NCBI GenBank assembly: GCA_965197675.1
Contig: OZ240221.1
Coordinates: 1,923,437 to 1,987,436, forward strand
DNA from: Dehalococcoidia bacterium
GTDB taxonomy: Bacteria; Chloroflexota; Dehalococcoidia; Plut-88900
Direction: 5' to 3'
Length of the DNA stretch: 64,000 bases
In this document: positions 1-64,000 of the stretch, one piece after another
Layout of the letters: each line of letters starts with the position of its first letter
Numbering within the stretch: position 1 is the first letter of the stretch
The notes under the pieces: generated by a model
What the model was told of the DNA's origin: nothing
Database searches by the model: none
Seen by the model: the letters and a program-made list of their open reading frames with translations, nothing else
Program-made: the position numbers and the translations under genes

Positions 1-429
1 TTTCCAGTGGCATCCATCACTTCTCACATCAGCAGATCTATACCCAGGAGGGCGATAGGAGGTGATTGCTTCTCTGCTGTTACGGGAGGAGAAGATTTGG
101 CCGGGCTTGCGTGAGGTTATCGAGCAGGCGCGAGATCATTCCTCGGCAGTAATCACTTCATCAGAATGATAAATAGGCGCGCCTTCGACTGCTTTCCCAA
201 GCTCGTAATAGTGGAAGTGGAGCTAGCTAGGTACTCTACTGGTTGGAGCGCACGCAGGATCAGTTAGGGGAGAGTTCACAAGTAGTGGTGTCGGATATTC
301 AGGACTGGCTGGCCATCCTATCGAACGATTAGGGACGACTGTTGAAATGGATCAGAGGACAGGATCAGGATGCCAAACAATTCAACAGCGAAGAGGCCGC
401 CATCCATCATGAAACCTCTCGCCTGGTAT

Positions 430-479
430 TATTAATCGCGTACCTCAAAGCTTAACCACTTCGAGGTACGCGATTAATA
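430..479. repeat. 17-bp perfect inverted repeat (TATTAATCGCGTACCTC ... GAGGTACGCGATTAATA) with a 16-nt spacer, 55 nt downstream of the SBP gene stop
   Basis: Read directly: arms 430..446 and 463..479 are exact reverse complements. No U-tract follows on either strand, so it is not called an intrinsic terminator. Confidence 0.6.
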
Positions 480-532
480 GAGCGCTACTTTGTGTCCTGT
501 GATATGCCGTGTGGCATGAGCACAGGATTTCT

Positions 533-1684
533 TTATTGGGTGAACACCTCTCTCTTTAGCCGCTCTTCATATTCCTCCCAGTGAGGAAGGAGGTAAGACC
601 ATTGCCACAATATGGCTCTCTCTGCCATTTCCTCTGGGCTCGGCAGAACTCGACTAGCGGCGGGGCCGTATACCGTCTTGGAGTTGGACACGAAGAAAGG
701 CTGTATCTCGGCATACGCGGCCTGCACCTCGGGGTCTAGCAAATGATTGATGAAAGCCTCTGCCAGATCTTGTTTACTAGTTCCTCTGGGTATCAGCATG
801 TAGTCTATGAATCCCGCAGTGCCTTCTTCTGGCGTAAACATGCCGAATCTTTCAGGGTCTCGTGCAACAATAGGCTGAAACTCGGGAGTCATTGGATCGA
901 TGGCTGTGTCACCCCGTTCCAACGCGGCCGTAGCTTCGGCGCCACTCGACCACCACAAAGCTACGTCCAACTCCTGCAGCTTCTCTATGATGGCATCAAA
1001 ACCTTCCGGTGTATAAAGCTCATTCGGCCCCGGTTCCAGGTCCAAGGCAAAGGCTGCCGCTGAGATAGGCAAAATCCAGTAGGCAGTACTCATGCTGATT
1101 TTACCCTGGGCTTCAGGCCTCCACAAATCCGACCACGAAGTAGGAGTGAATCCCAATATCTCCTTGTTGAATACCAGGGTGCTGAAACCATACTGAAAGG
1201 GGGCTGCAAAGTTGACGTCACGTCCCTCGCCATGATCGCTCAGGTGGAAGCTATGGAGGTCATCCATATTTGGAATATTCTCCCGCCTCAACTGAAGCCA
1301 AACGCCTTCTTCGATGCCTCTGAGGAGAGTGGTGCCATCGCCAAAGATGCCGTCATAGGGCGGATTATCCGCCGGGGCAGCAAGGATTTCGCCGAGGTCC
1401 GCTCCCACTCCAGGCACGAGCTGCACCGTGGCTCCCGTTTTCTCTTCAAAGCTGGGTATTGCAGTCTCTTTGATAGCGTCGTAGAACTGACCCGAATAGG
1501 CAGTCCATACCAGTGTCTGTCCCTCAAAGGGCTTTGGAGTAGGTGTGGCAGCCGCTGGCGGAGGTGTTGGCGTCGATGTCGCTGGTGCAGGAGTGCTTGT
1601 TGCATCCCCCCCACAGGCCATTGCAACCAACATTGTGCTTATCAGAATGACAATAATAGCTATCCATTTACTTTTGGACCTCAT
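533..1684 (-). CDS. ABC transporter substrate-binding lipoprotein (solute-binding family 1, PotD/PotF-like)
   Basis: N-terminal signal peptide with lipobox (LVAMAC), then a Pro/Thr-rich linker and a periplasmic-binding-protein-like body. The family assignment is by eye. Confidence 0.55.
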   Translation of the reverse strand: MRSKSKWIAIIVILISTMLVAMACGGDATSTPAPATSTPTPPPAAATPTPKPFEGQTLVWTAYSGQFYDAIKETAIPSFEEKTGATVQLVPGVGADLGEILAAPADNPPYDGIFGDGTTLLRGIEEGVWLQLRRENIPNMDDLHSFHLSDHGEGRDVNFAAPFQYGFSTLVFNKEILGFTPTSWSDLWRPEAQGKISMSTAYWILPISAAAFALDLEPGPNELYTPEGFDAIIEKLQELDVALWWSSGAEATAALERGDTAIDPMTPEFQPIVARDPERFGMFTPEEGTAGFIDYMLIPRGTSKQDLAEAFINHLLDPEVQAAYAEIQPFFVSNSKTVYGPAASRVLPSPEEMAERAILWQWSYLLPHWEEYEERLKREVFTQ

Positions 1685-2046
1685 GAGCGCGTCTCCTCCC
1701 GCTTTACCTGTAGAAAAACCCTACTATACTTCTTAGAGCATTTGAGAAAATTTGGAAGTACCAAACCCAGTTTACATCTTCTGTCAATGTCTGATACTTT
1801 TACAACTGCAGAAGATGACCTCTGATATCCTATTGAATCTTAGCTCTATCAGTGTTTCCCCGGACGATTCAGTCATGCTGGGACACCTGGGGATCCATCT
1901 TTAACCCTTGTCGGTCCTCTCAAGCTACAGATCAGGAGACTGTGTGGGGGAGATGATTCTATACCCCTCCTTAATCTAGCCCTGGTTATCCATAATGGAT
2001 TGAATTGCTCACATGCACATCCGGAATGGACAGGCAGGTTAGGGTT

Positions 2047-3153
2047 CTAGGAGAACCCATAAAGGCTGGCGCAGTTATCCCACAGCATTTTCCGTTTAGT
2101 TTCTTCTGAAAAAGACATTTCCAGAAACGATTCAGTGGCATGGGGATACTTGGCATCGTTATGTGGATAGTCGGTCGAGAAGACTACAGTGTCCACGAAG
2201 TCTGACTGCTCCATGAACTTGGCGGGTTCTTCATCGGTCTCTATAGATACATAGCATTGTCGCTGGAAGTATTCCACGGGCTCCAACTTCAACTCTGGCG
2301 ACTCGAAACGTCCCGACAGGTCGAAGTGCTCATTAAGCCTCCAGACCAGCCAGGGCGCCCACGAGCAGTTGGCCTCTAGGAACGCGACCTTGAGTCCTGG
2401 AAAGCGTTCCAGCACACTTCCGCCGATCATACTAACTAGAGACAGCATCATCTCCATAGGATGACAGCAGGCGTGGTGCGTCCAGTAGGTCTCGAAGCGC
2501 TCTCCGACCTGTGGTAGAAGGGCATTGGCCCCTTCATGGAACCCCACGGGTACACCAAGCCGCTCGATTTCTGCCCAGAGTGGATCGTAGTATCGGTCGT
2601 GCCAGTTGCGGCCGTTGACTATGTTGGGTCGTAAGAATAGGGCCTTCATTCCCATCTCCTGTACGGCCCGGCGAGCCTCTGTGGCAGCTGATTCCACGTC
2701 GAAGGGGGAAATCATGGCTGCACCATACATTCGGTCCGGTGCGAAGCTGCAGAAATCGTACATCCAATCGTTGTAGGCGGTGGCTATGGCCGCCCCCAAA
2801 GCAGGGTCTAGACCGTCTACCGCCAGAACGTATAGCCCTCTACTAGGGTAAAGGACTGCGACATCTATACCCTCCCTGTCCATGGCTCTAACTTGGGAAG
2901 CCGAGTCCCAGTTATTCTCGTAGGAATCCCTGTAGGTATCGTCCAACTCTTTGGCCTTCTCTCTTTCCCAATCGGCGCCCCTGTCTGTGGGTATCTCGTG
3001 TCCTTCCACCTCCAGGTTCATACTTCCCTGGAACTCATCTATGCCCTTGGGTGCCCTTTTAGTAAATGCCGTATCAATATATCGCTGCCATAGGTCTATC
3101 GGCTCAATCACGTGCATATCCGAATCCATGACCTTGAAACCGTTTTTCGCCAT
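2047..3153 (-). CDS. amidohydrolase family 2 (PF04909-like, metal-dependent TIM-barrel hydrolase/decarboxylase)
   Basis: N-terminal MDSDMHV motif and an overall pattern shared with the paralogs at 29339..30466 and 38261..39418. Confidence 0.65.
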   Translation of the reverse strand: MAKNGFKVMDSDMHVIEPIDLWQRYIDTAFTKRAPKGIDEFQGSMNLEVEGHEIPTDRGADWEREKAKELDDTYRDSYENNWDSASQVRAMDREGIDVAVLYPSRGLYVLAVDGLDPALGAAIATAYNDWMYDFCSFAPDRMYGAAMISPFDVESAATEARRAVQEMGMKALFLRPNIVNGRNWHDRYYDPLWAEIERLGVPVGFHEGANALLPQVGERFETYWTHHACCHPMEMMLSLVSMIGGSVLERFPGLKVAFLEANCSWAPWLVWRLNEHFDLSGRFESPELKLEPVEYFQRQCYVSIETDEEPAKFMEQSDFVDTVVFSTDYPHNDAKYPHATESFLEMSFSEETKRKMLWDNCASLYGFS

Positions 3154-3390
3154 AACATCTCCTCTTGGGAAGAAAAGTCGACTCTTAAATCATGCAAGCG
3201 CATTAAAGCGTAGGGCTCAGGGCAATCCAGTCTACGCGGGTAACCCGACCGATGTCAAACTTGTGAAGCCTTTCACTCCTTCGTCTAGTCGTCGTATCGG
3301 GAAAGCTCTCACACACACTCTCTGCGGACTTTTCGGAGAACGCCCAAAGCTGAGTCGTTTGTTAGATTGGGTTCGCGTATGTTCTCATTG

Positions 3391-4266
3391 CTATGGCGAC
3401 AAGGCTACAATGATAAGGCCCAGCACGATCTGGCCGGAACCGATTAGGCGGCCCCTTCCGAATGACTCCTTTAGGACCAACGTTCCAAGCATCACCCCGA
3501 TTACGATGCCCACCTCTCTTGCAGGGGCTACGTAGCTTACTTTGGAGGTCGTTAGAGCTGTCAGTACCAATCCGTAGGCCAGAAACGTGAGTAGCCCGGA
3601 GGTAACAATGGCCCCCTTGGCCCGATCCCACTCCATATACATCAGCTTTGTGCCAAAAGCCTTTACCATGTAGGGAGAGAGAAGCAGGGCGGAACCGACT
3701 GACATGAGGTACATGTAAAGGAAGGGATTGACGTATCTCACTCCAACCTTGTCCCAGGTCGAGTATGCGGCGATGACCAAACCCGTCAGCAGGGCGTAAC
3801 GTGTCCCTGTGTCCCAGAGGAGCCTGACAGGGTTCTCCAGGATGTTGGAAAGCCTACCCCACCAGTACACGATGTAGATTCCCAGGACGATGGCAATAAT
3901 TCCTATCACTGCTGTGAAGGAAATGGTCTCATCCAGTATCACAACACCTAGAACCGGCACTAGTGCCGGGCCCAGACCACGGGCTATGGGATAGACCACT
4001 GAGAGGTCGCCGTGGGTATAACCTCGACCGAGGAAAATGAAATATAGCACCTGGAGGAGTGACGCTCCAAGAACATACCACCATCCTGGACCTTCGATGG
4101 GATAGAGGAGGATGAGAACAACACCCAGGGGCAACAGGAGTATTGCTGTGGATATCAAGAGCCACCAGATAAAGACTTCCTGGTTCGTGCCACGCTTTAG
4201 GAGGAAATTCCAAGATGCGTGGGCGACGGCGGACAGGATCACTAATACTAGGGCCGGGCCGGTCAT
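3391..4266 (-). CDS. DMT superfamily (EamA-like) transporter
   Basis: About 10 hydrophobic helices with a duplicated EamA-like half-domain pattern. Confidence 0.55.
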   Translation of the reverse strand: MTGPALVLVILSAVAHASWNFLLKRGTNQEVFIWWLLISTAILLLPLGVVLILLYPIEGPGWWYVLGASLLQVLYFIFLGRGYTHGDLSVVYPIARGLGPALVPVLGVVILDETISFTAVIGIIAIVLGIYIVYWWGRLSNILENPVRLLWDTGTRYALLTGLVIAAYSTWDKVGVRYVNPFLYMYLMSVGSALLLSPYMVKAFGTKLMYMEWDRAKGAIVTSGLLTFLAYGLVLTALTTSKVSYVAPAREVGIVIGVMLGTLVLKESFGRGRLIGSGQIVLGLIIVALSP

Positions 4267-4412
4267 AAGAAGGAGTATAGACTCATGCGCAACGCTAACA
4301 AAATGGCCCCGGTAGAAGCTCGAAATCCTAGTGAGAGCCTTCCTCTGTCGGAGGGCCCATAGCAGACTTGGCCTCGGGGAAGATGGAACGCACGGGCCTC
4401 TGACGGCCTAGG

Positions 4413-5135
4413 CTAAACAAGCATTATCGCGACTGCATCGGAATCTGGAACCCCAGGTAGACGTAGGTGTTTTGTGTCCTGATTAATTGTGATTTGTCGA
4501 AGTAGCATGGAGACCAATACCGCAGCGATGATGGAGACAGCCTCGGAGACCATCAGCAGCCAATCGCCTGAGATTAGCCGGCACGTGGATACCGTGACTG
4601 TTGCGCCTCCGAGAAGGGCCAGGGCGCCGATGGTCCCAGCCAAGATGATAGTAACCAAGCCGCCCACCAGGGGCCGAGGAGGAGTGATACGGAAGCGTTT
4701 CCCCAGACATCTGGATCGGCAAAGTCGATTTCCGGATTGTTTCCCTTCCAGATCTCCTTTACCACCCGGTAAGGCTGGAAGAGCAAGGCGATAGGTATGA
4801 ACCACCAGCCCACGGCCCAACGCGGGGAAAATCGCTGGCGGAAAACTCCCAAGGCTCTCAGGTTGCTTGAGGCGCTATGAATCCAGCAGCAAAATGCGAT
4901 CCCTGTCCAACAAAGCCTAGGAGCGACAGCAACACGATGACGCTTTGTCGGCTATCGTTGGCGGCCGCTTGCTCCTCGATAACAGGCTAGCCGGATTCGA
5001 TTCGCCTGAGCAAATCTATCTCGGCGAAGGTCGAGACGATGGAAATCACAGCCATCAGGCAGACGAGGGCCATGAGATCGAGGGTGACGTTGGCTCGATC
5101 TCGGGGGAATTGATATAGAGATTGTTCCATAGTGC
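4413..5135 (-). pseudogene. decayed DUF4328-like membrane protein gene (several frameshifts)
   Basis: Fragment RWAVGWWFIPIALLFQPYRVVKEIWKG (ORF 4574..4852) resembles DUF4328. The adjacent TM-rich ORF 4413..4820 is in another frame. A short N-terminal piece starts at ATG 5135 and hits a stop after about 47 codons. Confidence 0.3.
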
Positions 5136-5572
5136 TCAAAGAGCATCCTTTTATGTCTGGTGTACGCTACAATACATTTATCGTCCTAAGGATTGGTCTG
5201 GCAAGGCGAGCGCTATACTGCAAAACACCCTTATCTTTCTCCGGTTCATCACCGACTGCCCGTGTAGCGTGGGCATTTCGTGTCACGTTTATCTGGCACT
5301 CCTGTGGAAGCCTCTGGTCTGATTGCCCAAAACCGAGCCGGATAGAATACCTACGAAATGTGGGTGTAACTCAAGGTGGTGACCCTTATTCTACTAGCAG
5401 TTAATGGGGCAAACAGGTAAGTTCAGGTCTCCAATGGTAGGACACAGGCCTCAAATTAGCACGGACTGAACGGGTTGGTGTCTATTGCAGATGTCGGTGC
5501 GAATTTCAATAATACAATGCCGGTTCTTGCTGGCACATTCTGTATTTCACGTGTGGGAGTAGTGCAGATAAG

Positions 5573-6790
5573 TTAATGAAGCGCGGCAGATGAAGCTGCT
5601 CCCTTTTCGTTCACCAGACGGCCCTCACTAAACCTGCTAATAGAGAAGGGCTTGATGAGATCAGGCGTCTCACCTGTTGCAATCAACTCTGCCATGGTTT
5701 TGCCCGCTATCGGAGCCGCCTTAAAGCCGTAGGTGCCCCAGCCACAACTTAGAAGAAGGCCATCTATTTCTGGGACTGGGCCCATGAGGGGGGCATAGTC
5801 GGGAGTCATGTCGCAAAGACCAGCCCAGGTCCTTAGCACATTGACTTCTTTAAGGAAGGGCAGCAGCTTCAGGGTGTGGGAGATTAAATCTTCTAACCTA
5901 GTGAACGTGGTCTTCTCGATATAGGCAGAGTAGTGTTCGACTGCTCCGCCAATGACTAATTCGCCTCGGTCTGTTTGATAAATATAGACGTGGAAATCAG
6001 TGGAGGATATTCCAGTATTCAGAAAGGGCTTCAGTGGCTCCGTGACCAACGCCTGAAGTGGATGAGTAACGATAGGTAGCTCTAGACCTGCCATCTTGGC
6101 TACCGTCGACGACCAACCCGCCGTGCAGTTGAGGACTGTGTCGGCGTGAATGTTGCCTCGGTTGGTCTCCACCCCAGTCACTCTTCCGTTATTTCGTTGA
6201 ATGCCCATTACCTCGGTGAATGGATGAACTTCTGCACCCATTCTATCGACGGCTTGGGCGTAGCCCCAAATCACAGCATCGTGGCGAATGACTCCTGCAG
6301 GTGGATGATACAGGCCGGCCAGCACAGGCAATTCTTTGCCCCTACGCATATCTAGGCAAGGGACTAGTTTCTCGATCTCATTGGGGCCTATTATTCTGCT
6401 ATCTACATCCATCGCAGCATTGAACTCTGCTCGGGTTCGGAGAGCATAGATCGAGGATTCGGTGTGAGCCAACTCAATACGACCAAACTGGCTAAATAAC
6501 AAGTTGTAATCTAAGTCCTGGGCTAGGTCTTCGTATAATTTGAGACTCTCGTGAAAGAAGGGAATACCTTCTGTGGTTACATAGTTGGCCCTGAGTATAG
6601 CCGTGGATCGAGCGCTGGCTCCGCCACCAAGATACCCCTTATCAAGGACCGCGAGATTTGTGATGCCTCGTTTCCCTAAGTAATAGGCAGTAGCTAGCCC
6701 ATGCACTCCGGCGCCGATGATCACTACATCATAGTGACCTTTCAGTTCGGGGCGTCTCCACAGCCGCTCTTTTTTGAAAATGCGCAGCAT
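5573..6790 (-). CDS. soxB: heterotetrameric sarcosine oxidase beta-subunit family (FAD-dependent); likely the N-methylglutamate dehydrogenase beta-like subunit in this context
   Basis: N-terminal YDVVIIGAGVHGLATAYYL dinucleotide-binding motif and SoxB-like length (405 aa). It is the last gene of the soxD-A-G-B array. Confidence 0.85.
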   Translation of the reverse strand: MLRIFKKERLWRRPELKGHYDVVIIGAGVHGLATAYYLGKRGITNLAVLDKGYLGGGASARSTAILRANYVTTEGIPFFHESLKLYEDLAQDLDYNLLFSQFGRIELAHTESSIYALRTRAEFNAAMDVDSRIIGPNEIEKLVPCLDMRRGKELPVLAGLYHPPAGVIRHDAVIWGYAQAVDRMGAEVHPFTEVMGIQRNNGRVTGVETNRGNIHADTVLNCTAGWSSTVAKMAGLELPIVTHPLQALVTEPLKPFLNTGISSTDFHVYIYQTDRGELVIGGAVEHYSAYIEKTTFTRLEDLISHTLKLLPFLKEVNVLRTWAGLCDMTPDYAPLMGPVPEIDGLLLSCGWGTYGFKAAPIAGKTMAELIATGETPDLIKPFSISRFSEGRLVNEKGAASSAALH

Positions 6791-6831
6791 ATCGAAAATC
6801 TACTAACCCGTTATTCTTATCGCTGTCTTTG

Positions 6832-7542
6832 TCAACTTGATCTGATGCGCCCTAGCACCTCGAGTCCAAAGGCTCCAATGCCATCATCCTTCCCAGCATG
6901 TAACAGGGCTTCCCATAAATACTCGCCGTAATCTCGTTGTACGTATAGCTGATAAGCCAATGTGTTTCCGATGTCAGAGCGAAGGACGATCACGTATACC
7001 TCCGCAGCCTTGCCTTGTGCACAGGAACCATCCGCAAACACAACGGGGTTTAGGTCCAGCTCAGCTAGCTTGGATAGTAATCGGTATGCTAACGGCCCTG
7101 ATACCAACACTCCCGCGTGCGTTGAGGTGATGTCCACTAAGTGGGCACATCCCTTTATGTTTTCCTTAAGGAAGTCTCCCACCGGGCCGACGTCCTGGGG
7201 CGATGATATTACCAGCGCATCGTCATAGGTTAATCCGACAACGGTTAATTGGTCATCGGTTGAAGTTGGGTTTGGGCAACTCTGGGCTTTACCTGCCTCA
7301 AGAGGTTCCGAGAGCGAGAGGACTTTTGATAAGGCCTTTAATGCCTCAGCACCTTGAATGTCGAGTTTGCCAACGGAGCTTATATCACATATTCCCCCGA
7401 AATCTCTCAGCATCTCCAAGTCAGACTCTAACGAGCTATATATCGACGGAAGATACCACCCGTCCTTCTCAACGATAGAGGCCCCCGCCGATTTATGAGT
7501 GTGATACATCGCCGTTCGCCTGGCGGGACCAGCTGTGGTCAT
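6832..7542 (-). CDS. soxG: sarcosine oxidase gamma-subunit family protein
   Basis: Size (about 236 aa) and position between the alpha and beta subunits. Weak GcvT-like fold signatures. Confidence 0.65.
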   Translation of the reverse strand: MTTAGPARRTAMYHTHKSAGASIVEKDGWYLPSIYSSLESDLEMLRDFGGICDISSVGKLDIQGAEALKALSKVLSLSEPLEAGKAQSCPNPTSTDDQLTVVGLTYDDALVISSPQDVGPVGDFLKENIKGCAHLVDITSTHAGVLVSGPLAYRLLSKLAELDLNPVVFADGSCAQGKAAEVYVIVLRSDIGNTLAYQLYVQRDYGEYLWEALLHAGKDDGIGAFGLEVLGRIRSS

Positions 7543-7555
7543 ACTCTCAGACCTC

Positions 7556-10483
7556 TCATCCCCTTAACCGTTCCCCAGTCGGGTCGTAAACAGGGTCAAT
7601 GGTTATCTTGGCAGGTGCGATTTCTTTACCCACCTTGATACCTATATCCTTGCCATCCTGGGCCAACTCGATTGGAACCCAGACTAGGCCAAAACCTTGA
7701 TTCAACGTTGGACTATATCTGGAGCTAGTAACTTTGCCCACCGGTCGGCCGTTCAGCATGACAGGCACACCATCCCCAGGTATCGCCCCATTCTGCATAA
7801 CGAAGCCCACCAGCTTATTCCTTAGCCCTTGCTCTTCTATCTCCTTAAGAGCACTGCGGCCTATGAAATCATCCTTCTCGAATTTGACTGCCCACCCCAT
7901 GTCGGCTTCCAGGGGGTTGGAGGCCAAGTCGGTATCCTGTCCAGGTATGAGGTGCTTTTTCTCCAGTCGGAGGATTCGTTGGGCCTCGACGCCGAAAGGA
8001 GATATGTCGAACTCTTGCCCTGCATCGAGCAGCGCCTCCCACATGTGCTCTCCATATTCAGCAGGGCAGTGTATCTCCCAACCTGCCTCACCCACAAATC
8101 CGACGCGTAAAAGAAGGGAGGGCACCCCAGCAACCATTCCACTGGCGCTTCTCATGTATTTGAACCCCTCCGTAGAGATGTCAACGTCGGTTAGTTTAGA
8201 CAGGGTGTCCCTGGCTCTTGGTCCTGCGACATTTATAGCGGCAAATCCGGCTGTTATGTTAGTGATATGGGCGCACATTCCAGTGCCTGCTATCCACCAT
8301 TTGAACCATTCCTCTACTAGATCCGTGTTTCCTGACCCGGTAGTTACGTAGTAGCTCGTCTCCTCCAGTCTGGTCACCGTACCATCGTCTAAGATGACCC
8401 CGCTATCGGAGCAGATCATGCCGTACCGTATCCTGCCAATTGCGAGGTTGGAAAAAAAGTGAGTATACACTTTGTCCATAAGCTTGGGTGCGTCGCTGCC
8501 TCTCACATCCAACTTACCCAAGGTGCTTACGTCGATAATGCCGACTCGCTCCCGGACAGCTCTAACCTCATCCTGGGGCGACCCGTATGAACGAGGCCGT
8601 TTCCATTGTCCCACCTCCATCATATTCCCGCCCATTTCGATGTGCTTGTGGTGGATCGGAGTGAACCTGAAGGCCAAGTGCCCCGGGCCCGCCAAAGCAC
8701 CCATGGTCACCGGACTAACCGGTGACCGGGGTGTGGTGCTACCTATCTCCTCGATGCTCTTTTCATTTTCTGCGGCGCATATATTCACGCAGGCCTTCAG
8801 ACACATCTTTCCCTGACATGGCCCCATGGATATGGTGCTGTACCGCTTTAAAGATTGAATGTCCTCGAACCCCTCGTCTATGGCGTCCCTGAGATCTTTC
8901 TCAGTGACATCCTCACAGACACAGACGAACTTTTTCTTGGACGAAACGGGTATTGTTATCAGGTGGCTAGAGCTTAGGCGGGATCGATAAGTCGTTTCAG
9001 CGTTTTCGACCTGTTCTTGTAAGGCACCTATCTCCTCAATAATCTGAGGTTCTGGCGATTCCGCTAAACTAGCACCTGCCTCCAAACCTGTCAGCTTACC
9101 CTGCAATAGACTGACATTGGCGTCGTGAATGCCGGTGACGTCCCCTGTTGCGTAGACTCCTGGGGCAAGTTCAAGGGGTACGGTTTCTCCGAGCTGCGAA
9201 TCGTAGACCAGCTTGCAATCTGCTTGATATAGAAGAGATGAAGCAGACTCGAATCCCTGAGCCGTGCATATGAAGTCACAAGCAATCCGCTCGACGTTAC
9301 CTATAAACCGACCATCTTCTAACCTGCCTACCTTAGCCGCATTTACGCGTTTTTTACCTTCGGCTCGCCATATCGCGTGCTGAGGCAAGACCCCCACGCC
9401 TTTATTCAAAAGTGCCTCAACCAGTGCCGAGTCTTGATCTGCGGAGGGTCTGGAGTCCGCAACTGCTGAAATCGTCACCTCAGCCTTGAGCATTTCTAGT
9501 GCACAGGCCAACCCTTGATCATTGTTGATAACCACAACGCCTCTTCGTCCGGGTCGTACTCCATAGAGATTTACCAGACGCAATACTCCGCTGCTTAGGA
9601 GCACTCCCGGAAGGTCGTTATTAGGGAATACCATTGGCACCTCTTGGGCCCCGGTGGCTATCACGATACGTTTGCACCGAAGCTTCACCATCTCGTTACC
9701 ATGATGGATTCCCAGCAGCTTACCCTCGTAGACTCCAAAGACACTGGCATTGGACATAAGGCTTATGTTAGGGGTATCGAATACGGCCTGAGCTAGCTTA
9801 CGTGCCACATCTGAGTCTGGAAGTCCGGAATACTCGTCGATGTCAAGGGACTGCCTGGTTTGCGCACGTAGGTGTCCTCCCAATGAGGGTTGATCGTCTA
9901 TCAGAATAACCCTTGCTCCTTGCTCGGCAGCCGAAATAGCGGCTTGACAACCGGCGGGCCCACCCCCTACCACTGCGACATCGGTGAAAAGGTTCAAGTG
10001 CTCATACTCGCCATCAGGTACGAAGCTTGGGTCCACCGACCCAAGCCCAGCTATACGTCGGATTACCGGCTCAGCCAGATGCCATGCAGCTTTGGGGTGA
10101 ATAAGGCTCTTGTAATAGAAACCGACAGGCATGAGTCTGTCGAATCTCTCCAATATCGAAAGAGCATCGTGATCTAGAGATGGCCAGGCGTTTTGATGAT
10201 TAACCTTTGCGCCTTCGGCGGCTAGACGGGTGCAGGCTCGGATGTTGGGTACGCCATCGACCTTCATCATGCAGTTGGGACATCTCCCCGAGACACAGAG
10301 CAATCCCCTCGGCCTATGGTACTTAAAGCTGCGGTTGAATATGCTGGTCCCCGAAGCATAGAGCGCCGATGCTATGGTGTCCCCTTCGTATGCCGGGATA
10401 GTGCGGCCATCGAACTGGAAAGTCACCTTCTTGGAACGGTCTATGATCTGGGATGTGTGGGGCGGAAGTCGACGGTCTGTCAT
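7556..10483 (-). CDS. soxA: sarcosine oxidase alpha-subunit family (N-terminal Cys-cluster domain, FAD/NAD-binding domains, C-terminal GcvT-like folate-binding domain)
   Basis: 975 aa. Carries a CxxC-rich N-terminus, GGGPAG nucleotide-binding motifs and a C-terminal aminomethyltransferase-like region. Confidence 0.85.
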   Translation of the reverse strand: MTDRRLPPHTSQIIDRSKKVTFQFDGRTIPAYEGDTIASALYASGTSIFNRSFKYHRPRGLLCVSGRCPNCMMKVDGVPNIRACTRLAAEGAKVNHQNAWPSLDHDALSILERFDRLMPVGFYYKSLIHPKAAWHLAEPVIRRIAGLGSVDPSFVPDGEYEHLNLFTDVAVVGGGPAGCQAAISAAEQGARVILIDDQPSLGGHLRAQTRQSLDIDEYSGLPDSDVARKLAQAVFDTPNISLMSNASVFGVYEGKLLGIHHGNEMVKLRCKRIVIATGAQEVPMVFPNNDLPGVLLSSGVLRLVNLYGVRPGRRGVVVINNDQGLACALEMLKAEVTISAVADSRPSADQDSALVEALLNKGVGVLPQHAIWRAEGKKRVNAAKVGRLEDGRFIGNVERIACDFICTAQGFESASSLLYQADCKLVYDSQLGETVPLELAPGVYATGDVTGIHDANVSLLQGKLTGLEAGASLAESPEPQIIEEIGALQEQVENAETTYRSRLSSSHLITIPVSSKKKFVCVCEDVTEKDLRDAIDEGFEDIQSLKRYSTISMGPCQGKMCLKACVNICAAENEKSIEEIGSTTPRSPVSPVTMGALAGPGHLAFRFTPIHHKHIEMGGNMMEVGQWKRPRSYGSPQDEVRAVRERVGIIDVSTLGKLDVRGSDAPKLMDKVYTHFFSNLAIGRIRYGMICSDSGVILDDGTVTRLEETSYYVTTGSGNTDLVEEWFKWWIAGTGMCAHITNITAGFAAINVAGPRARDTLSKLTDVDISTEGFKYMRSASGMVAGVPSLLLRVGFVGEAGWEIHCPAEYGEHMWEALLDAGQEFDISPFGVEAQRILRLEKKHLIPGQDTDLASNPLEADMGWAVKFEKDDFIGRSALKEIEEQGLRNKLVGFVMQNGAIPGDGVPVMLNGRPVGKVTSSRYSPTLNQGFGLVWVPIELAQDGKDIGIKVGKEIAPAKITIDPVYDPTGERLRG

Positions 10484-10498
10484 GGGCCTCTCGTTTGC

Positions 10499-10762
10499 TT
10501 AATCCACCTGCTCTTCAGGCCAGAAGGTTCTCTCCACTCGATTATTTAGTGTGTCTCGTTCTGCGAGGAACCAGCGGCGGCACCCAAACTTGTGATACCA
10601 CCACTCCCTTTGCACTCCCGCCTCGTTCTTGCGGAAGTGGAAATAGTGAGTCCAGACCTCTGATGGAGCATCGGGAGTAGGACGTGTAGTCACCTCACCA
10701 CCAAATCGGAAATCGTAGACGCTGCGCTCGCCACAGCTAGGACATGGCAACAGAAAAGCCAA
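10499..10762 (-). CDS. soxD: sarcosine oxidase delta-subunit family protein
   Basis: 87 aa with a CPSCGER...C..C zinc-ribbon-like N-terminus typical of SoxD. Sits immediately upstream of soxA. Confidence 0.8.
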   Translation of the reverse strand: MAFLLPCPSCGERSVYDFRFGGEVTTRPTPDAPSEVWTHYFHFRKNEAGVQREWWYHKFGCRRWFLAERDTLNNRVERTFWPEEQVD

Positions 10763-10840
10763 TAAGATTCTCCTTAAGAGTCGAACTGGAGGAAGACCCT
10801 GTTGGACTGTATCCTGGTTTGGATAATGATCGGCTCTTGA

Positions 10841-12205
10841 TTAGAACAGAGTGAGGTATCGCTCTATCTCCCACTGAGTAACCTGCCGATGATAGTCGCT
10901 CCATTCCTGCTCTTTGAGCTGAATGAACTCATCGTAGATAACGTCCAGGGCACTCTGAATCACCGAGTCCTGTTTTATCTCTTCCAAGGCTTCATACAAA
11001 CTTTGGGGCAGCAATCGAATGCCCCTTCGTTCAATCTCATCAAGACCGAGGTCGTACATGTTGCCCAGGTTGGGGTCACCAGGATCCAGTTTCCTCTTCA
11101 CTCCGTCCAACCCGGCCTGTACGTAGGATGCCAAAGCTAGGTAAGGGTTGCATCCGGCAGAAATTGTCCGATCCTCCAAGTGGCCTGGCCCGGCAGTGCG
11201 AATCATTTGTGTACGGTTGTTATCGCCGTAGGAGAGGAAGGCCGGAGTCCACAGGAATCCCGAGCGGGAGCCGACCAATGCTCTTCCTACCTGTAGCCTC
11301 TTGTAGCAGTTCACGGTGGGAGATGTTACACAGCAGAGAGCTCTAGCGTGATGTAAGATACCCCCGATAAAATGGTACGCCATCTCCGATAGCCCCAGAC
11401 CTTGAGGGTCTTCCTCGTCCAGAAAAAGATTCTCTCCCGTTCTTGCGTCTGCCAAGTGGAAATGGATGTGCGCACCACTGCCCGTGCGATCGGAGAAGGG
11501 CTTGGGCATGTGTGTGGCGGTGGCACCATGTTTTTTGGCCACCTGGCTCGTCATCATCTTGAAGAAGGTGTAGCGGTCGGCAGTAGTCAACGCATCGGCA
11601 TAGTGGAAATTAATCTCGTATTGGCCGTTTGCATCCTCGTGATCTGACTGATATACGTCCCAGCCCAATCGATTGAGGCCCTCGTTTATCTCTCTAAGAT
11701 AGTCCATGACCCCAGCGATGCCCTTGAAGTCGTAACAGGCCTTGTCCAAACTGTCCACATCATCTGGGTCCCATACCGCTATCGAGCCGTCATCGTTGTG
11801 CTTAACCAGGAAATGCTCCGGCTCTATACCTACATTAAAAACGTATCCTTGATCTCTGACTAGAGATAGTACCCTCTTCAGGTTTGTCCGTGGGCAATAG
11901 GGGTGAGGCTGATCATCAACGTACAGATCGCTGGCAAATCGGGCTGCGGTGGGCTCCCAGGGGAGTGGTGTATAGCTGTCAAGATCGATCCTGGCCAACA
12001 TGTCGTGGGAATGAGGCCCCTGACCCATGCCGGGTACGGCCCCTCCTGCGAATCCCGCCCCCACATCGATGACATCATCGAAGTGACTAACGGGCACAAG
12101 CTTGACTTTGGCAGCTCCATGGATGTCGACATATTGGGTCAGGACGTACTCGATTCCATCCTGCTCCATTCGTTGGCGGACATCTTCTCTATTATCTGCG
12201 GCCAT
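10841..12205 (-). CDS. glutamine synthetase family protein; in this context probably gamma-glutamylmethylamide synthetase (GmaS-like)
   Basis: GS catalytic-domain pattern at GmaS-like length (454 aa). Lies between the mgsABC-like and sox/mgd-like genes. Confidence 0.7.
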   Translation of the reverse strand: MAADNREDVRQRMEQDGIEYVLTQYVDIHGAAKVKLVPVSHFDDVIDVGAGFAGGAVPGMGQGPHSHDMLARIDLDSYTPLPWEPTAARFASDLYVDDQPHPYCPRTNLKRVLSLVRDQGYVFNVGIEPEHFLVKHNDDGSIAVWDPDDVDSLDKACYDFKGIAGVMDYLREINEGLNRLGWDVYQSDHEDANGQYEINFHYADALTTADRYTFFKMMTSQVAKKHGATATHMPKPFSDRTGSGAHIHFHLADARTGENLFLDEEDPQGLGLSEMAYHFIGGILHHARALCCVTSPTVNCYKRLQVGRALVGSRSGFLWTPAFLSYGDNNRTQMIRTAGPGHLEDRTISAGCNPYLALASYVQAGLDGVKRKLDPGDPNLGNMYDLGLDEIERRGIRLLPQSLYEALEEIKQDSVIQSALDVIYDEFIQLKEQEWSDYHRQVTQWEIERYLTLF

Positions 12206-12244
12206 GGAACTCCTCCTCCCTGGCCAATCAGGTTTCTGGGACGT

Positions 12245-13549
12245 CTAGTCCCAGCCGAAAACTTTATCGGTGCCGACCAGCGGAATCCGGGCCATGGCTG
12301 ACGCCTCGATGGTCAGAGCTGCCATGTCTTCTGGTTCCAAGCTGTGGACATCACTCTTGCCTAGAGAGCGGGTTAAAAGTGCCATCTCCATAGTCATGGA
12401 GTTGATGAAGTTGGCTACCCGAATGGCACCTTCCTCTGGGTCTAACCTCTTTTCCAGCTCGGGGTTCTGAGTGGCGATGCCTACTGGACATAGACCGGTC
12501 TGACAGTGATGGCAGTGTCCCGCTTTGATACCCACCTCTTTCTCGAAATCGGCCTCCGGAATATCCTTGTTGCAGTTCAAGGCTATCAAGGCGGCGATCC
12601 CGATGGCCACAGCATCGGCACCGAGAGCCAGGGCTTTGGCGGCGTCTACTCCGCTCCTTATACCTCCCGAAGCTATGAGGCTCACCTCACCGTAGAGCCC
12701 CAGCTCTCTTAGGGCCTCCCTGGCCAGAACTATAGCGGGGACGGTAGGTATGCCACTGTGATCCAGCAGTATCTCCGAAGAAGCTCCAGTGCCTGCCAGC
12801 ATGCTGTCTATGACTATGGCGTCGGCTCCCGCCTTCGCCGCCAGCTTGACATCATCCTTGACCCTGCAGGCTCCCAGCTTCACGTGGACCGGCACCTTCC
12901 AGTCAGTGGCTTCTCGAAGCTGTTCTATCTTCATCCCCAAATCGTCCGGGCCAAGCCAGTCTGGATGACGGGTGGGGCTGCGCTGGTCTATCCCTGAGGG
13001 GAGGTCTCGCATTTCCGCTATGTGATCCAGGACTTTTACGCCCATCAGCAACCCCCCGGTGCCTGGCTTGGCTCCCTGACCAACACATATCTCAATGGCA
13101 TCTGCCATCATTATGTGGTGAGGGTCTACCCCATACCGACTGGGCAGTATCTGATATATCAGCTTGTCCGATGCTTTCCTCTCGTCCATCAGCATACCAC
13201 CATCGCCGGTGCAGGTGGCGGAACCCACCATAGATGTGGCCTCTCCCAGAGCCACTTTGGCGTTTCTTGAGAGGGCCCCGTAGCTCATGCCAGTGATATA
13301 GATAGGGGTCTCTAACTCCAGGGGTTGTTCGGCGTACCTCTTGCCGATGATTGTCCTGGTGTTGCACTTCTCTTTGTATCCCTCCAGCGGGAACCGAGTC
13401 AGCCCTGTGGAAAGAAATGTCAGGTCGTCGAAGTGAGTGACCTTTTGAAAGGTGCTGAAGCCTCTGATCCGGTATCTGCCCAGCTCAGCTTTGGAATGCA
13501 CATCGTTGATAACATGAGGTGGCCAAATCTGGCTACTGCCCATCACCAT
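12245..13549 (-). CDS. FMN-dependent glutamate synthase domain protein (GltB central domain; MgsC-like N-methylglutamate synthase subunit C)
   Basis: Stand-alone GltB FMN/Fe-S domain with a Cys cluster (CHHCQTGLCPVG). Confidence 0.75.
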   Translation of the reverse strand: MVMGSSQIWPPHVINDVHSKAELGRYRIRGFSTFQKVTHFDDLTFLSTGLTRFPLEGYKEKCNTRTIIGKRYAEQPLELETPIYITGMSYGALSRNAKVALGEATSMVGSATCTGDGGMLMDERKASDKLIYQILPSRYGVDPHHIMMADAIEICVGQGAKPGTGGLLMGVKVLDHIAEMRDLPSGIDQRSPTRHPDWLGPDDLGMKIEQLREATDWKVPVHVKLGACRVKDDVKLAAKAGADAIVIDSMLAGTGASSEILLDHSGIPTVPAIVLAREALRELGLYGEVSLIASGGIRSGVDAAKALALGADAVAIGIAALIALNCNKDIPEADFEKEVGIKAGHCHHCQTGLCPVGIATQNPELEKRLDPEEGAIRVANFINSMTMEMALLTRSLGKSDVHSLEPEDMAALTIEASAMARIPLVGTDKVFGWD

Positions 13550-13564
13550 GTTGTTTCTCCCCTC

Positions 13565-14248
13565 CTAGATCACCCGTTTTTCTGACCGCTCTAGCGAATC
13601 GAAGTGGTACAGCTTCTTAGCTGATACGATCTTCTTGAAGTGAGGTTTATCCGTGACGCCATAGCCTTCCAAGATGCGCCATATCTCAACAAGTTCATCC
13701 TCCGTAGGTTCTTCTATCTTGGCGTCGCTTCCTAAAGAGCCAATGCTTCCCGCGACGAAGATCTCTCCCTCGTACATCGAGTCTCCCACACCGTCTCCTA
13801 CATCTCCACAGACTATTATCCTACCCTTCTGCATCATGAATCCAGTGAGAAATCCAGTATCGCCTCGGACGATGAGGGTGCCCCCTTTCATGGAGATGCC
13901 GGCTCTAGCTCCCGCGTTGCCGCCGACGAAGACCTCCCCACCCCTAATAGTCGAGGCTACTGAGGCGCCGGCATTTTTGGTCAATACGATTTTGCCATTC
14001 ATCAGATTGTCGCCTAGTGCCCAACCCGCATTGCCGTTGATAACTACCTCGGGGCCATCCATCAGGCTGGAGCAGAAATATCCGACACTCCCTTCGAAAG
14101 TAATCTTACAGGGCTTGAGGAGACCAACAGCCAGGTTGTGTCTGGCCTGAGGATTCAAGACTCTAATCTCTTGGTTCTCAGAAGTCAACTGCTTGATACG
14201 CTGGTTAATTTCCCGCACGCTCAAGGTGCTGGCTTTTATATCAGCCAC
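13565..14248 (-). CDS. glutamate synthase GXGXG-domain protein (MgsB-like)
   Basis: Repeated G-x-G-x-G beta-helix motif (GNAGWALG, GGNAGARAG, GDVGDGVG). Confidence 0.75.
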   Translation of the reverse strand: MADIKASTLSVREINQRIKQLTSENQEIRVLNPQARHNLAVGLLKPCKITFEGSVGYFCSSLMDGPEVVINGNAGWALGDNLMNGKIVLTKNAGASVASTIRGGEVFVGGNAGARAGISMKGGTLIVRGDTGFLTGFMMQKGRIIVCGDVGDGVGDSMYEGEIFVAGSIGSLGSDAKIEEPTEDELVEIWRILEGYGVTDKPHFKKIVSAKKLYHFDSLERSEKRVI

Positions 14249-15150
14249 GTCATAACCTCTTTTTCTTGAGGCTCCACACGTTCAATCTCATCGGGAAAAA
14301 TAGTCCTCAGAGCGACTTCCTCGGAAGCTAGAGAGATCATCTCTTTTGTCTCCATGAGGACTAGCGGCTTAGCTGCCCACTGATCTTTGGCGGCACCCAA
14401 TCCATCTTTGGTTGATACTAGATAAGTGAACGTACCGTCCAAGTCATCCAAAGAGGCCTCGAGAGCTTGTTGAAGCGAGGCCCCCTTGGCCAGCCTGTCA
14501 GCCAGATAGACGGCGATGAGTTCTGAATCGTTCTCAGTTTGAAAGCGGTGGCCCTGGTCTTCGTAGGCCCTCTTCAGCTTGTGATAGTTGGTGAGCTGTC
14601 CATTGTGAACGACAGTGATATCGGGAAACGGATACGCCCAGAAGGGATGAGCGTGAGTAATATCCACTCGACTCTCGGTAGCCATCCGAACGTGCCCAAT
14701 CCCGTGAGTACCCTTGAAAGAGGAGACTTTGTGCTTCTCATCGAGGTCTACACCACTTCCCACGTCCTTGATCACCTCCGAGCGTTCTCCTAGGCTATGG
14801 ATTTCGACCCCGTCGATGTTAACCAGAGCATCGGCCAGTACGTCAACGCCACCTTCATAGTTGACACCTAGTCTCAGGTACTCTCCTATAGAACCCCTAG
14901 TCCTCACCACCCCTCCACTCTCTGTAACTTTCTCTTCGACCTGCTGAAAGCGATCCTCGTAATCACTTTCGGGGTCGGCCCAGACTCGGATTAGGTAGTC
15001 CTCCTCTAATTCCTCACCTGCGATCGTTACGCCGCTGGAGTCCAGACCCCTGTGCTTCATCGCCTCCAGCATTTTCACCAGATCTTCCCCCACTGTAGCC
15101 AAGCTTCCAGGACTGGACAACTTGTACATAATGCCGCCTATGCCACACAT
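14236..15150 (-). CDS. class II glutamine amidotransferase domain protein (MgsA-like)
   Basis: Starts MCGI, with the catalytic Cys2 of Ntn-type amidotransferases. About 300 aa. First gene of the array. Confidence 0.75.
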   Translation of the reverse strand: MCGIGGIMYKLSSPGSLATVGEDLVKMLEAMKHRGLDSSGVTIAGEELEEDYLIRVWADPESDYEDRFQQVEEKVTESGGVVRTRGSIGEYLRLGVNYEGGVDVLADALVNIDGVEIHSLGERSEVIKDVGSGVDLDEKHKVSSFKGTHGIGHVRMATESRVDITHAHPFWAYPFPDITVVHNGQLTNYHKLKRAYEDQGHRFQTENDSELIAVYLADRLAKGASLQQALEASLDDLDGTFTYLVSTKDGLGAAKDQWAAKPLVLMETKEMISLASEEVALRTIFPDEIERVEPQEKEVMTWLI

Positions 15151-15201
15151 GTCTGACTCCTAGTTCCGTATTTGAGGACTAATTTACGCTTTTGTTTGAT
15201 G

Positions 15202-15942
15202 TTACGCAACGTGCTCTAGTATAAATGACGGGCCATAGCGCGTGCCTTTCTCGTCTCCTTCAGTGGCGGCGCTACCTGCCGACATATGTCCATGACGTAG
15301 GGATATCTGGGGTTGAAAGTGCATCCCTTGGGCGGGTTCAGTGGGCCTGGCGTCCCCGATAAGGATGACTCCCTCTCTTTTGACCTCTACTACTGGGTCG
15401 GACGTCGGTACTGCCAAGAGCAATGCTTTTGTGTCTGGATGTTGAGCATTCTCGTACAACTGGTCCCTGCCTGTTATTTCCGCAATTCTACTCATGTACA
15501 TCACCGCCACTCGATCCGATATGTAGCTAACCAATGAGAGATAGTGGGCTGTAAAGACGTAAGTGAGGTTGAACTGCTCCTGGATCTCTTGCAGCAGTTT
15601 ACTGATTTGAGCTTGAATCGATACATCTAGAGTTGAAACCGGCTCGTTGCGCACTATGAAGGAGGGATTTATCACCAGTGCCTTTGTACCCCATATTCTT
15701 TGTCGCTGTCTCCCGCTGAACTCGTGGGTATACCTGTCCACTATATTTAGGCTTGACCCAACCACTTGAAATAGCTCTTTTACACGCTCTCTGCGCTCTG
15801 CGTGGTATCTAATATTGTAGATTACTGACGGCTCTCCCACAACGTACCCTTCGGACGCTCGGGCAATTGGCTCTGGGAACGTTGCTGTCTCGTGCAACTT
15901 GGACTTCGACCGACGGTTGCTTGCTATAAACTTCCGCAGCAA
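15202..15942 (-). pseudogene. degenerate ABC-transporter ATPase fragment (OppF/DppF-like); lacks the Walker A region and has mutated signature and Walker B motifs
   Basis: Signature reads FSGRQRQRI where LSGGQRQR is canonical. Walker B reads FIVRNEPVSTLD where xxxxDEPTSALD is canonical. The N-terminal 80 or so residues are absent. Confidence 0.45.
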
Positions 15943-16378
15943 CCTACGATCGAATCCACAAGGAATCCGATACCTCGATCAATATGCCCACATTTTACAT
16001 TATGGAGCTGTACGCAGAGTTCTACGAACAGAGGGTCAGTGTCACGGTATCATCACCAGCAGCAGAGTCTTGACCATGCGGCTCAGCAGTGTGGTGTTGA
16101 GGTTGTTGGGCAACCCCGCCGAGCTAACCACTGCCAGAACTGTCCTTGTGGCCCACATGCCTAAGGGCGAGGCAAAGCATTCATGAATACATCCATGCAC
16201 TCTTTACCTGCGCTTGAAACTACGATCATTGCACTCATGAACATAAGCACCGCCCAATGCTTTTTACAGGTGTGCGAGCGTTGGGCTGCTACAGTTCCCT
16301 TGGTCTATACCCCGTGCCCTCCTCGAACTCTCGCGGGAAGGGCTGCACTCGTCCGGTCTCCATTATGCTGGTCGCGCA

Positions 16379-16981
16379 GTGGCTGTGGGGGGGTGGTTCC
16401 TGTTCTACGAAACTGTTCCTTCCAAGGAGCTCGCACCTCAAGTGTTCCAAGACCTCACTCCACTCAATGGGAATGGGTCCCCTGCTCAGGTCGAGGAAGC
16501 CATACGGTGTCTTGGCCAGTACCTTAGCTTGAAGTCAACAAGGCCGGATAACGATTTGGGTGTGGGGCCTGACGTGCTCTGGCTTTCGGATGACGGACTC
16601 GCTGTCTGCATGGAGGCCAAGACTGACAAGCAGGCCTCTTCACTCTACCGCAAGGAGGACGTAGGCCAGCTGCACAATCATGTTCAATGGGTGAATGACA
16701 ATCATCAGGTCTCGGAGATTATTCCAGTTTTCGTAGGTCCCCTACTATCGGCCTCCAAGGAGGCAAGCCCGTCGCCAGACATGAAGATAATCGAGTTGCG
16801 GCAGTTCCACGAGTTCAGCCAACGGCTCATAGCTGCACTGCAAGACGTAGCTCAAAGTGCACTTCCATTGAGTCTCGAACACGACCTACGTGAAGCGATG
16901 AGGAACCGGAACCTGATGTACCCCGAAGTTGCCGCCAACTTGGAGGGGTGCCTCCTGGAAGATGTTCCCACACCGAGTTGA
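16379..16981 (+). CDS. hypothetical protein with a PD-(D/E)xK-nuclease-like motif (PDVLW...MEAKTDK); possibly the 3' remnant of a larger gene
   Basis: A D...E-x-K arrangement. The upstream region 15943..16378 has only short overlapping ORFs. Confidence 0.3.
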   Translation: MAVGGWFLFYETVPSKELAPQVFQDLTPLNGNGSPAQVEEAIRCLGQYLSLKSTRPDNDLGVGPDVLWLSDDGLAVCMEAKTDKQASSLYRKEDVGQLHNHVQWVNDNHQVSEIIPVFVGPLLSASKEASPSPDMKIIELRQFHEFSQRLIAALQDVAQSALPLSLEHDLREAMRNRNLMYPEVAANLEGCLLEDVPTPS

Positions 16982-17323
16982 TTAAGTCAGTCGGCTTCCT
17001 GAGGATTCTCTAGGAAACGGTAAAGGTTCCTTTGCACGACCCGCCAGGCGGAACAGCCATAGGCATAGCGGCGGCTTCCTTTGGCACACCTCGTCGGATA
17101 CCCATAGTCAGGGTTGCCTCCGACCTACGGCCCGAGCGTGAGTCGCCCAATGCTGTCTGCGCCGCTGCCCGCGGCGGCAAGGCGGTTCAGTTCTCACGCG
17201 TACATAGAGGGAGTGGCTGGTCTTCAACGGCTTCTCGGAGCGTATCCAGAAGTGGAACGCGGTGCTAGGGAGTCACAGACCCCCGAGCCACATCTCGAAG
17301 ATGGTTCTGTCTACCGTACACGT

Positions 17324-17399
17324 TGGTGGAGCTGGGGGGATTCGAACCCCCGACCTCCTCAATGCCATTGAGGCGCGCTCCCAACTGCGCCACAGCCCC
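17324..17399 (-). tRNA. tRNA-Ala (anticodon GGC), CCA encoded
   Basis: Cloverleaf folded by hand. Acceptor GGGGCTG/CAGCTCC carries the G3:U70 Ala identity pair. Anticodon loop is ATGGCAT. T-loop is GGTTCGAATCC. Confidence 0.9.
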
Positions 17400-17460
17400 A
17401 CGCCACCAACAAGTCAGACGGTGATAAACGATAGCAGAAGGGATAAGCTATATCAACTTT

Positions 17461-18336
17461 TCAACCTTGAAGAACCTGCTGCATAGTGATACCGATGCGA
17501 TCAGGGCTCTCGACTATGTGAGACCCTGCTTCTTTCAAGGCTTCTACCTTGGCTCTGGCGGTAGCGGCTTCTCCGGTGATGATGGCGCCGGCGTGTCCCA
17601 TCCTCCGACCTGGGGGCGCCGTTGCTCCTCCAATGAAAGCCACCACTGGTTTGCTCATTTCCCTTTTTATAAATTCAGCTGCCTCTTGCTCTTGAGTGCC
17701 CCCTATCTCCCCGATCATCACCACCGCCTCAGTATCGGCATCATGCTGGAACATGCTTAATACATCCACAAAGTGAGTGCCTATGATGGGGTCGCCGCCG
17801 ATTCCTATACAGGTGGACTGACCGATTCCTAGCTCGGTGAGTTGAGCGACAGCCTCGTATGTAAGGGTGCCACTGCGAGAGATCACTCCTACTTTACCCG
17901 GCTTGTGGATGTTGCCGGGCATGATTCCCACTTTGCACTTTCCGCCCGGAGAGATTACTCCTGGACAGTTAGGCCCTATCAGTCGGATGTTTTTATCCTT
18001 GAGGTAGCGAGTTACTGCAATCATATCCAAGACGGGTATCCCCTCAGTTATGCAGGTTATTAGGGGAATACCCGAGTCGGCGGACTCAAGGATGGCGTCG
18101 GCGGCAAAGGCCGCTGGAACGAAGATCAGAGAAGCGTTGGCGCGAGTATTTTCCACGGCCTTCTGAACCGAGTTGTAAATGGGAATCCCATCCACCTGCT
18201 TCCCGCCTTTTCCAGGAGTGACACCGGCCACAATATTGGTGCCGTACTCCTTACATCTGAGGGTATGGAAGCTGCCATCCCTACCAGTTATGCCCTGTAC
18301 AAGAAGATGGGTGCTTTCGTTCACTAGGATACTCAT
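17461..18336 (-). CDS. sucD: succinate--CoA ligase (ADP-forming) alpha subunit
   Basis: Strong SucD pattern, including the phosphohistidine loop (GHAGAII). Confidence 0.9.
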
Positions 18337-19490
18337 ACCGTTGCAGATACCACCTTCTCTGCGGCCTCCCTAAGGTCAGATACAAAAGTGATGTTAAGGC
18401 CCGATTCCTCCAACAGTTTCCGGCCCTCCTCTACGTTGGTGCCTCTCATTCGTACCACTACGGGAATGTCGGTTTTCAAGTACTGAGATGCCGCCACGAT
18501 GCCTCTAGAGGCTATGTCGCAGCGAAGAATACCTCCAAAGATGTTAACCAAGACTCGTTTGACTTTGGGGTCGGACACCAGCAGCTTGAAGGCCTGAGCG
18601 ATCTTCTCTTCGTTGGCCCCTCCCCCTACATCCAGGAAATTTGCTGGCGAGGCTCCAAGGAACTTAATTATGTCCATACTGGCCATAGCCAGTCCTGCAC
18701 CGTTAACCATGCAGCCCACATCGCCGTCCAGCTTAATGTAGTTAATGTCATACTCGCTGGCCAGCACGTCCATGGGGTCTTCCTGTGAAACGTCTCTAAG
18801 TTCCTGAATATCGGGGTGCTTGAACAGGGCATCGTCGTCGAAGCTTATCTTAGCGTCGAGGGCCATCAGATTTCCCTCATCAGTGACGACGAGAGGATTG
18901 ATCTCCACTAGACTGCAGTCCTTATCAGTAAACAGTCTATACAGCGCGGATATGAGGGAGCCGGTAGGGCGAATAAGGTTGCCGCTAAGGTTAAGTCCGT
19001 AGGCTAACCTGCGACCTTGGAAGGGTTGTAGTCCAATGATTGGGTCAATATACTCTTTGAGTATCTTCTCTGGAGTGGAGGCCGCTATTTCCTCTATCTC
19101 CATCCCCCCGGCCTCGCTGGCCATTACTAGGGGCATCTGGGCGGAGCCATCAACGAGTATGCTTAGATATAGCTCCCTCTGAGGCTGGGCAGCCCTTTCT
19201 ATCAAAACGGTATTGACCGGAACTCCTTCTGCCGAGGTCTGATGAGTTACCAACCGAGTGCCCAGCATCTCCGCAGCTATCTTTTCGGCCTCATCGGGAA
19301 AGTCTGCTACCTTGATTCCACCAGACTTTCCCCTTCCTCCTGCGTGTACCTGGGATTTCACCACTACTTTGCCTCCCAGCTCTTGAGCGACTCCCCGAGC
19401 TTCTTCAGCAACAGTGATGGGTTTTCCTTCTGGAATGGGAATCTTGTACTTGCTTAGAAGGTTCTTAGCTTGATACTCGTGAATCTTCAT
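18333..19490 (-). CDS. sucC: succinate--CoA ligase (ADP-forming) beta subunit
   Basis: Starts [12 protein letters not shown] with an ATP-grasp domain. Overlaps sucD by 4 nt. Confidence 0.9.
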
Positions 19491-19527
19491 AGGTTTCTAC
19501 GTCTGGATGAAGGATTTTTAGGACGCC

Positions 19528-20688
19528 TCACCAGTAGGAACCAATCCAAGTCCCTGTGTAGTCATAAGGAACGGGAGGACGCTTCTCTATTATATCTTCG
19601 CGAATGTCAGTACCCATGCCTGGGCCATCGGGCACATGTAGGTATCCTTTCGAGAAAACTATCGGTTCTGTTAGTATCTCGTTGAAGTATTCCAGATGGG
19701 GATATAGGAATTCTTGAATGATAAAGTTGGGAATGCAGGCATCCAGGATCAGGCTGGCTACAGTGGAAATAGGACCGTTGGAGTTGTGAGGCTGGACCGC
19801 TACGTAGTATGACTCGGCCATGGCTGCGATCTTCTTCATCTCAAGAAAACCTCCTGCATGGCAGATGTCGGGCTGGATGATACGAGCCGCATGCTTCTCT
19901 AAGAGGGGTCTGTAGTCCCATCGGGTGTATAAGCGCTCGCCAGTAGCCACAGGAATGCGAATAGATGATTGCACTTTTGCCATGGCATCCACGTTGTCTG
20001 GGGGAATGGGCTCCTCGTAGAAGAAGGGATCATAAGGCTCCAGCTTCTGGGCCATGCGAATTGCGCTCCACATGTTGAATCGACCGTGACACTCAATGAG
20101 GAGGTCAATACTTGGTCCTACTGCCTCTCGAACGGCTTTAACGCTGGCGACAGCGAACTCCTCTTCCTCTTTAGAGATGACCTGGCCAGCGTTCCGGAAA
20201 GGGTCCCACTTCAACGCTGTGAAGCCCTTGGAGACCATTTTCTGAGCGAGCCTTGCTATGGACTCAGGGGTCTCGTCCAATGCTATTTCGGTTTCCGACT
20301 CCCTTAGGATCCAGTCGGTGGGATACGAGCGAACTTTGTCCCTCAGCTTACCGCCCAGGAATTCGTAAATCGGAACGCCCAAAGCCTTACCTTTGATGTC
20401 CCACAGGGCCTGCTCGATACCACTAAGGGCCGTTAGGGCGATGAGCTGCCCATACCAAAAGGTCTGTTTGTAAAGAGAGTTCCAGATGTATTCGATTTGG
20501 AAGGGGTCTTTGCCTATGAGGAAGTCTTTGAAGGACTCCAGTGCCTTGACTATCACCGAGTCGTGGACCTCCAGGCTCGATTCGCCAATGCCAGTAATAT
20601 CGGCGTCGGTGTAGAGCTTGACGAAGGTCCAGTTCCAGTTGGACTTACCGCCCCTTGTTTGGAAAACGCGCAGGTCAGTTATTCGCAT
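19528..20688 (-). CDS. enolase-superfamily enzyme (mandelate racemase / D-galactonate-D-mannonate dehydratase-like)
   Basis: MRITDL...NW.FVK..TD.GI.GIGE N-terminal capping domain and a TIM-barrel C-terminus. Confidence 0.7.
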   Translation of the reverse strand: MRITDLRVFQTRGGKSNWNWTFVKLYTDADITGIGESSLEVHDSVIVKALESFKDFLIGKDPFQIEYIWNSLYKQTFWYGQLIALTALSGIEQALWDIKGKALGVPIYEFLGGKLRDKVRSYPTDWILRESETEIALDETPESIARLAQKMVSKGFTALKWDPFRNAGQVISKEEEEFAVASVKAVREAVGPSIDLLIECHGRFNMWSAIRMAQKLEPYDPFFYEEPIPPDNVDAMAKVQSSIRIPVATGERLYTRWDYRPLLEKHAARIIQPDICHAGGFLEMKKIAAMAESYYVAVQPHNSNGPISTVASLILDACIPNFIIQEFLYPHLEYFNEILTEPIVFSKGYLHVPDGPGMGTDIREDIIEKRPPVPYDYTGTWIGSYW

Positions 20689-20775
20689 GCCTGTGTTGAA
20701 GAAAGGTCTACGTTGTCCCCAGGAATTCAGTGTGATATTACCATACTTTTGAATCGGGTAAGTATGAAGTGTCTC

Positions 20776-21678
20776 TTAGCCTGGTTTCACCTGTTGCCCG
20801 ATGCTGGAGTGTAGGGCAGGCTTGATGCGCTCCATGATCTCGGCGATGTGGAAGTATTGATTGAGCACATAGAAATGGATACCGGGAACGCCCCTCTCCA
20901 GGAGGTCCATGGCCTGGTTGGCAGTATGAGTTATGCCTATTTCGTGGACTCTGCCCTGATCTTCTCCCGCATCTTCTAGCTCCTGTAGAAGCTCTTTGGG
21001 AATGCTAGCTCCGCAAATCCCCGTAATGCGCTTGATCTGCTCCACATTTAGAATCGGCATGAGGCCAGCGACGATGGGCTGTTGAATTTCTAAGGTCTGG
21101 CACTTATCCACCAAGGAATAATAATCACTATTGTCGTAGTAAAGCTGTGTGATGATCACATCGGCGCCGGCATCGGCTTTTTGCTTAAGATATTTCAAAT
21201 CGGTATCGAAGTCTGATGCCTCCAAATGCTTCTCTGGGTATCCTGCCACTGCTATGCCGAAGCATCCGTGTCTGCGGATGTGTCCCACCAATGAATTAGC
21301 ATGCTCATATCCCCCCTCCATAGGCTTGAAGCTGGTCTCTCCTCGAGGGGGGTCACCTCTTAGTGCGACGATGTTCTCAATGTTGTATGCGCATATCTCA
21401 TCCAGGGCTTGATCGATCTCATCCTGTCGCAAGCCGATGCAGGTCAGGTGGTGAGCCGTCTCCATTCCGTACTGGTTTTTGATCTTCGACGCTACTTCTA
21501 ACGTTCGATCTCGAGTGGTACCCATAGCGCCATATGTCACGGTTATAAAGGAAGGTTCCAGCAAGACCAGCTTGGGGAGGCGCTCTTCCAGTTGCTCCAT
21601 ACCTTTATCGGTCTTCGGAGGAAACAGCTCAAAGGATATGACGGGGCGATGGTTTCGGTAATATTCGGCGAACTTCAT
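20776..21678 (-). CDS. metF: 5,10-methylenetetrahydrofolate reductase
   Basis: Typical MetF N-terminus (ISFELFPPKT) and about 300 aa. Confidence 0.85.
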   Translation of the reverse strand: MKFAEYYRNHRPVISFELFPPKTDKGMEQLEERLPKLVLLEPSFITVTYGAMGTTRDRTLEVASKIKNQYGMETAHHLTCIGLRQDEIDQALDEICAYNIENIVALRGDPPRGETSFKPMEGGYEHANSLVGHIRRHGCFGIAVAGYPEKHLEASDFDTDLKYLKQKADAGADVIITQLYYDNSDYYSLVDKCQTLEIQQPIVAGLMPILNVEQIKRITGICGASIPKELLQELEDAGEDQGRVHEIGITHTANQAMDLLERGVPGIHFYVLNQYFHIAEIMERIKPALHSSIGQQVKPG

Positions 21679-21766
21679 GATTGGGGCTACAAGGAAATGT
21701 GGGGTGATTGTACTACGACTATGAGGCCAACTCCAAACTTAGTGTTGGAACTAGAGAGTAAAGCAC

Positions 21767-22048
21767 CTATTCTTCGGCGGCGTCGAAGGGGATCATCCGA
21801 TTCAAGTGTTTTTGAGGGTCAGATTCGGGGGTTCTTCCCATAGCCTCATCCACCATCTTGTCGTATTTGGGGGCGAGATCAGACAATTTGCTGCCTATAG
21901 ATCTATGGAAAGCAAAAGATGACAATAGACGTATGGTCTGAACGCTGCCGCATCTCTCGCATTGGACCGACACTGGAGGCTGGAAGTTCCTGTAGAAGTT
22001 ACTGGTTACGCGGCTGCACTTCCCGCAGCGATATTCGTAAATAGGCAT
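21767..22048 (-). CDS. FmdB-family putative regulatory zinc-ribbon protein
   Basis: Starts MPIYEYRCGKC with a second CxxC pair. Confidence 0.6.
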   Translation of the reverse strand: MPIYEYRCGKCSRVTSNFYRNFQPPVSVQCERCGSVQTIRLLSSFAFHRSIGSKLSDLAPKYDKMVDEAMGRTPESDPQKHLNRMIPFDAAEE

Positions 22049-22082
22049 GATGGAAAGCTGTACCAGAAGCCGGCAGGTGACG

Positions 22083-22517
22083 TTACTGAAATATAGTCTC
22101 TACCTTGGCCGAGGCATCGAAGAAATATTGAAAGGTCTGGTTGTAGCGAAAGAACAGGTCTCGACGATACTCGTCGCCAGTCTTGCTCTGAGCCAGCCCG
22201 TCCTCCCGTTCTAGGTCTAGAGTATTGAGAGTGTGGTCCAAGTCTGCGCTCCCGTGCTCTCCGATGTTGGTTAGCATCTCCTCCCACTCGGTGTAGCCCA
22301 TCTCAAGGTAGAAGTCTACATTCTCCAAATCATCCTCACTGGCCTCTAGGGCTTTCTCGCACTCCTTTCCCTCAAACTCCAGAATGAAGACCTTGTCCTC
22401 AACCTTAACTCCGACTGTGGCATCGCAGGTACCGCCGCCACCCCTTTGATAGGCCTCGTCACCGTTGAAGGCTGAGCGGACTGCGTCGAACCATTCGACC
22501 GATGGAAACACGGGCAT
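22083..22517 (-). CDS. hypothetical protein, possibly SCP2 sterol-carrier-like fold
   Basis: Weak SCP2-like pattern only. Confidence 0.3.
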   Translation of the reverse strand: MPVFPSVEWFDAVRSAFNGDEAYQRGGGGTCDATVGVKVEDKVFILEFEGKECEKALEASEDDLENVDFYLEMGYTEWEEMLTNIGEHGSADLDHTLNTLDLEREDGLAQSKTGDEYRRDLFFRYNQTFQYFFDASAKVETIFQ

Positions 22518-22519
22518 GT

Positions 22520-23623
22520 CTAGTCCTCCAAGTATGCCGCCAAGCCGCCGTCCAGCTTATCGCGACGGGGCATTCCTATCCAATCCGTGTACCGCAGATA
22601 GAGACGAATGAAGTCCCCCATCATGTGTTTGACTCTCCTCATACTACTGTAGGCGCCCTTGACCCCGTTACCCATGATCACTGCCATCGCCTCAGGGAGG
22701 ACGGGATCGTCCAGGTCCCGAACTAGCATTGGCTCCCCCACGTTCAGAAGGTTGTGGAATACTAACTCCTTCTCGGGCCTGTGAGCTATAACGTAACGTA
22801 GATGCTCCAAACCGTAGGCCATGTGCCGGGCCTTATCTTGAAGGCAGAGTCGAAATAGAATTTTCTCGGCGGGGTTGTGGGCTAAGACTTCACCATAGCG
22901 GTAGAGAATAAAGGTCAATGTGCCTCTTAGAAGGTAGAGGAACAGGGCTGCTTCAGACCAGCCTCCCGTGCTCTCCAAGATTATGCGGTTGACTTCTCCA
23001 CGGCCTTCTAGGCCCAACCCACCTCCGTTAGCCAGGGCTCTTTTCCGAAAGGCTTCCATGTGTCTCCCTGCGTCGGCGTTTTCGGTTGCCAGGAAGAGCT
23101 TAACCTCGTGGTATCCAAAGGACATATGCTGGAACCAGGAGCTGATGGACTCTACCTCGGTGTTGGCATGCTGGCTCAACTCGGTGCAGAGCTGACACAT
23201 GGCCGTCTCTACCTCATCGGATAAGGGGGTAAGGGTATCCCATGGAATGTGGGTGGCGGAAATCCACCGTCTTTGAATGGCCTCTTCGTACAGGTCTGCG
23301 GCATTGTCTGCCCATAGACTGTGTTTGTCACGCAGGCGATAACCGATGGGTGGAATGCCCTCGTGAGGATACCCGCCTCTAGGCAGACGGGTCTCATCAT
23401 CCCAACGGTCGGGTACCTCACCGTAGATGCCAACGTTCAGGGAGCCTAGAGTCAGTCCTTTTTTGCTCGGCCTGGCTTTGGTCCCCCATTGATGGGTCTT
23501 GTACATCCAGTCGAAAGAGGAGGGAGGGGTGGATTCAACTTCTTGTGAGACCTGAGTCTTGGCTGCCTCTCGTGTAGGACGTTTGGCGTCGACCTTGGGC
23601 CTCTTGCGTTTGGTCTCCGACAC
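22520..23623 (-). CDS. ferritin-like (diiron-carboxylate fold) protein, paralog of 23700..24869; the E residues of both ExxH motifs are replaced (ADAGRH, QDKARH)
   Basis: Alignable by eye to its neighbour. TEVE, AEK and the His residues are conserved but the ExxH glutamates are A and K here. Confidence 0.45.
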   Translation of the reverse strand: MSETKRKRPKVDAKRPTREAAKTQVSQEVESTPPSSFDWMYKTHQWGTKARPSKKGLTLGSLNVGIYGEVPDRWDDETRLPRGGYPHEGIPPIGYRLRDKHSLWADNAADLYEEAIQRRWISATHIPWDTLTPLSDEVETAMCQLCTELSQHANTEVESISSWFQHMSFGYHEVKLFLATENADAGRHMEAFRKRALANGGGLGLEGRGEVNRIILESTGGWSEAALFLYLLRGTLTFILYRYGEVLAHNPAEKILFRLCLQDKARHMAYGLEHLRYVIAHRPEKELVFHNLLNVGEPMLVRDLDDPVLPEAMAVIMGNGVKGAYSSMRRVKHMMGDFIRLYLRYTDWIGMPRRDKLDGGLAAYLED

Positions 23624-23699
23624 GTTCTAATACTCCTAGGAGCGGGACAGAAGGCTAAAGGATACTGAGACTTGAAGGTCGCCGAAGCACCGGCCTCTC

Positions 23700-24869
23700 T
23701 CAGTTCTGGATGTACTTCATCAACTCGGGATTGGCTCGGCCGTTTTCGAAGCGCTCGCTGAAGCCCGCCGAGTGCACTCTTTGGATGTACTCTTTTACCT
23801 GGCGCTTCTGGATAGCTAGCGAGATATTGTGACCCTCATCTATGTTCTCCTTGCCACGCCCCAGGAGAATTCCTAAGGCGTCGTGGCTGGGAGAATCCAG
23901 GGAGAGGGGATTTTGATTTCCTCTCACCAGCGCCTCTTCGCCGTCGTCAAGGTAGTAATGAATCTCTTCGCGGCGTTCTGGGGCTGTCTCTCCGACGTAG
24001 CGCAGGTGCATCACTCCGAAGGCGACGTGCCGGGACTCATCCTGTGCAGCAAGGCGATATATTCGCTTCTCGGCTTCGTTGTATGCCATCAACTCGCCGG
24101 TGCGGAATATGGTGAGCACCGACCCTTCGCCCGAGATGTGTAAACGGGCGGACATCTCTGTGAAGTCACGTGCTACATCTATGCTGCCGACGGAAGAGGC
24201 GGCTGTTGCTTCCGGCCCCGGCTGCTGCAGCAGCCCTCCGCCATTGACGAGGGCACGCTTACGGAATACATCCAAGTGACGCGCCTCGTCCATTATCTGA
24301 GTGATAAGGAACAATCGAGGCTCCATGTAGTCGGGGCTTGTCCAGGAAACCCAGCGACCCGGCACGTCTCCAGCTACGAACTCCACCTCTGTAAGGAAGG
24401 TTGCGAGCTGACACTCCGCTCTCTCTATATCATCGGGCAGGGGTTCTATGCTGTCCCAAGGGACGTCGGTTGCCGAACTCCACTGTCTCTGGAGGGCTTC
24501 TTCGTAAAGACTTGCGGCGTTAGCAAGCCATATGTCCGACTTGGTGAAAACACTGTAGGCACCTATGCGAAATCCATCGCGCCTGGAGGTGGAACCACGA
24601 GGACGGCCAGTGCGATTATCGCTGTGATCAGATGGTGCACCATAGGACCCTATGCTGATGTCATCGAGGGTGAGACCGTGTTTTCCAGGTTGGGCTTTTG
24701 CACCCCACTCGCCCCTCTGGTCCATCCAGCCCATGTCCAACTCATAACCCTGGGTATGCCACTTAGGTTTCTCGGTGGCGCTAGATGTAACCATACCGTC
24801 ACCCCTTGCCTTAGGATGACTGAATTCTATCATGATTGAGAGATCTGAAGCAAACGCCCAGTTGAACAC
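23700..24869 (-). CDS. ferritin-like diiron-carboxylate protein with a full ligand set (TEVE ... DEARH ... AEK ... DESRH); putative oxygenase/oxidase catalytic subunit
   Basis: Two E...ExxH half-sites at helix-appropriate spacing. Confidence 0.45.
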   Translation of the reverse strand: MFNWAFASDLSIMIEFSHPKARGDGMVTSSATEKPKWHTQGYELDMGWMDQRGEWGAKAQPGKHGLTLDDISIGSYGAPSDHSDNRTGRPRGSTSRRDGFRIGAYSVFTKSDIWLANAASLYEEALQRQWSSATDVPWDSIEPLPDDIERAECQLATFLTEVEFVAGDVPGRWVSWTSPDYMEPRLFLITQIMDEARHLDVFRKRALVNGGGLLQQPGPEATAASSVGSIDVARDFTEMSARLHISGEGSVLTIFRTGELMAYNEAEKRIYRLAAQDESRHVAFGVMHLRYVGETAPERREEIHYYLDDGEEALVRGNQNPLSLDSPSHDALGILLGRGKENIDEGHNISLAIQKRQVKEYIQRVHSAGFSERFENGRANPELMKYIQN

Positions 24870-24899
24870 CTGGCGTCTGACCTCTATATTAAGAGTGAC

Positions 24900-26177
24900 A
24901 TGCTAGTTGATTTGGCATATGGAAGGACTGGACTTACTGTCGAACTTCCCGACGAACGAACTACCGTCATAGAACCGACCTATTTGCCTGCCCTGCCCAA
25001 GGAAAAAGATACGCTGCTCAAAGCCATAAGAGAGCCTATAGGCAAACCTCCCCTGCGAGAACTTGCCAGAACCACTCACAGGGTAGCCATATCGGTTTGC
25101 GATATCACCAGACCTATGCCTTCGAGAACTGTGCTGCCAGTGCTACTGAAGGAGCTTGACCATGTCCCCAAGGATCAGATAGTGATCCTGGTAGCTACCG
25201 GGACTCATCGCGCTAATACTCTTCAGGAGATAGAGGAGATGCTAGGCAGAGAGATAATCGAGAACTACCAAGTAGTCAATCACAACGGTTTCGACAAAGA
25301 CCAGCTTAAGCTGATTGGCAAGACCTCAGATGGGATACCCATTTTGCTTAACCGACACTGGTTGGAGAGCGACTTCAGGATAACCACAGGTTTCGTTGAA
25401 CCTCACTTCTTCGCTGGCTTCAGTGGAGGTCCCAAAATGGTGGCGCCGGGGCTGGCCGGATTCGAAACGATCCTGGGCTTGCACAGCGCTCCCCTCATTG
25501 GTCATCCCAAGTCCAAGTGGGGTGCTATCGACGGGAATCCCATTCAGGATGCCATCCGTCAAATCGTGCGTAGTAGTGGTGTAGATTTCAGTATCGACGT
25601 GACCATCAACAGAGACCACCGGATCACCAGCGTGCATGCAGGCGATGTGTTTGGTGCTCATAGAGAAGCATGCCAAATGGCGAGAGAAGTCGCCATGCAC
25701 CAAGTGATCGAGCCCTTCGATGTGGTCATTACCACCAACAGCGGATACCCTCTGGATATCAACCTGTATCAGAGCGTCAAGGGTATGTCGGCGGCTGCTC
25801 AGGTAGTTAGACCCGGCGGCACTATCATCTGTGCCGCCGAATGTAGTGACGGCATTCCCGACCATGGCGAATACAAGGAGATTCTGGCCTCACGAAACAG
25901 CCCTCAGGAGATGTTGGATATGATCAACTCACCTGAATACCATCACCAGGATCAATGGCAGGTCCAGCTTCAAGCCCAGATACTGCTTCGTGCTCAGGTG
26001 TATCTAAAGTCCAGCTATCTTAGTGCAGAACAGGTAAAGGCGGCTCATCTGGAGCCGGTAGAAGACCTACAAGACACGGTCATGCAGTGTATTGAAAGGC
26101 ATGGAGAGGGTGCTACTGTTTGCGTTCTGCCTCAAGGTCCTCAGACCATTCCATACGTGAAGAACGACTCTGGCTAG
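24900..26177 (+). CDS. LarA-like (lactate racemase family, nickel-pincer-nucleotide-dependent 2-hydroxyacid racemase/epimerase-like) protein
   Basis: LarA N-terminal domain pattern with ATGTHR. About 425 aa. Confidence 0.65.
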   Translation: MLVDLAYGRTGLTVELPDERTTVIEPTYLPALPKEKDTLLKAIREPIGKPPLRELARTTHRVAISVCDITRPMPSRTVLPVLLKELDHVPKDQIVILVATGTHRANTLQEIEEMLGREIIENYQVVNHNGFDKDQLKLIGKTSDGIPILLNRHWLESDFRITTGFVEPHFFAGFSGGPKMVAPGLAGFETILGLHSAPLIGHPKSKWGAIDGNPIQDAIRQIVRSSGVDFSIDVTINRDHRITSVHAGDVFGAHREACQMAREVAMHQVIEPFDVVITTNSGYPLDINLYQSVKGMSAAAQVVRPGGTIICAAECSDGIPDHGEYKEILASRNSPQEMLDMINSPEYHHQDQWQVQLQAQILLRAQVYLKSSYLSAEQVKAAHLEPVEDLQDTVMQCIERHGEGATVCVLPQGPQTIPYVKNDSG

Positions 26178-27226
26178 GCCATAGCTTCCTGTACCCTCTT
26201 CAGGTTGGACACGTCCGGAGCTAGAACCCCGCGCTCCACGGCTTTCACTACCTGGACAACGGCCTCTTGTGTTGGAGTGGGAATGCCAGCCTCTCTTCCC
26301 TTGGCGACTATCAGACCGTTCAAGTAGTCGATTTCGGTGCGTCGTCCTTTGAGCACGTCCTGGGCAGTGGATGGGAGGGTGCCGGCTTGGGCTTTGTCTG
26401 CCACATATCGGAGGGCCACTTTCAGATCCTCCAATCCCTCCCCTCTGCCCCTTTCCAGCCAACTATGGGCTTCTATACCTAACAGAAGACCCAGAGAGTA
26501 TCCAAGTGCTTCTCCTACAGCCACTGCCTCAGAACCGAGTTGGATCATAATCTGTTGCGCATCTGGGATTTTTGCCAGATCCTTTTCGTCCAATCCGGTG
26601 ATAGCAGAAACCGAGTTGATCATGGTGTTGGAGGAGAGCTTGCTCCAGCGTTCCCCCCATAGGTTGGTCGTCGCTTCGCTGTTGTTCACCTTGTACAGAA
26701 GCCTTACAAGCTTCTCGAGTCTAGAGGTTTTGCGACCGTGCACTTCTCCTGCACGAAAAATTGTGTAGTCGCCCCGTTCGGTTTTGGCGGTACGCATCAC
26801 GTGGCCTGGCCCTTTGATGTTCACGGTCAAGGCATTGGCGATGCAACCCAGAGTCCGTCCCCAGCCCACGATTTCGGCTATGTGTTCTTCGTTTATGCCG
26901 TTCTGGAGAGATACGACGAATCCGTTTGGTGATAAGTAGTCCTTGATCAACGCAGTGGCCCACTGGGTGTCATAGGACTTGGTGGAGATGAAGGCCACGT
27001 CTACCTGGGCTTTGATGAACTGTTGAATCTCGTAGATATGGATGGCTTTGGGTGATGTTCGTTGGTCTCCGTCGGCGGTGGTGATTAGAAGGCCTTCCTT
27101 TTTTATTTTCTGGATGTGGTCTGGCCACGGATCTATGAGAGTCACATCCTCTCCGGCCTTTGCCAGGAGACCCCCCGTGTAGCTCCCGACAGCCCCTGCA
27201 CCCACGAATGCTAACCTTTTTGTCAC
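26174..27226 (-). CDS. 2-dehydropantoate 2-reductase family (PanE/ApbA) oxidoreductase
   Basis: Rossmann motif AFVGAGAVGSYTGGLLA. Start set to the GTG at 27226, which is preceded by AAGGGAGAG, because the longer ORF would overlap the upstream hydrolase. Confidence 0.65.
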   Translation of the reverse strand: MTKRLAFVGAGAVGSYTGGLLAKAGEDVTLIDPWPDHIQKIKKEGLLITTADGDQRTSPKAIHIYEIQQFIKAQVDVAFISTKSYDTQWATALIKDYLSPNGFVVSLQNGINEEHIAEIVGWGRTLGCIANALTVNIKGPGHVMRTAKTERGDYTIFRAGEVHGRKTSRLEKLVRLLYKVNNSEATTNLWGERWSKLSSNTMINSVSAITGLDEKDLAKIPDAQQIMIQLGSEAVAVGEALGYSLGLLLGIEAHSWLERGRGEGLEDLKVALRYVADKAQAGTLPSTAQDVLKGRRTEIDYLNGLIVAKGREAGIPTPTQEAVVQVVKAVERGVLAPDVSNLKRVQEAMA

Positions 27227-27236
27227 AAGCTCTCCC

Positions 27237-28157
27237 TTAACTCGCCGCGGCGGGGATGTACTTTTGAAACCATTGAGTGGCCTCGGCCATGACAGTGTCG
27301 AAAGTTGGTGGGTAATAGACGTCGTAGTGACCACAGTTGGGAAGTGCCACCCATTTCTTAGGTTCTAATGCCCGATCGTATACCTCTCGAGTAACTTCAG
27401 GAAACACCAATGCATCCTTCTCGGCCACGATGAACATGACCGCCCGAGGCGAGATTTTGTGTGCTATCTCATCGGGATGAAAGTCGATTACTGCCTGGCC
27501 CGTCTCTAACGGTAGCTGTGTGCAAGCTGAAGGAAACTGCTCGGCTACTTTGTTGTCTTCTGCCTCGTACTCAGGAGGTGATGGCATCAGCCTGGGAATG
27601 TCCACCATCTGGGAGGCTCCGTCGCGTACTCGACGTTCCCAGTCCACCTCCAGCTCTCGCTGAAACTCCCCCCATTCGGACTTTGATCGGATGCTCCTGA
27701 ACCAACTCTCACCGTTGCCCACTCCCACTACACTGACCGTGCATTTTACACGTTGGTCCACTGCGGCGGCGTAGACAATGTTGGCTCCACCGAAACTGAT
27801 CCCGTGCAGTCCCAGATTGGATGGATTCACCCCGGGTAGCTGTTGAAGGAAAGTGAGGGCGTTACGGATGTCCCATATCTGTTCCAGGGGTATCAAGCGC
27901 CATTTAGGACCATCACTTTCGCCAAACCCCCGGTAATCGAAGGTCATGGCCACGTAACCCTGGCCAGCTAGGTGGTTGGCGATGTCCGGTAGATATACCT
28001 CTTGATGTCCCCCGAATCCGTGGCAGACCAGGATGGCGCTTCGCCTCTCGTCTGGTGCAACGTTATCGGGCCGGTAGAGATGTCCTACCAACTGAATACC
28101 GTCGCTGTAGAAGGTAACGCGTTCAGGCATGAGACTACACCTGCAAAGGAGGCTCAC
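27237..28157 (-). CDS. alpha/beta hydrolase fold protein
   Basis: HGFGG oxyanion-region motif and a G-x-S-x-G nucleophile elbow (GISFGG). Confidence 0.65.
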   Translation of the reverse strand: MSLLCRCSLMPERVTFYSDGIQLVGHLYRPDNVAPDERRSAILVCHGFGGHQEVYLPDIANHLAGQGYVAMTFDYRGFGESDGPKWRLIPLEQIWDIRNALTFLQQLPGVNPSNLGLHGISFGGANIVYAAAVDQRVKCTVSVVGVGNGESWFRSIRSKSEWGEFQRELEVDWERRVRDGASQMVDIPRLMPSPPEYEAEDNKVAEQFPSACTQLPLETGQAVIDFHPDEIAHKISPRAVMFIVAEKDALVFPEVTREVYDRALEPKKWVALPNCGHYDVYYPPTFDTVMAEATQWFQKYIPAAAS

Positions 28158-28202
28158 CCGTTTCCAATCACGGGTGAGCCTATGGACTGAGGTATTGCAG
28201 GT

Positions 28203-29267
28203 CTAAACAAGGACTCGTGGTCCGATGGCAGACTCGAAGGCCCTCACTTCTGCCTCTGGCATGAGAAAGAGGTCTGGGATATTCTTCTCTCGACTTTGTG
28301 GCGTACCTTGGGGATCATAAGCGCGTTCAAGGTGAGCAGTGAAAAGACATACATGGTCCACTCTCGACTCCTCCCTTGCACGCGCCAGCCGCTCGGCACA
28401 GTATTCTGGTGGGCCGAAGAGGCCAACGCCGTCGCAGACCTGACTCAAGGTCTCATCCGGGGTATCCCTGAAATCCTTGGGTAATGTAATACCGGCTTGC
28501 TGGAACCAGTAACGGTTCGAGTCTGCCATCCACCGCGGGCCCTGGAAAAGGGCAGGGTGTCGTGAACCAACGGTATCGGCGTAGAGCCAATCGATGGCCC
28601 ACCGGCGGGCTGCCTCCAAGTCGGAGTCGATATGGATGGGGGTCATAAAGATAACGGGAATTGTGGCCGGGTCACGTCCCGCTCGCTGGGCGCCTATAGC
28701 GATATGTCGACGGGCGGCATCCACCATCTCTGGATTAAGCCCTGCCTGAATATAGACCCCGTCCCCAATCTCGCCAGCCAACTCAGCCACACGCGGTCCC
28801 GAGCAGGCAATGTAGATGGGTGTGGCAGGCGCTGAGATATAGTCTAAGCGCAGGGAGGGATTGCTGCCAAAGGCCACGGGTTCACCAGCCAGAAGCTTAC
28901 GCAAAGTAGTAACCGTGTACCGGAGCTCTTCTAGGGTGGAGTGTTGGAGGCCGATGAGGCGCATCATTATGTCTCCCCTGCCTACAACCAGCTTGATGCG
29001 CCCCGGAGCTATCTCCTGGAGGGAATTGGCCAGGCAGGCCAACACAGTGGGGTGACGGGTGATGCCGTTAGTGACGCCAGTGTACAGGTCTATGTTAGAG
29101 GTCTTCCCAGCTGCCAGGGTCAGAGCCGCATAAAGGTCGCGGCCGCTCTCTGGGTGATCATGGATGGCCACGCCGTTCAAGCCAACGGTCTCGCACCACT
29201 GAATGAACTCCACCACGCGCGGAATGGAAAGCCCTAAAGGCACCCTGAGATCGACTTTTAGCTTCAT
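28203..29267 (-). CDS. luciferase-like monooxygenase (LLM) family flavin/F420-dependent oxidoreductase
   Basis: LLM TIM-barrel N-terminal pattern. Confidence 0.7.
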   Translation of the reverse strand: MKLKVDLRVPLGLSIPRVVEFIQWCETVGLNGVAIHDHPESGRDLYAALTLAAGKTSNIDLYTGVTNGITRHPTVLACLANSLQEIAPGRIKLVVGRGDIMMRLIGLQHSTLEELRYTVTTLRKLLAGEPVAFGSNPSLRLDYISAPATPIYIACSGPRVAELAGEIGDGVYIQAGLNPEMVDAARRHIAIGAQRAGRDPATIPVIFMTPIHIDSDLEAARRWAIDWLYADTVGSRHPALFQGPRWMADSNRYWFQQAGITLPKDFRDTPDETLSQVCDGVGLFGPPEYCAERLARAREESRVDHVCLFTAHLERAYDPQGTPQSREKNIPDLFLMPEAEVRAFESAIGPRVLV

Positions 29268-29338
29268 TGTAGTACACCTCTAATATGAGCCGGCTGGATC
29301 CAGTGAGATGACTTAGTCAACACGAATGACGGTTCTAA

Positions 29339-30466
29339 CTAAAGGAAGCCGTAAAGCTTGCCAGCGTTATCTCGGGTGACCTTTCGGCGAGCCGTATCGC
29401 TGAGCTTTTTCATGTCCCGGTCTATGGCCTTTTGTGAGTTGGGCCATGACCCATCCACGTGAGGATAGTCCGAGCCCCACATGACCCTGTCCTCACCTGC
29501 GAGGGGAATGATGTCACCCGCCGTGGGCTCTGACTCGAAGGTCGAGAATCCCTGTCGACGGAAGTAACCGCTGGGTTTTAGGCTGAGACCTTCCTGACCC
29601 TCTCCTTCATAGTCCATTCTGTCCAGAACATAGGGCAGCCAGCTGACGCCGCACTCGCCAAGAACGAACTTGAAGTTGGGGTATCGCTCGCATGCTCCGG
29701 AGAAAACAATGCTGGACAGGTACTCCACACCGGAAAGCTGGAACATGGTAAGGAGTATGTTAGAGTAGATGTCGCCATAGGCTTCGGCTTCTACAGGGTC
29801 TTCAATCTTCCTCGGCCATAGCTCCAGGGTGTGGAAAGAGATGGGTAGTCCAGTTTCCTCGCCGGCGGCCCATAGTGGATCCCAGTCTTTGTGATACATT
29901 GGCTTGTTCATGGTGCCTGGGCTGATCTCGGCTCCTCTCAGACCCAATTTAGCGACTCTAAGTAACTCCGCGGCAGCCACCTTGGGGTCGTGATTAGGAA
30001 GACATGCAAGCCCAGCCAAGCGGTCGGATTTGCCTTTGGTGAAGTCGGCGATCCAGTCGTTATATATTCGATAAATCTCCACCTTCAACTCGGGGTCGTC
30101 GTCTGGCTGAGGTACATCGAGAAGTCCATATATGACCTCTGCGTCTACTCCATCCCGCTCTAAATGCTGTATGCGTACATCTGCATTGGCTGGGGGATAT
30201 CTGCCGTCGGTTATTTCATAGAGGCCGGCTTTTTCAAAGGTCTCTATTTTACGCTTGTGTTCGGATGTGGGATTTTCAAGGAATTCCTTCCACGACCCTA
30301 CGGAGCCTCTGTCTGTGCCGCCTGCCTCCCATCGAAGCCCCCTATCCGTCTCAATCACGTGAGGCACCTGGTCCTTCCACTTGGACGATGCGTTAGCCGT
30401 AAAGACGTCCTCTGGCATGAAAAAGATGTCCATATGGCCGTCGCCTGAAATGATCCTGTAGTCCAT
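29339..30466 (-). CDS. amidohydrolase family 2 protein
   Basis: Paralog of 2047..3153 and 38261..39418 (ISGDGHMD motif). Confidence 0.7.
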   Translation of the reverse strand: MDYRIISGDGHMDIFFMPEDVFTANASSKWKDQVPHVIETDRGLRWEAGGTDRGSVGSWKEFLENPTSEHKRKIETFEKAGLYEITDGRYPPANADVRIQHLERDGVDAEVIYGLLDVPQPDDDPELKVEIYRIYNDWIADFTKGKSDRLAGLACLPNHDPKVAAAELLRVAKLGLRGAEISPGTMNKPMYHKDWDPLWAAGEETGLPISFHTLELWPRKIEDPVEAEAYGDIYSNILLTMFQLSGVEYLSSIVFSGACERYPNFKFVLGECGVSWLPYVLDRMDYEGEGQEGLSLKPSGYFRRQGFSTFESEPTAGDIIPLAGEDRVMWGSDYPHVDGSWPNSQKAIDRDMKKLSDTARRKVTRDNAGKLYGFL

Positions 30467-30621
30467 TTAATTCCTCCCAGCTAGGAACTTACGTCCGCCT
30501 TTTGGATATCATATCAGGGGGTATTTCACCCGTCAACAATCTATAGCAACACAGCTTTACCATACTTACCAACCTTGTTTATACTTGACTTTCGGCAATG
30601 TGTTGAAGGAGGTATCACCAG

Positions 30622-32292
30622 ATGTATACGATGGAAGTCCTGCATCCCGTGGCGGAAGCAGAGGGCGACAAGAAGGTTTCCAGACCTGCTCCTAGGCCCA
30701 ACTCTTTGGATGGCCTCACCATAGGATTGGTGTGGAATGCTAAGAGAGGTGGCCTCGATGCCCTTGGTAAGGCTGGAGAGCTTATCAGCAATAAATACAG
30801 CGGCGTGACCGTAAAGCGCTACGAAGGCAGCCAGCCATGTAAGAAGGAGCTTCTGGAGCAGGCGGTGAGAGAGTGTGATGTATTCGTCGGCTCCACAGCT
30901 GACTGAGGCTCTTGTACGTCGTGGCTTGTCCACGACATGGTTGTGATAGAGAAGGCGGGCAAACCGACAGCCGCTATAGTGGCCAAGGGCTTCGACAGGG
31001 ATGCCATGGTCAGCGCCAGAGCCTTCGGGTTGCCCTGGTTTAGATATGCCCTCGTGCCAGAGGTTCTGACTGGCCTCAGCCCTGAGCGCATAGAGGAGCA
31101 TGTTACCAACGCCTTCGACCAGATAGTGCAGGTGCTCACCACCAACTCCAACGGAGAAGGCCTGCCCGCCGTAGCAGATGCGAGAGCTGCGGATAGATTG
31201 AAGGTGGAGGGAACAGACAGGTACGATGCCTTTGAGGCCATGAATAGCCTGTTCATGGAGAATGAGTGGGGGGATGGCTTCCCCTTGATACCTCCGACGC
31301 CGGAAAAGGTGGAGTGGATGCTAAAGGGCACCACTAGAGACCACCAAGACGTGGTTACGGTGCTGCCGCCGGGCCTCCGATATGCCACCGTAGAGAAGAT
31401 AGCCATAAACGCGGTGATGGCAGGGTGCGAGCCTTCTCATTTACCCATCCTTATGGCGGCCTGCGAGGCGCTACCTGGATTCGGTAGCACTGCAAGAGTA
31501 TTGACCATGTCGACAAGCCCCAATGCACCACTGCTGATGATTAATGGCCCTATCTCCGGGGAGATAGGTTTCAACTCAGGTCGATGCGCCTTGGGGCCGG
31601 GATCCCCGTCGCGACATAACGTAGCGGTTGGCAGGGCTTTCAGGCTTGTTTTGATGAACGTCGGTAATGCCTACCCAGCTCGCATGGATATGGACACCAT
31701 TGGCTCGTCTCGCAAGTTCAGCATGTGCTTTGCAGAGAATGAAGAAGAGAGTCCATGGGCTCCCTATCACACGGACTTGGGCTTCGACAAGGATGAGAGC
31801 ACCGTCACCATATTTGACACTATCGGGGAAGAGGACGTGGACGACTTGACCAACTGGGAGTCGGAACGAGTGCTGGACAGTTTCGCTGCCGCTTGCTCCA
31901 ATGTGCCGGCCAGGTACGTGGTCAACTTCTTCGACCAGGAAAAACCGACGGATCGTATACTGCTGGCCATGTGTCCCGAGCACGCCAACATATGTGGAAA
32001 GGAAGGATGGTCGAAGCGCTCGGTGCGAGAGTACGTACACAACTATGCTCGCATGAATGCTAGGGTGGCCATGTGCTGGGGACGTAAGACCCCAGAGCTT
32101 TTCCGCCCGGAGTGGAGATGGCTGCTGGACAGGTCAGAATCGGAACTGGAGCAGATAGCGTTGCAGGTTCTGGAAAATGCCGACCTGTACGATGTAGCTG
32201 TGGTTGGCGGGCCTGCTGGAAAGAGTATGGTTTTCCACGCCCTGTGCGGTGGGCCCTCTACTGTCCTCATCAAGGATAGAGCTCCTATCTAG
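30622..32292 (+). CDS. candidate selenoprotein of unknown function. Two same-frame ORFs are joined by an in-frame TGA at 30904..30906, giving the motif U-G-S-C. I recall an NCBI family named 'UGSC family (seleno)protein' from memory only; this is unverified.
   Basis: ORFs 30622..30906 and 30937..32292 share one frame. Read-through gives ...VGSTAD-U-GSCTSW... A SECIS-like hairpin lies 11 nt after the TGA. Confidence 0.5.
30918..30936 (+). promoter_or_regulatory. bacterial SECIS-like hairpin (GTCGTGG-CTTGT-CCACGAC) beginning 11 nt 3' of the in-frame TGA
   Basis: A 7-bp perfect stem with a 5-nt loop that contains GU. The 11-nt spacing matches the position of the E. coli fdhF SECIS. Confidence 0.4.
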
Positions 32293-32364
32293 CTGCTCTA
32301 CTACATCATGGTGGTAAGCTCGACTGCTCCCGGATAAGAAGTTACCTGAAAGAAGGACAATCAC

Positions 32365-33237
32365 ATGGAATTCGGAATAGTTTTTCCCCAGACGGAGATA
32401 GGAACGAATCCCAGGGATGTGCGGGATTTCGTTGTAGCCGTGGAAGAGATGGGATACTCCAATCTGGTTGTGTATGACCACGTACTGGGTGCCGACACCA
32501 CAAATCGTCCTGACTGGGATGGCTTCTACGCCCTCGAAGACATGTTCCACGAACCCTTCGTACTGTTCGGGTTCCTAGCGTCGTTTACGAAAAGAATTCG
32601 GCTGGTGACGGGAATCCTAATACTATCGCAGCGACAGACGGCTCTGGTGGCCAAACAGGCTGCCGAAGTGGATGTGCTCACTGGAGGCCGCCTAACTCTG
32701 GGCGTTGCCGTAGGCTGGAACGACGTGGAGTTTGAGGCCCTCGGGGAGGACTTTCATAACCGAGGTGTCCGATCTGTGGAGCAGATCGAAGTACTCAGGG
32801 CCTTGTGGACACAGGAGATAGTGGACTTCAAAGGGCGCTGGCACACGATTACGGCAGCTGGCTTAAATCCTCTTCCCGTGCAACGCCCTATACCTATCTG
32901 GTTTGGCGGAGGCGCCGAGCCCGTCCTGAAGAGGATAGGCCGTTTGGGAGATGGCTGGCTAATCGACCGTGAACCCGATGAAGACGGGAAAGCGGCAATA
33001 GAGCGCGTAGGAAACTATGCTAGAGAGGTTGGGCGAGACCTCTCTTCCATAGAGATCGTTCCCACTATAGAGTCTTCCTCTGTGGGAATTGAGTCTATAG
33101 TGGACTGCGTAAAGGAGTGGCGAGGCCTCGGTATAACAAACGTAGCCATTGAAACGATGAAGCTGGGTCTGACCACTGCCAAGGACCACATCGACTTCGC
33201 GAGGAAGCTGAAAGAAGACACTAAAAGCGTGGTTTAG
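32365..33237 (+). CDS. LLM-class F420/flavin-dependent oxidoreductase
   Basis: Luciferase-like pattern over about 290 aa. Confidence 0.7.
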   Translation: MEFGIVFPQTEIGTNPRDVRDFVVAVEEMGYSNLVVYDHVLGADTTNRPDWDGFYALEDMFHEPFVLFGFLASFTKRIRLVTGILILSQRQTALVAKQAAEVDVLTGGRLTLGVAVGWNDVEFEALGEDFHNRGVRSVEQIEVLRALWTQEIVDFKGRWHTITAAGLNPLPVQRPIPIWFGGGAEPVLKRIGRLGDGWLIDREPDEDGKAAIERVGNYAREVGRDLSSIEIVPTIESSSVGIESIVDCVKEWRGLGITNVAIETMKLGLTTAKDHIDFARKLKEDTKSVV

Positions 33238-33484
33238 AGATACTCGGCCATTGGCTGGAGAATTTGCCCTCAACCTACTTGTGATAACTTGTCAACCTGG
33301 AGAGTTCATGATATGATTTGGATTAGTGGCAGTGTTTAGTGTCCCTTTAGTTGACTTGTTATAGCATCCTCGGTGCCCTCATCGAACCCACTAGTGGTTT
33401 TCTTGATTGCCCATCGGATAGTTAGAGCATCCTAGGTATCGGTGACCGGACTCTCGCCAACTATTTGGAGAAAGGAGTTCACCG

Positions 33485-33790
33485 ATGAACTACGAGGATA
33501 AGACCCTCACTTGCCAGGACTGTGGACAGCCGTTCACTTTTAGTGCGGATGATCAGTCGTTTCACGCAGAAAAGGGTTTCACCAACGAGCCCAAACGTTG
33601 TCCAGCGTGTCGGGAGATTCGACGCAACGGGCGCAATGGTGGATACGACCGAAGGCCACGTGAGATGCATCCGGTGGTCTGCGCGGAATGTGGCAAGGAT
33701 ACAACGGTTCCATTTGAGCCACGTGGCGACCGTCCTGTTTACTGCAGCGATTGCTTTAACAAGCGACGTTCGGCAGAGCGGATAGGTTAG
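33485..33790 (+). CDS. small zinc-ribbon domain protein (two CxxC pairs in each of two repeats)
   Basis: CQDCG...CPAC and CAECG...CSDC. A duplicated 16-mer (GTTATAGCATCCTCGG / GTTAGAGCATCCTAGG) lies upstream. Confidence 0.5.
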   Translation: MNYEDKTLTCQDCGQPFTFSADDQSFHAEKGFTNEPKRCPACREIRRNGRNGGYDRRPREMHPVVCAECGKDTTVPFEPRGDRPVYCSDCFNKRRSAERIG

Positions 33791-34014
33791 TAAGTAATGC
33801 CGATGTTGTATAGAGGGGACTACGTGACGTCCCCTCTATACACACCGTATTTTTCGTTATTCAGACAAGGGGTAAGCGCATTGAGTTTGTATATCGAAAC
33901 ATCGCCAAGGTGTTCGATAGCTACCGTTCCGTTAACAGCGGGCGTCTTTAAACAGCCTATATCTCGCAGAACAGGTACGAAGGATTCAACCGTCTGTCGA
34001 GAAAGTAAAACAGC

Positions 34015-35025
34015 GTGAAAAGGATTTTCATAGCGTTAATAGGAATTGCGATTGGGGGAGTTCTGGGAAGGCTCGTGTTTCGTGAAAGCGATTGGAAACA
34101 AGTTCTCTCCGGCGTGCGAGGGATGGAGTGGCACATACTGGTGTTAGCACTGGCAGCTGTTAGCTTTGCTGTCTTGCTCTCGGCTGCGCGCTGGAAGCTT
34201 TTGCTAACCAATGAGTCGGTATCCATAACTCGGCTGTTTCTAGTGAGAGAGATGGGGCAAACACTCAACAACGTTAGCCCTATACGGGTAGTTGGGGATG
34301 CCGCTCAGACACTCATGTTGACCCATGGGAATGGAATCAAGGCTCCCAAAGTGGTGTCGAGTCTTTTTATGGGACGATTGTTTGATTTTCTAGTGACCAT
34401 AACCCTTGTAGGCGGAGGATTGTTCGTCTTACCCCAGCTTTCAGGACTTAAGCCCATCGTAGTGCCTCTATGGGTAATGACTGCAGTCGGCATGGCAGCA
34501 TTCTTTCTCTTTGGGCGATGTCTACACGGGCTTACCGTTGTACACAGGGTGCGACCACTTGAAGAGCTATTGAGGGCTATAGGTGCAGTGCGCACCGATC
34601 CAGCAATACTGGTAGCATGCTTGGTGCTCACCACTGCTCGATGGATGTCGATCGGAGTAACGGCGTGGTTAGTTGCCCAAACTGCAGGTGTTGATCTGCC
34701 ATTCTGGCTGATTTCGATTGTGATCGTGGCAGTATCCCTTTTTGATGGTGCCATAGTTGCAACTCCGGGTCTGGTCGGGGCATACGAGTTCGTGGCGGTC
34801 TCTACGTTGGGGGTTTTCGCTGTAGATCCGACCGTAGCCCCGGCCTTTACCATGGTCATACATGTGATCCTGTTCCTGCCCACACTCGTTGTTGTGCTAC
34901 CGGTAATAGCCTTCGAGCACCGGACGTTGAAGTCGGCATGGGTGGCGGCAGGAGGAGCTGTTCAGCGGTTACAGAAGGGTAGTCATGAAGGGCATGTTGG
35001 GAGGCGAGTTGAAAACGGATTATGA
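34015..35025 (+). CDS. integral membrane protein, lysylphosphatidylglycerol-synthase TM-region-like (UPF0104 family)
   Basis: About 8 TM helices with an N-terminal KRIFIALIGIAIGG segment. Confidence 0.5.
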   Translation: MKRIFIALIGIAIGGVLGRLVFRESDWKQVLSGVRGMEWHILVLALAAVSFAVLLSAARWKLLLTNESVSITRLFLVREMGQTLNNVSPIRVVGDAAQTLMLTHGNGIKAPKVVSSLFMGRLFDFLVTITLVGGGLFVLPQLSGLKPIVVPLWVMTAVGMAAFFLFGRCLHGLTVVHRVRPLEELLRAIGAVRTDPAILVACLVLTTARWMSIGVTAWLVAQTAGVDLPFWLISIVIVAVSLFDGAIVATPGLVGAYEFVAVSTLGVFAVDPTVAPAFTMVIHVILFLPTLVVVLPVIAFEHRTLKSAWVAAGGAVQRLQKGSHEGHVGRRVENGL

Positions 35026-35330
35026 ATTCATTCATTGTCGATCAGATTAATAGTAGATCTATTGAGGATCCTATCTCCTGTTTCTGTGGTAAGGCTAAAA
35101 ATGGGCACCTTCGCTGCGATTACTGTGGAATCCTCGCTGGACCACATCACAGGGAAGCCCCAGAGCTGAAGAGAGTTAAGGCGCAATGGATGGCACGAAA
35201 GATGGCGGAATCCGGTCGAGGTTTGTTCGACCTCTGTGAGAGTTGTCAAACAGTAGCAGTACATGGCACTCTCTTTGACCCATCTACCAAGGTGAGAGCA
35301 ACGAATGAGACTCGCCAGAGCAGAACATGA
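35022..35330 (+). CDS. hypothetical small Cys-rich protein
   Basis: Overlaps the upstream stop codon (ATGA). Contains CFCG, CDYCG and CESC. Confidence 0.3.
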   Translation: MNSFIVDQINSRSIEDPISCFCGKAKNGHLRCDYCGILAGPHHREAPELKRVKAQWMARKMAESGRGLFDLCESCQTVAVHGTLFDPSTKVRATNETRQSRT

Positions 35331-35416
35331 TTGATTCTGGCTCGCAGGGTAAACCGGTGTAGACTGCGCCTTGAGTTTCATGGAGCGAGATTGAAAACCC
35401 AGTACGAGGTGCTCAC

Positions 35417-36226
35417 ATGACTAAGTTACAAGAGGCCTATCCGCTAAAGCCGGGATTACCACTGCAGGTGGATAGAGGATTCTATGGCCGTCTCGCTAAT
35501 AACACAGAGAATCGGAAGCTCGTTGATAAATTCATCGTGCCTCCCCGCTCTGGCAAAGCATGGCCGGTTCATGCGGGACAGCTCTGTCGAATCGTGGTGG
35601 TAGAAGGGCCTCAGGTGGCCGATCTTAACATCTGGAATTTGCACGATCCCCGTGAGCGGTTCTGGGCAGCCCGCACCAGGCAGTTCTATCGAGCCTACGT
35701 AACCACTTACGACCGCCTTTGGTCATGCTTGCCCTACCTCCGGCCCATGCTGACCATCACCAACGATTCCATCAACTACGGAGTGGATAAGGATGGGGCC
35801 TGGTGTCATGACCTGCTCGGAACTCGATGTGACTCCTACGTCCAGAAACTGTTGACCGGCGAGGACGTGGACTACACCTGTCACTCCAACCTAGCTAGAG
35901 CTATAGCGCCATTTAACCTCACTGAGGAGAATGTTCACGACGTCCTCAATATCTTTGAGGTGGATGGGCTAACAGAGGACAAGAGGTATGCCAGCAAACC
36001 CAGTCCCGCTAGGGAGGGCGACTTCTTTGAGTTTTTTGCCGAGATAGATCTCCTGTGTGCCATCTCCACATGCCAGTTAGGAGACATGTCCTCGACTAGT
36101 TGGAACACCACAGGTGGCGATTCTGCTCCCACCTGCCATCCCCTGGGCATCGAGGTGTACCAGCCTAGCGATGAGCTAATAGAGGGATGGGAGTCTCCTC
36201 CACCATCGAGAGCCTGCCTCAGATAG
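35417..36226 (+). CDS. DUF1989-like (urea-carboxylase-associated family) protein
   Basis: By-eye similarity only. Confidence 0.4.
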   Translation: MTKLQEAYPLKPGLPLQVDRGFYGRLANNTENRKLVDKFIVPPRSGKAWPVHAGQLCRIVVVEGPQVADLNIWNLHDPRERFWAARTRQFYRAYVTTYDRLWSCLPYLRPMLTITNDSINYGVDKDGAWCHDLLGTRCDSYVQKLLTGEDVDYTCHSNLARAIAPFNLTEENVHDVLNIFEVDGLTEDKRYASKPSPAREGDFFEFFAEIDLLCAISTCQLGDMSSTSWNTTGGDSAPTCHPLGIEVYQPSDELIEGWESPPPSRACLR

Positions 36227-36335
36227 GCAAAGGCCTTGGGCCCACCCGCCCGCCCCCGTTAGGTTTTTGTATCTGGGAGCACATCCTCCAAACTCCCTGC
36301 CAGAAGCATGCATCTCTCTGGACCCCCTCCGTGCG
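36225..36335. repeat. intergenic modular repeat element (C-B-palindrome modules)
   Basis: Shares the GGTAGGTTTTTGTAT(G/C)TGGG core and the CCACCCGCCCGCC and CCTGCCAGA...CTCTGGA modules with six other loci. Confidence 0.6.
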
Positions 36336-36462
36336 GGCTTCCGGGACAGGGTCTCGAGCTATGCAGACAATCCTGGGATACCTAGATGAGCTATATCTAA
36401 GATCTAAGAGAATCCAGGTCTATTCCCACCTCGGCCGCGATATTTGAAAGGTAGTCCCAGTC

Positions 36463-37471
36463 CTAATCTCGAATGGGTATGCCCTCCTTCAGGCGGCGCT
36501 CCTCTTCACGCTGGGCGTGTTCGCCCGGCAAGACGATTTCGTCGAAGCCTTCGGCTAGTCGAGATGACTTGATGGCCCTTATTAAATCGTCCACTCTGGC
36601 CTTGAACTGATCTATCGGAACAAGACGGTCAATATTTATTGCCATCAGAAAGACGCCTGCTTCCCAAGGATGCTCGGCTGAGGCGTGCCAGGTTATATCC
36701 TTCGATACCGCTACGCCCGAGAGCAACCCTGACAAGACCTCAACCCAAATAAGCCATCCAAACCCCCTGGGGCCCAGAGGCAATAACGCTCCTAGTATCT
36801 CGGAGTTTCTATTTGAAGGCTCCAACACCAGAGGCTTAGGATCAGTGGTCACACGACCATTTTCATCCACGACAACACCTTCTGGTACAGGTACGCCGTC
36901 ATGGGCGGCCCGAATGATGCGTCCATCGCATACTGCGCTGGTAGAACCGTCAAAGACAATGGGCCTCTCAGCTCCTGCTGGTACCGCAAATGAGATGGGA
37001 TTCATATTGAAATCTGGTCTCGGCCTCCCCAAGGAGCTACGGCCGGCGCCCCGTTACAGGTAACGAATCCTATGTAGTCATGCTTCAATCCTGCATGGAA
37101 TAGTTGCCTGCCATAGTGAAATCATTGGCGTTTCTCAACCACACACTACCAAGCACCGACTCTTGAGCCTTTTCTATGGCGACTTCCATGGCTTTAGTAG
37201 TTACCACTTGGCCAGTCCCGTGTCCCCCATCTATTACGGCATAGCTCGGCCCCTCGTCCAGTATTTTGATGGACACTCCGAACTTTAATGCATCTCTCTT
37301 GACCAGGGGGTAGACGATGGTGAACCCCGCTATTCCCTGGTTGTCCTTGCCAGTTAGATCAGCCTTGATAAGGCAATCAGTGAAGATCCTCACCTCCTCT
37401 TCGGTTGCACCGAGTTTCCTCCAAACGGTGATGTAGATCCTATACAGGTAGTCTGATGATTCGATGCGCAT
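36463..37471 (-). pseudogene. Ldh_2 family (malate/L-lactate/sulfolactate dehydrogenase-like) gene split by a frameshift
   Basis: N-terminal 128 aa (37085..37471) and C-terminal 189 aa (36463..37032) both match Ldh_2 but lie in different frames. Confidence 0.55.
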
Positions 37472-37691
37472 CTATTGTTACATCCTTTCGCGTGGGATAG
37501 CGGGCGTGGTAGAGAGAAAAATAGGTGGCGTCAATTAGACGCATTACTCGGCAACAGCTTGATCCCTCCTTTCGACAGCATTAGTTGACTACTCCTATGT
37601 GACACAAGGACTGCAGAAACCCCAGTATTCTCGATGGCGGGTGACCTTTTTTATTTATGCTTCGGTTCATAGGGAGAGAACGGTGGCAAGA

Positions 37692-38006
37692 ATGCGTTGC
37701 ACCAGTTGTGGTATTATCCTGAATCCTGAGACAATGGAATGTCCTGGCTGTGAACGCAAGCCAGATAACGATGGGGAAAGCCCCGGCCAAGGCTCTATGG
37801 GCAATCACATCGTTACAGCCATCTTTGTCGTCATCGTCGCTGCCATCGGTGCCCTCATCTACGGGACTATCTTCGGAGCCACCTACGCTGTCATCGGCGC
37901 CGGCATCGGTGCAGCTATAGTCATTTTCGTCACCATCGTCAAAGTTGAACCCAGCCTCGAGTCGCACCAATGGGTTAGAAGGTTGTTAGATACCCTGGAG
38001 AAATAG
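37692..38006 (+). CDS. small zinc-ribbon membrane protein (CxxC...CxxC plus glycine-zipper TM helix)
   Basis: The internal ATG at 37692 gives MRCTSCG...CPGC, followed by a GxxxG-rich helix. Confidence 0.4.
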   Translation: MRCTSCGIILNPETMECPGCERKPDNDGESPGQGSMGNHIVTAIFVVIVAAIGALIYGTIFGATYAVIGAGIGAAIVIFVTIVKVEPSLESHQWVRRLLDTLEK

Positions 38007-38058
38007 GACACTGGTATTGGTTGCCCCGAATCCTATATTTTGTTGATTCCGGGTACAA

Positions 38059-38148
38059 TGGCGGAGGGGGTGGGATTCGAACCCACGATCCACTTGCGCA
38101 GATGCCGGTTTTCAAGACCGGTGCCTTAAACCGCTCGGCCACCCCTCC
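38059..38148 (-). tRNA. tRNA-Ser (anticodon UGA), type II with a long variable arm, CCA encoded
   Basis: Hand fold. Acceptor GGAGGGG/CCCCTCC. Anticodon stem-loop CCGGT-CTTGAAA-ACCGG. T-loop GGTTCGAATCC. Confidence 0.85.
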
Positions 38149-38260
38149 TCACGGATATTTTATACCTGAATCTCGAATAGAGGAGTATGACGAGCCCTGA
38201 AAAATTGGGTACTTGCCTCAGAGCAGAGATATGCCATCCCACTCAAACAGGGGTGATTCC

Positions 38261-39418
38261 TTAATCCAGGTCGTATACCTTGACAGCGTTTTCGCCTAGG
38301 ATCTTGTTTTGAGCGCTATCGGAGAGGCTGCCGATGTGTTCCTTCAACTCCTCCACCGGTCCATACTCGGCATCCTCGTGTGGGAAGTCCGATGCCCAGA
38401 CGAAGTGCTCTGCTCCCAGTAGCTTCACCATGGCGGGTGTGGTTTTCTCATCTGGGTCCACGGATATATAGCACTGTCTGTCAAAGTAGAAGCTTGGAGG
38501 CTCCTTCATAGAGGAAAAACCCTTACCCACCTTATACTTACTATCCATTCTCTCGAGCCAGTGAGCTATCCAGCCTCCACCACTCTCCAGAATGACGTAC
38601 TTGAGTCTAGGAAACCTATCGAAAACTCCGGTTGTCATCATCGCCGTGAAGGCAGCCTGCACATCTAGCATCAAATAGGTGAAGGTGAAGACCATGTTCT
38701 CTCTCTGTATCGAATACTCGCCGGGCCACAGAGAGCTGGCCCAATCGGACATGGTATTGTTCACTCGAACTACGACGTGGGGAGCTATAGGCAGGTTCAT
38801 GTCTTGAGCTTCAGCCCAAAGAGGGTCATAGTCGGTGTGTGCGATGGTGCGGCCATCGAAGATGTCAGGGCGAATGAAGAAGCCCTTCGCTCCCAATTTG
38901 GCCGTTCGCTTCATCTCACTGACGGCATCTTCGACATCCAGTATGGGAATGTGGGCCACGGCAAACAATCGGTCAGAGTAGGGTTTACAAAAGTCTACCA
39001 ACCAGTTGTTGTAGGCCTGTGCAAGGGCGAGAGCCAGACCAGGATCGTCTACATTCTCTTCCCAGATGATTCCAATGGTTGGGTAAATGAGGGCGGCGTC
39101 GATTCCCTCGTCATCCAACACCTGGACTCGCTGGTGGGGGTCCATAGAACCGGGTGGAGCGCCATCCATATATTTGTAGATTCCGGGTGTGTTCAACTTC
39201 TCATGATCGCCATCGGGGTAGCCTGCGATACCACCTAAGTTGGCATTGGTTCCTGGCTCATACCCTGTCTTTCCATCAACCTCCCAGTAGTCACGGCCCT
39301 GCTCGTCAACTCTCCAACGAATGGCACGGTCCTTATATTTGCTATCCAGGTAGTTCTCCCACAGGTCCATAGGCTCCAGCACGTGACCATCAGCGTCGAT
39401 AACCCTCATTTCTGTCAT
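38261..39418 (-). CDS. amidohydrolase family 2 protein
   Basis: VIDADGHV N-terminus. Third paralog in the window. Confidence 0.7.
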   Translation of the reverse strand: MTEMRVIDADGHVLEPMDLWENYLDSKYKDRAIRWRVDEQGRDYWEVDGKTGYEPGTNANLGGIAGYPDGDHEKLNTPGIYKYMDGAPPGSMDPHQRVQVLDDEGIDAALIYPTIGIIWEENVDDPGLALALAQAYNNWLVDFCKPYSDRLFAVAHIPILDVEDAVSEMKRTAKLGAKGFFIRPDIFDGRTIAHTDYDPLWAEAQDMNLPIAPHVVVRVNNTMSDWASSLWPGEYSIQRENMVFTFTYLMLDVQAAFTAMMTTGVFDRFPRLKYVILESGGGWIAHWLERMDSKYKVGKGFSSMKEPPSFYFDRQCYISVDPDEKTTPAMVKLLGAEHFVWASDFPHEDAEYGPVEELKEHIGSLSDSAQNKILGENAVKVYDLD

Positions 39419-40234
39419 TCCCCTTCTCCTGATCGTACTATGGCTCCTAAAGTGACGTCACCATTAGCGCCTGTCCCTCAAAGTGCTTTGCCTCTTCTCT
39501 TGCCGAATGCTCCTCAATTACAGAAACCCATCGAGACTTGGCAGATGACAATCTAGCGTGGAGGCTTGTAGATGTCAACATTGTGTAGGCCTGCACAATG
39601 TTGAGCTCATGACCTGGTTTGGGGTACCAAATGTAACTTGAGTCCGCGCTCTGATCGATAGTTTGGATATCTCTGTATAGCTCTGGACGAATGGATCTAA
39701 TGGGCATACTATTCAATCCCATTTGTGGGATTCGGCTCGGTGATACAGGGAAAGCGCCGATTCACATTTGTATTCACAGTCAACACTTTGGCATCGATTT
39801 GCCCTATAGCCAGACCCAGATCGATGAGGTCGCGGCGAGAAGGCTAGCTTTCCTTGATGTCGTGGACTAGGCTCTCACCAAACCAGAAGTTAGGATAGGC
39901 GATCCTATCGATGCTATAATCTGGATGACAATCCCATACCTCTGGGCCTCTGTGGAGACAGTAGGACTTGGGAAGTCTGTACGACATCCTGGAGAGCAAA
40001 AGTACACACTGTTATGATGACCCTCGCATCTATAACTACGTGATAACCGGGTTGCCAGTAGACGGGGCGAGCCGGATCACCATGCACAACAACAATCTCC
40101 ATAACCCCCTGGTTCGACAGCACCATGATCCAGCGGGATCTGTCACCTGCCTGTCCGACAGACAGAGTAGGCAGGCCTCTAGACTCCCTCCATGCTGGCT
40201 TCTGGTATAGGGTCTTATAGAAAGTAGAAGTTAG

Positions 40235-41086
40235 ATGGCAAAGCCAAAATGGGACTCGGGACTTCAAGAGATAGCGAAGGGAGTTTTCGCCTACGTTCAC
40301 GACGAGGCCAGATGGGACAAGTGCAATTCCGGCTTCATCGTGGGCGAAGATGGGGTGATGGTCATAGACGCCATGATGGTTGAGAGCATGGTGCGACCCT
40401 ATTTGGAAGTTATTCGCAAGGTCACCAGCAAACCGGTTCGATACGTGGTGAACACACATCACCACGTAGACCATAGCTTTGGCAACCAGTTCTACGATAA
40501 CCCTGAGATAATATCCCACAGCCGCTGTCGCGAAGCCATGTTGAACGTAGACATCGCTGCATACCAGAAGCAGCGACCCGAATATTCGGAGGATTGGCCT
40601 AAAATCCAACTTACTCCCGCCACTGTCACTTATGAGGGCAAGATGGTCGTTCACTTGGGTGATCGTATAGTCGAGCTACTGCATCCGGGAGCGGCGCATA
40701 CCTACGGAGACACATTGATATTTCTGCCCGAGGAAAGGGTGCTGTTTACGGGTGACGTTGCCTTCCATTACTTGATTCCTATGGCCAGGGACGGTCACGT
40801 GAGCAACTGGATACGGGTAGCGCGGCGACTCATCAATCACATGGACGCCAAGACTATAATGCCGGGTCATGGGCCGGTAGGTGACAAGACCGCTATCATC
40901 AAAACCCTAAATTACCTACAGCTGTTGAGGCGGACCTGCAGGTCATACTTCCGGCAAGGTGCGGGTGAAGAGGATGCCGAAGTAGCGATGCACGTCGATG
41001 AATACGAAGACTGGGCTGAGCCCTGGCGGGTCAAGATAAATGTGGAGCGTATGTACAAAGAGCTTCGGGGGGAGCTGCCTAGGTAG
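40235..41086 (+). CDS. MBL-fold metallo-hydrolase
   Basis: HxHxDH motif (NTHHHVDHSFG). Confidence 0.7.
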   Translation: MAKPKWDSGLQEIAKGVFAYVHDEARWDKCNSGFIVGEDGVMVIDAMMVESMVRPYLEVIRKVTSKPVRYVVNTHHHVDHSFGNQFYDNPEIISHSRCREAMLNVDIAAYQKQRPEYSEDWPKIQLTPATVTYEGKMVVHLGDRIVELLHPGAAHTYGDTLIFLPEERVLFTGDVAFHYLIPMARDGHVSNWIRVARRLINHMDAKTIMPGHGPVGDKTAIIKTLNYLQLLRRTCRSYFRQGAGEEDAEVAMHVDEYEDWAEPWRVKINVERMYKELRGELPR

Positions 41087-41227
41087 TCTGTGATTGGTCA
41101 TTAGTAAAATCTCTTCTCAGGCAGGTCTACCCATCGCTGAAATCAGGAGCTTAAGATACAAGACTACTTCGCCGCATGGAACGACGACGGTCTGGCGTGA
41201 AGGCAGGAAAGTAGGTCGCCATTGAGC

Positions 41228-41378
41228 CTGTGTCAGAAAGGCGAACGTGTTGACCCACGCGCCCTGGCAGGTTTTTGTATGTGGGGAGCACATCCCCTAC
41301 TTGGCGGTAGACAGGCCCAGATCCCCCTGCCAGAGGGATGCAGGGCCCTGGATTCCCGTGCTTGACACGGGAATGACG
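41228..41378. repeat. intergenic modular repeat element including the hairpin ATTCCCGTG-CTTGA-CACGGGAAT (41352..41374)
   Basis: Same C/B/palindrome/hairpin modules as the other loci. Sits just 3' of the serS stop. Confidence 0.65.
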
Positions 41379-41398
41379 GGTGGAGTCACCACTAGGCC

Positions 41399-42661
41399 CT
41401 AGTCTACGACGTCGAATTTGGTGTAGGGACGCAGGACCTCCGGCACGATGACAGTGCCATCGCTTTGCTGGTAGTTCTCCAGAATGGATATCATTACCCT
41501 GGGCAGGGCAAGGCCAGAGCCATTTAGGGTGTGCACGAATTGGGGGGAAGCGTCCTTCTCAGTTCGATAGCGAATGTTGGAGCGGCGCGCCTGGAAATCT
41601 GTGCAATCGCTGCAAGAGCTGACCTCAAGCCACTCTTGTAGGCCTGGCGCCCACATCTCTAAGTCGTAGGACTTGGCCGAGGGAAAGCCCAGATCTCCCG
41701 CGCAAAGCTGCAGCACCCTATAGGGAATGTTCAGTCCCTGGATTACAGCCTCGGCGTCGGCCACCATTCTAGATAACTCATGGTCAGAGGACTCAGGCTC
41801 TACCAGCTTGTACATCTCCACTTTGTCGAACTGGTGCCCTCGTTTGATTCCTCTCGTGTCCCGGCCTGCCGACATCTTCTCTCTTCTGAAGCAGGGTGTG
41901 TATGCGACGTAGTTTAGGGGCAGGGTATGGGGGGGCAATATCTCGTCACGGTGAAGGTTGGTCAGAGGAACCTCCGCGGTAGGGATCAACCACAGGTCGT
42001 CCTCCTCATCGTGGTAGAGGTTGTCGCCGAACTTGGGCAGGTTGCCGCTTCCTATCATGGTCTCCTGCTTGACCAGGAAGGGAAGATAGGTTTCCTGGTA
42101 GCCGTGCTTCTGGACGTGAAGGTCCATCATCCAATTGATGAGGGCTCGCTGGAGGCGGGCACCCTGTCCTTTGAGGACGTAGAAGCGAGAGCCGGAAATC
42201 TTGACTCCCCTATCGAAGTCGAGGATGCCCAACCTCTCACCGAGCTCCCAATGAGGGAGGTGATTGAAGTCCAAGGAAGTAGGCTCGTGCCAGCTTTTGA
42301 CTATCAGGTTGCCGGATTCGTCTGCCCCGTCTGGCACGTCATCTCTGGGGATGTTGGGCAGGGTGAGAAGAGCGGCCTCCAGGTCGGCCTCTATGATCTT
42401 GAGGTCATCTTCCAGGGCCTTGATCTCGTCGCCCACCTGACGCATTTCGGCGATGACCTCTGGGGGCTTATCCTTCATCTTGGAGAGCTGTTTGCTGACT
42501 TGATTCCGACGAGCCCGCAGGGCCTCAGACTCGGACAAGATGCTGCGACGACGCTGGTCCAGGTGGAGAATCTGGTCCAGGGGGGCATCGTCTTCGCCGC
42601 GTCGGGACAGGGCCTCTCGCACGACCTGGGTATTATCTCGGATAAGCTGCAGGGATAGCAT
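41399..42661 (-). CDS. serS: serine--tRNA ligase
   Basis: N-terminal coiled-coil arm plus a class II core. Confidence 0.9.
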   Translation of the reverse strand: MLSLQLIRDNTQVVREALSRRGEDDAPLDQILHLDQRRRSILSESEALRARRNQVSKQLSKMKDKPPEVIAEMRQVGDEIKALEDDLKIIEADLEAALLTLPNIPRDDVPDGADESGNLIVKSWHEPTSLDFNHLPHWELGERLGILDFDRGVKISGSRFYVLKGQGARLQRALINWMMDLHVQKHGYQETYLPFLVKQETMIGSGNLPKFGDNLYHDEEDDLWLIPTAEVPLTNLHRDEILPPHTLPLNYVAYTPCFRREKMSAGRDTRGIKRGHQFDKVEMYKLVEPESSDHELSRMVADAEAVIQGLNIPYRVLQLCAGDLGFPSAKSYDLEMWAPGLQEWLEVSSCSDCTDFQARRSNIRYRTEKDASPQFVHTLNGSGLALPRVMISILENYQQSDGTVIVPEVLRPYTKFDVVD

Positions 42662-42684
42662 GGTTATTTAGGCAGATGTGTCAT

Positions 42685-43065
42685 CCTTCGACAAGCTCAG
42701 GATGAGCGTGCTGTGACCCTCTCTTGGATTCTCGCTCACTTCCTTCCCTTCGACTATGCTCAGGGTAAACTACAAGCACAGGATGAACGTGGGAACTTGA
42801 TTGTCTTTTCTGTTTAGCTTTGAAACTTGATTGAATTTTCTGGTTCACGTTCAAACTTGATTGAGTTATAAAAAAAGTTTTAATTTCGGGGTTTCCCAGG
42901 CACGGAGATCCAGCTTTTTTTGATTGAGTTTTTCACGGCCACTTTTCATATTCTTCACCCTTCGACAAGCTCAGGATGAGCGTGCTGTGACCCTCCCCTG
43001 GATTCTTGCTTACTTCCTTCCCTTCGACTACGCTCAGGGTAAACTACAAGCACAGGATGAGCGTT
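42685..43065. repeat. two 106-bp direct repeats (42685..42790 and 42958..43065, about 92% identical) flanking an AT-rich segment with four iterated AACTTGATTGA-like motifs
   Basis: Read directly. The motifs occur at about 42795, 42825, 42854 and 42920. Confidence 0.7.
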
Positions 43066-43164
43066 GAGATTGACAAGCCCAGGACGACAGGTTGGATGGT
43101 CATACACAGTATATGCCAGACTAGAGTAACAAGGTAAGAGGTTAGCGGCACTTTGTCTGTCTGT

Positions 43165-44082
43165 TCAGGCAGGCAGACATGACAATGTGGGAGTTAGCTC
43201 TTTGATCCTCTTTTCGGCGAGGCGCACGTAGCTTTCGTTGATTTCGTAGCCTATGTAGTTGCGGTTGGTCTTCAGGGCGGTGAGGCAGGTGGTGCCGCTG
43301 CCCAGGAAGGGGTCTAGCACCACCTCTCCTTCGAAGGTATACAGCTGTATCAATCGATAAGGCAGGTCCACGGGGAAGGGGGCGGGGTGTCCCACCCTCC
43401 GGGCTGCCTCTGCAGGAAAGCTCCAGACGCTCTTGGTGAACTCCAGAAACTCATCCCTGGTTATGGTGCTGTTTCTGGGTTCAGGGGGCTTTCTTTGGAA
43501 ACTCTGCTTGCAAAATATGAGAATGTACTCGTGGGTGTCCCTGAGGGTGGGGTTGGACGCAGACTGCCAGCTGCCCCACGCAGTGGATGCACTGGAGCTG
43601 GCCCCCTTGTCCCAGATGATCTCGCCCCGCATGAGAAAACCTATTTCCAGAGCATCTTCTATGACGTGGGCATGGAGTGGAACGTAGGGCTTCCTGCCCA
43701 GATTGGCCAGGTTGACACAGGCCCTGCCTCCTGGCACCAGAACTCTGTAGACCTCAGCCAGCACGGTGGACAAGAGGGTCCTGTAGTCCGGCAGGGAGAG
43801 GTCCTGGTCATATTCCTTGCCTACGTTGTAGGGCGGTGAGGTAACCATCAGGTGGACGCTGTTATCAGGCAACTCATGCATCTCTTGGCTGCTCTTGCAC
43901 AAAATTCTGTCTAAAAGAGAGGGGTCAATGGGATTCTCCATGTGCTCGACGCGCCTGCCTGAACAGACGGGTTTCTGGCCCGTCAAGCCTTCGTAGAGCT
44001 TGCTTCTGTAGAACTGTGAGGAGTCGTGGCCTATTCTGCCAGGCGCTCCGAAGGCGCTGGTCTTGGTGGATTTTCTCTTCAT
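43165..44082 (-). CDS. DNA methyltransferase, N4/N6 class (PF01555-like; SPPY catalytic motif, C-terminal FxGxG AdoMet motif); apparently orphan
   Basis: MVTSPPYN and DPFLGSGTT motifs. The start overlaps the lysS stop as ATGA. Confidence 0.75.
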   Translation of the reverse strand: MKRKSTKTSAFGAPGRIGHDSSQFYRSKLYEGLTGQKPVCSGRRVEHMENPIDPSLLDRILCKSSQEMHELPDNSVHLMVTSPPYNVGKEYDQDLSLPDYRTLLSTVLAEVYRVLVPGGRACVNLANLGRKPYVPLHAHVIEDALEIGFLMRGEIIWDKGASSSASTAWGSWQSASNPTLRDTHEYILIFCKQSFQRKPPEPRNSTITRDEFLEFTKSVWSFPAEAARRVGHPAPFPVDLPYRLIQLYTFEGEVVLDPFLGSGTTCLTALKTNRNYIGYEINESYVRLAEKRIKELTPTLSCLPA

Positions 44083-45578
44083 GGGGTGGATTTATCGAGG
44101 GTGCGGAGTTGGGGGAACAGAATGACTTCTCTTATGGACTGCTGATTGGTGAAGAGCATGACCAAGCGGTCTACACCCATGCCCAACCCACCGGTAGGGG
44201 GCATGCCGTGCTCGATGGCCAGGAGGAAGTCTTCATCCAGCCGGTCCACGTCTTCATCGCCGTACTCCGATCGCTGCCGCTCCTGTTCCTCCAATCGCTG
44301 CCGCTGGTCTATAGGGTCGTTGAGCTCAGTGAAGGCGTTGGCTATCTCCATGCCTCCAGCGTATCCCTCGAAGCGCTCGACGAATCGAGGGTCATCCGGC
44401 TTCTTCTTGGCAAGAGGGGACATCTCCACTGGATACTCCATGAGGAAAGTGGGCTGAATGAGGGTCGGCTCCACGAATTGAGACAGCAGCTTGTCATACA
44501 GCTGGGATGGGCTCAGACCGGCTGCACCAACGCCCAAAGAGGAGACCTCCCGACGAAGAACTTCCAGGTCTTCGTATCTCGCGTCGGCTATGTCGATCCG
44601 ACTCTTCTCGAGAAGCGCATCACGCAGGGTAATCCGACGCCAGGGCGGTGTGAAGTCGATGGTGTGCTGTCCGTAGGTGACTTGGTAAGTACTCAACACT
44701 TGCTGGGCCATGGAGGCCATCATCTCCTCTACCATATTCATAACGTCGTGGTAGTCGGCGTAGGCTTCGTAGCTTTCCATGGTCGTGAATTCGGGGTTGT
44801 GCTTGGTGGAGACGCCCTCGTTGCGAAAGACTCGCCCGATCTCGTAGACCTTGTCCATACCACCGACGACCAATCTCTTGAGGTGAAGCTCGGTGGCGAT
44901 GCGAAGATAAAGCTCCCTATTCAGGGCGTGATGTTGGGTGGAGAAGGGGCGAGCCATGGCGCCCGCTGCGATGGGAAGGAGCATGGAGGTCTCGACCTCG
45001 ACGAAGCCACGAGAGTCCAAGAATCGACGCATTGCTGAGACCATCCGGCTGCGGATAGTGAAGATTCGTCTCGCCTCTTCGTTGGCTATGAGGTCGATGT
45101 ATCTGTGTCGGTACCTCTTCTCTACGTCGGTGAGGCCGTGCCACTTCTCTGGCAGCGGCCTCAGAGATTTAGCCAGCATCATTAAACTTTCGGCTCGGAC
45201 GGTAACCTCCCCGGCGCGGGTCTTGAAGAGGGGCCCTTTGACGCCAAGGCTATCGCCCACATCCAGCTCTTTGAGAGTGGACAGATGCTGGGGGGAGAGG
45301 CCCTTAGTTGCGGCGTAGATCTGGATCTTGCCGGTACTGTCTCGAAGGTCGGCGAAGGTTACTTTCCCCATTGGGCGCATTCCGACAACTCGCCCGGCTA
45401 GGGATACCTTCCTGATTGGAGTCTTGCCGGCCTCTTCGTTCCGCTTGAAAAGAGAAACCGCCTTTTCGATGGTGTGGGTTCGGCGGTAACGCGGGGGGTA
45501 GGGGTCAATTCCCTGTGCACGCAGTCTATCGACTTTGTTGAGACGTTGCCGATAGATATCTTCTCCTCTTTCGGCCAT
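44079..45578 (-). CDS. lysS: lysine--tRNA ligase (class II)
   Basis: OB-fold N-terminus plus class II motifs. 499 aa. Confidence 0.9.
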   Translation of the reverse strand: MAERGEDIYRQRLNKVDRLRAQGIDPYPPRYRRTHTIEKAVSLFKRNEEAGKTPIRKVSLAGRVVGMRPMGKVTFADLRDSTGKIQIYAATKGLSPQHLSTLKELDVGDSLGVKGPLFKTRAGEVTVRAESLMMLAKSLRPLPEKWHGLTDVEKRYRHRYIDLIANEEARRIFTIRSRMVSAMRRFLDSRGFVEVETSMLLPIAAGAMARPFSTQHHALNRELYLRIATELHLKRLVVGGMDKVYEIGRVFRNEGVSTKHNPEFTTMESYEAYADYHDVMNMVEEMMASMAQQVLSTYQVTYGQHTIDFTPPWRRITLRDALLEKSRIDIADARYEDLEVLRREVSSLGVGAAGLSPSQLYDKLLSQFVEPTLIQPTFLMEYPVEMSPLAKKKPDDPRFVERFEGYAGGMEIANAFTELNDPIDQRQRLEEQERQRSEYGDEDVDRLDEDFLLAIEHGMPPTGGLGMGVDRLVMLFTNQQSIREVILFPQLRTLDKSTP

Positions 45579-45618
45579 GGGAATTATTTCTAAGTAGACC
45601 CGCGATGAGTAGGTTTGG

Positions 45619-46089
45619 TCACTTGATATCTATTATAGACAGCTTGAGGAGGCCGCCGGGGACTTCCACCTCTACTGAGTCGCGCACCTTTTTCCCCAGC
45701 AAGGCCATGGCTACGGGGCTTTCGTTGGAGATCCTTCCAGCTTTTGGGTCGGCTTCGGCAACACCTACTATGGTGTATTGCACTAAATCGCCGGTTTTCT
45801 CTTGCACCGTAACACACGAACCTACCTCCACCTTGCCGGAGGTGGTCTTTTCGTCTGGAATGATGGAGGCATTGCCTATCATGTTCTCCAGGGTGAGAAT
45901 GCGGCCTTCCACAAAGGCTTGTTCGTTTTTCGCGTCATCGTACTCGGCGTTGTTGACTGTGCCTCCAAGCTCCTTGGCTCTGAGGATCCGGTCAGCACCC
46001 TCCTGACGCCTGACCGTTCGAAGGTGTTCCAACTCTTCCTTCAAGTGGGCCAGGCCATCGCTAGTGAAATAGAACTGCTTCTGAGGCAT
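45619..46089 (-). CDS. greA: transcription elongation factor GreA
   Basis: GreA coiled-coil plus an FKBP-like C-terminus. Confidence 0.85.
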   Translation of the reverse strand: MPQKQFYFTSDGLAHLKEELEHLRTVRRQEGADRILRAKELGGTVNNAEYDDAKNEQAFVEGRILTLENMIGNASIIPDEKTTSGKVEVGSCVTVQEKTGDLVQYTIVGVAEADPKAGRISNESPVAMALLGKKVRDSVEVEVPGGLLKLSIIDIK

Positions 46090-46224
46090 GATGACATAGG
46101 ATGGAAATAAAGAAAATAGCCCCTTACATAAGGAGCTTAAAATCCTGCCTAATTATAAAGAGTTACTATAGTAAAGTAAAGGTGGTTGTGCTAGATTCTT
46201 CGCCTCACCTCTTCCCTGGATTTC

Positions 46225-46735
46225 CGCTCATGTCCTTCGACAAGCTCAGGATGAGCGGGGGTCTCCTCTCTCTTGGATTCCCGTGTCAAGACACGGGAAT
46301 GATGGGTGGGGTAGGGAGAAGGGACTGCCCCCTCTTCCTGATGGGCTTGTCTCAGAAAGGCGAACGTCTTTTATCCCACCCTCCCGCCCTGGTAGGTTGT
46401 TAGAAGTCGAGGGGGCACCCCTCGAGCACCCCGCCAGAGGGAACCATCCCTCTGGACCCTCTCCGCTGGGGATTCTTGGACAAGCCTCTCTTGGATTCCC
46501 GTGCTTGGCACGGGAATGACGGGAAAGAAGGTTGGGGTACCCTTCCCTTCGACTATGCTCAGGGTAAACTTTAAGCTAAGGGTGAGTGGAGACACCTCAA
46601 CCTGTCCCGGTAGGTTTTTGTATGTGGGGGCACATCTCCCAACCCCCCCTGCCAGAGGGAGGTATGTCCCTGCCTGCGCCTCGTTCGGCGCGCTTGTCTG
46701 TCCGCAGGCAGGCCTCTGGACACCCTCTGAATGAG
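46225..46735. repeat. cluster of modular intergenic repeats (two hairpin copies at 46277..46300 and 46495..46517) in the greA/rsmD divergent region
   Basis: Modules FDKLRMSG-coding, C, B and palindromes present. Confidence 0.65.
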
Positions 46736-46835
46736 ATCGGACGTGATGCAATATAATCTGCTGCGGTTGCCACTGGAGTAAAACCTGCTTAGAATGGTTG
46801 TGCCGAGTTGATGACCACGCTGGCAGAAGTGAATC

Positions 46836-47396
46836 TTGACTATGAGAGTAATTTCAGGCACAGGCAAAGGGCGAAAGCTGAGGTACCCTCGCGGGTCAAC
46901 GTTAAGGCCCAGCTCTGGAAAGGTGCGCAGCGCGATTTTCTCGATGCTGGGGTCGGCGGGGGCCGACATGGGTAAAGTTTTGGATCTCTATGCCGGCACC
47001 GGCTCTTTCGGAATCGAGGCTTTGAGCAGGGGGGCGGGATGGGTAGACTTTGTGGAGAAGGACCATCGCCACTGTTCGGCCATCAGGTCCAACCTGGGCC
47101 TGATAGAGATGGAGGATGCAGCACAAGTTTATCGTCAGTCGGTGGAGAGTGCTTTGGAATCGTTGCAGGATGCTTATGGAGTGGTTTTCCTTGACCCTCC
47201 GTATTCCGAGGAGGGCCTCGATTGCGTTATGGAGAAACTGACCAACTCGCCTGCGACAGGAGAAGGGACGATCGTAGTCGTGGAACACTCAAGACGCCGA
47301 GCGTTGACAGACTCCTATGGTAAGTTCGGTTTGGTGAAGACCCGCCGCTATGGTGAAACAATGGTCTCCATGTATCAGCAGGAGGTGATCTCTTGA
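46836..47396 (+). CDS. rsmD: 16S rRNA (guanine966-N2)-methyltransferase RsmD
   Basis: LDLYAGTGSFGIEALSRGA and DPPY motifs. TTG start. Confidence 0.75.
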   Translation: MTMRVISGTGKGRKLRYPRGSTLRPSSGKVRSAIFSMLGSAGADMGKVLDLYAGTGSFGIEALSRGAGWVDFVEKDHRHCSAIRSNLGLIEMEDAAQVYRQSVESALESLQDAYGVVFLDPPYSEEGLDCVMEKLTNSPATGEGTIVVVEHSRRRALTDSYGKFGLVKTRRYGETMVSMYQQEVIS

Positions 47397-47878
47397 CTAT
47401 AGCCCTCTATCCGGGGAGCTTCGACCCCGTAACCTATGGACACTTGGATATAGCCAAGAGGGCCGCGACTCTGTTTGAGGGGTTGGCGATTGGGGTGTAC
47501 GCTACTCCTGACAAACGCTTGCTTTTCAACACTGAGGAGCGTGTAGGCTTGCTGGTAGAAGCCACCAAGGACATCTCCAACATCAAAGTATTGACCTACA
47601 CAGGGCTGACTGTGGACTGCGCGCGTCAACTGGGTGCACAGGTGATGATACGGGGGCTGAGGATGAACTCTGACTTCGAGCGAGAGTTTGAAATGGCCCT
47701 GATGAACAAGAAGCTGGGTCCGGACATCGAGCTAGTTACGCTAATGAGCAGTCTGGAACACCAGTTTCTGAGCGCGTCTCTACTCAAGGAGGTGGTGAAG
47801 CTGGGGGGTGATCCGAACGCGTTCGTTCCACCTCACGTAGGGGTAGCCCTCACAGATAAGCTGCTGGGCTCCCAGTAG
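47393..47878 (+). CDS. coaD: phosphopantetheine adenylyltransferase
   Basis: YPGSFDPVTYGHLDI N-terminus. Confidence 0.85.
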   Translation: MTIALYPGSFDPVTYGHLDIAKRAATLFEGLAIGVYATPDKRLLFNTEERVGLLVEATKDISNIKVLTYTGLTVDCARQLGAQVMIRGLRMNSDFEREFEMALMNKKLGPDIELVTLMSSLEHQFLSASLLKEVVKLGGDPNAFVPPHVGVALTDKLLGSQ

Positions 47879-47904
47879 CTTTCAGCTTCAATCAGTCCTC
47901 CTCT

Positions 47905-48500
47905 TAGATTCCCCTCCCAGATAGGCAAATAAACCTCGTTGGCGCCCGAGTGAAGGGGCTGGTATCGCTATTGGAAGGGCTTGGCGGTCACCAGGGAGGT
48001 ATGACTATTGGAGCAAGGGGCGGTCTTTCCCACCCGCCCGCCCCGGAAAGTGGCTGTGGGGGCACATTCCCCAGTCAAGCTGAGGACAGGCCCTCTGCCA
48101 GAGGTTGGTTTCCTCTGGACTCCCTCTGCTGGGGATTCTTGGACAAGCCTCTCTTGGATTCCCGTGTCAAGCACGGGAATGACGTGAAAGAAGGGGGCAC
48201 GGAATGATGGGAAAGAGGGGAGCAGGGGAATGACGACATAGGAGGTGAGGGTGCCCTTCCCTTCGACTACGCTTAGGGTAAACTTTAAGCTAAGGGTGAG
48301 CGGAGACACCTCAACCCTGCCCGGTAGGTTTTTGTATGTGGGGCACATTCCTTCGAGAGACTCAGGACAGGCCCCCTGGCAGAGGGGCATCACCCCTTTG
48401 CCAGCTCCTATTGGCAACAAGGCGTCCTTCGTGGGGGGAGGGATGTGTCTACATGAGTGGCAGGGGTGAAGCCTCCAAGCCACAGGCTGCCCCTTCACCA
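47905..48500. repeat. cluster of modular intergenic repeats (hairpin at 48158..48180) between coaD and polA
   Basis: Same modules. Generates the spurious ORF 47968..48501. Confidence 0.65.
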
Positions 48501-48631
48501 ACCCAGGTGGAGAATCCAGTCCCTAGATGCTAATTTTGCTGCGAGTGCGGTGATGTTATAATCACTTGGGAGGATTTTCTCTTCAAACTCTGTTCCTGAT
48601 ATTTCACATGCCTGCCTCGGAAAAAGCTCCG

Positions 48632-51343
48632 ATGTTGGATCAAAGGCCACTCCTGATGCTGATGGATGGTCATGCTTTAGTCCATCGCGCCTTCCATGCA
48701 CTTCCTCCGCTAACCATAAACAGGACAGGAGAGCCAATAGGCGCCGTTTACGGCTTTGCCAGTGCTCTAATAAAGGTTCTGGAGGAATTGAAACCCACCC
48801 ACTGCGCGATTGCCTTCGATAGGCCGACACCTACCTTCCGACATCTCCAATTCGAGGATTACAAGGCTCAACGTGCTGCTACCCCTGACGAGCTCCGAGT
48901 CCAGTTCAAGAGGATACGCGAGCTGGTGGAGGCCTTTGGGATACCGGCCTTCGAAATGGATGGCTATGAAGCCGACGACGTCCTGGGAACTTTGTCTCGC
49001 CTGGCTACGGAGCAGGGAATCGACACCATCATTCTGACCGGTGACACGGATGAAGTACAGTTGGTATCACCCATGGTCAAGGCGCTGCTACCCCGCGGTA
49101 TGTTCAGCGATACTATCCTGTACGACGAGGCGAGGGTGAAGGAGCGCTATGGTGTGACGCCATCTCAGATAGCCGATTTCAAGGGGCTCAAGGGCGACCC
49201 TTCAGATAATATCCCGGGCGTTCCCAGGATCGGCGAAAAGACGGCATCGAAACTGCTTCAACAGTTCGGCACTGTGGACAACATGTACGCTCATATCGAA
49301 GAGGTGACGCCACCCAAGACCAGGGATATCCTGAAAGAGTATGAAGACCAGGCTCGACAATCCGTGGATTTGGCAAGGATAGTGACCGACGTGCCACTAG
49401 AGCTCAACCTACAGCACTGTGAGAGGTCCGCTTACGATAGAGATAAGGTGGTCGCGCTGTTTCGGGAGCTGGAGTTCTCCAGCCTGTTGGAGCGTCTTTC
49501 CAAGGATACGGACGGGGGAGCGATACCGACGGCCGCCGCAGACGAGGTGGAGTTGGAGTACGTTACGGTTACCTCTGAAGCCGAGTTGGATGAATTGATC
49601 AAGGAGATAAGGAAGGTCGGAACCCTGGCCTTCGACACGGAGACGACCAGCCTCAATGCCATGGAGGCGCAACTGGTTGGGGTTTCCCTTTCGACTACTC
49701 CCGGCAAAGCCTACTATATACCTGTGGGACATCGTGAAGGTGATCAGCTTCCCTTTGATATGGTGATGAACAAGCTCAGCCCCATATTCACCGATGAAGG
49801 AGTTCGGAAGATAGGCCATAATGCCAATTACGATATGATGATACTGGAAAACTGTGATGTTCCAGTCCATGGTCTGGCCAACGACAGCATGTTGGCAGCC
49901 TTCCTTGCGGGTGAGAAAGCGTTGGGTCTCAAACCCTTGTCCTTTGAGAGATTGGGCGTAGAGATGACGCCTATCAGCGCGTTGATAGGCACCGGCTCCA
50001 AGCAGATAACCATGGACAAGGTGGTGATAGGTGATGCGGCTCCATATGCATGTGCCGATGCGGACATGACGCTGAGGCTCTCTCAACTTCTGGAAGGGGA
50101 GGTAAAGGGGCAGGGTCTCTGGAACCTCTTGACGGATATCGAGATGCCCCTTGTGCCCGTCCTGGTGAGAATGCAGAGGAATGGGGTAGCCGTGGACGTG
50201 GAGCTGCTGCGGAAGATGTCCTCTGAACTGAGCGAGAGAATGGGTGAGCTAGAGACCAGAATACATGGTTATGCTGGTCACGGATTCAACATCAACTCCT
50301 CTCAGCAGCTTGGTGACGTGCTGTTCAAGGAGCTTAAGCTGCCCAGCGCCAAACGTACCAAGAGTGGGTATTCCACTGATGCCTCAGTGCTGGAGGGGTT
50401 GGTAGACGTGCATCCCATAGCCCAGAGCGTTCTGGACTACCGACAGATCACCAAGCTGAAGTCGACCTATCTCGACGCCCTGCCGAACATGGTCAACTCC
50501 AAGACTGGTCGAATACACACCTCCTTCAACCAGACAGGCTCTGTGACGGGGAGGGTTTCCAGCAATGATCCCAACCTGCAAAACATTCCTGTACGGAGTG
50601 AGCTGGGAGGTCAAGTGAGAACCGCCTTCATTGCCGAAGGCACTCCAGATTGCCTACTTCTGGCCGCTGACTATTCTCAGGTTGATTTGCGGGTCTTGGC
50701 CCACATCTCCGAAGACGAAAACTTGGTGCAGGCCTTCCAGAAGGGGGAAGACATTCACGCATCTACTGCGTCGCAAGTGTATGGCGTGAGTATAGACAAC
50801 GTAGACGCAGAAATGCGTCGTATTGCGAAGGTAATCAACTTCGGCATCGTGTACGGAATCAGCGGATTCGGACTTTCGGCTCGTACCAGTCTATCTCAAG
50901 AAGAGGCCAACAGGTTTATATCGGGTTACTTCGAGAAGTATCCTAGGGTCAAAGAGTACATGGACAACACTAAACGCCAAGCCAAGGACAAGGGATACGT
51001 GGAGACAGTCCTGGGGCGTCGCCGATATCTGCCAGAGATCAAGGCGTCCAATCATCAGGTGCGCGCGGCGGCTGAAAGAATGGCCATCAATATGCCTGTT
51101 CAGGGGACTTCGGCGGAGGTGATCAAGCTGGCGATGATTCAGATGCAGGAGCGGATGGACAAGGAATCGATGCGCACCAAGATGATCCTCCAAGTTCACG
51201 ATGAGCTAATCTTCGAGGTTCCTAAGGAGGAGCTTGAGGACTTGGCCTCTCTGACCCAAGAGGTAATGCCTCACGCTTTGGAGTTGAATATCCCTCTAAA
51301 AGTAGACATAAAGACGGGTTTCAACTGGGGCGAGATGGAGTAA
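48632..51343 (+). CDS. polA: DNA polymerase I (5' nuclease, 3'-5' exonuclease with DTET motif, polymerase domain)
   Basis: Start set to ATG 48632 (MLDQRPLLMLMDGHALVHRAF). The ORF-track start at 48566 lies inside the repeat region. Confidence 0.9.
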   Translation: MLDQRPLLMLMDGHALVHRAFHALPPLTINRTGEPIGAVYGFASALIKVLEELKPTHCAIAFDRPTPTFRHLQFEDYKAQRAATPDELRVQFKRIRELVEAFGIPAFEMDGYEADDVLGTLSRLATEQGIDTIILTGDTDEVQLVSPMVKALLPRGMFSDTILYDEARVKERYGVTPSQIADFKGLKGDPSDNIPGVPRIGEKTASKLLQQFGTVDNMYAHIEEVTPPKTRDILKEYEDQARQSVDLARIVTDVPLELNLQHCERSAYDRDKVVALFRELEFSSLLERLSKDTDGGAIPTAAADEVELEYVTVTSEAELDELIKEIRKVGTLAFDTETTSLNAMEAQLVGVSLSTTPGKAYYIPVGHREGDQLPFDMVMNKLSPIFTDEGVRKIGHNANYDMMILENCDVPVHGLANDSMLAAFLAGEKALGLKPLSFERLGVEMTPISALIGTGSKQITMDKVVIGDAAPYACADADMTLRLSQLLEGEVKGQGLWNLLTDIEMPLVPVLVRMQRNGVAVDVELLRKMSSELSERMGELETRIHGYAGHGFNINSSQQLGDVLFKELKLPSAKRTKSGYSTDASVLEGLVDVHPIAQSVLDYRQITKLKSTYLDALPNMVNSKTGRIHTSFNQTGSVTGRVSSNDPNLQNIPVRSELGGQVRTAFIAEGTPDCLLLAADYSQVDLRVLAHISEDENLVQAFQKGEDIHASTASQVYGVSIDNVDAEMRRIAKVINFGIVYGISGFGLSARTSLSQEEANRFISGYFEKYPRVKEYMDNTKRQAKDKGYVETVLGRRRYLPEIKASNHQVRAAAERMAINMPVQGTSAEVIKLAMIQMQERMDKESMRTKMILQVHDELIFEVPKEELEDLASLTQEVMPHALELNIPLKVDIKTGFNWGEME

Positions 51344-51346
51344 CCT

Positions 51347-52156
51347 GTGCCTGAACTGCCGGACGTCGAGGTCATCAGGTTGAATATCCAGCCCGACATA
51401 GTCGGGCGAATTTTTACCCACGTCGCCCTGAATTGGCCCGGATCTGTACGAAGTCCCTCCCCGGGTGAGTTTCAAGAGGCATTGCTCGGCTCCAAAGTCG
51501 CTGATCTCAGGCGAAGAGCCAAGTACTTTCTGTTCGAATTGAATACGGGAGAAAGCCTGATTGTTCATCTTGGCATGACCGGCTCTTTGAGATTGACGCC
51601 CGCACGGGAGGACATGCACCGATTCACCCAGACTGTTTTCGAGCTGGACGACGGGAGACATCTCCGGTTCGTAGACCCGAGAAAGCTGGGGAGGATGTGG
51701 TTGGTGGAGGATGTGAACACAGTAATCGGAGGCTTGGGGCCAGAACCATTGGAACCGCCCTTCACCCCTCTGGTTCTTTCGGGGATTCTGAAGAACAGGA
51801 CAGCATCGATCAAGGCTTTGCTGTGCGATCAGGGTTTAATCGCAGGCATTGGCAACATCTACGCCGACGAGATCCTCTTCGATGCCAAGGTTTATCCTCT
51901 GAAGACGGGCAACCAGCTATCTGAAGGTGAGATTGGGGCCTTGCATTCGTCTATCCAGAAGATACTCAGTGAAGCCATCGACAATCTGAAGGACATGCTG
52001 CCTGAAGACGCTACACCCACGGAAGAGGCGGGCATGGAGGTGATCCGCGTTCCCAGAAACAATGGTCAAGCTTGCTCTGTATGCTCCTCCCCTATTCAGA
52101 GGACAGTGGTCAGAGGGAGGGGGACCTATTTCTGCTCCAATTGTCAGCCTCTCTGA
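51347..52156 (+). CDS. mutM: formamidopyrimidine-DNA glycosylase
   Basis: MPELPDVE N-terminus and a C-terminal zinc finger (CSVC...CSNC). Confidence 0.85.
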   Translation: MPELPDVEVIRLNIQPDIVGRIFTHVALNWPGSVRSPSPGEFQEALLGSKVADLRRRAKYFLFELNTGESLIVHLGMTGSLRLTPAREDMHRFTQTVFELDDGRHLRFVDPRKLGRMWLVEDVNTVIGGLGPEPLEPPFTPLVLSGILKNRTASIKALLCDQGLIAGIGNIYADEILFDAKVYPLKTGNQLSEGEIGALHSSIQKILSEAIDNLKDMLPEDATPTEEAGMEVIRVPRNNGQACSVCSSPIQRTVVRGRGTYFCSNCQPL

Positions 52157-52159
52157 TCC

Positions 52160-52680
52160 CTGGATTCTCCACCCAAAAACGTAAGAAGACCTCGTTGGCG
52201 CCTGCCTGCTACAGGCAGGGCTGCTGTAAAGCGGGCTATGATGGTTCTTGCACAAGAGAAGCTATCATCAATGAGGTGAACATGTTATCAAGCAAGGACT
52301 GCTGCCATTCCAGTACCTTGAGTCTGTCTCAGAAAGGCAAACACCTTAGTCCCACCCGTCCGCCGCTGTAGGTTTTTGTATGTGGGGGCACCATCCCCCA
52401 GTCGAGCTGAGGACAGGCCCCCAGGCCCTCTGCTGGGGATTCTTGGGCAAGCCTCTCATGGATTCCCGTGTCAAGCACGGGAATGACGGTATAGAGGGCT
52501 GGGGTACCCTTCGACAGGCTAAGGGTGAGCGGAGACACCTCAACCCTGCCCTGTAGGTTTTTGTATGTGGGGGCACATCCCCCAGTCGAGCTGAGGACAG
52601 GCCCCCAGGCCCTCTGCCAGAGGGAGGTGTGTCTGCTGCTGGCAGGCCTCTGGACTCCCTCGGTGAAGGATTCCTGGACA
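52160..52680. repeat. cluster of modular intergenic repeats (hairpin at 52462..52484; two B-module copies) in the mutM / VOC-gene convergent region
   Basis: Same modules as the other loci. Confidence 0.65.
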
Positions 52681-52709
52681 GGGTAGTTTTGGTGGAAGAT
52701 TTGAGAATA

Positions 52710-53141
52710 CTAGGCCCCGGGGAGCGGGCCTAGGCCCTTCTGAAGAAGCTCGATGAAGGCTCCGTGGGTGTCCCTGGGGTGTACCCAAACGGCCTCGGTA
52801 TTGGGAGAGGGCTCTTCGTCTTCAGGGATACCTGTGATGCGGCCACCTTTGGCACGCACCTCTCTTACCGCCTCCCGCAGATCGTCCACCTCGAAAGTGA
52901 CCAGATAAATACCTTCACCTCTTGACTTCAAGAACTTGGCCACAGCGCTGTCTGGGTCTATCGGCTCTATGAACTCGATGAGAGCCTCGCGCCCGTTGCC
53001 CAAGTAAGTGCTTCGGAACCCGAATCTGGTGAAGTCGTTGGGTGGTTGCATCACCTGTAGGCCGAATAGCCTGGTATAGGTCTCGGTGGCCTCTTCCAGG
53101 CTGTTTACGGCTATGCAGGCAAAGCTCAGCTTATTGATCAT
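52710..53141 (-). CDS. VOC-family protein, methylmalonyl-CoA epimerase/glyoxalase-like
   Basis: Size and a paired beta-alpha-beta-beta-beta module pattern. Confidence 0.5.
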   Translation of the reverse strand: MINKLSFACIAVNSLEEATETYTRLFGLQVMQPPNDFTRFGFRSTYLGNGREALIEFIEPIDPDSAVAKFLKSRGEGIYLVTFEVDDLREAVREVRAKGGRITGIPEDEEPSPNTEAVWVHPRDTHGAFIELLQKGLGPLPGA

Positions 53142-53301
53142 GAGAACACCTCCTAGTCAATTGGTATGCGGTCTATCATCCGACTGTTGATATGGATAGT
53201 GTAGAATAGAGGCAATTTTCAAACGTTGGTTAGTTGTTTCGCCTTCTCTGGTGGTCATGTTGGTATAGCATACATTAGCCAACGAAAGAAAGGGGGAGAA
53301 T

Positions 53302-54534
53302 ATGGGCCAGGCACTAAAGGACGTGAGGGTTGTAGACTTGACTCAGTACGAGGCCGGCACCTCATTTACCCAGGCGCTGGCCTGGTTGGGAGCCGACGTC
53401 ATCAAGGTGGAGGCGCCGGGTCGGGGTGACCCCGGTCGAGTGCTTAGTACGGACAAGCCAGGCCTGGATAGCCCCTACTTCCTCATCCTCAACTCCAACA
53501 AACGGAGCATAACCCTGGACCTAAAGAGGGAGAAGGGAAAAGAGGTCTTCCTGGAGATGGTGAAACGGGCGGACGTGGTAGCGGAGAACCAGGGCCCCGG
53601 CACCCTGGAACGCCTGGGACTGGGCTACGAGGTTCTGGAAAAGACCAACCCTAGAATAATCCTGGGTAGGGTAAAGGGATTTGGGACTTATGGGCCATAC
53701 AGCTCCTACAAATGCTTCGATATGATCGCCCAGGCTGCGGGAGGCTCTTACAGCACTACCGGCTTTGCCGATGGGCCTCCCATGGCCCCTGGCCCAACTT
53801 TTGGAGACATAGGCACTGGGTATCACGCCGCTCTGGGTGTTACGGCGGCTTTGTATCAAAGGGAGCGGACGGGCAAGGGCCAGGTGGTGGAGGTTGCCAT
53901 GCAGGATGCGGTGGTGAACTTCAGCAGAGTGGCGATGATGGGGTACTACCACAACCCGGACGAGGTGCTCAGGGTAAAGAAGGGAAATAGAAACGGGGTT
54001 AACTACTCTACTGAGTGGGACCCACCTCCCAACGGTCTCTACCAGTGCAAGCCTGGAGGTGCGGACGACTATGCCTACGTCTTTGCCCTAGACTCGCCTT
54101 CAGATATGTGGCCCAGGCTTCTCAAGGTCATAGGCAGAGAGGATCTGATAGGTGACGAGCGGTACGAGAATGGAGATGCTAGACGAGAGCACGTGAATGA
54201 AGTAAACGAGATTATCGAAGAGTGGACGATTAAGTGCACAAAACACGACGTGATGAAGATCTTAGGTGAGGCCGGCCTGGTGGTAGGGGCGTGTCTCAAC
54301 GCTAAAGACATCCATTCAGATCCCCATTTGCTGGAAAGGGGAATGATCGTCACGTACAAGCATCCGGATAGAGGCACCTTTACTGCGCCCGGCTCTCCTA
54401 TCAAGCTGTCCGACTCTCCCACTGAGGTTACGGCCCCACCCCTCTTGGGCCAGCACACCCGGGAGGTGCTCAAGGAGGTCCTGGAATACTCGGACGAGCA
54501 GGTCGACACTCTCGAGAGAGAGGATATAGTCTAA
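53302..54534 (+). CDS. CoA-transferase family III (CaiB/BaiF) protein
   Basis: VRVVDLTQYEAGTSFTQALAWLGADVIKVE N-terminus. Confidence 0.75.
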   Translation: MGQALKDVRVVDLTQYEAGTSFTQALAWLGADVIKVEAPGRGDPGRVLSTDKPGLDSPYFLILNSNKRSITLDLKREKGKEVFLEMVKRADVVAENQGPGTLERLGLGYEVLEKTNPRIILGRVKGFGTYGPYSSYKCFDMIAQAAGGSYSTTGFADGPPMAPGPTFGDIGTGYHAALGVTAALYQRERTGKGQVVEVAMQDAVVNFSRVAMMGYYHNPDEVLRVKKGNRNGVNYSTEWDPPPNGLYQCKPGGADDYAYVFALDSPSDMWPRLLKVIGREDLIGDERYENGDARREHVNEVNEIIEEWTIKCTKHDVMKILGEAGLVVGACLNAKDIHSDPHLLERGMIVTYKHPDRGTFTAPGSPIKLSDSPTEVTAPPLLGQHTREVLKEVLEYSDEQVDTLEREDIV

Positions 54535-54580
54535 GTGCAACCGAAGAGTGAGTCGTGGAGGGACGTGAGGCTCTCTGTTT

Positions 54581-55789
54581 ATGGATCTCGTCGACAAGGT
54601 TCTTAGACGAAAGGAGCGGTCTGCCTCTGATTGGCATCGGCATGGTCAGAGACTGATGCAGGAGCGACGCTGGCGGGATGCCATCAAGAGCTTCAGAAAG
54701 GCCCTACGTTCTGAACCCACGTTGCTTCAAGCTTACATAGATAGAGGCACAGCTTATTACAATACAGGCCAGTACGAGATCGCTATCACCGACCTAGACG
54801 AGGCTGTTTCTCTGTCTTCAAACAGCGTCGATGCTTATGATATGCGCGGCACTATCCACACCGCTCTCGGAGGGTACGAGCAGGCCATACAGGACTTCGA
54901 TCAGGCTATTGGGCTGAATCCCCAGGTCGCTCATCTCTACAGCAATCGAGGTCTGGCCCATTTCAAGCTGGATCGACCTGAACAGGCCATGCAAGACTAC
55001 GACTCTGCCATTCAACTGGACCCGCAGCTGACTCAAGCCTATGCTCGTCGTGCGTATGCTCATATAAGCCGGGAAGCGTATGAGCAGGCCATCGAGGACT
55101 GTAACGAGGCCCTTTGCTTAGACCCCGGCTCCGCTCAAGCCTACTATGTGCGAGGTGTTGCCCACAGCAGGCTTCGCGAGCATCAGAAGGCAATCGAAGA
55201 CTTGGACCAAGCTGTTCTGCTGGACCCTGAAAATTCTCGGTCCTACTATCAACGGGGATGTGTGTACGAGGAACGCGGCGAATATCAACAGGCCTCGGAT
55301 GACTACAGTGAGGCCATTCGCCTGGAGCCGGGACTGGCCGAGGCTTATTTCGGAAGGGGTGTGGTCTATGCTGAACAGAGCTGGCACGAGGAAGCCATGG
55401 GGGAGTATGACCAAGCCTCGCGTCTTAACCTGACCGACGCCATCTTATACTACAGAATAGGAAACTCCTATCTGAGCTTGGGGCGCTATGCGCAGGCCAT
55501 CAAAGAGTTCGATGAGGCGATTCGACTCGATCCTCAGCTAGGAGACGCCCGCAACAACAGGGGTGTTGCTCACAATAACCTGGGAGAGAGCAAGGAGGCA
55601 ATTGACGATTTTACTGCCGCAATCCGCCTGGATCCCGAGAACGGGCAACCCTACGCCAATCGAGCCGTCGCATATATTGCTATGCTCATGGATCCGGAGG
55701 CACAAGCGGACGTTGACGAGGCCCTTCGGAGGGGTTTTTCCAAGGATCGGCTTGACAAGGCAATAGAAGCGGCAAAAAAGCAGCGTTAG
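54581..55789 (+). CDS. tetratricopeptide-repeat protein (about 10 TPR units)
   Basis: Tandem 34-aa AY..RG...LG.Y..A..DF..A..L.P units. Confidence 0.7.
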   Translation: MDLVDKVLRRKERSASDWHRHGQRLMQERRWRDAIKSFRKALRSEPTLLQAYIDRGTAYYNTGQYEIAITDLDEAVSLSSNSVDAYDMRGTIHTALGGYEQAIQDFDQAIGLNPQVAHLYSNRGLAHFKLDRPEQAMQDYDSAIQLDPQLTQAYARRAYAHISREAYEQAIEDCNEALCLDPGSAQAYYVRGVAHSRLREHQKAIEDLDQAVLLDPENSRSYYQRGCVYEERGEYQQASDDYSEAIRLEPGLAEAYFGRGVVYAEQSWHEEAMGEYDQASRLNLTDAILYYRIGNSYLSLGRYAQAIKEFDEAIRLDPQLGDARNNRGVAHNNLGESKEAIDDFTAAIRLDPENGQPYANRAVAYIAMLMDPEAQADVDEALRRGFSKDRLDKAIEAAKKQR

Positions 55790-55804
55790 ACACTCAGCAA
55801 AGGC

Positions 55805-56362
55805 ATGATGCTCTCGAAGGTACCTGTTATAAGAAAGATTACTATTCCTTTTGTCATATTAGCGGTTGCGGTCTTAGCCCTATCCGCATGTGGAGCTGAG
55901 TTGTCTGCAGCTCAAGAGCTTCACAACGAGGGAGCTAAACTTCATTTGGATGGACATCTGGAAGAGGCGATAGCTAAATACGATCAGGCCCTTCTTCTCG
56001 ACCCCAGCCTGGTGCTTACCCTCATGGAGAGGGGAGATGCTTACTTCGAGTTGGGGGAATTCGACTCAGCTGTCGAGGACTACAGCGTTGCTATAAGCCT
56101 CGACACCGACAATCGCGAAGCGTACAACAAACGCGGTTTCACCTATTACACGCTGGGCCAATATGATGAAGCCATTGCTGATTTCAACCAGAGTGTGATA
56201 CTGGACCGCCGATTCGCGGCTGGATATGCCAATCGTGCTCTCGCTCATACGCAGGTGGGCATGGATGAACAGGTGAAAGACGACATCGACCTGGCCGTCT
56301 TCTACGGATTCGATAGGGACGTCCTCGAAGCGCAAATAGAAGAGATAAAGGCGCAGCGCTAA
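55805..56362 (+). CDS. TPR-repeat lipoprotein
   Basis: Signal peptide with a Cys (LALSACG), then 4 TPR units. Confidence 0.65.
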   Translation: MMLSKVPVIRKITIPFVILAVAVLALSACGAELSAAQELHNEGAKLHLDGHLEEAIAKYDQALLLDPSLVLTLMERGDAYFELGEFDSAVEDYSVAISLDTDNREAYNKRGFTYYTLGQYDEAIADFNQSVILDRRFAAGYANRALAHTQVGMDEQVKDDIDLAVFYGFDRDVLEAQIEEIKAQR

Positions 56363-56374
56363 GATCTAATTGGG

Positions 56375-56680
56375 CCCCCGGCCCCTGGGAGGGTTTTGTA
56401 TCTGGGGGGCAGTTCCCCCCAACCCCCTGCCAGAGGGATGTTTCCCTCTGGACCCTCTGCAGGGGCATCCTCCTCCCCGCCTAGGTAAGTGGTCTCCAAA
56501 CCCCCAGGCAAGGAGGCTCTGCGTCAGAAAGGCGAAGGCTTTGGTCCCACCCTCCCGCCCAGGTAAGTGGTTCTTGGGAGCACATCTCCCCCGTGCAACA
56601 CGTCTTCCCTGGATTCCCGTGTCAAGCACGGGAATGACGGGTGGAGCGGCTTTCGATAAGCTGAGGGTGGGGGATTGGGG
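56375..56680. repeat. modular intergenic repeat element (hairpin at 56613..56635)
   Basis: Same modules as the other loci. Confidence 0.65.
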
Positions 56681-56756
56681 TTTTCAACCGCGCTTGACAT
56701 GGCCTTGTACAGTCCACTAGACTCTCTATACAGACCAGTCGGTCTAGTGAACTGCT

Positions 56757-57383
56757 ATGACTACCACGTCGGATTCTCGTAACGCTAGGGAGCGCATCTT
56801 GGAGGCGGCTGCCAGCTTGTTGGCTCGCCAAGGTTACCACAACGCAAACGTCGACGAGATCATCCAGCAGTCGAATACCTCCAAGGGCAGCTTCTACTTC
56901 CATTTCCCCAGCAAAGAGGAAATGGTGATGGGTCTCATCCAGCAGCTCAGTGGTAAGCTGGTGCGTAAGGTAGAGCGCTCCATCGAGAAAGAGTCCAGGC
57001 CCGTCTACAGAATTGCCCTTGCTATCGATGCTCTGTTGTTGACCTTCTCGAAGCAGAGGAAGCTGGCCGAGATTCTACTCATCAATATGGCGGGTCAAGG
57101 CAGGGTCATGGACAAGAAGTTTCTCCCCATTCGCGGCCGCTTCGCGAAGTTGATTCAAATGGAGCTAGATAGGGCTATAGAAGCCGGGGCGGTGCCACGA
57201 CTGGATACTCAACTGGTGTCTCACGTGTGGCTAGGCGCACTCCAGGAGGTGATTCTACAGTGGCTGACGTCTGGCAGGTCTGTCCCCATGGCGGAGACGG
57301 CGCCGGCTCTCAGGTCGCTGCTTCTTCGTAGTGTCGGAGTGGATCCTGGGTCTCTGGAGATGGGTAAGACTAGGCAGAAGTAA
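56757..57383 (+). CDS. TetR/AcrR-family transcriptional regulator
   Basis: N-terminal HTH (ARERILEAAASLLARQGYHNANVDEIIQQS). Confidence 0.7.
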   Translation: MTTTSDSRNARERILEAAASLLARQGYHNANVDEIIQQSNTSKGSFYFHFPSKEEMVMGLIQQLSGKLVRKVERSIEKESRPVYRIALAIDALLLTFSKQRKLAEILLINMAGQGRVMDKKFLPIRGRFAKLIQMELDRAIEAGAVPRLDTQLVSHVWLGALQEVILQWLTSGRSVPMAETAPALRSLLLRSVGVDPGSLEMGKTRQK

Positions 57384-58765
57384 TGATGACAGTGGCAACG
57401 CCAACAGCGCAACAGGCACTGCTAGAAGACGGACGAAAGCGGGCAGCCTCCTTGGGGCGTTCCATCCTCGTCAGCTACACGCACCCAATCACCGAAGTGA
57501 ATGACCCCGTATCTCTGTTCTCTGAGCCTCAACATGACTCAACGACCAGGATGCTGTGGGTCAACCCTTCAAAAGGCTCGTGGAAGGTAGGCGCGGGTGC
57601 AGCTTTTGCGGTTGCGTGCCGTGGGGAAGAGCGATTCAAAAGAGCCAAAGCGACTGTAGAAAAGTGGGTATCAGATGCGATTGTGGAAGCGTCTCGCTCA
57701 TCCGAGGTGGGGCCTGTGGTCTTTGGCGGCTTTCGCTTTGACATCGGTTCTCGGCAGGAGGAGGAGTGGAGCGGCTTTGGAGATGGTCTGTTGGTTCTAC
57801 CGAGACGATTATGTTCGAAGGCTGGTGATGGAAGCTGGATCACGGAAAACGTGGTTGTCCACCCCAATGAACATGGAGACGTCTTTTCATCGAACTCATA
57901 CTCAACCACCGATTCTTTCGACAGGTCAGGCTCCGAGGACGTTACTCGTGAAGGATGGTGTGACTCTGTAGCCGATATCCTGAACCGAATAAAGGATGGC
58001 GACTTGAAAAAGGTGGTGCTGGCTCGTCGGCGAAGGATCGAGTTGTCAGACGTCACGTCTTTAGGTAACGTTTTGCGAGATTTGATTGATCGAGAGCCTG
58101 AGTGTACTGTATTCGCCTTTGCCCAGAACGGCTCCTGCTTCCTTGGGGCAACTCCTGAGATGCTAGTCAAAGTTAACGGCGATGGAGTCGAGAGCCATTG
58201 TCTGGCAGGGTCGGCGCCTCGCGGTGCTTCAGAGCGTCAAGACTTGGAACTGGAGGAGTCTTTGCTGAGGGATGCGAAGGAGAGGTGGGAGCACTCCCTA
58301 GTCGTGAATGAGGTGGGGCACGTACTGGAGGGGAAATGCGCCGATCTTTGCTGGGAAAGTACCCCAAGAGCTCTGAAACTGAGCAAGGTTCAACATCTTG
58401 CTACTACCTTCAGAGGGAGAAGGAGTGCCGGCGCCCATATTTTGGACTACGTCGAAAGTCTCCATCCTACTCCGGCGGTGGCAGGCAGCCCAAGAAACGA
58501 GGCGATGGAGGTCATTCGTCAGCTGGAGAGAGTGGATCGAGGATGGTACTCAGGCCCCATAGGGTGGATGGCCGGGGATGGCGGCGGCGAGTTCACTGTG
58601 GCGATTCGATCCGCTCTGATCAGAAGCAACCTAGCCCTTCTTTATTCGGGGGCAGGAATCGTGGAGGGGTCTGACCCAGGAAAAGAGTTTGCTGAAACCG
58701 AGGTGAAGTTCAGCTCTATGATTACTGCCTTACGAGAAGGCGCCAATGAAGTTCGAGAACCGTAA
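57383..58765 (+). CDS. menF: isochorismate synthase (menaquinone-specific)
   Basis: Chorismate-binding C-terminus (GAGIVEGSDPGKEFAETEVK). Sits in the men-operon context. Confidence 0.7.
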   Translation: MMTVATPTAQQALLEDGRKRAASLGRSILVSYTHPITEVNDPVSLFSEPQHDSTTRMLWVNPSKGSWKVGAGAAFAVACRGEERFKRAKATVEKWVSDAIVEASRSSEVGPVVFGGFRFDIGSRQEEEWSGFGDGLLVLPRRLCSKAGDGSWITENVVVHPNEHGDVFSSNSYSTTDSFDRSGSEDVTREGWCDSVADILNRIKDGDLKKVVLARRRRIELSDVTSLGNVLRDLIDREPECTVFAFAQNGSCFLGATPEMLVKVNGDGVESHCLAGSAPRGASERQDLELEESLLRDAKERWEHSLVVNEVGHVLEGKCADLCWESTPRALKLSKVQHLATTFRGRRSAGAHILDYVESLHPTPAVAGSPRNEAMEVIRQLERVDRGWYSGPIGWMAGDGGGEFTVAIRSALIRSNLALLYSGAGIVEGSDPGKEFAETEVKFSSMITALREGANEVREP

Positions 58766-60530
58766 CTACGCCCTAGCTTGTTCCTTCGTAGATGAGCTGG
58801 CGCGCTCCGGACTTCGTCACGTGTGTATTTGCCCTGGGTCTCGCTCCAGCCCTATTACCATCGGCTTCGCAAGGCATCCCAGTGTCAAGACCTGGGTTCA
58901 CCTGGACGAGAGGTCTGCTGCCTTCTTTACCCTGGGCATCGGCAAGGCTCTGGGAGAACCGGCAGCGGTGGTCTGTACGTCTGGGACGGCAGTGGCCAAC
59001 CTGCTGCCGGCCGTGGTGGAGGCTAAATACTCTTACACGCCCCTTCTGCTGCTCACCGCCGATCGCCCACCTGAGACGTGGGAATGGGGCGCCTCTCAGA
59101 CTATTTTACAGTCTCGAATATTCGGGGTGCATGCAAAGTGGGCCACGGATATACCAACGGTGGAGGTGACGGGAGACTTACTGAGGTACGTGAGGGCTAC
59201 GGCGTGCAGGGCTATGGCGGAAGCTTACGCCGCCCCTGCCGGGCCAGTACACGTGAACCTGTCCTTCCGAGAACCGCTGGCACCGGAGGAGGTGGCGGAA
59301 GATTTCGACTGGCGCTCTCTGCGGCAAGACAACCAAGCTTGGGAGGGACGCCCTCAAGATTCTCCGTTCATATCAGTCCCCAATCCCAGGGCGACCATTT
59401 CTAATGAGCCGATTGACGAGCTGAGTAAAAAGCTGGCTGGTATAGAGCGGGGGGTCATCGTTTGTGGACCTCAGTCATCACCCGATTTCCCCGATAAGGT
59501 ATCCCGACTGGCGACTGCTTTGAAGTATCCGATATTGTCGGACTCGCTTTCACAAGTACGATGCGGCCCTCATGACAGAGGTCAGGTCATAGATAACTAC
59601 GACCTGTTTCTTCGACATGAGGGGACGTCAACTCAGCTGGCGCCGAAGGTGATTATGAGATTCGGCGCCATACCCACGTCCAAGGTTCTCAACCGGTACC
59701 TGGAAAGGTACAGGTCTGTGGAGCAGATACTGGTGGCCGAGGAAGGATGGCACGATCCCACGCATTTGGCTTCTGAGATAATCCGCGGAGATGTAGTTGA
59801 ATTATGCGACCAGTTGACTCTCCGTCTACAACTCGAATCCTCTCCATCCTCATGGTCGGAAGAATGGCTGTCAGTTCGAAACCGAGTAAATGAGGCTTCC
59901 CAGGCTGCCTTGGGAGACATGGACGAGCTGTTCGAGGGGAAGGTATTCAGTGAAATCGAGAATATGCTACCGGATGAAGCCATCTTGTTCGCGGGAAACA
60001 GCATGCCCGTGAGGGATATGGATGCTTTCCTTTCCAAGACCTCCAAGTCAGTCCACTGCATGGCCAATCGAGGAGCGAGCGGGATCGATGGCGTGGTCTC
60101 TACTGCATTGGGCGTCGGTGCTGCGACTGATGCGCCACTTGTCCTGGCGCTGGGCGATCTGTCGTTCTATCACGATATGAACGGGCTTCTCCCGGCTAAG
60201 CAGCATCAGATCAACGTCACAATAGTAGTGATCAACAATGACGGCGGGGGCGTCTTTTCTTTCTTACCCCAGGCCAACCACACGGATGTTTTCGAAGAGT
60301 ATTTCGGGACGCCTCACGGACTGGAGTTTCGATCTGCTGCCGAGCTTTACGGACTCCAATATACCAAAATCTCATCCTGGGATGAGTTTCGCCAAGCTGT
60401 TTCCAGCAGTCTATCAATGATGGGAACTAACATCATAGAAGTGCCGGGTGATAGAGCCAGGAACATGGACCTGCACAAAGGGCTTTGGGGAACTGTCTCG
60501 AATGCCCTTCACGTTCACGCCAAGGAGTAG
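58746..60530 (+). CDS. menD: 2-succinyl-5-enolpyruvyl-6-hydroxy-3-cyclohexene-1-carboxylate synthase (TPP-dependent)
   Basis: MenD N-terminal pattern and a TPP-binding region. Confidence 0.8.
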   Translation: MKFENRNYALACSFVDELARSGLRHVCICPGSRSSPITIGFARHPSVKTWVHLDERSAAFFTLGIGKALGEPAAVVCTSGTAVANLLPAVVEAKYSYTPLLLLTADRPPETWEWGASQTILQSRIFGVHAKWATDIPTVEVTGDLLRYVRATACRAMAEAYAAPAGPVHVNLSFREPLAPEEVAEDFDWRSLRQDNQAWEGRPQDSPFISVPNPRATISNEPIDELSKKLAGIERGVIVCGPQSSPDFPDKVSRLATALKYPILSDSLSQVRCGPHDRGQVIDNYDLFLRHEGTSTQLAPKVIMRFGAIPTSKVLNRYLERYRSVEQILVAEEGWHDPTHLASEIIRGDVVELCDQLTLRLQLESSPSSWSEEWLSVRNRVNEASQAALGDMDELFEGKVFSEIENMLPDEAILFAGNSMPVRDMDAFLSKTSKSVHCMANRGASGIDGVVSTALGVGAATDAPLVLALGDLSFYHDMNGLLPAKQHQINVTIVVINNDGGGVFSFLPQANHTDVFEEYFGTPHGLEFRSAAELYGLQYTKISSWDEFRQAVSSSLSMMGTNIIEVPGDRARNMDLHKGLWGTVSNALHVHAKE

Positions 60531-60541
60531 CTGTGGCCCGG

Positions 60542-61360
60542 ATGCCAATCAACGGGGTGAATCTGAACGTGGACGTAGTTGGCGAGGGTCCACCGGTGTT
60601 AGCGCTTCATGGATTTACTGGGGACATGAGTACTTGGGATGGGCTGGTGCGTAACGCTGAAACGGAGTTCACCTTTGTGAGGGTGGACCTACTAGGACAT
60701 GGTGGTTCCGACTCTCCCCCTGACGCAGATAGATACTCAATGGAGTGTTGTGTCTGTGATCTGCTGGGAGTCCTGGATGCGCTTGACGTTCACCGGGCAA
60801 TCTGGCTCGGCTATTCCATGGGAGGACGCATCTGCTTGCATGCAGCGATGTCAGAGCCGGAGCGGTTTCAGGCTTTGATTCTGGAGAGCGCTTCCTACGG
60901 AATCATAGACGAGGGTGAGAGGATACGACGCCGTGAGAAAGACGCCCGTTTGGCTGACATGATTGAGGAAGAGGGGATTTCGACATTTGTGGACTACTGG
61001 GAGACGCAACCGCTATTCAAGAGTCAAGAGCGATTGCCCAAAGACGTCAGGGAGAGGGTAAGAAGTCAACGCCTGCAAAACGATCCGGTAGGCCTGGCTA
61101 ACAGCCTCTTAAGTCTGAGCACAGGTCGCCAACTATCTTTACATAATAATCTTAGCTTTTTGGATTTCCCGATTCTCTTCGTGACTGGAAGGGAGGATGA
61201 TAAGTTCTGTCGGATAGGCAGGTCCCTAACCGACCAGGTAGCTGGAGGAGCTATGACCATCATCCCGGAAGCGGGCCACGCGGTGCACCTGGAACAACCT
61301 GAGCGATTCAACGAGGTGGTTCTGGACTTTATGAGAGCACACAGTAAACGAAAGCTATGA
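60542..61360 (+). CDS. menH: 2-succinyl-6-hydroxy-2,4-cyclohexadiene-1-carboxylate synthase (alpha/beta hydrolase)
   Basis: Start set to ATG 60542. HGFTG and GYSMGG motifs. Confidence 0.65.
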   Translation: MPINGVNLNVDVVGEGPPVLALHGFTGDMSTWDGLVRNAETEFTFVRVDLLGHGGSDSPPDADRYSMECCVCDLLGVLDALDVHRAIWLGYSMGGRICLHAAMSEPERFQALILESASYGIIDEGERIRRREKDARLADMIEEEGISTFVDYWETQPLFKSQERLPKDVRERVRSQRLQNDPVGLANSLLSLSTGRQLSLHNNLSFLDFPILFVTGREDDKFCRIGRSLTDQVAGGAMTIIPEAGHAVHLEQPERFNEVVLDFMRAHSKRKL

Positions 61361-61370
61361 CATCGAAAGT

Positions 61371-62489
61371 CTATTCTCCGATACGGCCCTCAATAGCCAC
61401 GCTGTATCTTCTCATGGCCTCTCTGTCCAGGGTCACACCCAAGCCAGGGCTGGAAGGCGCAGTCAAGAGACCTTCACGTGGAGCCAAGGGGCTGGTTAGA
61501 AGGTCATGCTCCAGGAGGGCGCCTGTGGAAAGACCGCATACCTCGGATGCATCCAGAGCAGCAGAAGCCAGGTGCAGGGATGCGGCCAGCCCAATCCCCG
61601 TTTCCAGAGAAGAGGTAATTACGGTCTTCACACTCCACTCAGCGCCCGCTGATATCACGGATTGGGTCTCAATGATTCCCCCCAGCCGGGCTGCTTTTAG
61701 TATAAACACATCGGCTGCTGTAGCTCGGATGGCCCGTCGTACTGCTCCTCTGCTATCGAGGGTCTCGTCGAGGGCGATGGGTATGGGAGAGCAGGATCTG
61801 AGTTGCGCCAGGTCGGAGAATCTGGCAGTCTTTACGGGTTCCTCGACGTATTCCGGTCGGAGAACTTCCAATCTCTGGAGGTGTTCGTCAACACCTTCCA
61901 GATCCCAGGCCCGGTTGGCATCCAACCGAAGCTTTACATCGTTGCCTATGGCAATGCGAATGGCCTTCAAGACAGACATTTCTTCGTTAGCCGGCTGTAT
62001 CCCCACCTTGACCTTGATGGTCTGGTATCCGTCTGCTACTGCTTGCGATGCTTGCCGCACTGCCTGCTTAAGCGAAGCGCTTCCGATAAGTGCATTGACA
62101 GGCACAGGACGCGGCCGTCCTCCCAGTAGACTGGAAAGAGGTATACCTTTGTCTTGGCCGATGGCATCGAGGGAGGCCGTCTCCAGGGCGAAACGTAAAG
62201 CGGCAGCGTCTGAACTGCTTGCCAACAGGCTGGATACCTGTGCGGATACAGCGTCCAGCGGCGTTCCTATTAGCTTTGAGGACAAGCTGTCAAGGACAGA
62301 GTCGAGTCGAGTCAAACCTAGGTGTCCTGCATTCAGTGGGGTGGGCGCCTCGCCTATACCCGTAATGCCCAAATCGGTATGGAGCCGTATAAGCAGGCTG
62401 GAGCGCTCACTAATAATCCCTGCCGTGGTTGCAAGAGACTCTCGCAGGGGTACGCGAATGCCCCGCCAGCTAACACTTTTTACTTTCAT
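61371..62489 (-). CDS. menC: o-succinylbenzoate synthase (enolase superfamily MR/MLE)
   Basis: MR/MLE catalytic pattern. On the opposite strand, inside the men cluster. Confidence 0.65.
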
Positions 62490-62552
62490 TCCACTGTCCA
62501 GATTGATGATACATCATTCAGAAACTTCCAGACTCAGGGTACTGTAGAAACG

Positions 62553-63368
62553 ATGGGAGGTGAGATGAGCTTGGACTTCGAAGACATCCTTTACCAGAAA
62601 GGCGAGGGCATCGCTAGGATCACTATAAATCGGCCGAGGGTTATGAACGCCTTCCGCCCCAGGACCATCGATGAGATGGTGGCTGCATTCCAGGACGCAT
62701 GGCATGACGAGACTGTGGGCGTGGTAGTTCTAACAGGTGCGGGTGATCGCGCCTTCTGCTCCGGAGGCGACCAGCGGCTCAAGTCGGCTGGGGGGTATAA
62801 GGACGAGAAGGGATCTACGAGGATGCAGGTGATGGAGCTTCACCGAAACATCCGCATGATTCCCAAGCCTGTGATTGCCATGGTAAACGGCTATGCCATA
62901 GGAGGAGGTCACGTGCTCCACGTTCTCTGTGATCTGAGCATCGCCAGCGAGACGGCCATCTTCGGACAGACCGGCCCGAAAGTAGGGAGCTTCGATGGCG
63001 GGTTCGGAGCGGTGTTTCTCGCCAGTATAGTTGGTGAGAAGAAGGCCAGAGAGATGTGGTACCTGTGTCACCAGTACAGCGCCGCTGAGGCCGAGAGAAT
63101 GGGGCTGGTCAACCGAGTTGTGCCTGCGGAGAAGCTGGAGGAGGAGACGATGAAGTGGTGTAGAGAGCTGCTGCAGAAAAGTCCTACCGCTCTTCGCATG
63201 ATGAAGGCATCTTTCAATGCTGCTACTGATTGGGTTTATGGACTGCAAGCTGTCGCCCATGGAGCCAACGGTCTGTTCTACGGTTCTGAAGAGGCTTTGG
63301 AGGGCAGCGGAGCCTTCCTGGAGAAGAGGGAACCGGACTTCTCGCCCTACCGTCATATGCCGTGGTAG
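62553..63368 (+). CDS. menB: 1,4-dihydroxy-2-naphthoyl-CoA synthase (crotonase fold)
   Basis: [14 protein letters not shown] and [15 protein letters not shown] motifs. Start at ATG 62553, or 62565 behind a GGAGGTG Shine-Dalgarno. Confidence 0.85.
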
Positions 63369-64000
63369 ATGGATATGGTTAGGCTGAAGTCCACGCTGTC
63401 CTATGGGAAGGCCTGGTTCTGGGCTACCCGCCCCTTTTCCTTGAGCGCTGCTTTAGTGCCTGTCCTGGTGGGGAGTGCGGTATCTGCAACTGAAGTAAGT
63501 CTGGACTGGCTCCTATTCAGCTTTGCCCTGGTGGGGTCGCTGGCGATACAGATTGGCACCAACCTGACCGACGAGTATGCCGACCACCGTCGCGGGGTCG
63601 AGTCGAAGTATCCAGCGCCGCATAAAGTGATCCAGCAGGGCCTCCTATCGGAGACCGAGGTGCTGCTGGGTTGTTTGCTGGTCTTCGCTCTGGGAATAGG
63701 AATGGGGGTATATATCGTCTCCGAGGTAGGGTGGCCCATACTAGCGGTGGGATTAGCCAGCGTGCTGGTGGCTGTTCTATACAGTGCTGGCCCTTGGCCT
63801 CTGGGGGACGTTGGGTTGGGTGAGCTTACTGTGTTTTTCTTCATGGGGCCTCTTATGGTGATGGCCAGCTACTACGTGCAAACGGAGAACCTATCGTGGT
63901 CACCCTTTTGGGCGTCGCTGCCCGTTGCCTTTCTGGTCACCACCATCCTCCACTGTAACAACCTTCGAGACGTGGAAGAGGATAGGCAGAGCGGAAAACG
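63369..64000 (+). CDS. menA: 1,4-dihydroxy-2-naphthoate octaprenyltransferase (UbiA family), 3'-truncated by the window end
   Basis: Asp-rich motifs NLTDEYADHRRG and NNLRDVEEDRQSGK. Not in the ORF track because no stop is reached. Confidence 0.6.
   Translation, partial: MDMVRLKSTLSYGKAWFWATRPFSLSAALVPVLVGSAVSATEVSLDWLLFSFALVGSLAIQIGTNLTDEYADHRRGVESKYPAPHKVIQQGLLSETEVLLGCLLVFALGIGMGVYIVSEVGWPILAVGLASVLVAVLYSAGPWPLGDVGLGELTVFFFMGPLMVMASYYVQTENLSWSPFWASLPVAFLVTTILHCNNLRDVEEDRQSGK

Follow-up and report, generated by a model that had tools for sequence, protein, structure and literature searches.

A conserved gene cassette pairs an R2-like protein carrying a putative dimetal site with a paralog lacking the carboxylates, together with SCP2-fold and Cys4-ribbon proteins

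Four genes on the reverse strand of a 64,000-nucleotide stretch of Dehalococcoidia DNA (the window) make up a cassette with the order A-B-C-Zn (Table 1). Elsewhere the cassette has five genes, the extra one being a second, divergent SCP2 paralog (C') that is present in most related loci and absent from the window. A and B are adjacent paralogs, as the original prediction proposed: BLASTP aligns them with 39% identity over 297 amino acids (E=1e-65), which is far beyond chance. C has the alpha/beta SCP2 fold, and Zn belongs to the FmdB family, with 40.1 bits against Pfam Zn_ribbon_8 (PF09723; cut-off 34.4) and 42.7 bits against TIGR02605 (cut-off 31.3). Scanning A, B and C with Pfam, NCBIfam and PADLOC assigned them to no family and gave only sub-threshold R2lox and AurF matches. 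A reading as a defence system was dropped. We found no literature on A, B, C or the cassette.

Table 1. Genes of the cassette in the window
Gene	Product	Coordinates	Strand	Length or relation
A	Catalytic-type R2-like/ferritin-like subunit	23700..24794 (probable start)	(-)	364 aa, from ORF and homolog starts
B	Degenerate-site paralog of A, proposed non-catalytic partner	22520..23623	(-)	39% identity to A
C	SCP2-fold protein	22083..22517	(-)	144 aa
Zn	FmdB-family Cys4 (CxxC...CxxC) ribbon	21767..22048	(-)	93 aa

The ORF listed for A is 23700..24869(-) and opens with a GTG at 24869. Among the matches listed, A homologs are mostly 350 to 366 amino acids long, the starts of 14 aligned A homologs coincide with the ATG at 24794, which encodes Met26 of the listed ORF, and a Shine-Dalgarno-like GGGGTGA lies 5' of this ATG. 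Together these features suggest that the ATG at 24794 is probably the true start, and residues of A are numbered here from Met26. In this numbering A carries TEVE at 135-138, DEARH at 169-173, AEK at 241-243 and DESRH at 252-256; DExRH occurs in 119 of 120 A homologs and QDExRH in all 120. B has TEVE (155), DAGRH (184), AEK (252) and DKARH (263), so that all motifs quoted in the original prediction are indeed present. A also has a conserved N-terminal extension of ~115 residues.

The ferritin-like fold that had been predicted is supported by structure prediction of A. Its AF2 model (pLDDT 75) contains long helices at residues 121-151, 157-185, 211-235 and 240-270, and Foldseek matches the model to VlmB, ribonucleotide reductase (RNR) R2, R2lox and MMOH, all with probability 1.00, E ~1e-3 and TM scores of 0.4-0.58. 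The best fold match is VlmB/'Protein 60' (8WVR, 6D9F), at ~17-18% identity and TM 0.5-0.58; MMOH and phenol hydroxylase are only weak fold or sequence matches. Significance against PDB sequences was reached only by a profile restricted to catalytic-type sequences, for which VlmB was the best match (E=5.3e-11) and R2lox scored E ~4e-6. A phmmer search with A alone gave an insignificant E=0.08, and a mixed A+B profile a weak E=0.026. Judged by its predicted helical bundle, A is a member of the R2-like diiron-carboxylate branch of the ferritin-like superfamily. When A is modelled alone, its first ~110 residues are of low confidence, consistent with a segment that might become ordered only inside a complex.

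Six residues of A, namely E138, E170xxH173, E223 and E253xxH256, are putative dimetal ligands. None of these six alignment columns varies among 28 catalytic-type sequences, whose identity goes as low as 26%. In profile alignments, E170/H173, E223 and E253/H256 superpose on E102/H105, E167 and E202/H205 of R2lox, E138 is within one residue of R2lox E69, and the A ligand columns also align with the VlmB ligands. In R2lox, E167 and E202 are confirmed metal ligands (PMC6399176). Alignment to these solved relatives suggests that the six residues of A converge on one site. The ligand set originally predicted for A thus stands with respect to E138 and both ExxH pairs, but the Glu of 'AEK' (E242), which lies in the same predicted helix (240-270) as E253 and 11 residues earlier, is not part of it, as divergent catalytic-type relatives have T, D or S there. 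The third carboxylate appears instead to be E223, within 'SGEG'.

B has lost this pattern. Its four carboxylate positions hold A153, A185, G234 and K264, whereas H188 and H267 are kept. The original prediction correctly noted the loss of both ExxH glutamates, but counted TEVE and AEK of B among the retained ligands. The segment from the invariant T132 to W148 is equally long in A and B, and TEVE of B is five residues out of register with TEVE of A and was rejected as a ligand; the replacement in B (A/A/G/K) therefore extends to all four carboxylate positions and is not confined to the ExxH pair. The predicted asymmetry between an intact A and a degenerate B holds family-wide, with no Glu at motif 1 in any of the 108 B homologs for which this motif was found, and mostly Lys at motif 2. 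Despite missing all four carboxylates, B-type sequences show 58% mean column identity, and around the former site they conserve DxxRH and DKxRH.

The two paralogs are found together rather than being widespread singly, as the pairing hypothesis anticipated. They are adjacent in 75 of 77 loci found with A and in 67 of 68 loci found with B, keep the same order and strand, and are often separated by short gaps. Their distance matrices correlate (r=0.92), and all four cassette proteins co-diverge, with mean identities of 71% for A (the slowest), 57% for B, 52% for C and 43% for Zn. Solo A genes do occur (L003, twice, L050 and L081), so A may also function without B. Only one solo B gene (L147) was confirmed among 68 testable loci. 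By analogy with known pairs of active and degenerate paralogs, B would most likely be an obligate structural partner of A in an alpha/beta dimer.

The remaining cassette genes are conserved as well. C and/or Zn is present in 94 of the 99 loci with room downstream of B, arranged as C-(C')-Zn or Zn-C. In C, a Cys and many polar residues are invariant, suggesting a role more specific than generic lipid carriage. The four cysteines of Zn are kept in at least 90% of 49 cassette copies, and its C-terminal tail is also conserved. Clustering of neighbour families, over 83 and then 168 loci, revealed no reductase, regulator or transporter travelling with the cassette; it detected only lineage-level synteny and a CoA-transferase III, the commonest non-core neighbour (19 of 168 loci; 17-19 over the two clusterings). 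The earlier observation that no reductase partner is visible extends to these 168 loci, none of which revealed a conserved reductase, ferredoxin or flavoprotein gene next to the cassette, and a rubredoxin gene is nearby in only 5 loci. HIT and rubredoxin genes lie at variable distances near gammaproteobacterial copies; we attribute them to regional synteny and rejected them as parts of the system. An Rfam search near the cassette found no riboswitch or leader. Counts in a promoter and terminator scan were at or below shuffled expectation, and are therefore uninformative on operon limits.

The family is large and its members are widespread in marine and soil bacteria. There are >2,400 A-type and >2,200 B-type clusters at 90% identity, and 1,148 clusters at 50% identity in the wider superfamily. 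A is ~65-72% identical between Chloroflexota and Gammaproteobacteria, and some genomes carry several cassette copies (L032/L053 and L038/L068).

Among characterized proteins, R2lox, the R2-like ligand-binding oxidase, is the closest relative of A by motif. It has the R2-type ferritin fold, four Glu and two His residues that align position by position with those of A, and, like A, a Phe rather than a radical Tyr four residues past the first His. R2lox binds a fatty-acid (hydrophobic) ligand (PMC9314684), and such a ligand would match the SCP2 partners of the cassette. However, A and B score only 27.8 and 15.8 bits, respectively, on NCBIfam NF006200, for which the cut-off is 194. The Tyr162-Val72 ether cross-link of R2lox (PMC6399176) also has no evident counterpart at Tyr162, which is five residues before E167 and faces Leu218 of A, a residue invariant across A and B; the position of Val72 in the A alignment is ambiguous by one residue. 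The ~115-residue N-terminal extension sets A apart from R2lox, and a degenerate paralog partner, SCP2 proteins and Cys4 proteins are cassette features that have not been described for R2lox.

The azoxy synthase VlmB shares the DEARH and DExRH motifs with A. It is described as a diiron-dependent oxygenase that forms its azoxy product by oxidizing a hydrazine intermediate (PMC11705231). Unlike A, it belongs to a natural-product cluster that includes VlmO and has no degenerate paralog, SCP2 protein or ribbon beside it. On the AurF-like family PF11583, A scores 9.8 bits (cut-off 29.6), whereas P0499, a divergent member of the same superfamily cluster, exceeds the cut-off with 31.6 bits.

PaaA/PaaC, the alpha and beta subunits of sMMO and of phenol/toluene monooxygenases, and yeast Rnr2/Rnr4 each combine a paralog having the full ligand set with a scaffold partner that has lost ligands. 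A and B resemble them in this pattern. A and B, each ~360 amino acids, differ from all of these systems in size, and the accessory proteins are different. Neither protein matches the Pfam families PaaA_PaaC, Phenol_Hydrox or Ribonuc_red_sm (PaaA_PaaC not even at E<=10), and PaaB/D/E, effector protein, Rieske ferredoxin and reductase genes were not found beside the cassette in 168 loci. With PaaA/PaaC, which the original prediction invoked, the cassette has only the logic of active and degenerate paralogs in common. Possible analogies for C are the SCP2-fold carriers UbiJ and UbiT, which are associated with lipid or quinone hydroxylases, and, in function, COQ9, which is associated with the diiron protein COQ7.

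It is conceivable, though rather unlikely, that A and B are independent homodimeric enzymes whose adjacency reflects a shared pathway, A being a self-sufficient R2lox- or VlmB-like oxidase and B having a different, non-metal or mononuclear function that relies on the His and Asp residues it has kept. The solved relatives matched by A are homodimers, the solo A genes have no B nearby, and the strong conservation of B extends to DxxRH and DKxRH at the former site. However, reciprocal adjacency of ~97-99% with constant order, constant strand and often short gaps, the co-divergence of A and B, and the near absence of solo B genes all argue against this reading. A relationship to RNR, with A and B forming a divergent small-subunit pair, can already be regarded as effectively refuted. 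R2 is among the fold matches and the active and degenerate pair mirrors Rnr2/Rnr4, but the Pfam small-subunit family is not matched, no R1 gene is near any of the 168 loci, and the SCP2 and ribbon proteins are unrelated to RNR. Moreover, A has Phe177 at H173+4, where class Ia R2 proteins have the radical Tyr (H118 and Y122 in the Escherichia coli protein).

The original prediction tied A and B to an O2-dependent step in C1/THF or acyl-CoA metabolism involving metF, an enolase-family dehydratase and sucCD. In the window these genes are co-oriented with the cassette, with gaps of 34-88 bp from Zn through metF and the enolase-family gene to sucC; one close relative (L168; B 87% identical) preserves this order, and the CoA-transferase III near some loci might also point to acyl-CoA. 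We nevertheless consider this proposal improbable. Conservation of the neighbourhood holds for A, B, the SCP2-fold protein and the FmdB protein, but metF, the enolase-family gene, sucCD and LarA adjoin the cassette only in the window's own lineage. Neither metF nor sucCD is beside the cassette in ~160 other loci, enolase-family matches there are limited to two stray cases (L083 and L157), and flanks differ widely between loci. In addition, the window contains a separate N-methylglutamate/sarcosine-oxidase-like C1 island of the methylamine type at 5573..15150, which more economically explains metF near the cassette. Iron or peroxide handling in the style of rubrerythrin or ferritin, with A-B as a ferroxidase or peroxidase and the ribbon as a rubredoxin-like protein, also seems very improbable. 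Rubrerythrin pairs a diiron site with Fe(Cys)4, and the combination of a ferritin-like A with a separate Cys4 protein recalls this arrangement. However, A is ~360 amino acids long with long R2-type helices, its best matches are substrate oxidizers (VlmB, R2lox and MMOH) rather than ferritin, Dps or rubrerythrin, and SCP2-fold partners have no role in iron storage. Multiple cassette copies per genome are also typical of catabolic diversification.

On balance, we lean towards the interpretation that A-B-C(-C')-Zn is a multi-component R2-like metallo-oxidase or oxygenase in which A is catalytic, B is a degenerate partner and SCP2 proteins handle a hydrophobic substrate. A would bind a dinuclear Fe/Fe or Mn/Fe cofactor through its six putative ligands and activate O2. 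B would be an ancient paralog that has lost binding of the dimetal cofactor, one carboxylate having become a conserved Lys, and that is kept under strong purifying selection as the partner of A. By analogy with UbiJ or COQ9 alongside quinone hydroxylases, and with the fatty acid bound by R2lox, the most likely role of the SCP2-fold proteins is to bind the hydrophobic substrate and present it, or to take up the product. The Cys4 ribbon could be a rubredoxin-like point of electron entry, or an assembly or bridging subunit; alternatively, a generic cellular reductase or the substrate itself might supply the electrons.

The cassette thus appears to be a variant within the known R2-like ferritin superfamily, presumably acting on a hydrophobic class of substrate. 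A, B and C belong to no Pfam family, yet they represent a large and unusually conserved one. The cassette is small and self-contained, and would add SCP2-carrier and Cys4-ribbon accessory logic to ferritin-like oxidases. It would also provide a second natural case, beside Rnr2/Rnr4, of an R2-type protein with a ligand-less paralog partner. R2lox is itself without a known function, and work on the cassette could inform that problem too. SAR202-type lineages carrying the cassette are thought to oxidize recalcitrant dissolved organic matter. A more specific and tentative possibility is that the cassette encodes a new Mn/Fe or diiron system, frequent among SAR202-type Dehalococcoidia as well as marine, sponge and soil Gammaproteobacteria, whose alpha subunit, degenerate beta subunit, one or two SCP2 carriers and Cys4 rubredoxin-like subunit oxidize an isoprenoid, alicyclic, sterol-like or long-chain lipid without a dedicated reductase. 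If so, its enzyme architecture would be new and would have a bearing on how refractory organic matter is turned over.

Genes A and B, the catalytic-type ferritin-like gene and its downstream neighbor, are clearly paralogs: their products share 39% identity over 297 residues (BLASTP, E=1e-65), as expected from the original prediction, whose cited motifs are all found in the two sequences. We took A as 23700..24794 (a predicted 364 amino acids), shorter than the ORF as listed, because 14 of 14 aligned homologs begin at the Met encoded at 24794 and a Shine-Dalgarno-like stretch, GGGGTGA, precedes this ATG. Residues of A are numbered from this Met. The best 120 A homologs are mostly 350 to 366 amino acids long. 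A Pfam scan of A, B and the 144-amino-acid downstream ORF (C, an SCP2-fold protein) returned no family matches, and NCBIfam gave only far sub-threshold matches to R2-like ligand-binding oxidase.

The AlphaFold2 model of A has a mean pLDDT of 75, is mostly confident for residues 120-360 and poor for the N-terminal ~110 residues, and contains long helices at 121-151, 157-185, 211-235 and 240-270. Foldseek searches of the PDB matched it exclusively to ferritin-like dimetal proteins, namely azoxy synthase VlmB (8WVR/6D9F), RNR R2 proteins, R2lox and sMMO/phenol hydroxylase, all with E about 1e-3 to 1e-2 and TM 0.4-0.58. These matches bear out the predicted ferritin-like fold and place the modeled A as a distant member of it.

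An exhaustive HMMER search resolved the wider family into 1,148 clusters at 50% identity, and candidate ligand columns were scored across 78 full-length representatives. Among 28 aligned catalytic-type sequences, with identity as low as 26%, A126, E138, E158, E170, R172, H173, E223, D252, E253, R255, H256 and G321 are invariant. The resulting profile matches a VlmB homolog (E=5.3e-11) and Geobacillus R2lox (E about 4e-6). R2lox residue numbers were anchored by A171, Y162 and Y175 mutant entries; in the profile alignment, DE(170)ARH(173) of A aligns on R2lox DEAKH, E223 ('GEG') on 'VEGT' (E167) and DE(253)xRH(256) on 'MDEGRH' (E202/H205), and E138 lies at most one residue from E69. R2lox E167 and E202 are metal ligands (PMC6399176). 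A thus has a putative canonical 4-Glu/2-His set consisting of E138, E170, H173, E223, E253 and H256. This is not the ligand set originally listed, as the third carboxylate is E223 and not the 'AEK' glutamate, E242. The latter was rejected because it varies among catalytic-type relatives and shares a helix of the model with E253, which it precedes by 11 residues. Phe177 is four residues past H173, and R2lox likewise has Phe at the matching position; class Ia R2 proteins carry their radical tyrosine four residues past the first ligand His.

A would work in a manner similar to R2lox and VlmB. However, it scores 27.8 bits against the R2lox cut-off of 194, with Leu in place of the cross-linking Tyr, and 9.8 against 29.6 for AurF; by their membership tests it also falls outside PaaA/C, SDIMO and RNR R2. 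Some distant catalytic-type relatives (representatives of 50%-identity clusters) carry fused domains: TusA-like in P0481 and P0504, SnoaL-like in P0397, and a lycopene-cyclase-type C-terminus in P0499. The AurF Pfam cut-off is reached by P0499 and nearly by P0495 and P0504.

B retains both metal-site histidines and has Ala153, Ala185, Gly234 and Lys264 at the four carboxylate columns. The segment between the invariant T132 and W148 has no gaps between A and B, and within it the 'TEVE' of B is five residues out of line with that of A. DExRH occurs in 119/120 A homologs and QDExRH in 120/120, whereas motif 1 was located in 108 B homologs and its Glu is replaced in every one of them, the substitute being A, G, N, C, S, T or H, and most B homologs have Lys in motif 2. 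The predicted asymmetry is family-wide, but more complete than the loss of the ExxH glutamates alone, as all four carboxylates are gone. Judged from 20 B sequences, B is conserved and not decaying, since mean column identity is 58% and Gly234 and His267 are invariant.

The window proteins were mapped onto 80 loci seeded with A, taken from species-representative genomes, and 80 seeded with B, taken from metagenomes. On contigs with enough room, B lies downstream of A on the same strand at 75/77 loci, and A upstream of B at 67/68. An SCP2-like gene and/or an FmdB ribbon gene (Zn) is downstream of B at 94/99 loci, in the orders C-C'-Zn (41), C-Zn (25), Zn-C (17) or partial (11), where C' is a second, divergent SCP2 paralog. 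The window has C-Zn, with too little space for a second C. The A-B-Zn-C loci, with a single C (L115, L116, L119, L124-L146 and others), are mostly metagenome contigs and some Chloroflexota MAGs; A-B-C-(C')-Zn is found elsewhere. Across 77 complete cassettes the four proteins diverge together (A-B distance correlation r=0.92), and mean pairwise identity is 71% for A, the slowest-evolving, 57% for B, 52% for C and 43% for Zn, an order that a catalytic subunit with accessories would be expected to show. Zn (93 amino acids) is above the cut-offs of Zn_ribbon_8 and TIGR02605, and its four cysteines and C-terminal tail are conserved among cassette copies. C has an invariant Cys53 ('FEGxEC') and a GGG motif (alignment A2), and its last helix an invariant polar run (R124, N126, Q127, T128, Q130, D134). 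Such polar residues and Cys, unusual for a generic lipid carrier, suggest a specific ligand or protein interface.

Features of the window discussed in the text
Feature	Position	Strand	Remark
Amidohydro_2 paralogs (three)	2047..3153, 29339..30466, 38261..39418
Sarcosine-oxidase-like subunit, DAO	5573..6790	-
Sarcosine-oxidase-like subunit, GCV_T	6832..7542	-
Sarcosine-oxidase-like Fer2_4/Pyr_redox/GCV_T protein	7556..10483	-	975 aa
Glutamine-synthetase-like gene	10841..12205	-
Glu_synthase FMN domain gene	12245..13549	-
GXGXG gene	13565..14248	-
Class-II GATase gene	14236..15150	-
tRNA-Ala(GGC)	17324..17399	-	62 bp downstream of sucD
C ORF (SCP2-fold protein)	22083..22517	-	144 aa
B ORF	22520..23623	-
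A ORF as listed	23700..24869	-
LarA homolog	24900..26177	+	divergent from A; Ni-dependent lactate racemase NCBIfam, 533 bits (cut-off 460)
PanE/ApbA-type reductase	26174..27334		after LarA
Luciferase-like monooxygenases (two)	28203..29267, 32365..33237
UGSC-family protein (PF24696, recent Pfam family)	30937..32292	+
Family III CoA-transferase	53302..54534
Menaquinone genes (MenF-like chorismate-binding, MenD-like TPP enzymes)	57383..60530	+	probably to about 62547

The reading we consider moderately probable is that the cassette combines a metallo-oxidase (A), its partner (B), SCP2 substrate presentation and a Cys4 electron-entry or assembly subunit. The analysis demonstrates the fold, the ligand pattern, the degeneration of B, the SCP2 fold and the cassette itself; metal binding, an A-B complex, chemistry and substrate we infer as follows. 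A would activate O2 at a bound dinuclear cofactor, either Fe/Fe or Mn/Fe; B, a ligand-less paralog, would pair with A, a logic familiar from Rnr2/Rnr4, PaaA/PaaC and sMMO alpha/beta; the SCP2-fold proteins would hand a hydrophobic substrate to the enzyme, and the Cys4 ribbon may serve electron entry or assembly. R2lox binds a fatty acid (PMC6399176). That A and B are instead independent homodimers is unlikely; beside their pairing and co-divergence stand solo copies of A (two in locus L003, others in L050 and L081) and, once, of B (L147). The solo A genes have the full ligand set without adjacent B, C or Zn. Those of L003, at 10001..11092 (+) and 14593..15672 (-), are surrounded by luciferase-like, amidohydrolase, Rieske and glyoxalase genes, and the same genome holds an A-B pair (L030) that lacks both C and Zn. 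Rubrerythrin-like iron or peroxide handling is very improbable, the profile matches being to VlmB and R2lox, and an RNR small subunit, despite R2 proteins among the fold matches, is extremely unlikely.

The link to C1/THF or acyl-CoA metabolism originally proposed from metF, the enolase-family gene and sucCD is very improbable. One close relative, L168, whose B is 87% identical to that of the window, retains these genes together with the divergent LarA. In the remaining ~160 loci the cassette has no metF, sucCD or LarA next to it, and the enolase-family gene has stray matches in L083 and L157 only. The domain composition of 5573..15150 (-) fits a methylamine/N-methylglutamate route, and this candidate C1 gene set explains the nearby metF more simply than the ferritin-like pair does. 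Because the neighbors do not recur and metF has this explanation, the proposed tie is unsupported. The co-oriented run from A through sucD ends at tRNA-Ala(GGC). L168 shares the LarA and PanE/ApbA arrangement, absent from other cassette loci, and a nearby UGSC-family protein (276..1952).

Two clusterings of all flanking ORFs found no reductase, ferredoxin, regulator or transporter travelling with the cassette; the earlier remark that the window shows no reductase is correct, and applies to the whole family. The commonest extra neighbor is a family III CoA-transferase (17-19 loci). Near gammaproteobacterial copies, regional synteny includes a HIT gene at 22 loci (0.1-8 kb away) and a rubredoxin at 5 loci only. 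In Pseudomonadales loci L164 (9256..9830), L047, L056, L165 and L166, rubredoxin and HIT-family genes are divergent, just upstream of A, and the rubredoxin could be the electron donor in those lineages.

At 90% identity there are >2,400 A-type and >2,200 B-type clusters, whose few named members carry the label 'hypothetical' or 'ferritin-like domain-containing'. They occur in Dehalococcoidia/SAR202, Pseudomonadales (Azotimanducaceae/HTCC2089-type), and sponge and soil MAGs, and some genomes have two or three cassettes (L032/L053, L038/L068). In having several Amidohydro_2 and luciferase-like paralogs and a CoA-transferase III gene, and in being syntenic with L003, the window looks like part of a SAR202-type Dehalococcoidia genome; SAR202-type genomes are paralog-rich, and the content of these 64 kb agrees. 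The host probably makes menaquinone by the classical pathway, with genes 33 kb from the cassette and unlinked to it. No mention of the cassette was found in the literature searched, nor a description of SCP2-fold proteins and a Cys4 ribbon accompanying an active/degenerate R2-type pair. The cassette is a real, large and testable family, with a presumed substrate and complex.

Follow-up and report, generated by a model that had tools for sequence, protein, structure and literature searches.

A misannotated member of the UGSC selenoprotein family in a Dehalococcoidia bacterium, with a probable SECIS element encoded within a conserved peptide

Since 2007 a UGSC-containing protein, from Hyphomonas neptunium, has figured among the selenoproteins whose function is not known (PMC1976440). 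In ocean metagenomes UGSC is a major family, represented by 255 Sec and 21 Cys sequences (PMC2398784). The same study gives one sentence and one supplementary figure (Fig. S1A) to a "UGSC/Unknown_1" fusion and to free "Unknown_1" proteins (PMC2398784), and recent reviews assign UGSC no function (PMC9312934, PMC13188914). The locus described here, at positions 30622–32292 of the window (the whole 64-kb stretch of DNA that was analysed), is a new, misannotated member of this already described family and very probably a selenoprotein gene with a functional SECIS element. A preliminary description of the same DNA had offered it as a possible "poorly characterised selenoenzyme", a fair wording in that the family is known and its function in the literature is not.

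Reading of the sequence shows that the ATG at 30622 and the TAG at 32290–32292 lie in one forward frame whose sole interruption is a TGA at 30904–30906. The two ORFs from which the preliminary description started, 30622–30906 (94 codons plus the TGA) and 30937–32292 (451 aa), indeed share this frame and are split only by the TGA, with all coordinates holding; the ten codons that bridge them (30907–30936, GSCTSWLVHD) are free of stops. Translation of the complete selenoprotein CDS (30622–32292, +), which aligns end to end with Cys homologs of ~560 aa, gives a read-through product of 556 aa, ...VFVGSTAD-U-GSCTSWLVHDM..., with Sec at residue 95, and reproduces the UxxC motif proposed earlier (...CDVFVGSTAD-U-GSCTSWLVHDM...). 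The predicted read-through peptide around U95 is ...ECDVFVGSTAD-U-GSCTSWLVHDMVVIEK. Within it, U95 and C98 form a U-G-S-C redox-type motif (30904–30915, +), which is supported by translation, by homolog alignment and by a homolog model.

The start of the reading frame is marked by a strong Shine-Dalgarno sequence, GAAGGAGG (30605–30612, +), 9 nt 5' of the ATG at 30622. Nothing comparable to GAAGGAGG was found when a Shine-Dalgarno was looked for just upstream of the internal ATG at 30937. A promoter-like site, TTTACC-18-TATACT (30556–30585, +), lies upstream of the gene as a consensus match; the region contains four such sites against 1.9 expected, so the match is weak evidence. The public gene call P0001 gives the product of the window at 451 aa instead of 556 (100% identity, 81% coverage). 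Of the 37 Pfam-supported genes in the window, 12 end in TGA as a normal stop; the genetic code is therefore standard and reassignment of the codon is excluded. Neither a second copy of the gene nor any further candidate with an in-frame TGA was found in the 64-kb window.

Profile searches of the read-through protein were run with Cys substituted for U. Pfam PF24696, "UGSC family", matches residues 5–173 (30634–31140, +) with an E value of 1e-35 and 123.8 bits against a gathering threshold of 25; the match covers profile positions 1–171 of 172 and spans the TGA. The region around the TGA is thus recognised by UGSC-family models when the 556-aa protein is checked against Pfam and NCBI collections, as the preliminary description had proposed doing. 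The NCBIfam equivalog NF041046, "UGSC family (seleno)protein", aligns to residues 31–173 with 96.9 bits, under its cut-off of 125, and RefSeq proteins of the same architecture that bear the UGSC name likewise score under 125 on this model (101–116 bits). Because of these scores, the long forms are placed by sequence as relatives of the short-form NF041046 equivalog and not as its members. A motif U-G-[STAG]-C, here U95-G-S-C98, is common to all relatives. At E<=0.01 Pfam returned nothing besides PF24696, so there is no match to GrdB/PrdB (PF07355), and no GrdB/PrdB match was returned by the fold searches.

Relatives of the protein were sought among 5.8 billion proteins. The matches listed comprise dozens of proteins of ~449 aa, cut in the same manner as P0001, along with ~560-aa relatives covering 96–100% of the query, some of which carry the RefSeq name "UGSC family (seleno)protein" (Roseixanthobacter, Phytohabitans, Paraburkholderia). 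When twelve full-length relatives are aligned, each of them has Cys in the U column (TADCGSCTSWL), with flanking residues that are invariant or nearly so. At the DNA level, a scan of one genome per species yielded 80 related loci, most of them from Dehalococcoidia/Chloroflexota MAGs and the others from Candidatus Entotheonella, Nitrospinota, Rokubacteria/Methylomirabilota, Desulfobacteraceae and small numbers of Proteobacteria and Actinobacteria. Locus L001, from a Dehalococcoidia MAG, is the closest at 77% identity.

Among 81 long-form copies, a number that includes the window gene and paralogs, the homologous codon is TGA in 75 and TGC or TGT in 6, and protein sequence is conserved on both sides of the TGA in the relatives. 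The gene thus combines an in-frame UGA, conserved coding sequence on either side of it and aligned Cys homologs. Cys counterparts at the U position, for which the preliminary description had suggested looking, are found in both collections (12 full-length proteins; 6 of 81 genes). The arrangement it had named as telling against its proposal, homologs in which two separate genes stop and restart at this position, is not what the relatives show, since the TGA is conserved in 75 of 81 copies and the Cys homologs are continuous. The in-frame TGA at 30904–30906 (+) is almost certainly a genuine selenocysteine codon (U95).

The hairpin noted in the preliminary description, GTCGTGG-CTTGT-CCACGAC at 30918–30936 (+), is present as described, 11 nt past the TGA and with GU in its loop. 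Its 7-bp stem, GUCGUGG/CCACGAC, carries the loop CUUGU and is separated from the TGA by the spacer 30907–30917. ViennaRNA predicts the hairpin whether the minimum-energy or the centroid structure is taken. The overall stability of the 71-nt fold is not unusual relative to shuffles (z = −0.15), and for this reason the fold of the single sequence is by itself no evidence for the hairpin. A permissive-threshold Rfam search of 30850–31010 yielded nothing beyond a match to SorY at chance level (E = 1).

Comparison of homologs shows that the hairpin exceeds what chance would give. Pairing was scored at a fixed stem offset, nucleotides +15 to +21 and +27 to +33 counting from the T of the TGA. At this identical offset, 70 of the 75 TGA forms make all seven pairs and the remaining five make six, while each of the six Cys forms has between four and six stem pairs and none has seven. 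As background, a 7/7 stem with a 5-nt loop occurs in only 0.2% of 19-nt windows of the family genes. In a set of 69 distinct sequences, pairing holds in 99.0% of stem cells; sliding the 3' arm by 1–3 nt lowers this to 15–55%. Double (compensatory) changes are seen at three of the seven stem pairs (G-C to C-G, G-C to A-U); independent compensatory changes among the long forms are few (4 cells). Shuffles equalled the observed pairing values in 0–1 of 500 cases. Short-form UGSC genes at unrelated loci have a hairpin in the same place built from other stems, for example GUCAUCC/GGAUGAC in L081.

The same codons that specify a conserved peptide, S-W-L-V-H-D (S-W-L/M-x-H-D in the family), also form the hairpin, and part of the hairpin's sequence conservation is therefore owed to the protein. 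Codon choice provides a separate measure. Ser+5 is TCG in 99% of Sec forms, compared with 27% of Ser codons in these genes overall; 97% of Sec forms use CAC for His+9 and 96% use GAC for Asp+10. These three stem codons have the three lowest synonymous entropies among the 133 conserved degenerate columns of the whole gene, and synonymous entropy in the hairpin region differs from that of the rest (Mann-Whitney p = 5e-4). Where the His position is substituted in Sec forms (Tyr UAC, Arg CGC), the pair is kept as G-U or U-G. A structurally conserved stem-loop of the SECIS kind thus lies shortly 3' of the UGA, and the comparative data indicate that selection maintains a SECIS-type element specifically in those genes that have UGA at this codon. 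Conservation of the hairpin at orthologous loci, on which the preliminary description had made its proposal depend, is borne out by the full stem in 70 of 75 TGA forms, the compensatory changes and the synonymous constraint. Since the hairpin is built from the codons for S-W-L-V-H-D, the same nucleotides are constrained both as protein sequence and as RNA structure.

The machinery for selenocysteine synthesis and insertion was sought within reach of the gene. None of tRNA-Sec, selA, selB and selD was found in the 64-kb window, which encodes just two tRNAs, Ala(GGC) and an ordinary serine tRNA, Ser(UGA). ARAGORN found no tRNA-Sec in the window and 60 related loci, and a tblastn search with E. 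coli SelD (an approximate query sequence) gave no match in the window and all fetched loci. Sec decoding in this organism is predicted from the gene itself.

Other explanations of the TGA have to be weighed against selenocysteine. Were the locus two genes, a 94-aa protein would end at the TGA (30906) and a separate 451-aa protein would start at the ATG at 30937. That ATG lies 30 nt past the TGA, and gene callers have given exactly the 451-aa P0001 and many relatives of ~449 aa. However, the codons between the TGA and the ATG, GSCTSWLVHD, specify the most conserved motif of the family, a single Pfam domain crosses the stop, the Cys-form homologs are continuous and no Shine-Dalgarno sequence precedes 30937. 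The ATG of the supposed restart encodes the conserved Met of ...HDM..., which is not universal (L002 has HDL). Taken with the evidence for a single frame, a two-gene arrangement is extremely improbable. The chance that the locus is a pseudogene or an assembly error, with the TGA arising as a recent nonsense mutation or as a base-calling error in a long-read metagenome, is next to negligible: 75 independent homologs spread over several phyla have TGA at the identical codon, a hairpin under selection goes with it, and the flanking frame is unbroken and conserved in both directions. The Ldh_2 gene at 36463–37471 (−), with its two frameshifts, shows that this sequence is not free of errors or decay, but P0122 and P0123, from other assemblies, have the same 451-aa call, which points towards persistence of the TGA.

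The UGA might also be read through as an amino acid other than Sec, either by near-cognate insertion of Trp or Cys, in which case the hairpin would merely slow termination, or by Cys-tRNA(Sec) under selenium scarcity. When selenium is limiting, Cys can enter at Sec codons by the same tRNA(Sec)/SelB route, and this lends the last variant some credence. As an account of the codon, non-Sec read-through is nevertheless very improbable. The alternation is specifically with Cys codons, as expected for Sec, and the 11-nt spacer, short stem and G/U loop are the geometry that SelB requires and not that of generic read-through. In addition, existing catalogues list the family among the selenoproteins (PMC2398784; NF041046).

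With selenocysteine as the preferred reading of U95, the remainder of the protein can be considered. The preliminary description had referred to an unrecognisable C-terminal domain of roughly 450 aa. The unrecognised part is real, but it spans residues ~188–556 (~370 aa; 31183–32289, +), and the UGSC domain (residues 5–173) crosses the TGA. AlphaFold2 modelling of a full-length Cys homolog (P0073, 42–43% identical) gave two domains with a pLDDT of 95.5 and a pTM of 0.94, joined by a low-confidence linker near residues 181–190; the C-terminal domain of the window protein was modelled separately. In this model the UGSC domain is a flavodoxin-like or Rossmann-like alpha/beta structure, with the U-G-S-C site following a beta-strand (90–96) and leading into a helix (99–114). 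A thioredoxin fold, suggested for the UGSC domain previously (PMC2398784), is not what the homolog model displays. For the C-terminal domain (C-domain), neither a curated family nor a related solved structure was found. A profile search of PDB sequences returned only insignificant matches to ketopantoate reductase (E ~0.3). Residues conserved across fused and stand-alone C-domains are D218, C269, R338, C369, E372 and H454 (window numbering); C322 is conserved in fused forms only.

A HMMER pass with the C-domain over 1.84 billion cluster representatives identified 4,467 clusters at E<=0.001, 869 of them at E<=1e-30. By length and by the position of the match, these proteins comprise Sec forms cut by gene callers (~440–455 aa), Cys forms (~550–570 aa), the domain alone (~340–380 aa) and two tandem copies (~715 aa). 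In a single protein, P0185, the order is reversed, with the C-domain ahead of UGSC, and the gene call breaks off immediately short of the U, at position 92 of the UGSC profile. On all four contigs fetched for stand-alone C-domain genes, a short UGSC gene lies within about 2 kb on the same strand. Each of these short genes is split into two calls by an in-frame stop, and three of the four have a TGA with a hairpin. As the C-domain both adjoins short UGSC genes and is fused to UGSC in reverse order, the gene arrangements suggest that the two form a two-part unit.

The gene is flanked upstream by a divergent neighbour with a family match to Amidohydro_2 (29339–30466, −) and downstream by a gene for a TIGR03619-family F420-dependent LLM-class oxidoreductase (32365–33237, +; 257.5 bits against a cut-off of 166.9). 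No terminator-like site occurs between the selenoprotein and oxidoreductase genes, and for this reason the two are possibly co-transcribed. Synteny with the window neighbours (Amidohydro_2, LLM oxidoreductases, alpha/beta hydrolase) is absent at the 80 related loci. At the long-form loci, SBP_bac_5 binding proteins recur in 17 of 80, and other repeated neighbours are ABC transporter components, Zn-ADH and D-2-hydroxyacid dehydrogenases. Clusters around stand-alone C-domains contain family-III CoA-transferases, TctC-type binding proteins, acyl-CoA dehydrogenase and Zn-dependent alcohol dehydrogenase, and one contains a Pyr_redox_2 protein of ~300 aa that is thioredoxin-reductase-like in kind and size. 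The preliminary description had set the gene in a catabolic "island"; taken to mean foreign DNA, the term is not supported, as GC content is flat across the window (0.52–0.56) and housekeeping genes (serS, lysS, greA, polA, the men operon) are close by. Elsewhere in the window, an Ldh_2-family gene (36463–37471, −) is broken by two frameshifts.

The data presented above have led us to propose a model in which the UGA at 30904–30906 would be decoded as selenocysteine during translation, with SelB carrying Sec-tRNA(Sec) to the hairpin and handing Sec to the ribosome at U95. SelB-dependent insertion by way of the hairpin is inferred with high confidence from the gene itself. In the protein, the U95/C98 pair would cycle between a selenol/thiol and a selenenylsulfide and would pass reducing equivalents to, or regenerate, a cysteine-based active site in the C-domain (C269/C369, with E372, H454 and R338). 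The substrate of the C-domain would then be a small organic molecule brought into the cell, perhaps a carboxylate or a CoA ester. Where the two parts are separate, the short UGSC protein may play a thioredoxin- or GrdA-like role for its partner. This relay from U95/C98 to the C-domain is put forward tentatively, as a possibility about which doubt outweighs confidence. On a wider scale, UGSC could be the redox half of a widespread, undescribed two-component enzyme whose obligate partner is the ~350–370-aa domain, the two being either fused, in one order or the other, or encoded by adjacent genes, frequently in clusters with transporters, family-III CoA-transferases and dehydrogenases. Such an enzyme might be a selenium-dependent reductase (or isomerase) of small organic acids or CoA esters, with many paralogs in Dehalococcoidia/Chloroflexota; this proposal is plausible but falls somewhat short of an even chance.

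The UGSC family itself was already known, and the addition made here is the link of the C-domain to UGSC, whether fused or adjacent. The C-domain is large, confidently foldable and structurally unprecedented, and together with UGSC it offers a concrete pair to express and assay, while its gene neighbourhoods provide a basis for guessing substrates. Written in the codons of a conserved peptide, the SECIS element shows clearly how protein and RNA constraints can overlap. The locus also illustrates how automatic gene calling truncates selenoproteins: among the ~60 closest database relatives listed, almost all are cut near the same length.

Comparison with the E. coli fdhF SECIS, whose geometry the preliminary description had seen in this hairpin, shows agreement in part. 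Both have an in-frame UGA, an 11-nt spacer and a short stem-loop with G and U in the loop, located inside the coding sequence. In contrast, the window element has another sequence and a perfect 7-bp stem that lacks the bulged U. Its apical loop, CUUGU, has 5 nt with GU at positions 4–5, so that the G is at position 4 and not in the first two loop positions; AUGGU variants have a 3-nt loop.

Small redox carriers of the thioredoxin and GrdA type serve a separate catalytic protein, as in the glycine reductase system. The window protein resembles them in having a small Sec/Cys-x-x-Cys module beside or fused to a larger catalytic partner, but it is related to thioredoxin, GrdA, GrdB or PrdB neither in sequence nor in fold. 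The closest described system is the UGSC family (PF24696; NF041046; Hyphomonas neptunium ABI76733.1), with which the gene shares the U-G-S-C motif, a minority of Cys forms, a domain of ~170 aa, a SECIS directly after the UGA and an environmental spread that includes aquatic and marine metagenomes. Unlike the stand-alone NF041046 protein of ~147 aa, the UGSC domain of the window forms the N-terminal third of a 556-aa protein. In this it resembles, by description, the "UGSC/Unknown_1" proteins, in which UGSC is fused to a conserved domain that has conserved Cys and that in some aquatic organisms is also found alone (PMC2398784).

Paralogs of the selenoprotein are strongly expanded. The MAG JACPQD01, from a groundwater Chloroflexi, carries at least nine copies of the long form, in which UGSC and the C-terminal domain (C-domain) are fused, some of them in tandem on one contig. 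The TGA was observed in seven of its eight primary copies (loci L003, L009, L010, L018, L021, L024, L025 and L067) and also in a second long copy within L009; at L025 the motif itself was not detected. Another related locus, L037, contains three UGSC-type TGA genes inside 7.6 kb.

The C-domain also occurs apart from this fusion. At four loci fetched around other C-domain proteins (L081, 4001-5618; L082, 3501-5121; L083, 3501-7180; L084, 623-3660), the C-domain is encoded on its own, with a short gene for a UGSC selenoprotein alongside that automatic calling cuts in two at its TGA; these clusters also include genes for CoA-transferase III, TctC, acyl-CoA dehydrogenase and Zn-ADH along with a thioredoxin-reductase-like gene. 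Two further architectures are found among the database homologs: a reverse-order fusion, the 461-aa protein P0185, in which the C-domain precedes UGSC and the gene call stops just short of U; and a tandem duplication of the C-domain within one chain, seen in P0159, P0167, P0168 and P0170 (~715-740 aa). At the tandem-C-domain loci (L085 and L086, 3501-5654), an SBP_bac_5 gene adjoins the tandem gene and no UGSC gene was seen in the ~3 kb in view.

A tRNA gene of 90 nt (38059-38148, minus strand) and a seryl-tRNA synthetase gene (41399-42661, minus strand) lie a few kb away from the selenoprotein gene. The anticodon of tRNA-Sec is UCA, while anticodon UGA reads UCA codons. The window tRNA carries UGA, not UCA, identifying it as an ordinary tRNA-Ser rather than tRNA-Sec.

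The Ldh_2 gene (malate/L-lactate dehydrogenase family; 36463-37471, minus strand) is spread over three frames by two frameshifts, its middle piece, ...GFVTCNGAPAVAPWGG..., sitting in the third frame; the frameshifts reflect either gene decay or indel errors of long-read assembly. An intergenic repeat of roughly 250-400 nt is dispersed over at least four places in the window (46262-46672, 48059-48385, 52325-52615 and 56384-56639), with sub-blocks of 77-95% identity and a conserved hairpin, TTCCCGTG-TCAAG-CACGGGAA. The repeat, a source of spurious ORFs on both strands, resembles small mobile elements of the non-autonomous kind or structured extragenic elements.

A pair of neighbouring paralogs (22520-23623 and 23700-24869, minus strand; ~370-390 aa) matched no Pfam family. 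Both carry DExRH-like motifs, and one of them matches R2-like ligand-binding oxidase faintly, at 27.8 bits; they probably encode ferritin-like di-iron proteins. A homolog of LarA, the nickel-pincer-cofactor-dependent lactate racemase (24900-26177, plus strand), scores 533 bits, above the NCBIfam equivalog cut-off of 460, and is surrounded by genes for LLM-class oxidoreductases, amidohydrolases and an alpha/beta hydrolase.

A further cluster (5573-15150, minus strand) encodes a DAO-type oxidase, a sarcosine-oxidase-alpha-like protein of 975 aa, a GCV_T protein, a glutamine-synthetase-like protein, and glutamate-synthase-like, GXGXG and GATase subunits, with succinyl-CoA synthetase and MTHFR genes a short way beyond. 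The cluster resembles those of methylated-amine or sarcosine catabolism.

Follow-up and report, generated by a model that had tools for sequence, protein, structure and literature searches.

Background

CGTC-tagged REPs, surveyed by Di Nocera, De Gregorio & Rocco (2013, BMC Genomics 14:522; PMC3733652), are defined by stems of 8-9 bp starting with AT, loops of 4-5 nt and a CCA tail; the families CGTC-3 and CGTC-4 have a 9-bp stem and a 5-nt loop. They occur mostly as head-to-head dimers, long multi-module mosaics are rare among them, and no CGTC family was associated with a REP-associated tyrosine transposase (RAYT) or another transposase gene. The Rickettsia repeats RPE-4 and RPE-6 are CGTC repeats, and in the Chloroflexi GTAG-23 REPs alone were found (PMC3733652). 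Small GIY-YIG nucleases of the Ssn type target, as single-stranded DNA, the Ssn-related motif (SRM), which is present in Neisseria as dRS3/NTS. Residues reported as critical are the C that follows the palindrome and the GTC that precedes it, and a specific phage recombinase was found to target dRS3 of Neisseria (Nat Commun 2025;16:2388).

Results

Between 36.2 and 56.7 kb of the window, a stretch of 64,000 nt from an uncultured Dehalococcoidia bacterium, eight intergenic regions carry common modules. Self-comparison of the window set the extent of the family to the segments 36180-36354, 40166-40215, 41222-41386, 42681-42793, 42955-43064, 46191-46734, 48012-48386, 52291-52684 and 56375-56669; the family was absent from 1-36 kb and 57-64 kb, despite about eight gaps of 350-870 bp in 1-36 kb. 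Each module listed in the initial annotation was recovered as a repeat family. The annotation had also described divergent, convergent and co-directional contexts, and all three were seen among seven regions: the neighbouring genes are convergent at 36.2, 41.2 and 52.2 kb, co-directional at 42.7, 47.9 and 56.4 kb and divergent at 46.2 kb. The arrays fill gaps between housekeeping genes with units from about 170 to about 630 bp, the largest being colinear composites, and the recurring pseudo-peptides SPLTLSLKF and VIPVLDTGIQERLVQESPAEG were found in spurious open reading frames as previously noted.

Three large blocks are colinear copies, the block copies being 70-90 % identical. One of about 570 bp (46191..46762) lies between the divergent genes greA and rsmD, has promoter-like hexamers just beyond both ends and is missing in a relative with 86 % identity. 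The second (47904..48532, about 629 bp) is situated between coaD and polA, ends in AGATTCCCCTCC ... GGTGGAGAATCC and has a precise breakpoint against the relative. The third (52160..52715, about 556 bp), between convergent fpg and glyoxalase genes, is colinear with the blocks at 46 and 48 kb and has a homologous left end in common with the latter. Shorter composites are located between a TPR gene and a tetR-family gene (56371..56708, including a unit of about 100 bp), at 41222..41386 (modules A, B and C with a hairpin) and between convergent DUF1989 and Ldh_2 genes (36180..36354, modules A, B and C without a hairpin). An isolated fragment of the C/D modules at 40166..40215 had been missed by the initial annotation. 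Two direct repeats of 110 bp with 94 % identity (42681..42793 and 42955..43064) were observed, the first combining a second-type hairpin core, TTCGACAAGCTCAGG, with module E; its initial 30 nt or so are common to the relatives L106 and L107. Module E (CCCTTCCCTTCGACTAYGCTCAGGGTAAACTTTAAGCTMAGGGTGAGYGGAGACACCTCAACC) is present at 46541..46600, 42728-42786, 43002-43063 and 48255-48318 and in shortened form at 52507-52547, with 86 % identity among copies when other genomes are included. The second hairpin type (46224..46258; CCGCTCATgtCC-TTCGACAAGCTCA-GGATGAGCGG) gives rise to the pseudo-peptide FDKLRMSG and folds as DNA at -9.0 kcal/mol (z -3.1). A third type, the palindrome of module C (56430..56451; CCAGAGGGA-TGTT-TCCCTCTGG), has further copies at 46434-46455 and 48098-48118 and folds at -9.9 kcal/mol (z -4.75).

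The most conserved component is a hairpin of the form TGG-ATTCCCGTG-loop-CACGGGAAT-GACG with six copies, at 41352, 46277, 46495, 48158, 52462 and 56613. Positions and perfect stems were recovered exactly as initially annotated: stem pairing is perfect in 6/6 copies, and a search with ATTCCCGTG-N(5-6)-CACGGGAAT gave exactly 6 matches in the window versus none in 100 dinucleotide shuffles. The conserved unit exceeds the earlier description by its flanks TGG and GACG (GATG in the copy at 46277). Their polarity on the + strand is uniform in all six, and all hairpins are single and co-oriented. Loops on the + strand are TCAAG (three copies), CTTGA, CTTGG and TCAAGA. Read on the - strand, the hairpin is CGTC-ATTCCCGTG-CTTGA-CACGGGAAT-CCA, and five of the six copies consist of CGTC, ATTCCCGTG, 5 nt, CACGGGAAT and CCA. 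On this strand, the copy at 41349..41378, between a convergent metallo-beta-lactamase-fold gene and serS, reads CGTC-ATTCCCGTG-TCAAG-CACGGGAAT-CCA; the variant at 46274..46304 has a CATC head in place of CGTC and a 6-nt loop; the copy at 46492..46521 has a CGTC head, a CCAAG loop and a CCA tail; and the copy at 48155..48184 has the CTTGA loop between CGTC head and CCA tail. Those at 52459..52488 and 56610..56639 (- strand) match the published degenerate SRM motif exactly. Two tandem half-sites, each a head with a single arm (GCACGGAATGATG and GCAGGGGAATGACG), are located on the - strand at 48197..48235; such half-sites also adjoin hairpins in other genomes. The hairpin has a folding energy of -9.6 kcal/mol as single-stranded DNA (z -4.7). 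Stem and flanks are 100 % identical among the copies of the window and 95 % identical across ten copies from three genomes, versus 43-57 % identity in the 40 columns beside the hairpin. An invariant hairpin between flanks of about 45-55 % identity argues for constraint on the hairpin.

The hairpin as a new family was considered and rejected, as it is a textbook CGTC-tagged REP and Ssn-related motif; judged by head, stem, loop and tail, it fits the published grammar of the family CGTC-3. The pseudo-peptide VIAGLDPAIH of CGTC-3 in R. palustris parallels VIPVLDTGIQ of the window, and its simplest back-translation would give the CTTGA loop. With the NTS, CGTCATTCCCGCGMAVGCGGGAATCYRG, the hairpin has CGTCATTCCCG...CGGGAATCCAG in common, and the residues reported as critical are kept: the C following the palindrome in 6/6 and the preceding GTC in 5/6 copies. 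The exact SRM string occurs in two window copies, compared with 0.72 expected; four of six fail it at the loop or the last base. The exact 27-mer of the hairpin was found in more than 102 stretches of Dehalococcoidia, Chlorobium, Treponema, Rhizobiales and others. Heads of perfect hairpins in these loci were CGTC (93), TGTC (36) and CCTC (9); seven control tetranucleotides occurred 0-2 times. The hairpin type is known from many bacteria, therefore this is an invasive repeat of the ordinary kind, its novelty being the phylum only.

Comparison to relatives revealed empty sites. L106 and L107 (86 % PolA identity) share the gene order, but their intergenic regions are much shorter: 1, 14, 21 and 63 bp are kept between the aligned flanks where the window has 629, 556, 570 and 338 bp. 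More distant relatives have short intergenic regions as well, and in both groups the modules are missing, the TTCGAC core excepted. Among strains of 99-99.5 % identity, indels of at least 3 bp are nearly all inside the arrays and include gains and losses of units, a loop flip and the 'correction' of a palindrome; the strain assemblies have a coverage of 2-9x, and small indels may therefore be errors. In strain L104 (99 %), the hairpin orthologous to 41349..41378 has a flipped loop (CTTGA versus TCAAG), the left flank of the 56610..56639 hairpin is 'corrected' such that the head sequence (GTC/GAC) abuts the stem on both sides, and the unit of about 100 bp of the block at 56371..56708 is present in five tandem copies. 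The same strain carries an IS110-family element inside the loop of the second hairpin type (46224..46258). Strain L103 has a loop of 5 nt, not 6, at the orthologue of 46274..46304, and a half-site duplication of 26 bp at 56627 is polymorphic among strains. Copies are not confined to this region: two further arrays were present on another contig (L112) in the ENA assembly of L103, a sister strain with 99.5 % identity. The arrays thus behave as invasive DNA.

No transposase, RAYT or GIY-YIG gene was present within the window. Three Dehalococcoidia stretches (L110, L086 and L111) have genes for single-domain GIY-YIG proteins of 93-104 aa, with arrays of hairpins with head, AT-stem and CCA on both sides. 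The 11.8-kb contig L111 contains such a gene together with the same composite family, including CGTCATTCTCGTGCTTGACACGGGAATCCAG. The hairpin directly flanking the GIY-YIG genes of the relatives is another one, TGTC-ATTCTGAGG...GAAGAAT-CCA, and fails the SRM string; the genes may serve this hairpin, not that with ATTCCCGTG. Their sole sequence match in the PDB was weak, to a UPF0213 protein.

Discussion

The repeats are intergenic mosaics similar to the Neisseria intergenic mosaic elements (NIMEs) and to the BIMEs of E. coli. We favour, as somewhat better than an even chance, a reading as non-coding invasive elements with a core of the CGTC-3 type that is probably recognized by an Ssn-family nuclease encoded elsewhere. 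The hairpin would act as DNA, folding when its strand becomes single-stranded in replication, repair or DNA uptake, and the folded form would be recognized by a sequence- and structure-specific protein, for which the most likely candidate is an Ssn-family GIY-YIG nuclease, small and single-domain, with its gene in another part of the genome. An Ssn-type protein would bind the stem and the following C and nick beside the GTC head; such recognition would hold the hairpin invariant while the modules drift. Through breaks and recombination at the hairpins, combined with slippage or unequal recombination among modules, the arrays would spread to new intergenic sites and gain or lose length; they may also be landing pads for IS110-family elements. 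The presence of an Ssn gene in this genome, cutting of the hairpin by its product and a spread driven by Ssn or its breaks are inferred. The demonstrated activity of Ssn is the cutting of DNA, not the mobilization of repeats.

The initial annotation had regarded the elements as MITE/REP-like rather than as a gene-specific regulator. Varied contexts, empty orthologous sites, strain variation, the occurrence on another contig and the lack of an Rfam match sustain the REP-like part and the rejection of a gene-specific regulator; a MITE in the strict sense was not demonstrated. Classical MITEs, i.e., blocks of 550-630 bp as non-autonomous deletion derivatives of a DDE-type insertion sequence, moved in trans via terminal inverted repeats with the hairpins as passengers, would account for three colinear blocks with sharp insertion breakpoints relative to L106 and for the homologous left end and imperfect inverted ends (GGATTCTCCACC / GGTGGAGAATCC) of the blocks at 48 and 52 kb. 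These 12-nt ends are, however, short, imperfect, limited to two blocks and not evident on the units at 46, 41, 36 and 56 kb. No target-site duplication was resolved at a flank divergence of 80 %, and no matching insertion sequence was seen, the IS110 elements of L104 and L111 having unrelated ends. A 100 % conserved hairpin in blocks of 70-90 % identity is not expected of a passenger, and we consider this origin unlikely. The mobilization of a REP/REPIN by a RAYT (IS200/IS605 type, Y1 HUH), the cognate enzyme suggested initially, is the least probable of the readings. A general likeness to REPs exists in a short, GC-rich, intergenic, multi-copy hairpin with an unpaired tetranucleotide head, and GTAG is present in module B (GGTAGGTTTTTGTATGTGGGGGCACAT), but the hairpin has a CGTC head, not GTAG, and in module B 14 nt separate the GTAG from a weak hairpin (z -1.5). 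Head-to-head REPIN doublets were absent from the window, and Y1_Tnp had no match among the open reading frames of 1-36, 36-57.4 and 62.7-63.8 kb nor in the called genes of L103 covering 57.4-61.4 kb. CGTC families are reported without association to RAYT or transposase genes (PMC3733652), and the demonstrated partner of this hairpin type is the GIY-YIG single-stranded DNA nuclease Ssn.

A role at the RNA level, with 3'-UTR hairpins retained as terminators, as protection against 3'-exonucleases or as sRNAs, is improbable in our assessment. The elements are downstream of at least one gene in 6/7 regions, REPs of E. coli act as such 3'-UTR hairpins (cf. PMC12306157), and small-RNA reads of a dRS3-like hairpin have been reported in Thalassospira. 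On the sense strand, two copies of module B received weak terminator-like scores, but the total of terminator-like sites (16 versus 15.7 in shuffles) presents no excess, and the conserved hairpin is not followed by a U-tract. Relative to neighbouring genes, the hairpin does not have the same polarity in L112 as in the window; one array of 570 bp lies between divergent promoters, and the blocks lack global structure (z -0.7 and -1.3). No Rfam family matched the repeats, which speaks against a known structured RNA. The asymmetric head and tail, conserved here, were reported as important for cleavage and binding in the work on the ssDNA nuclease (Nat Commun 2025;16:2388); for an RNA stem as such there would be no obvious need of them. 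We assign an equally low probability to a passive satellite without a dedicated enzyme, whose arrays would arise and propagate solely through replication slippage, template switching and recombination, whether homologous or illegitimate, with gene conversion keeping the hairpin uniform. Changes in unit number, half-site duplications, the loop flip and the palindrome correction are classic products of slippage and template switching, and CGTC REPs have no known transposase (PMC3733652). A passive satellite leaves unexplained the colonization of at least five intergenic sites in 20 kb since the split from the 86 % relative, the occurrence of an identical 27-mer in different phyla, and a conversion that homogenizes 30 nt but not the 40 nt beside them, which are about 50 % identical.

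The proposed Ssn-recognized mosaics resemble CGTC-3 of Agrobacterium tumefaciens, Rhodopseudomonas palustris, Bradyrhizobium and Kosmotoga in the unpaired CGTC head, the 9-bp stem starting with AT, the 5-nt loop CTTGA/TCAAG, the CCA tail, the intergenic multi-copy occurrence without a transposase gene nearby and the VIxxLDxxIQ/H pseudo-peptides; Rhizobium and Agrobacterium genomes even contain the identical stem ATTCCCGTG. In contrast to CGTC-3, the host belongs to a different phylum, and the hairpins stand singly in one orientation, not as head-to-head dimers, and are parts of long mosaics of several modules. The REP-BIME-REPIN systems of E. coli and Pseudomonas likewise combine short palindromes, each marked by an asymmetric tetranucleotide, with other motifs into strain-variable mosaic intergenic elements; their REPs in contrast have a GTAG head, a Y1 HUH transposase and units in alternating orientation, versus CGTC in one orientation here. 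REP-type elements of these genera serve as targets of IS110- and IS3-family elements. With bacterial MITEs (Correia/NEMIS, Nezha, Rickettsia RPEs) the blocks have in common a size of 150-630 bp, the non-coding nature, the intergenic insertion and spurious open reading frames, but a convincing signature of terminal inverted repeats and target-site duplications is absent and module content differs from copy to copy. The dRS3/NTS of Neisseria has the same ATTCCC...GGGAAT core, CGTC head and CCAG tail, with a stem of 8 bp and a loop of 4 nt versus 9 bp and 5 nt here; dRS3 is the target of a phage recombinase, and here an IS110-family element resides within a neighbouring array hairpin in one strain. 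As in NIMEs, the hairpins cluster with other repeat modules in mosaic intergenic arrays that are hot spots of strain variation; in NIMEs, however, each module is flanked by a hairpin and surface-protein genes are adjacent, whereas the arrays described here contain one or two hairpins and adjoin housekeeping genes.

Copies and conservation of the hairpin

The pattern ATTCCCGTG-N(1-30)-CACGGGAAT occurred six times in the window, at 41352, 46277, 46495, 48158, 52462 and 56613, and had no match in 100 dinucleotide-preserving shuffles; these are the six hairpins of the initial annotation, at the same positions. Each copy has a stem of nine perfect pairs. The loop is TCAAG in three copies and CTTGA, CTTGG or TCAAGA in the others, thus 5 nt long in five copies and 6 nt in one; CTTGA was also the commonest loop of hairpins in other genomes among the matches listed. 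The conserved unit is longer than the palindrome and reads TGG-stem-loop-stem-GACG on the plus strand (GATG in the copy at 46277). Read on the minus strand, it is CGTC-ATTCCCGTG-CTTGA-CACGGGAAT-CCA, with a CGTC head in five of six window copies and CATC in one, and with the CCA tail (TGG on the plus strand) in all six. The six hairpins are single and share one polarity, the closest pair lying 218 bp apart in direct orientation. Folding as single-stranded DNA gave -9.6 kcal/mol with a z-score of -4.7, and the CCGCTCATgtCC-TTCGACAAGCTCA-GGATGAGCGG hairpin and the palindrome of module C were comparably stable.

When ten copies from three genomes were aligned, five of them from the window, stem and flanks were 95% identical (100% among the five window copies aligned), the 40 columns on each side of the hairpin 43-57% and module E 86%. 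Judged by this difference in sequence between the stem with its flanks and the adjoining columns, the hairpin is subject to a constraint that is not felt by the remaining element.

Repeat arrays and gene context

All modules described by the initial annotation were recovered by the repeat finder, as families D1-D16, and a sensitive self-comparison restricted the repeat family to 36180-36354, 40166-40215, 41222-41386, 42681-42793, 42955-43064, 46191-46734, 48012-48386, 52291-52684 and 56375-56669. The large blocks at 46, 48 and 52 kb are colinear with 70-90% identity. Their order is left end, module A (TCAGAAAGGCGAA...CCCACCC), B (AGGTTTTTGTATGTGGGGGCACAT), F, C (the CCAGAGGGA...TCCCTCTGG palindrome) and D, followed by the hairpin, half-sites, E, a second B-F-C and the right end; the units at 36, 41 and 56 kb are shorter versions of these blocks.

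The Pfam map bore out the mixed gene contexts noted initially, with three convergent, three co-directional and one divergent region. Convergent genes enclose the repeats at 36.2 kb (DUF1989 on the plus, Ldh_2 on the minus strand), at 41.2 kb (a metallo-beta-lactamase fold gene and serS) and at 52.2-52.7 kb (fpg and a glyoxalase gene). Co-directional are the 42.7 kb direct repeats, located on the minus strand between an N6/N4 DNA methylase gene, itself downstream of greA and lysS, and serS; the repeat at 47.9-48.5 kb, located on the plus strand between coaD and polA, the latter followed by fpg; and the repeat at 56.4-56.7 kb, which follows a CoA-transferase and two TPR genes and precedes tetR. 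The divergent region at 46.2-46.7 kb separates greA on the minus strand from rsmD and coaD on the plus strand. The remaining window genes code for metabolic enzymes. Promoter-like hexamers border the 46-kb block on either side and also directly follow the 56-kb block, thus the insertions seem to have left core promoters intact.

The self-comparison detected no member of the family in the left 36 kb (1-36000), where about eight gaps without coding sequence measure 350-870 bp. On the right side (36000-57000) the repeats fill almost every gap between housekeeping genes, while the left side carries genes of metabolism, most of them on the minus strand. A replication origin was considered as cause of the one-sided distribution and rejected: a DnaA-box cluster or other origin signal was not found, and the GC skew merely tracks the coding strand.

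Several features of the surrounding sequence were recorded. The Ldh_2 (malate/L-lactate dehydrogenase) gene at 36463-37471 on the minus strand, adjoining the 36.2-kb repeat, is broken into two ORFs, one matching profile positions 6-124 and the other 153-325, possibly a frameshift or a pseudogene. The AT-rich spacer 42795-42950, located between the 110-bp direct repeats upstream of serS, contains AACTTGATTGA twice (42824, 42854) and a third motif, CTTGATTG; these may represent the serS promoter or operator. The relative with 86% identity retains TTGATTGA motifs at this position. The N6/N4 DNA methyltransferase gene (43165-44082, minus strand) lies within the greA-lysS-(mtase)-serS string without a visible restriction partner, and each of the relatives examined (L106-L109) has it at this position. 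Unrelated to the repeat family is a palindrome at 430-479, near-perfect and with arms of 21 nt (TATTAATCGCGTACCTCAAAG / CTTCGAGGTACGCGATTAATA), located just beyond the 3' end of a minus-strand gene for a solute-binding protein.

Relatives and strains

PolA homologues assign the genome to an uncultured member of the Dehalococcoidia, the homologue P0001 being 100% identical. In two relatives with 86% identity in PolA (L106 and L107) the gene order is kept and the intergenic regions are short. Between aligned flanks they have 1 bp at coaD/polA vs 629 bp in the window, 14 vs 556 bp at fpg/glyoxalase, 21 vs 570 bp at greA/rsmD and 63 vs 338 bp at TPR/tetR. Intergenic regions are likewise short in the more distant relatives L108 and L109 (71-72% identity). 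The modules are absent from the loci of all four relatives, with the core TTCGACA(A/G)GCTCAGG as sole exception. Given these short, module-free intergenic regions, the parsimonious reading would be a gain of the arrays in the window lineage.

Two strains were compared with the window, the sister strain L103 (ENA ERZ25072076; 99.5% identity to the window across 17.8 kb) and L104 (99% identity). At 99-99.5% identity, indels of at least 3 bp are nearly all located within the arrays, the strain assemblies having a coverage of 2-9x at which single-base and small-indel differences may be errors. About 270 bp of units were lost and about 200 bp gained, and a 26-bp half-site duplication differs between strains. 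A unit of about 100 bp (GGTAAGTGGTTCTTGGGGGCACAAGCC...CCTCCTCCCCGCCTA) is present in five tandem copies in L104 (17860-18340) vs about 1.5 in the window (56466-56600); the gene caller annotated the five-fold unit as an ORF of 174 aa. In the orthologous hairpins at window 41352-41374 and L104:1606 the loop is flipped, CTTGA vs TCAAG. At L104:18403, corresponding to window 56610-56639, the left flank TGG has become GTC, extending the palindrome to 15 bp (CCCGTCATTCCCGTG...CACGGGAATGACGGG); this 'corrected' palindrome carries the head sequence (GTC/GAC) on either side of the stem. The loop flip and the TGG-to-GTC conversion look like footprints of template switching. Taken together, the strain differences are of the kinds classically produced by template switching at hairpins and by unequal recombination. 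L104 also contains a 1138-bp IS110-family element (6503-7640; DEDD_Tnp_IS110 and Transposase_20 domains) with AG on either side, inserted in the loop of a CCGCTCATgtCC-TTCGACAAGCTCA-GGATGAGCGG hairpin at the position of window 46249/46250.

A spurious repeat ORF used as query matched three proteins, which led to two further contigs. L112 (956 kb), from the same ENA assembly as L103, has two arrays (8791-9048 and 9992-10256) of the same modules with slightly degraded hairpins, and L111 (11.8 kb), from a different organism, has three composite copies, including CGTCATTCTCGTGCTTGACACGGGAATCCAG. The family is thus not confined to this region, a confinement that the initial annotation had named as refuting its proposal. 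Extrapolation from L112, with two arrays per 20 kb, and from the window, with six hairpins per 64 kb, would give a few hundred copies per genome, a figure that is only our guess. A scan of JGI metagenomes with module B yielded no match.

CGTC-tagged REPs in other genomes

CGTC-tagged REPs consist of an unpaired CGTC head (at times TGTC or CCTC), an 8-9-bp stem whose opening pairs are A-T and T-A, a loop that measures 4-5 nt and belongs to one of a few major sequence types, and an unpaired CCA tail of 3 nt; families CGTC-3 and CGTC-4 combine a 9-bp stem with a 5-nt loop (PMC3733652). They were known from five phyla, with only GTAG repeats in Chloroflexi, and head-to-head dimers are a frequent, non-defining arrangement (PMC3733652). 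We scanned one genome per species with GGATTCCCGTG-N(4-7)-CACGGGAATGA and obtained at least 102 matching stretches. The matches listed, the window's own genome not among them, included many Dehalococcoidia MAGs, Chlorobium, Prosthecochloris, Treponema and Oscillospiraceae, as well as Rhizobium, Agrobacterium, Brucella, Methyloligellaceae and others. Perfect hairpins with AT opening in the 102 loci listed had the heads CGTC (93), TGTC (36) and CCTC (9), seven control tetranucleotides served as heads 0-2 times each, and the CCA tail followed 83 of 93 hairpins; the search pattern fixes these counts in part, but has no bearing on the 30 hairpins whose stems differ from it. The plasmid collection gave near matches only, on Sinorhizobium megaplasmids and without annotated feature. 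A literature search on the pseudo-peptides and the TTCGACAAGCTCAGG module returned nothing useful. The hairpin is very probably an element of the CGTC-REP/SRM class (SRM, Ssn-related motif) that is recognised at the DNA level and lies embedded in mosaics like the NIMEs of Neisseria and the BIMEs of E. coli.

Alternative explanations

A partnership with a REP-associated tyrosine transposase (RAYT), as suggested initially, would make the hairpins part of RAYT-driven REPINs. This suggestion was not sustained, the head being CGTC, whereas palindromes of the REP/REPIN-RAYT system have a GTAG head; moreover, Di Nocera, De Gregorio and Rocco found no transposase association for the CGTC families (PMC3733652). 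Neither a Y1/RAYT nor another transposase was detected in the Pfam-scanned large ORFs at 1-36 kb, 36-57.4 kb and 62.7-63.8 kb, all of which were assigned to housekeeping or metabolic genes, nor a transposase among the called L103 genes corresponding to 57.4-61.4 kb. Classical MITEs would account for the blocks by mobile units with inverted ends; such ends are weak, imperfect over about 12 nt and present only in the 48- and 52-kb blocks, and a target-site duplication is ambiguous at the filled/empty junctions, where the comparison flank is 80% identical.

The hairpins might instead act as RNA, as terminators, stabilisers or sRNAs. Small-RNA sequencing in Thalassospira recovered ATTCCCGCGTGCGCGGGAATGA reads from a dRS3/CGTC-1-type hairpin, called a 'bacterial miRNA' (PMC6413936), which indicates that hairpins of the dRS3/CGTC type can give rise to transcripts that accumulate as small RNAs. 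For the window hairpins, an intrinsic terminator was rejected: GACGG... follows the hairpin in place of a U-tract, and terminator and promoter counts equal those in shuffles. Furthermore, the polarity relative to genes is inconsistent, and a block of 391 nt folded on both strands has no global structure (z-scores -0.7 and -1.3). Rfam detected at gathering score only two tRNAs and had no match to the repeats at E<=1, which speaks against a known structured RNA family. A purely passive satellite, finally, would leave the colonisation of multiple sites, the cross-phylum identity and the abrupt drop of conservation at the edges of the hairpin unexplained. The reading preferred here is that the hairpin would be recognised at the DNA level, most plausibly by an Ssn-type GIY-YIG nuclease for single-stranded DNA, and that mosaics carrying it would spread into intergenic DNA and afterwards vary by recombination.

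Ssn nuclease as candidate reader

The 28-nt NTS of Neisseria, CGTCATTCCCGCGMAVGCGGGAATCYRG, has the dRS3 repeat ATTCCC-N8-GGGAAT at its core, and its general form was named SRM (PMC11893778). SsnA, a single-domain GIY-YIG protein of 94 aa (cd10448), recognises and cleaves the NTS solely as single-stranded DNA and solely in one orientation; binding depends critically on the C that follows the palindrome, and cleavage on the three bases that precede it (PMC11893778). The window hairpins have the C in six of six copies and GTC before the palindrome in five of six, and these critical positions are invariant in the ten copies from three genomes. The degenerate SRM string HGTCWYN(0-2)YYVSBRHN(0-5)WNVSBRGN(0-2)RNCYNB matched two of the six window copies exactly, vs 0.72 matches expected per window; the other four miss it only by loop orientation or the last base. 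Hairpin copies in L111, L112, L103 and L104 also matched.

Motif search, tblastn and a profile search covering every six-frame ORF of at least 40 aa found no GIY-YIG gene in the 64-kb window. Three Dehalococcoidia loci, L086, L110 (from a 2.87-Mb genome) and L111, have single-domain GIY-YIG genes (PF01541) of 93-104 aa, the one in L086 truncated by the locus end. All three genes have inverted hairpin arrays on both sides, TGTC-ATTCTGAGG...GAAGAAT-CCA, with the same logic of head, AT-stem and CCA. These ATTCTGAGG-type hairpins do not fit the SRM string; hairpins with ATTC(C/T)CGTG are located 1.3-5.5 kb from the GIY-YIG genes on L086 and L111. The hairpins beside the GIY-YIG genes are of a different type, and the reader of ATTCCCGTG, if any, may be another paralogue. 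Comparison of the candidate Ssn with the PDB gave a weak match only, UPF0213 protein BH0048 (E 0.03). An Ssn-type GIY-YIG nuclease is proposed as reader of the hairpin tentatively, at somewhat less than even chances.

The loci of the GIY-YIG genes show further rearrangements. At L110:9800-11100 the 93-aa gene is located between inverted hairpin pairs (TGGGATTCTTCGCTTCACTCAGAATGACA / CTGTCATTCTGAGGAGCCCTGCGACGAAGAATCC), followed by five to six tandem units of about 150 bp made of such hairpins; comEA and comEC lie 2-5 kb upstream. At L111:5700-6900 the 5' end of the 104-aa gene and its flanking hairpins are tandemly duplicated about four times, with pseudo-ORFs of 43-57 aa. An IS at L111:7753-8862, related to the IS110 element of L104 and with the same ends (CAACTGTCTTGAAAGTCAAGA...AAGATACA), adjoins the GIY-YIG gene.

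Genes for Ssn are often flanked by their own SRMs in an IS-like layout (PMC11893778). The colinear composites of 170-630 bp could be non-autonomous derivatives of such an 'SRM-ssn-SRM' cassette, mobilised by the GIY-YIG Ssn itself, a reading that we regard as unlikely. Hints in its direction are the resemblance of module E to the leader upstream of the L111 GIY-YIG gene, the tandem duplication of 5' ssn fragments with hairpins in L111, and the half-sites (head and one arm) adjoining the hairpins. If true, a transposition-like mechanism by GIY-YIG nicking of single-stranded DNA hairpins would serve a whole family of intergenic elements, and Ssn mobilisation would explain the near-identical 27-mer of transposase-less CGTC REPs across many phyla.

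Significance and comparison with known systems

Published work already covers this family of hairpins, its occurrence in mosaics and a cognate enzyme class; the novelty lies in the host phylum, in the specific set of modules, in the clean comparisons of filled with empty sites and between strains, and in the IS110 insertion in a neighbouring hairpin of the array. CGTC REPs (SRMs) and NIME-like mosaics, so far mainly from Proteobacteria, are extended to Chloroflexota (Dehalococcoidia). Filled vs empty sites and strain differences constitute a natural experiment on the spread of CGTC repeats without a transposase, and the locus comparisons could help to show whether Ssn nucleases drive it. In practice, the repeats account for several spurious MAG ORFs (pseudo-peptides such as VIPVLDTGIQ and FDKLRMSG) and flag intergenic regions liable to misassembly and structural variation.

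With the Neisseria NTS the window hairpin has head, outer stem and tail in common. The agreement with CGTC-3 REPs covers the head, the AT-opening 9-bp stem, the loop length and the CCA tail. The pseudo-peptide VIPVLDTGIQ of the window is paralleled by VIAGLDPAIH of the Rhodopseudomonas palustris CGTC-3 family, listed in a supplementary table (PMC3733652); we infer that its simplest back-translation would contain the CTTGA loop of the window hairpin. CGTC REPs are mostly head-to-head dimers, whereas the hairpins of the window are single and co-oriented.
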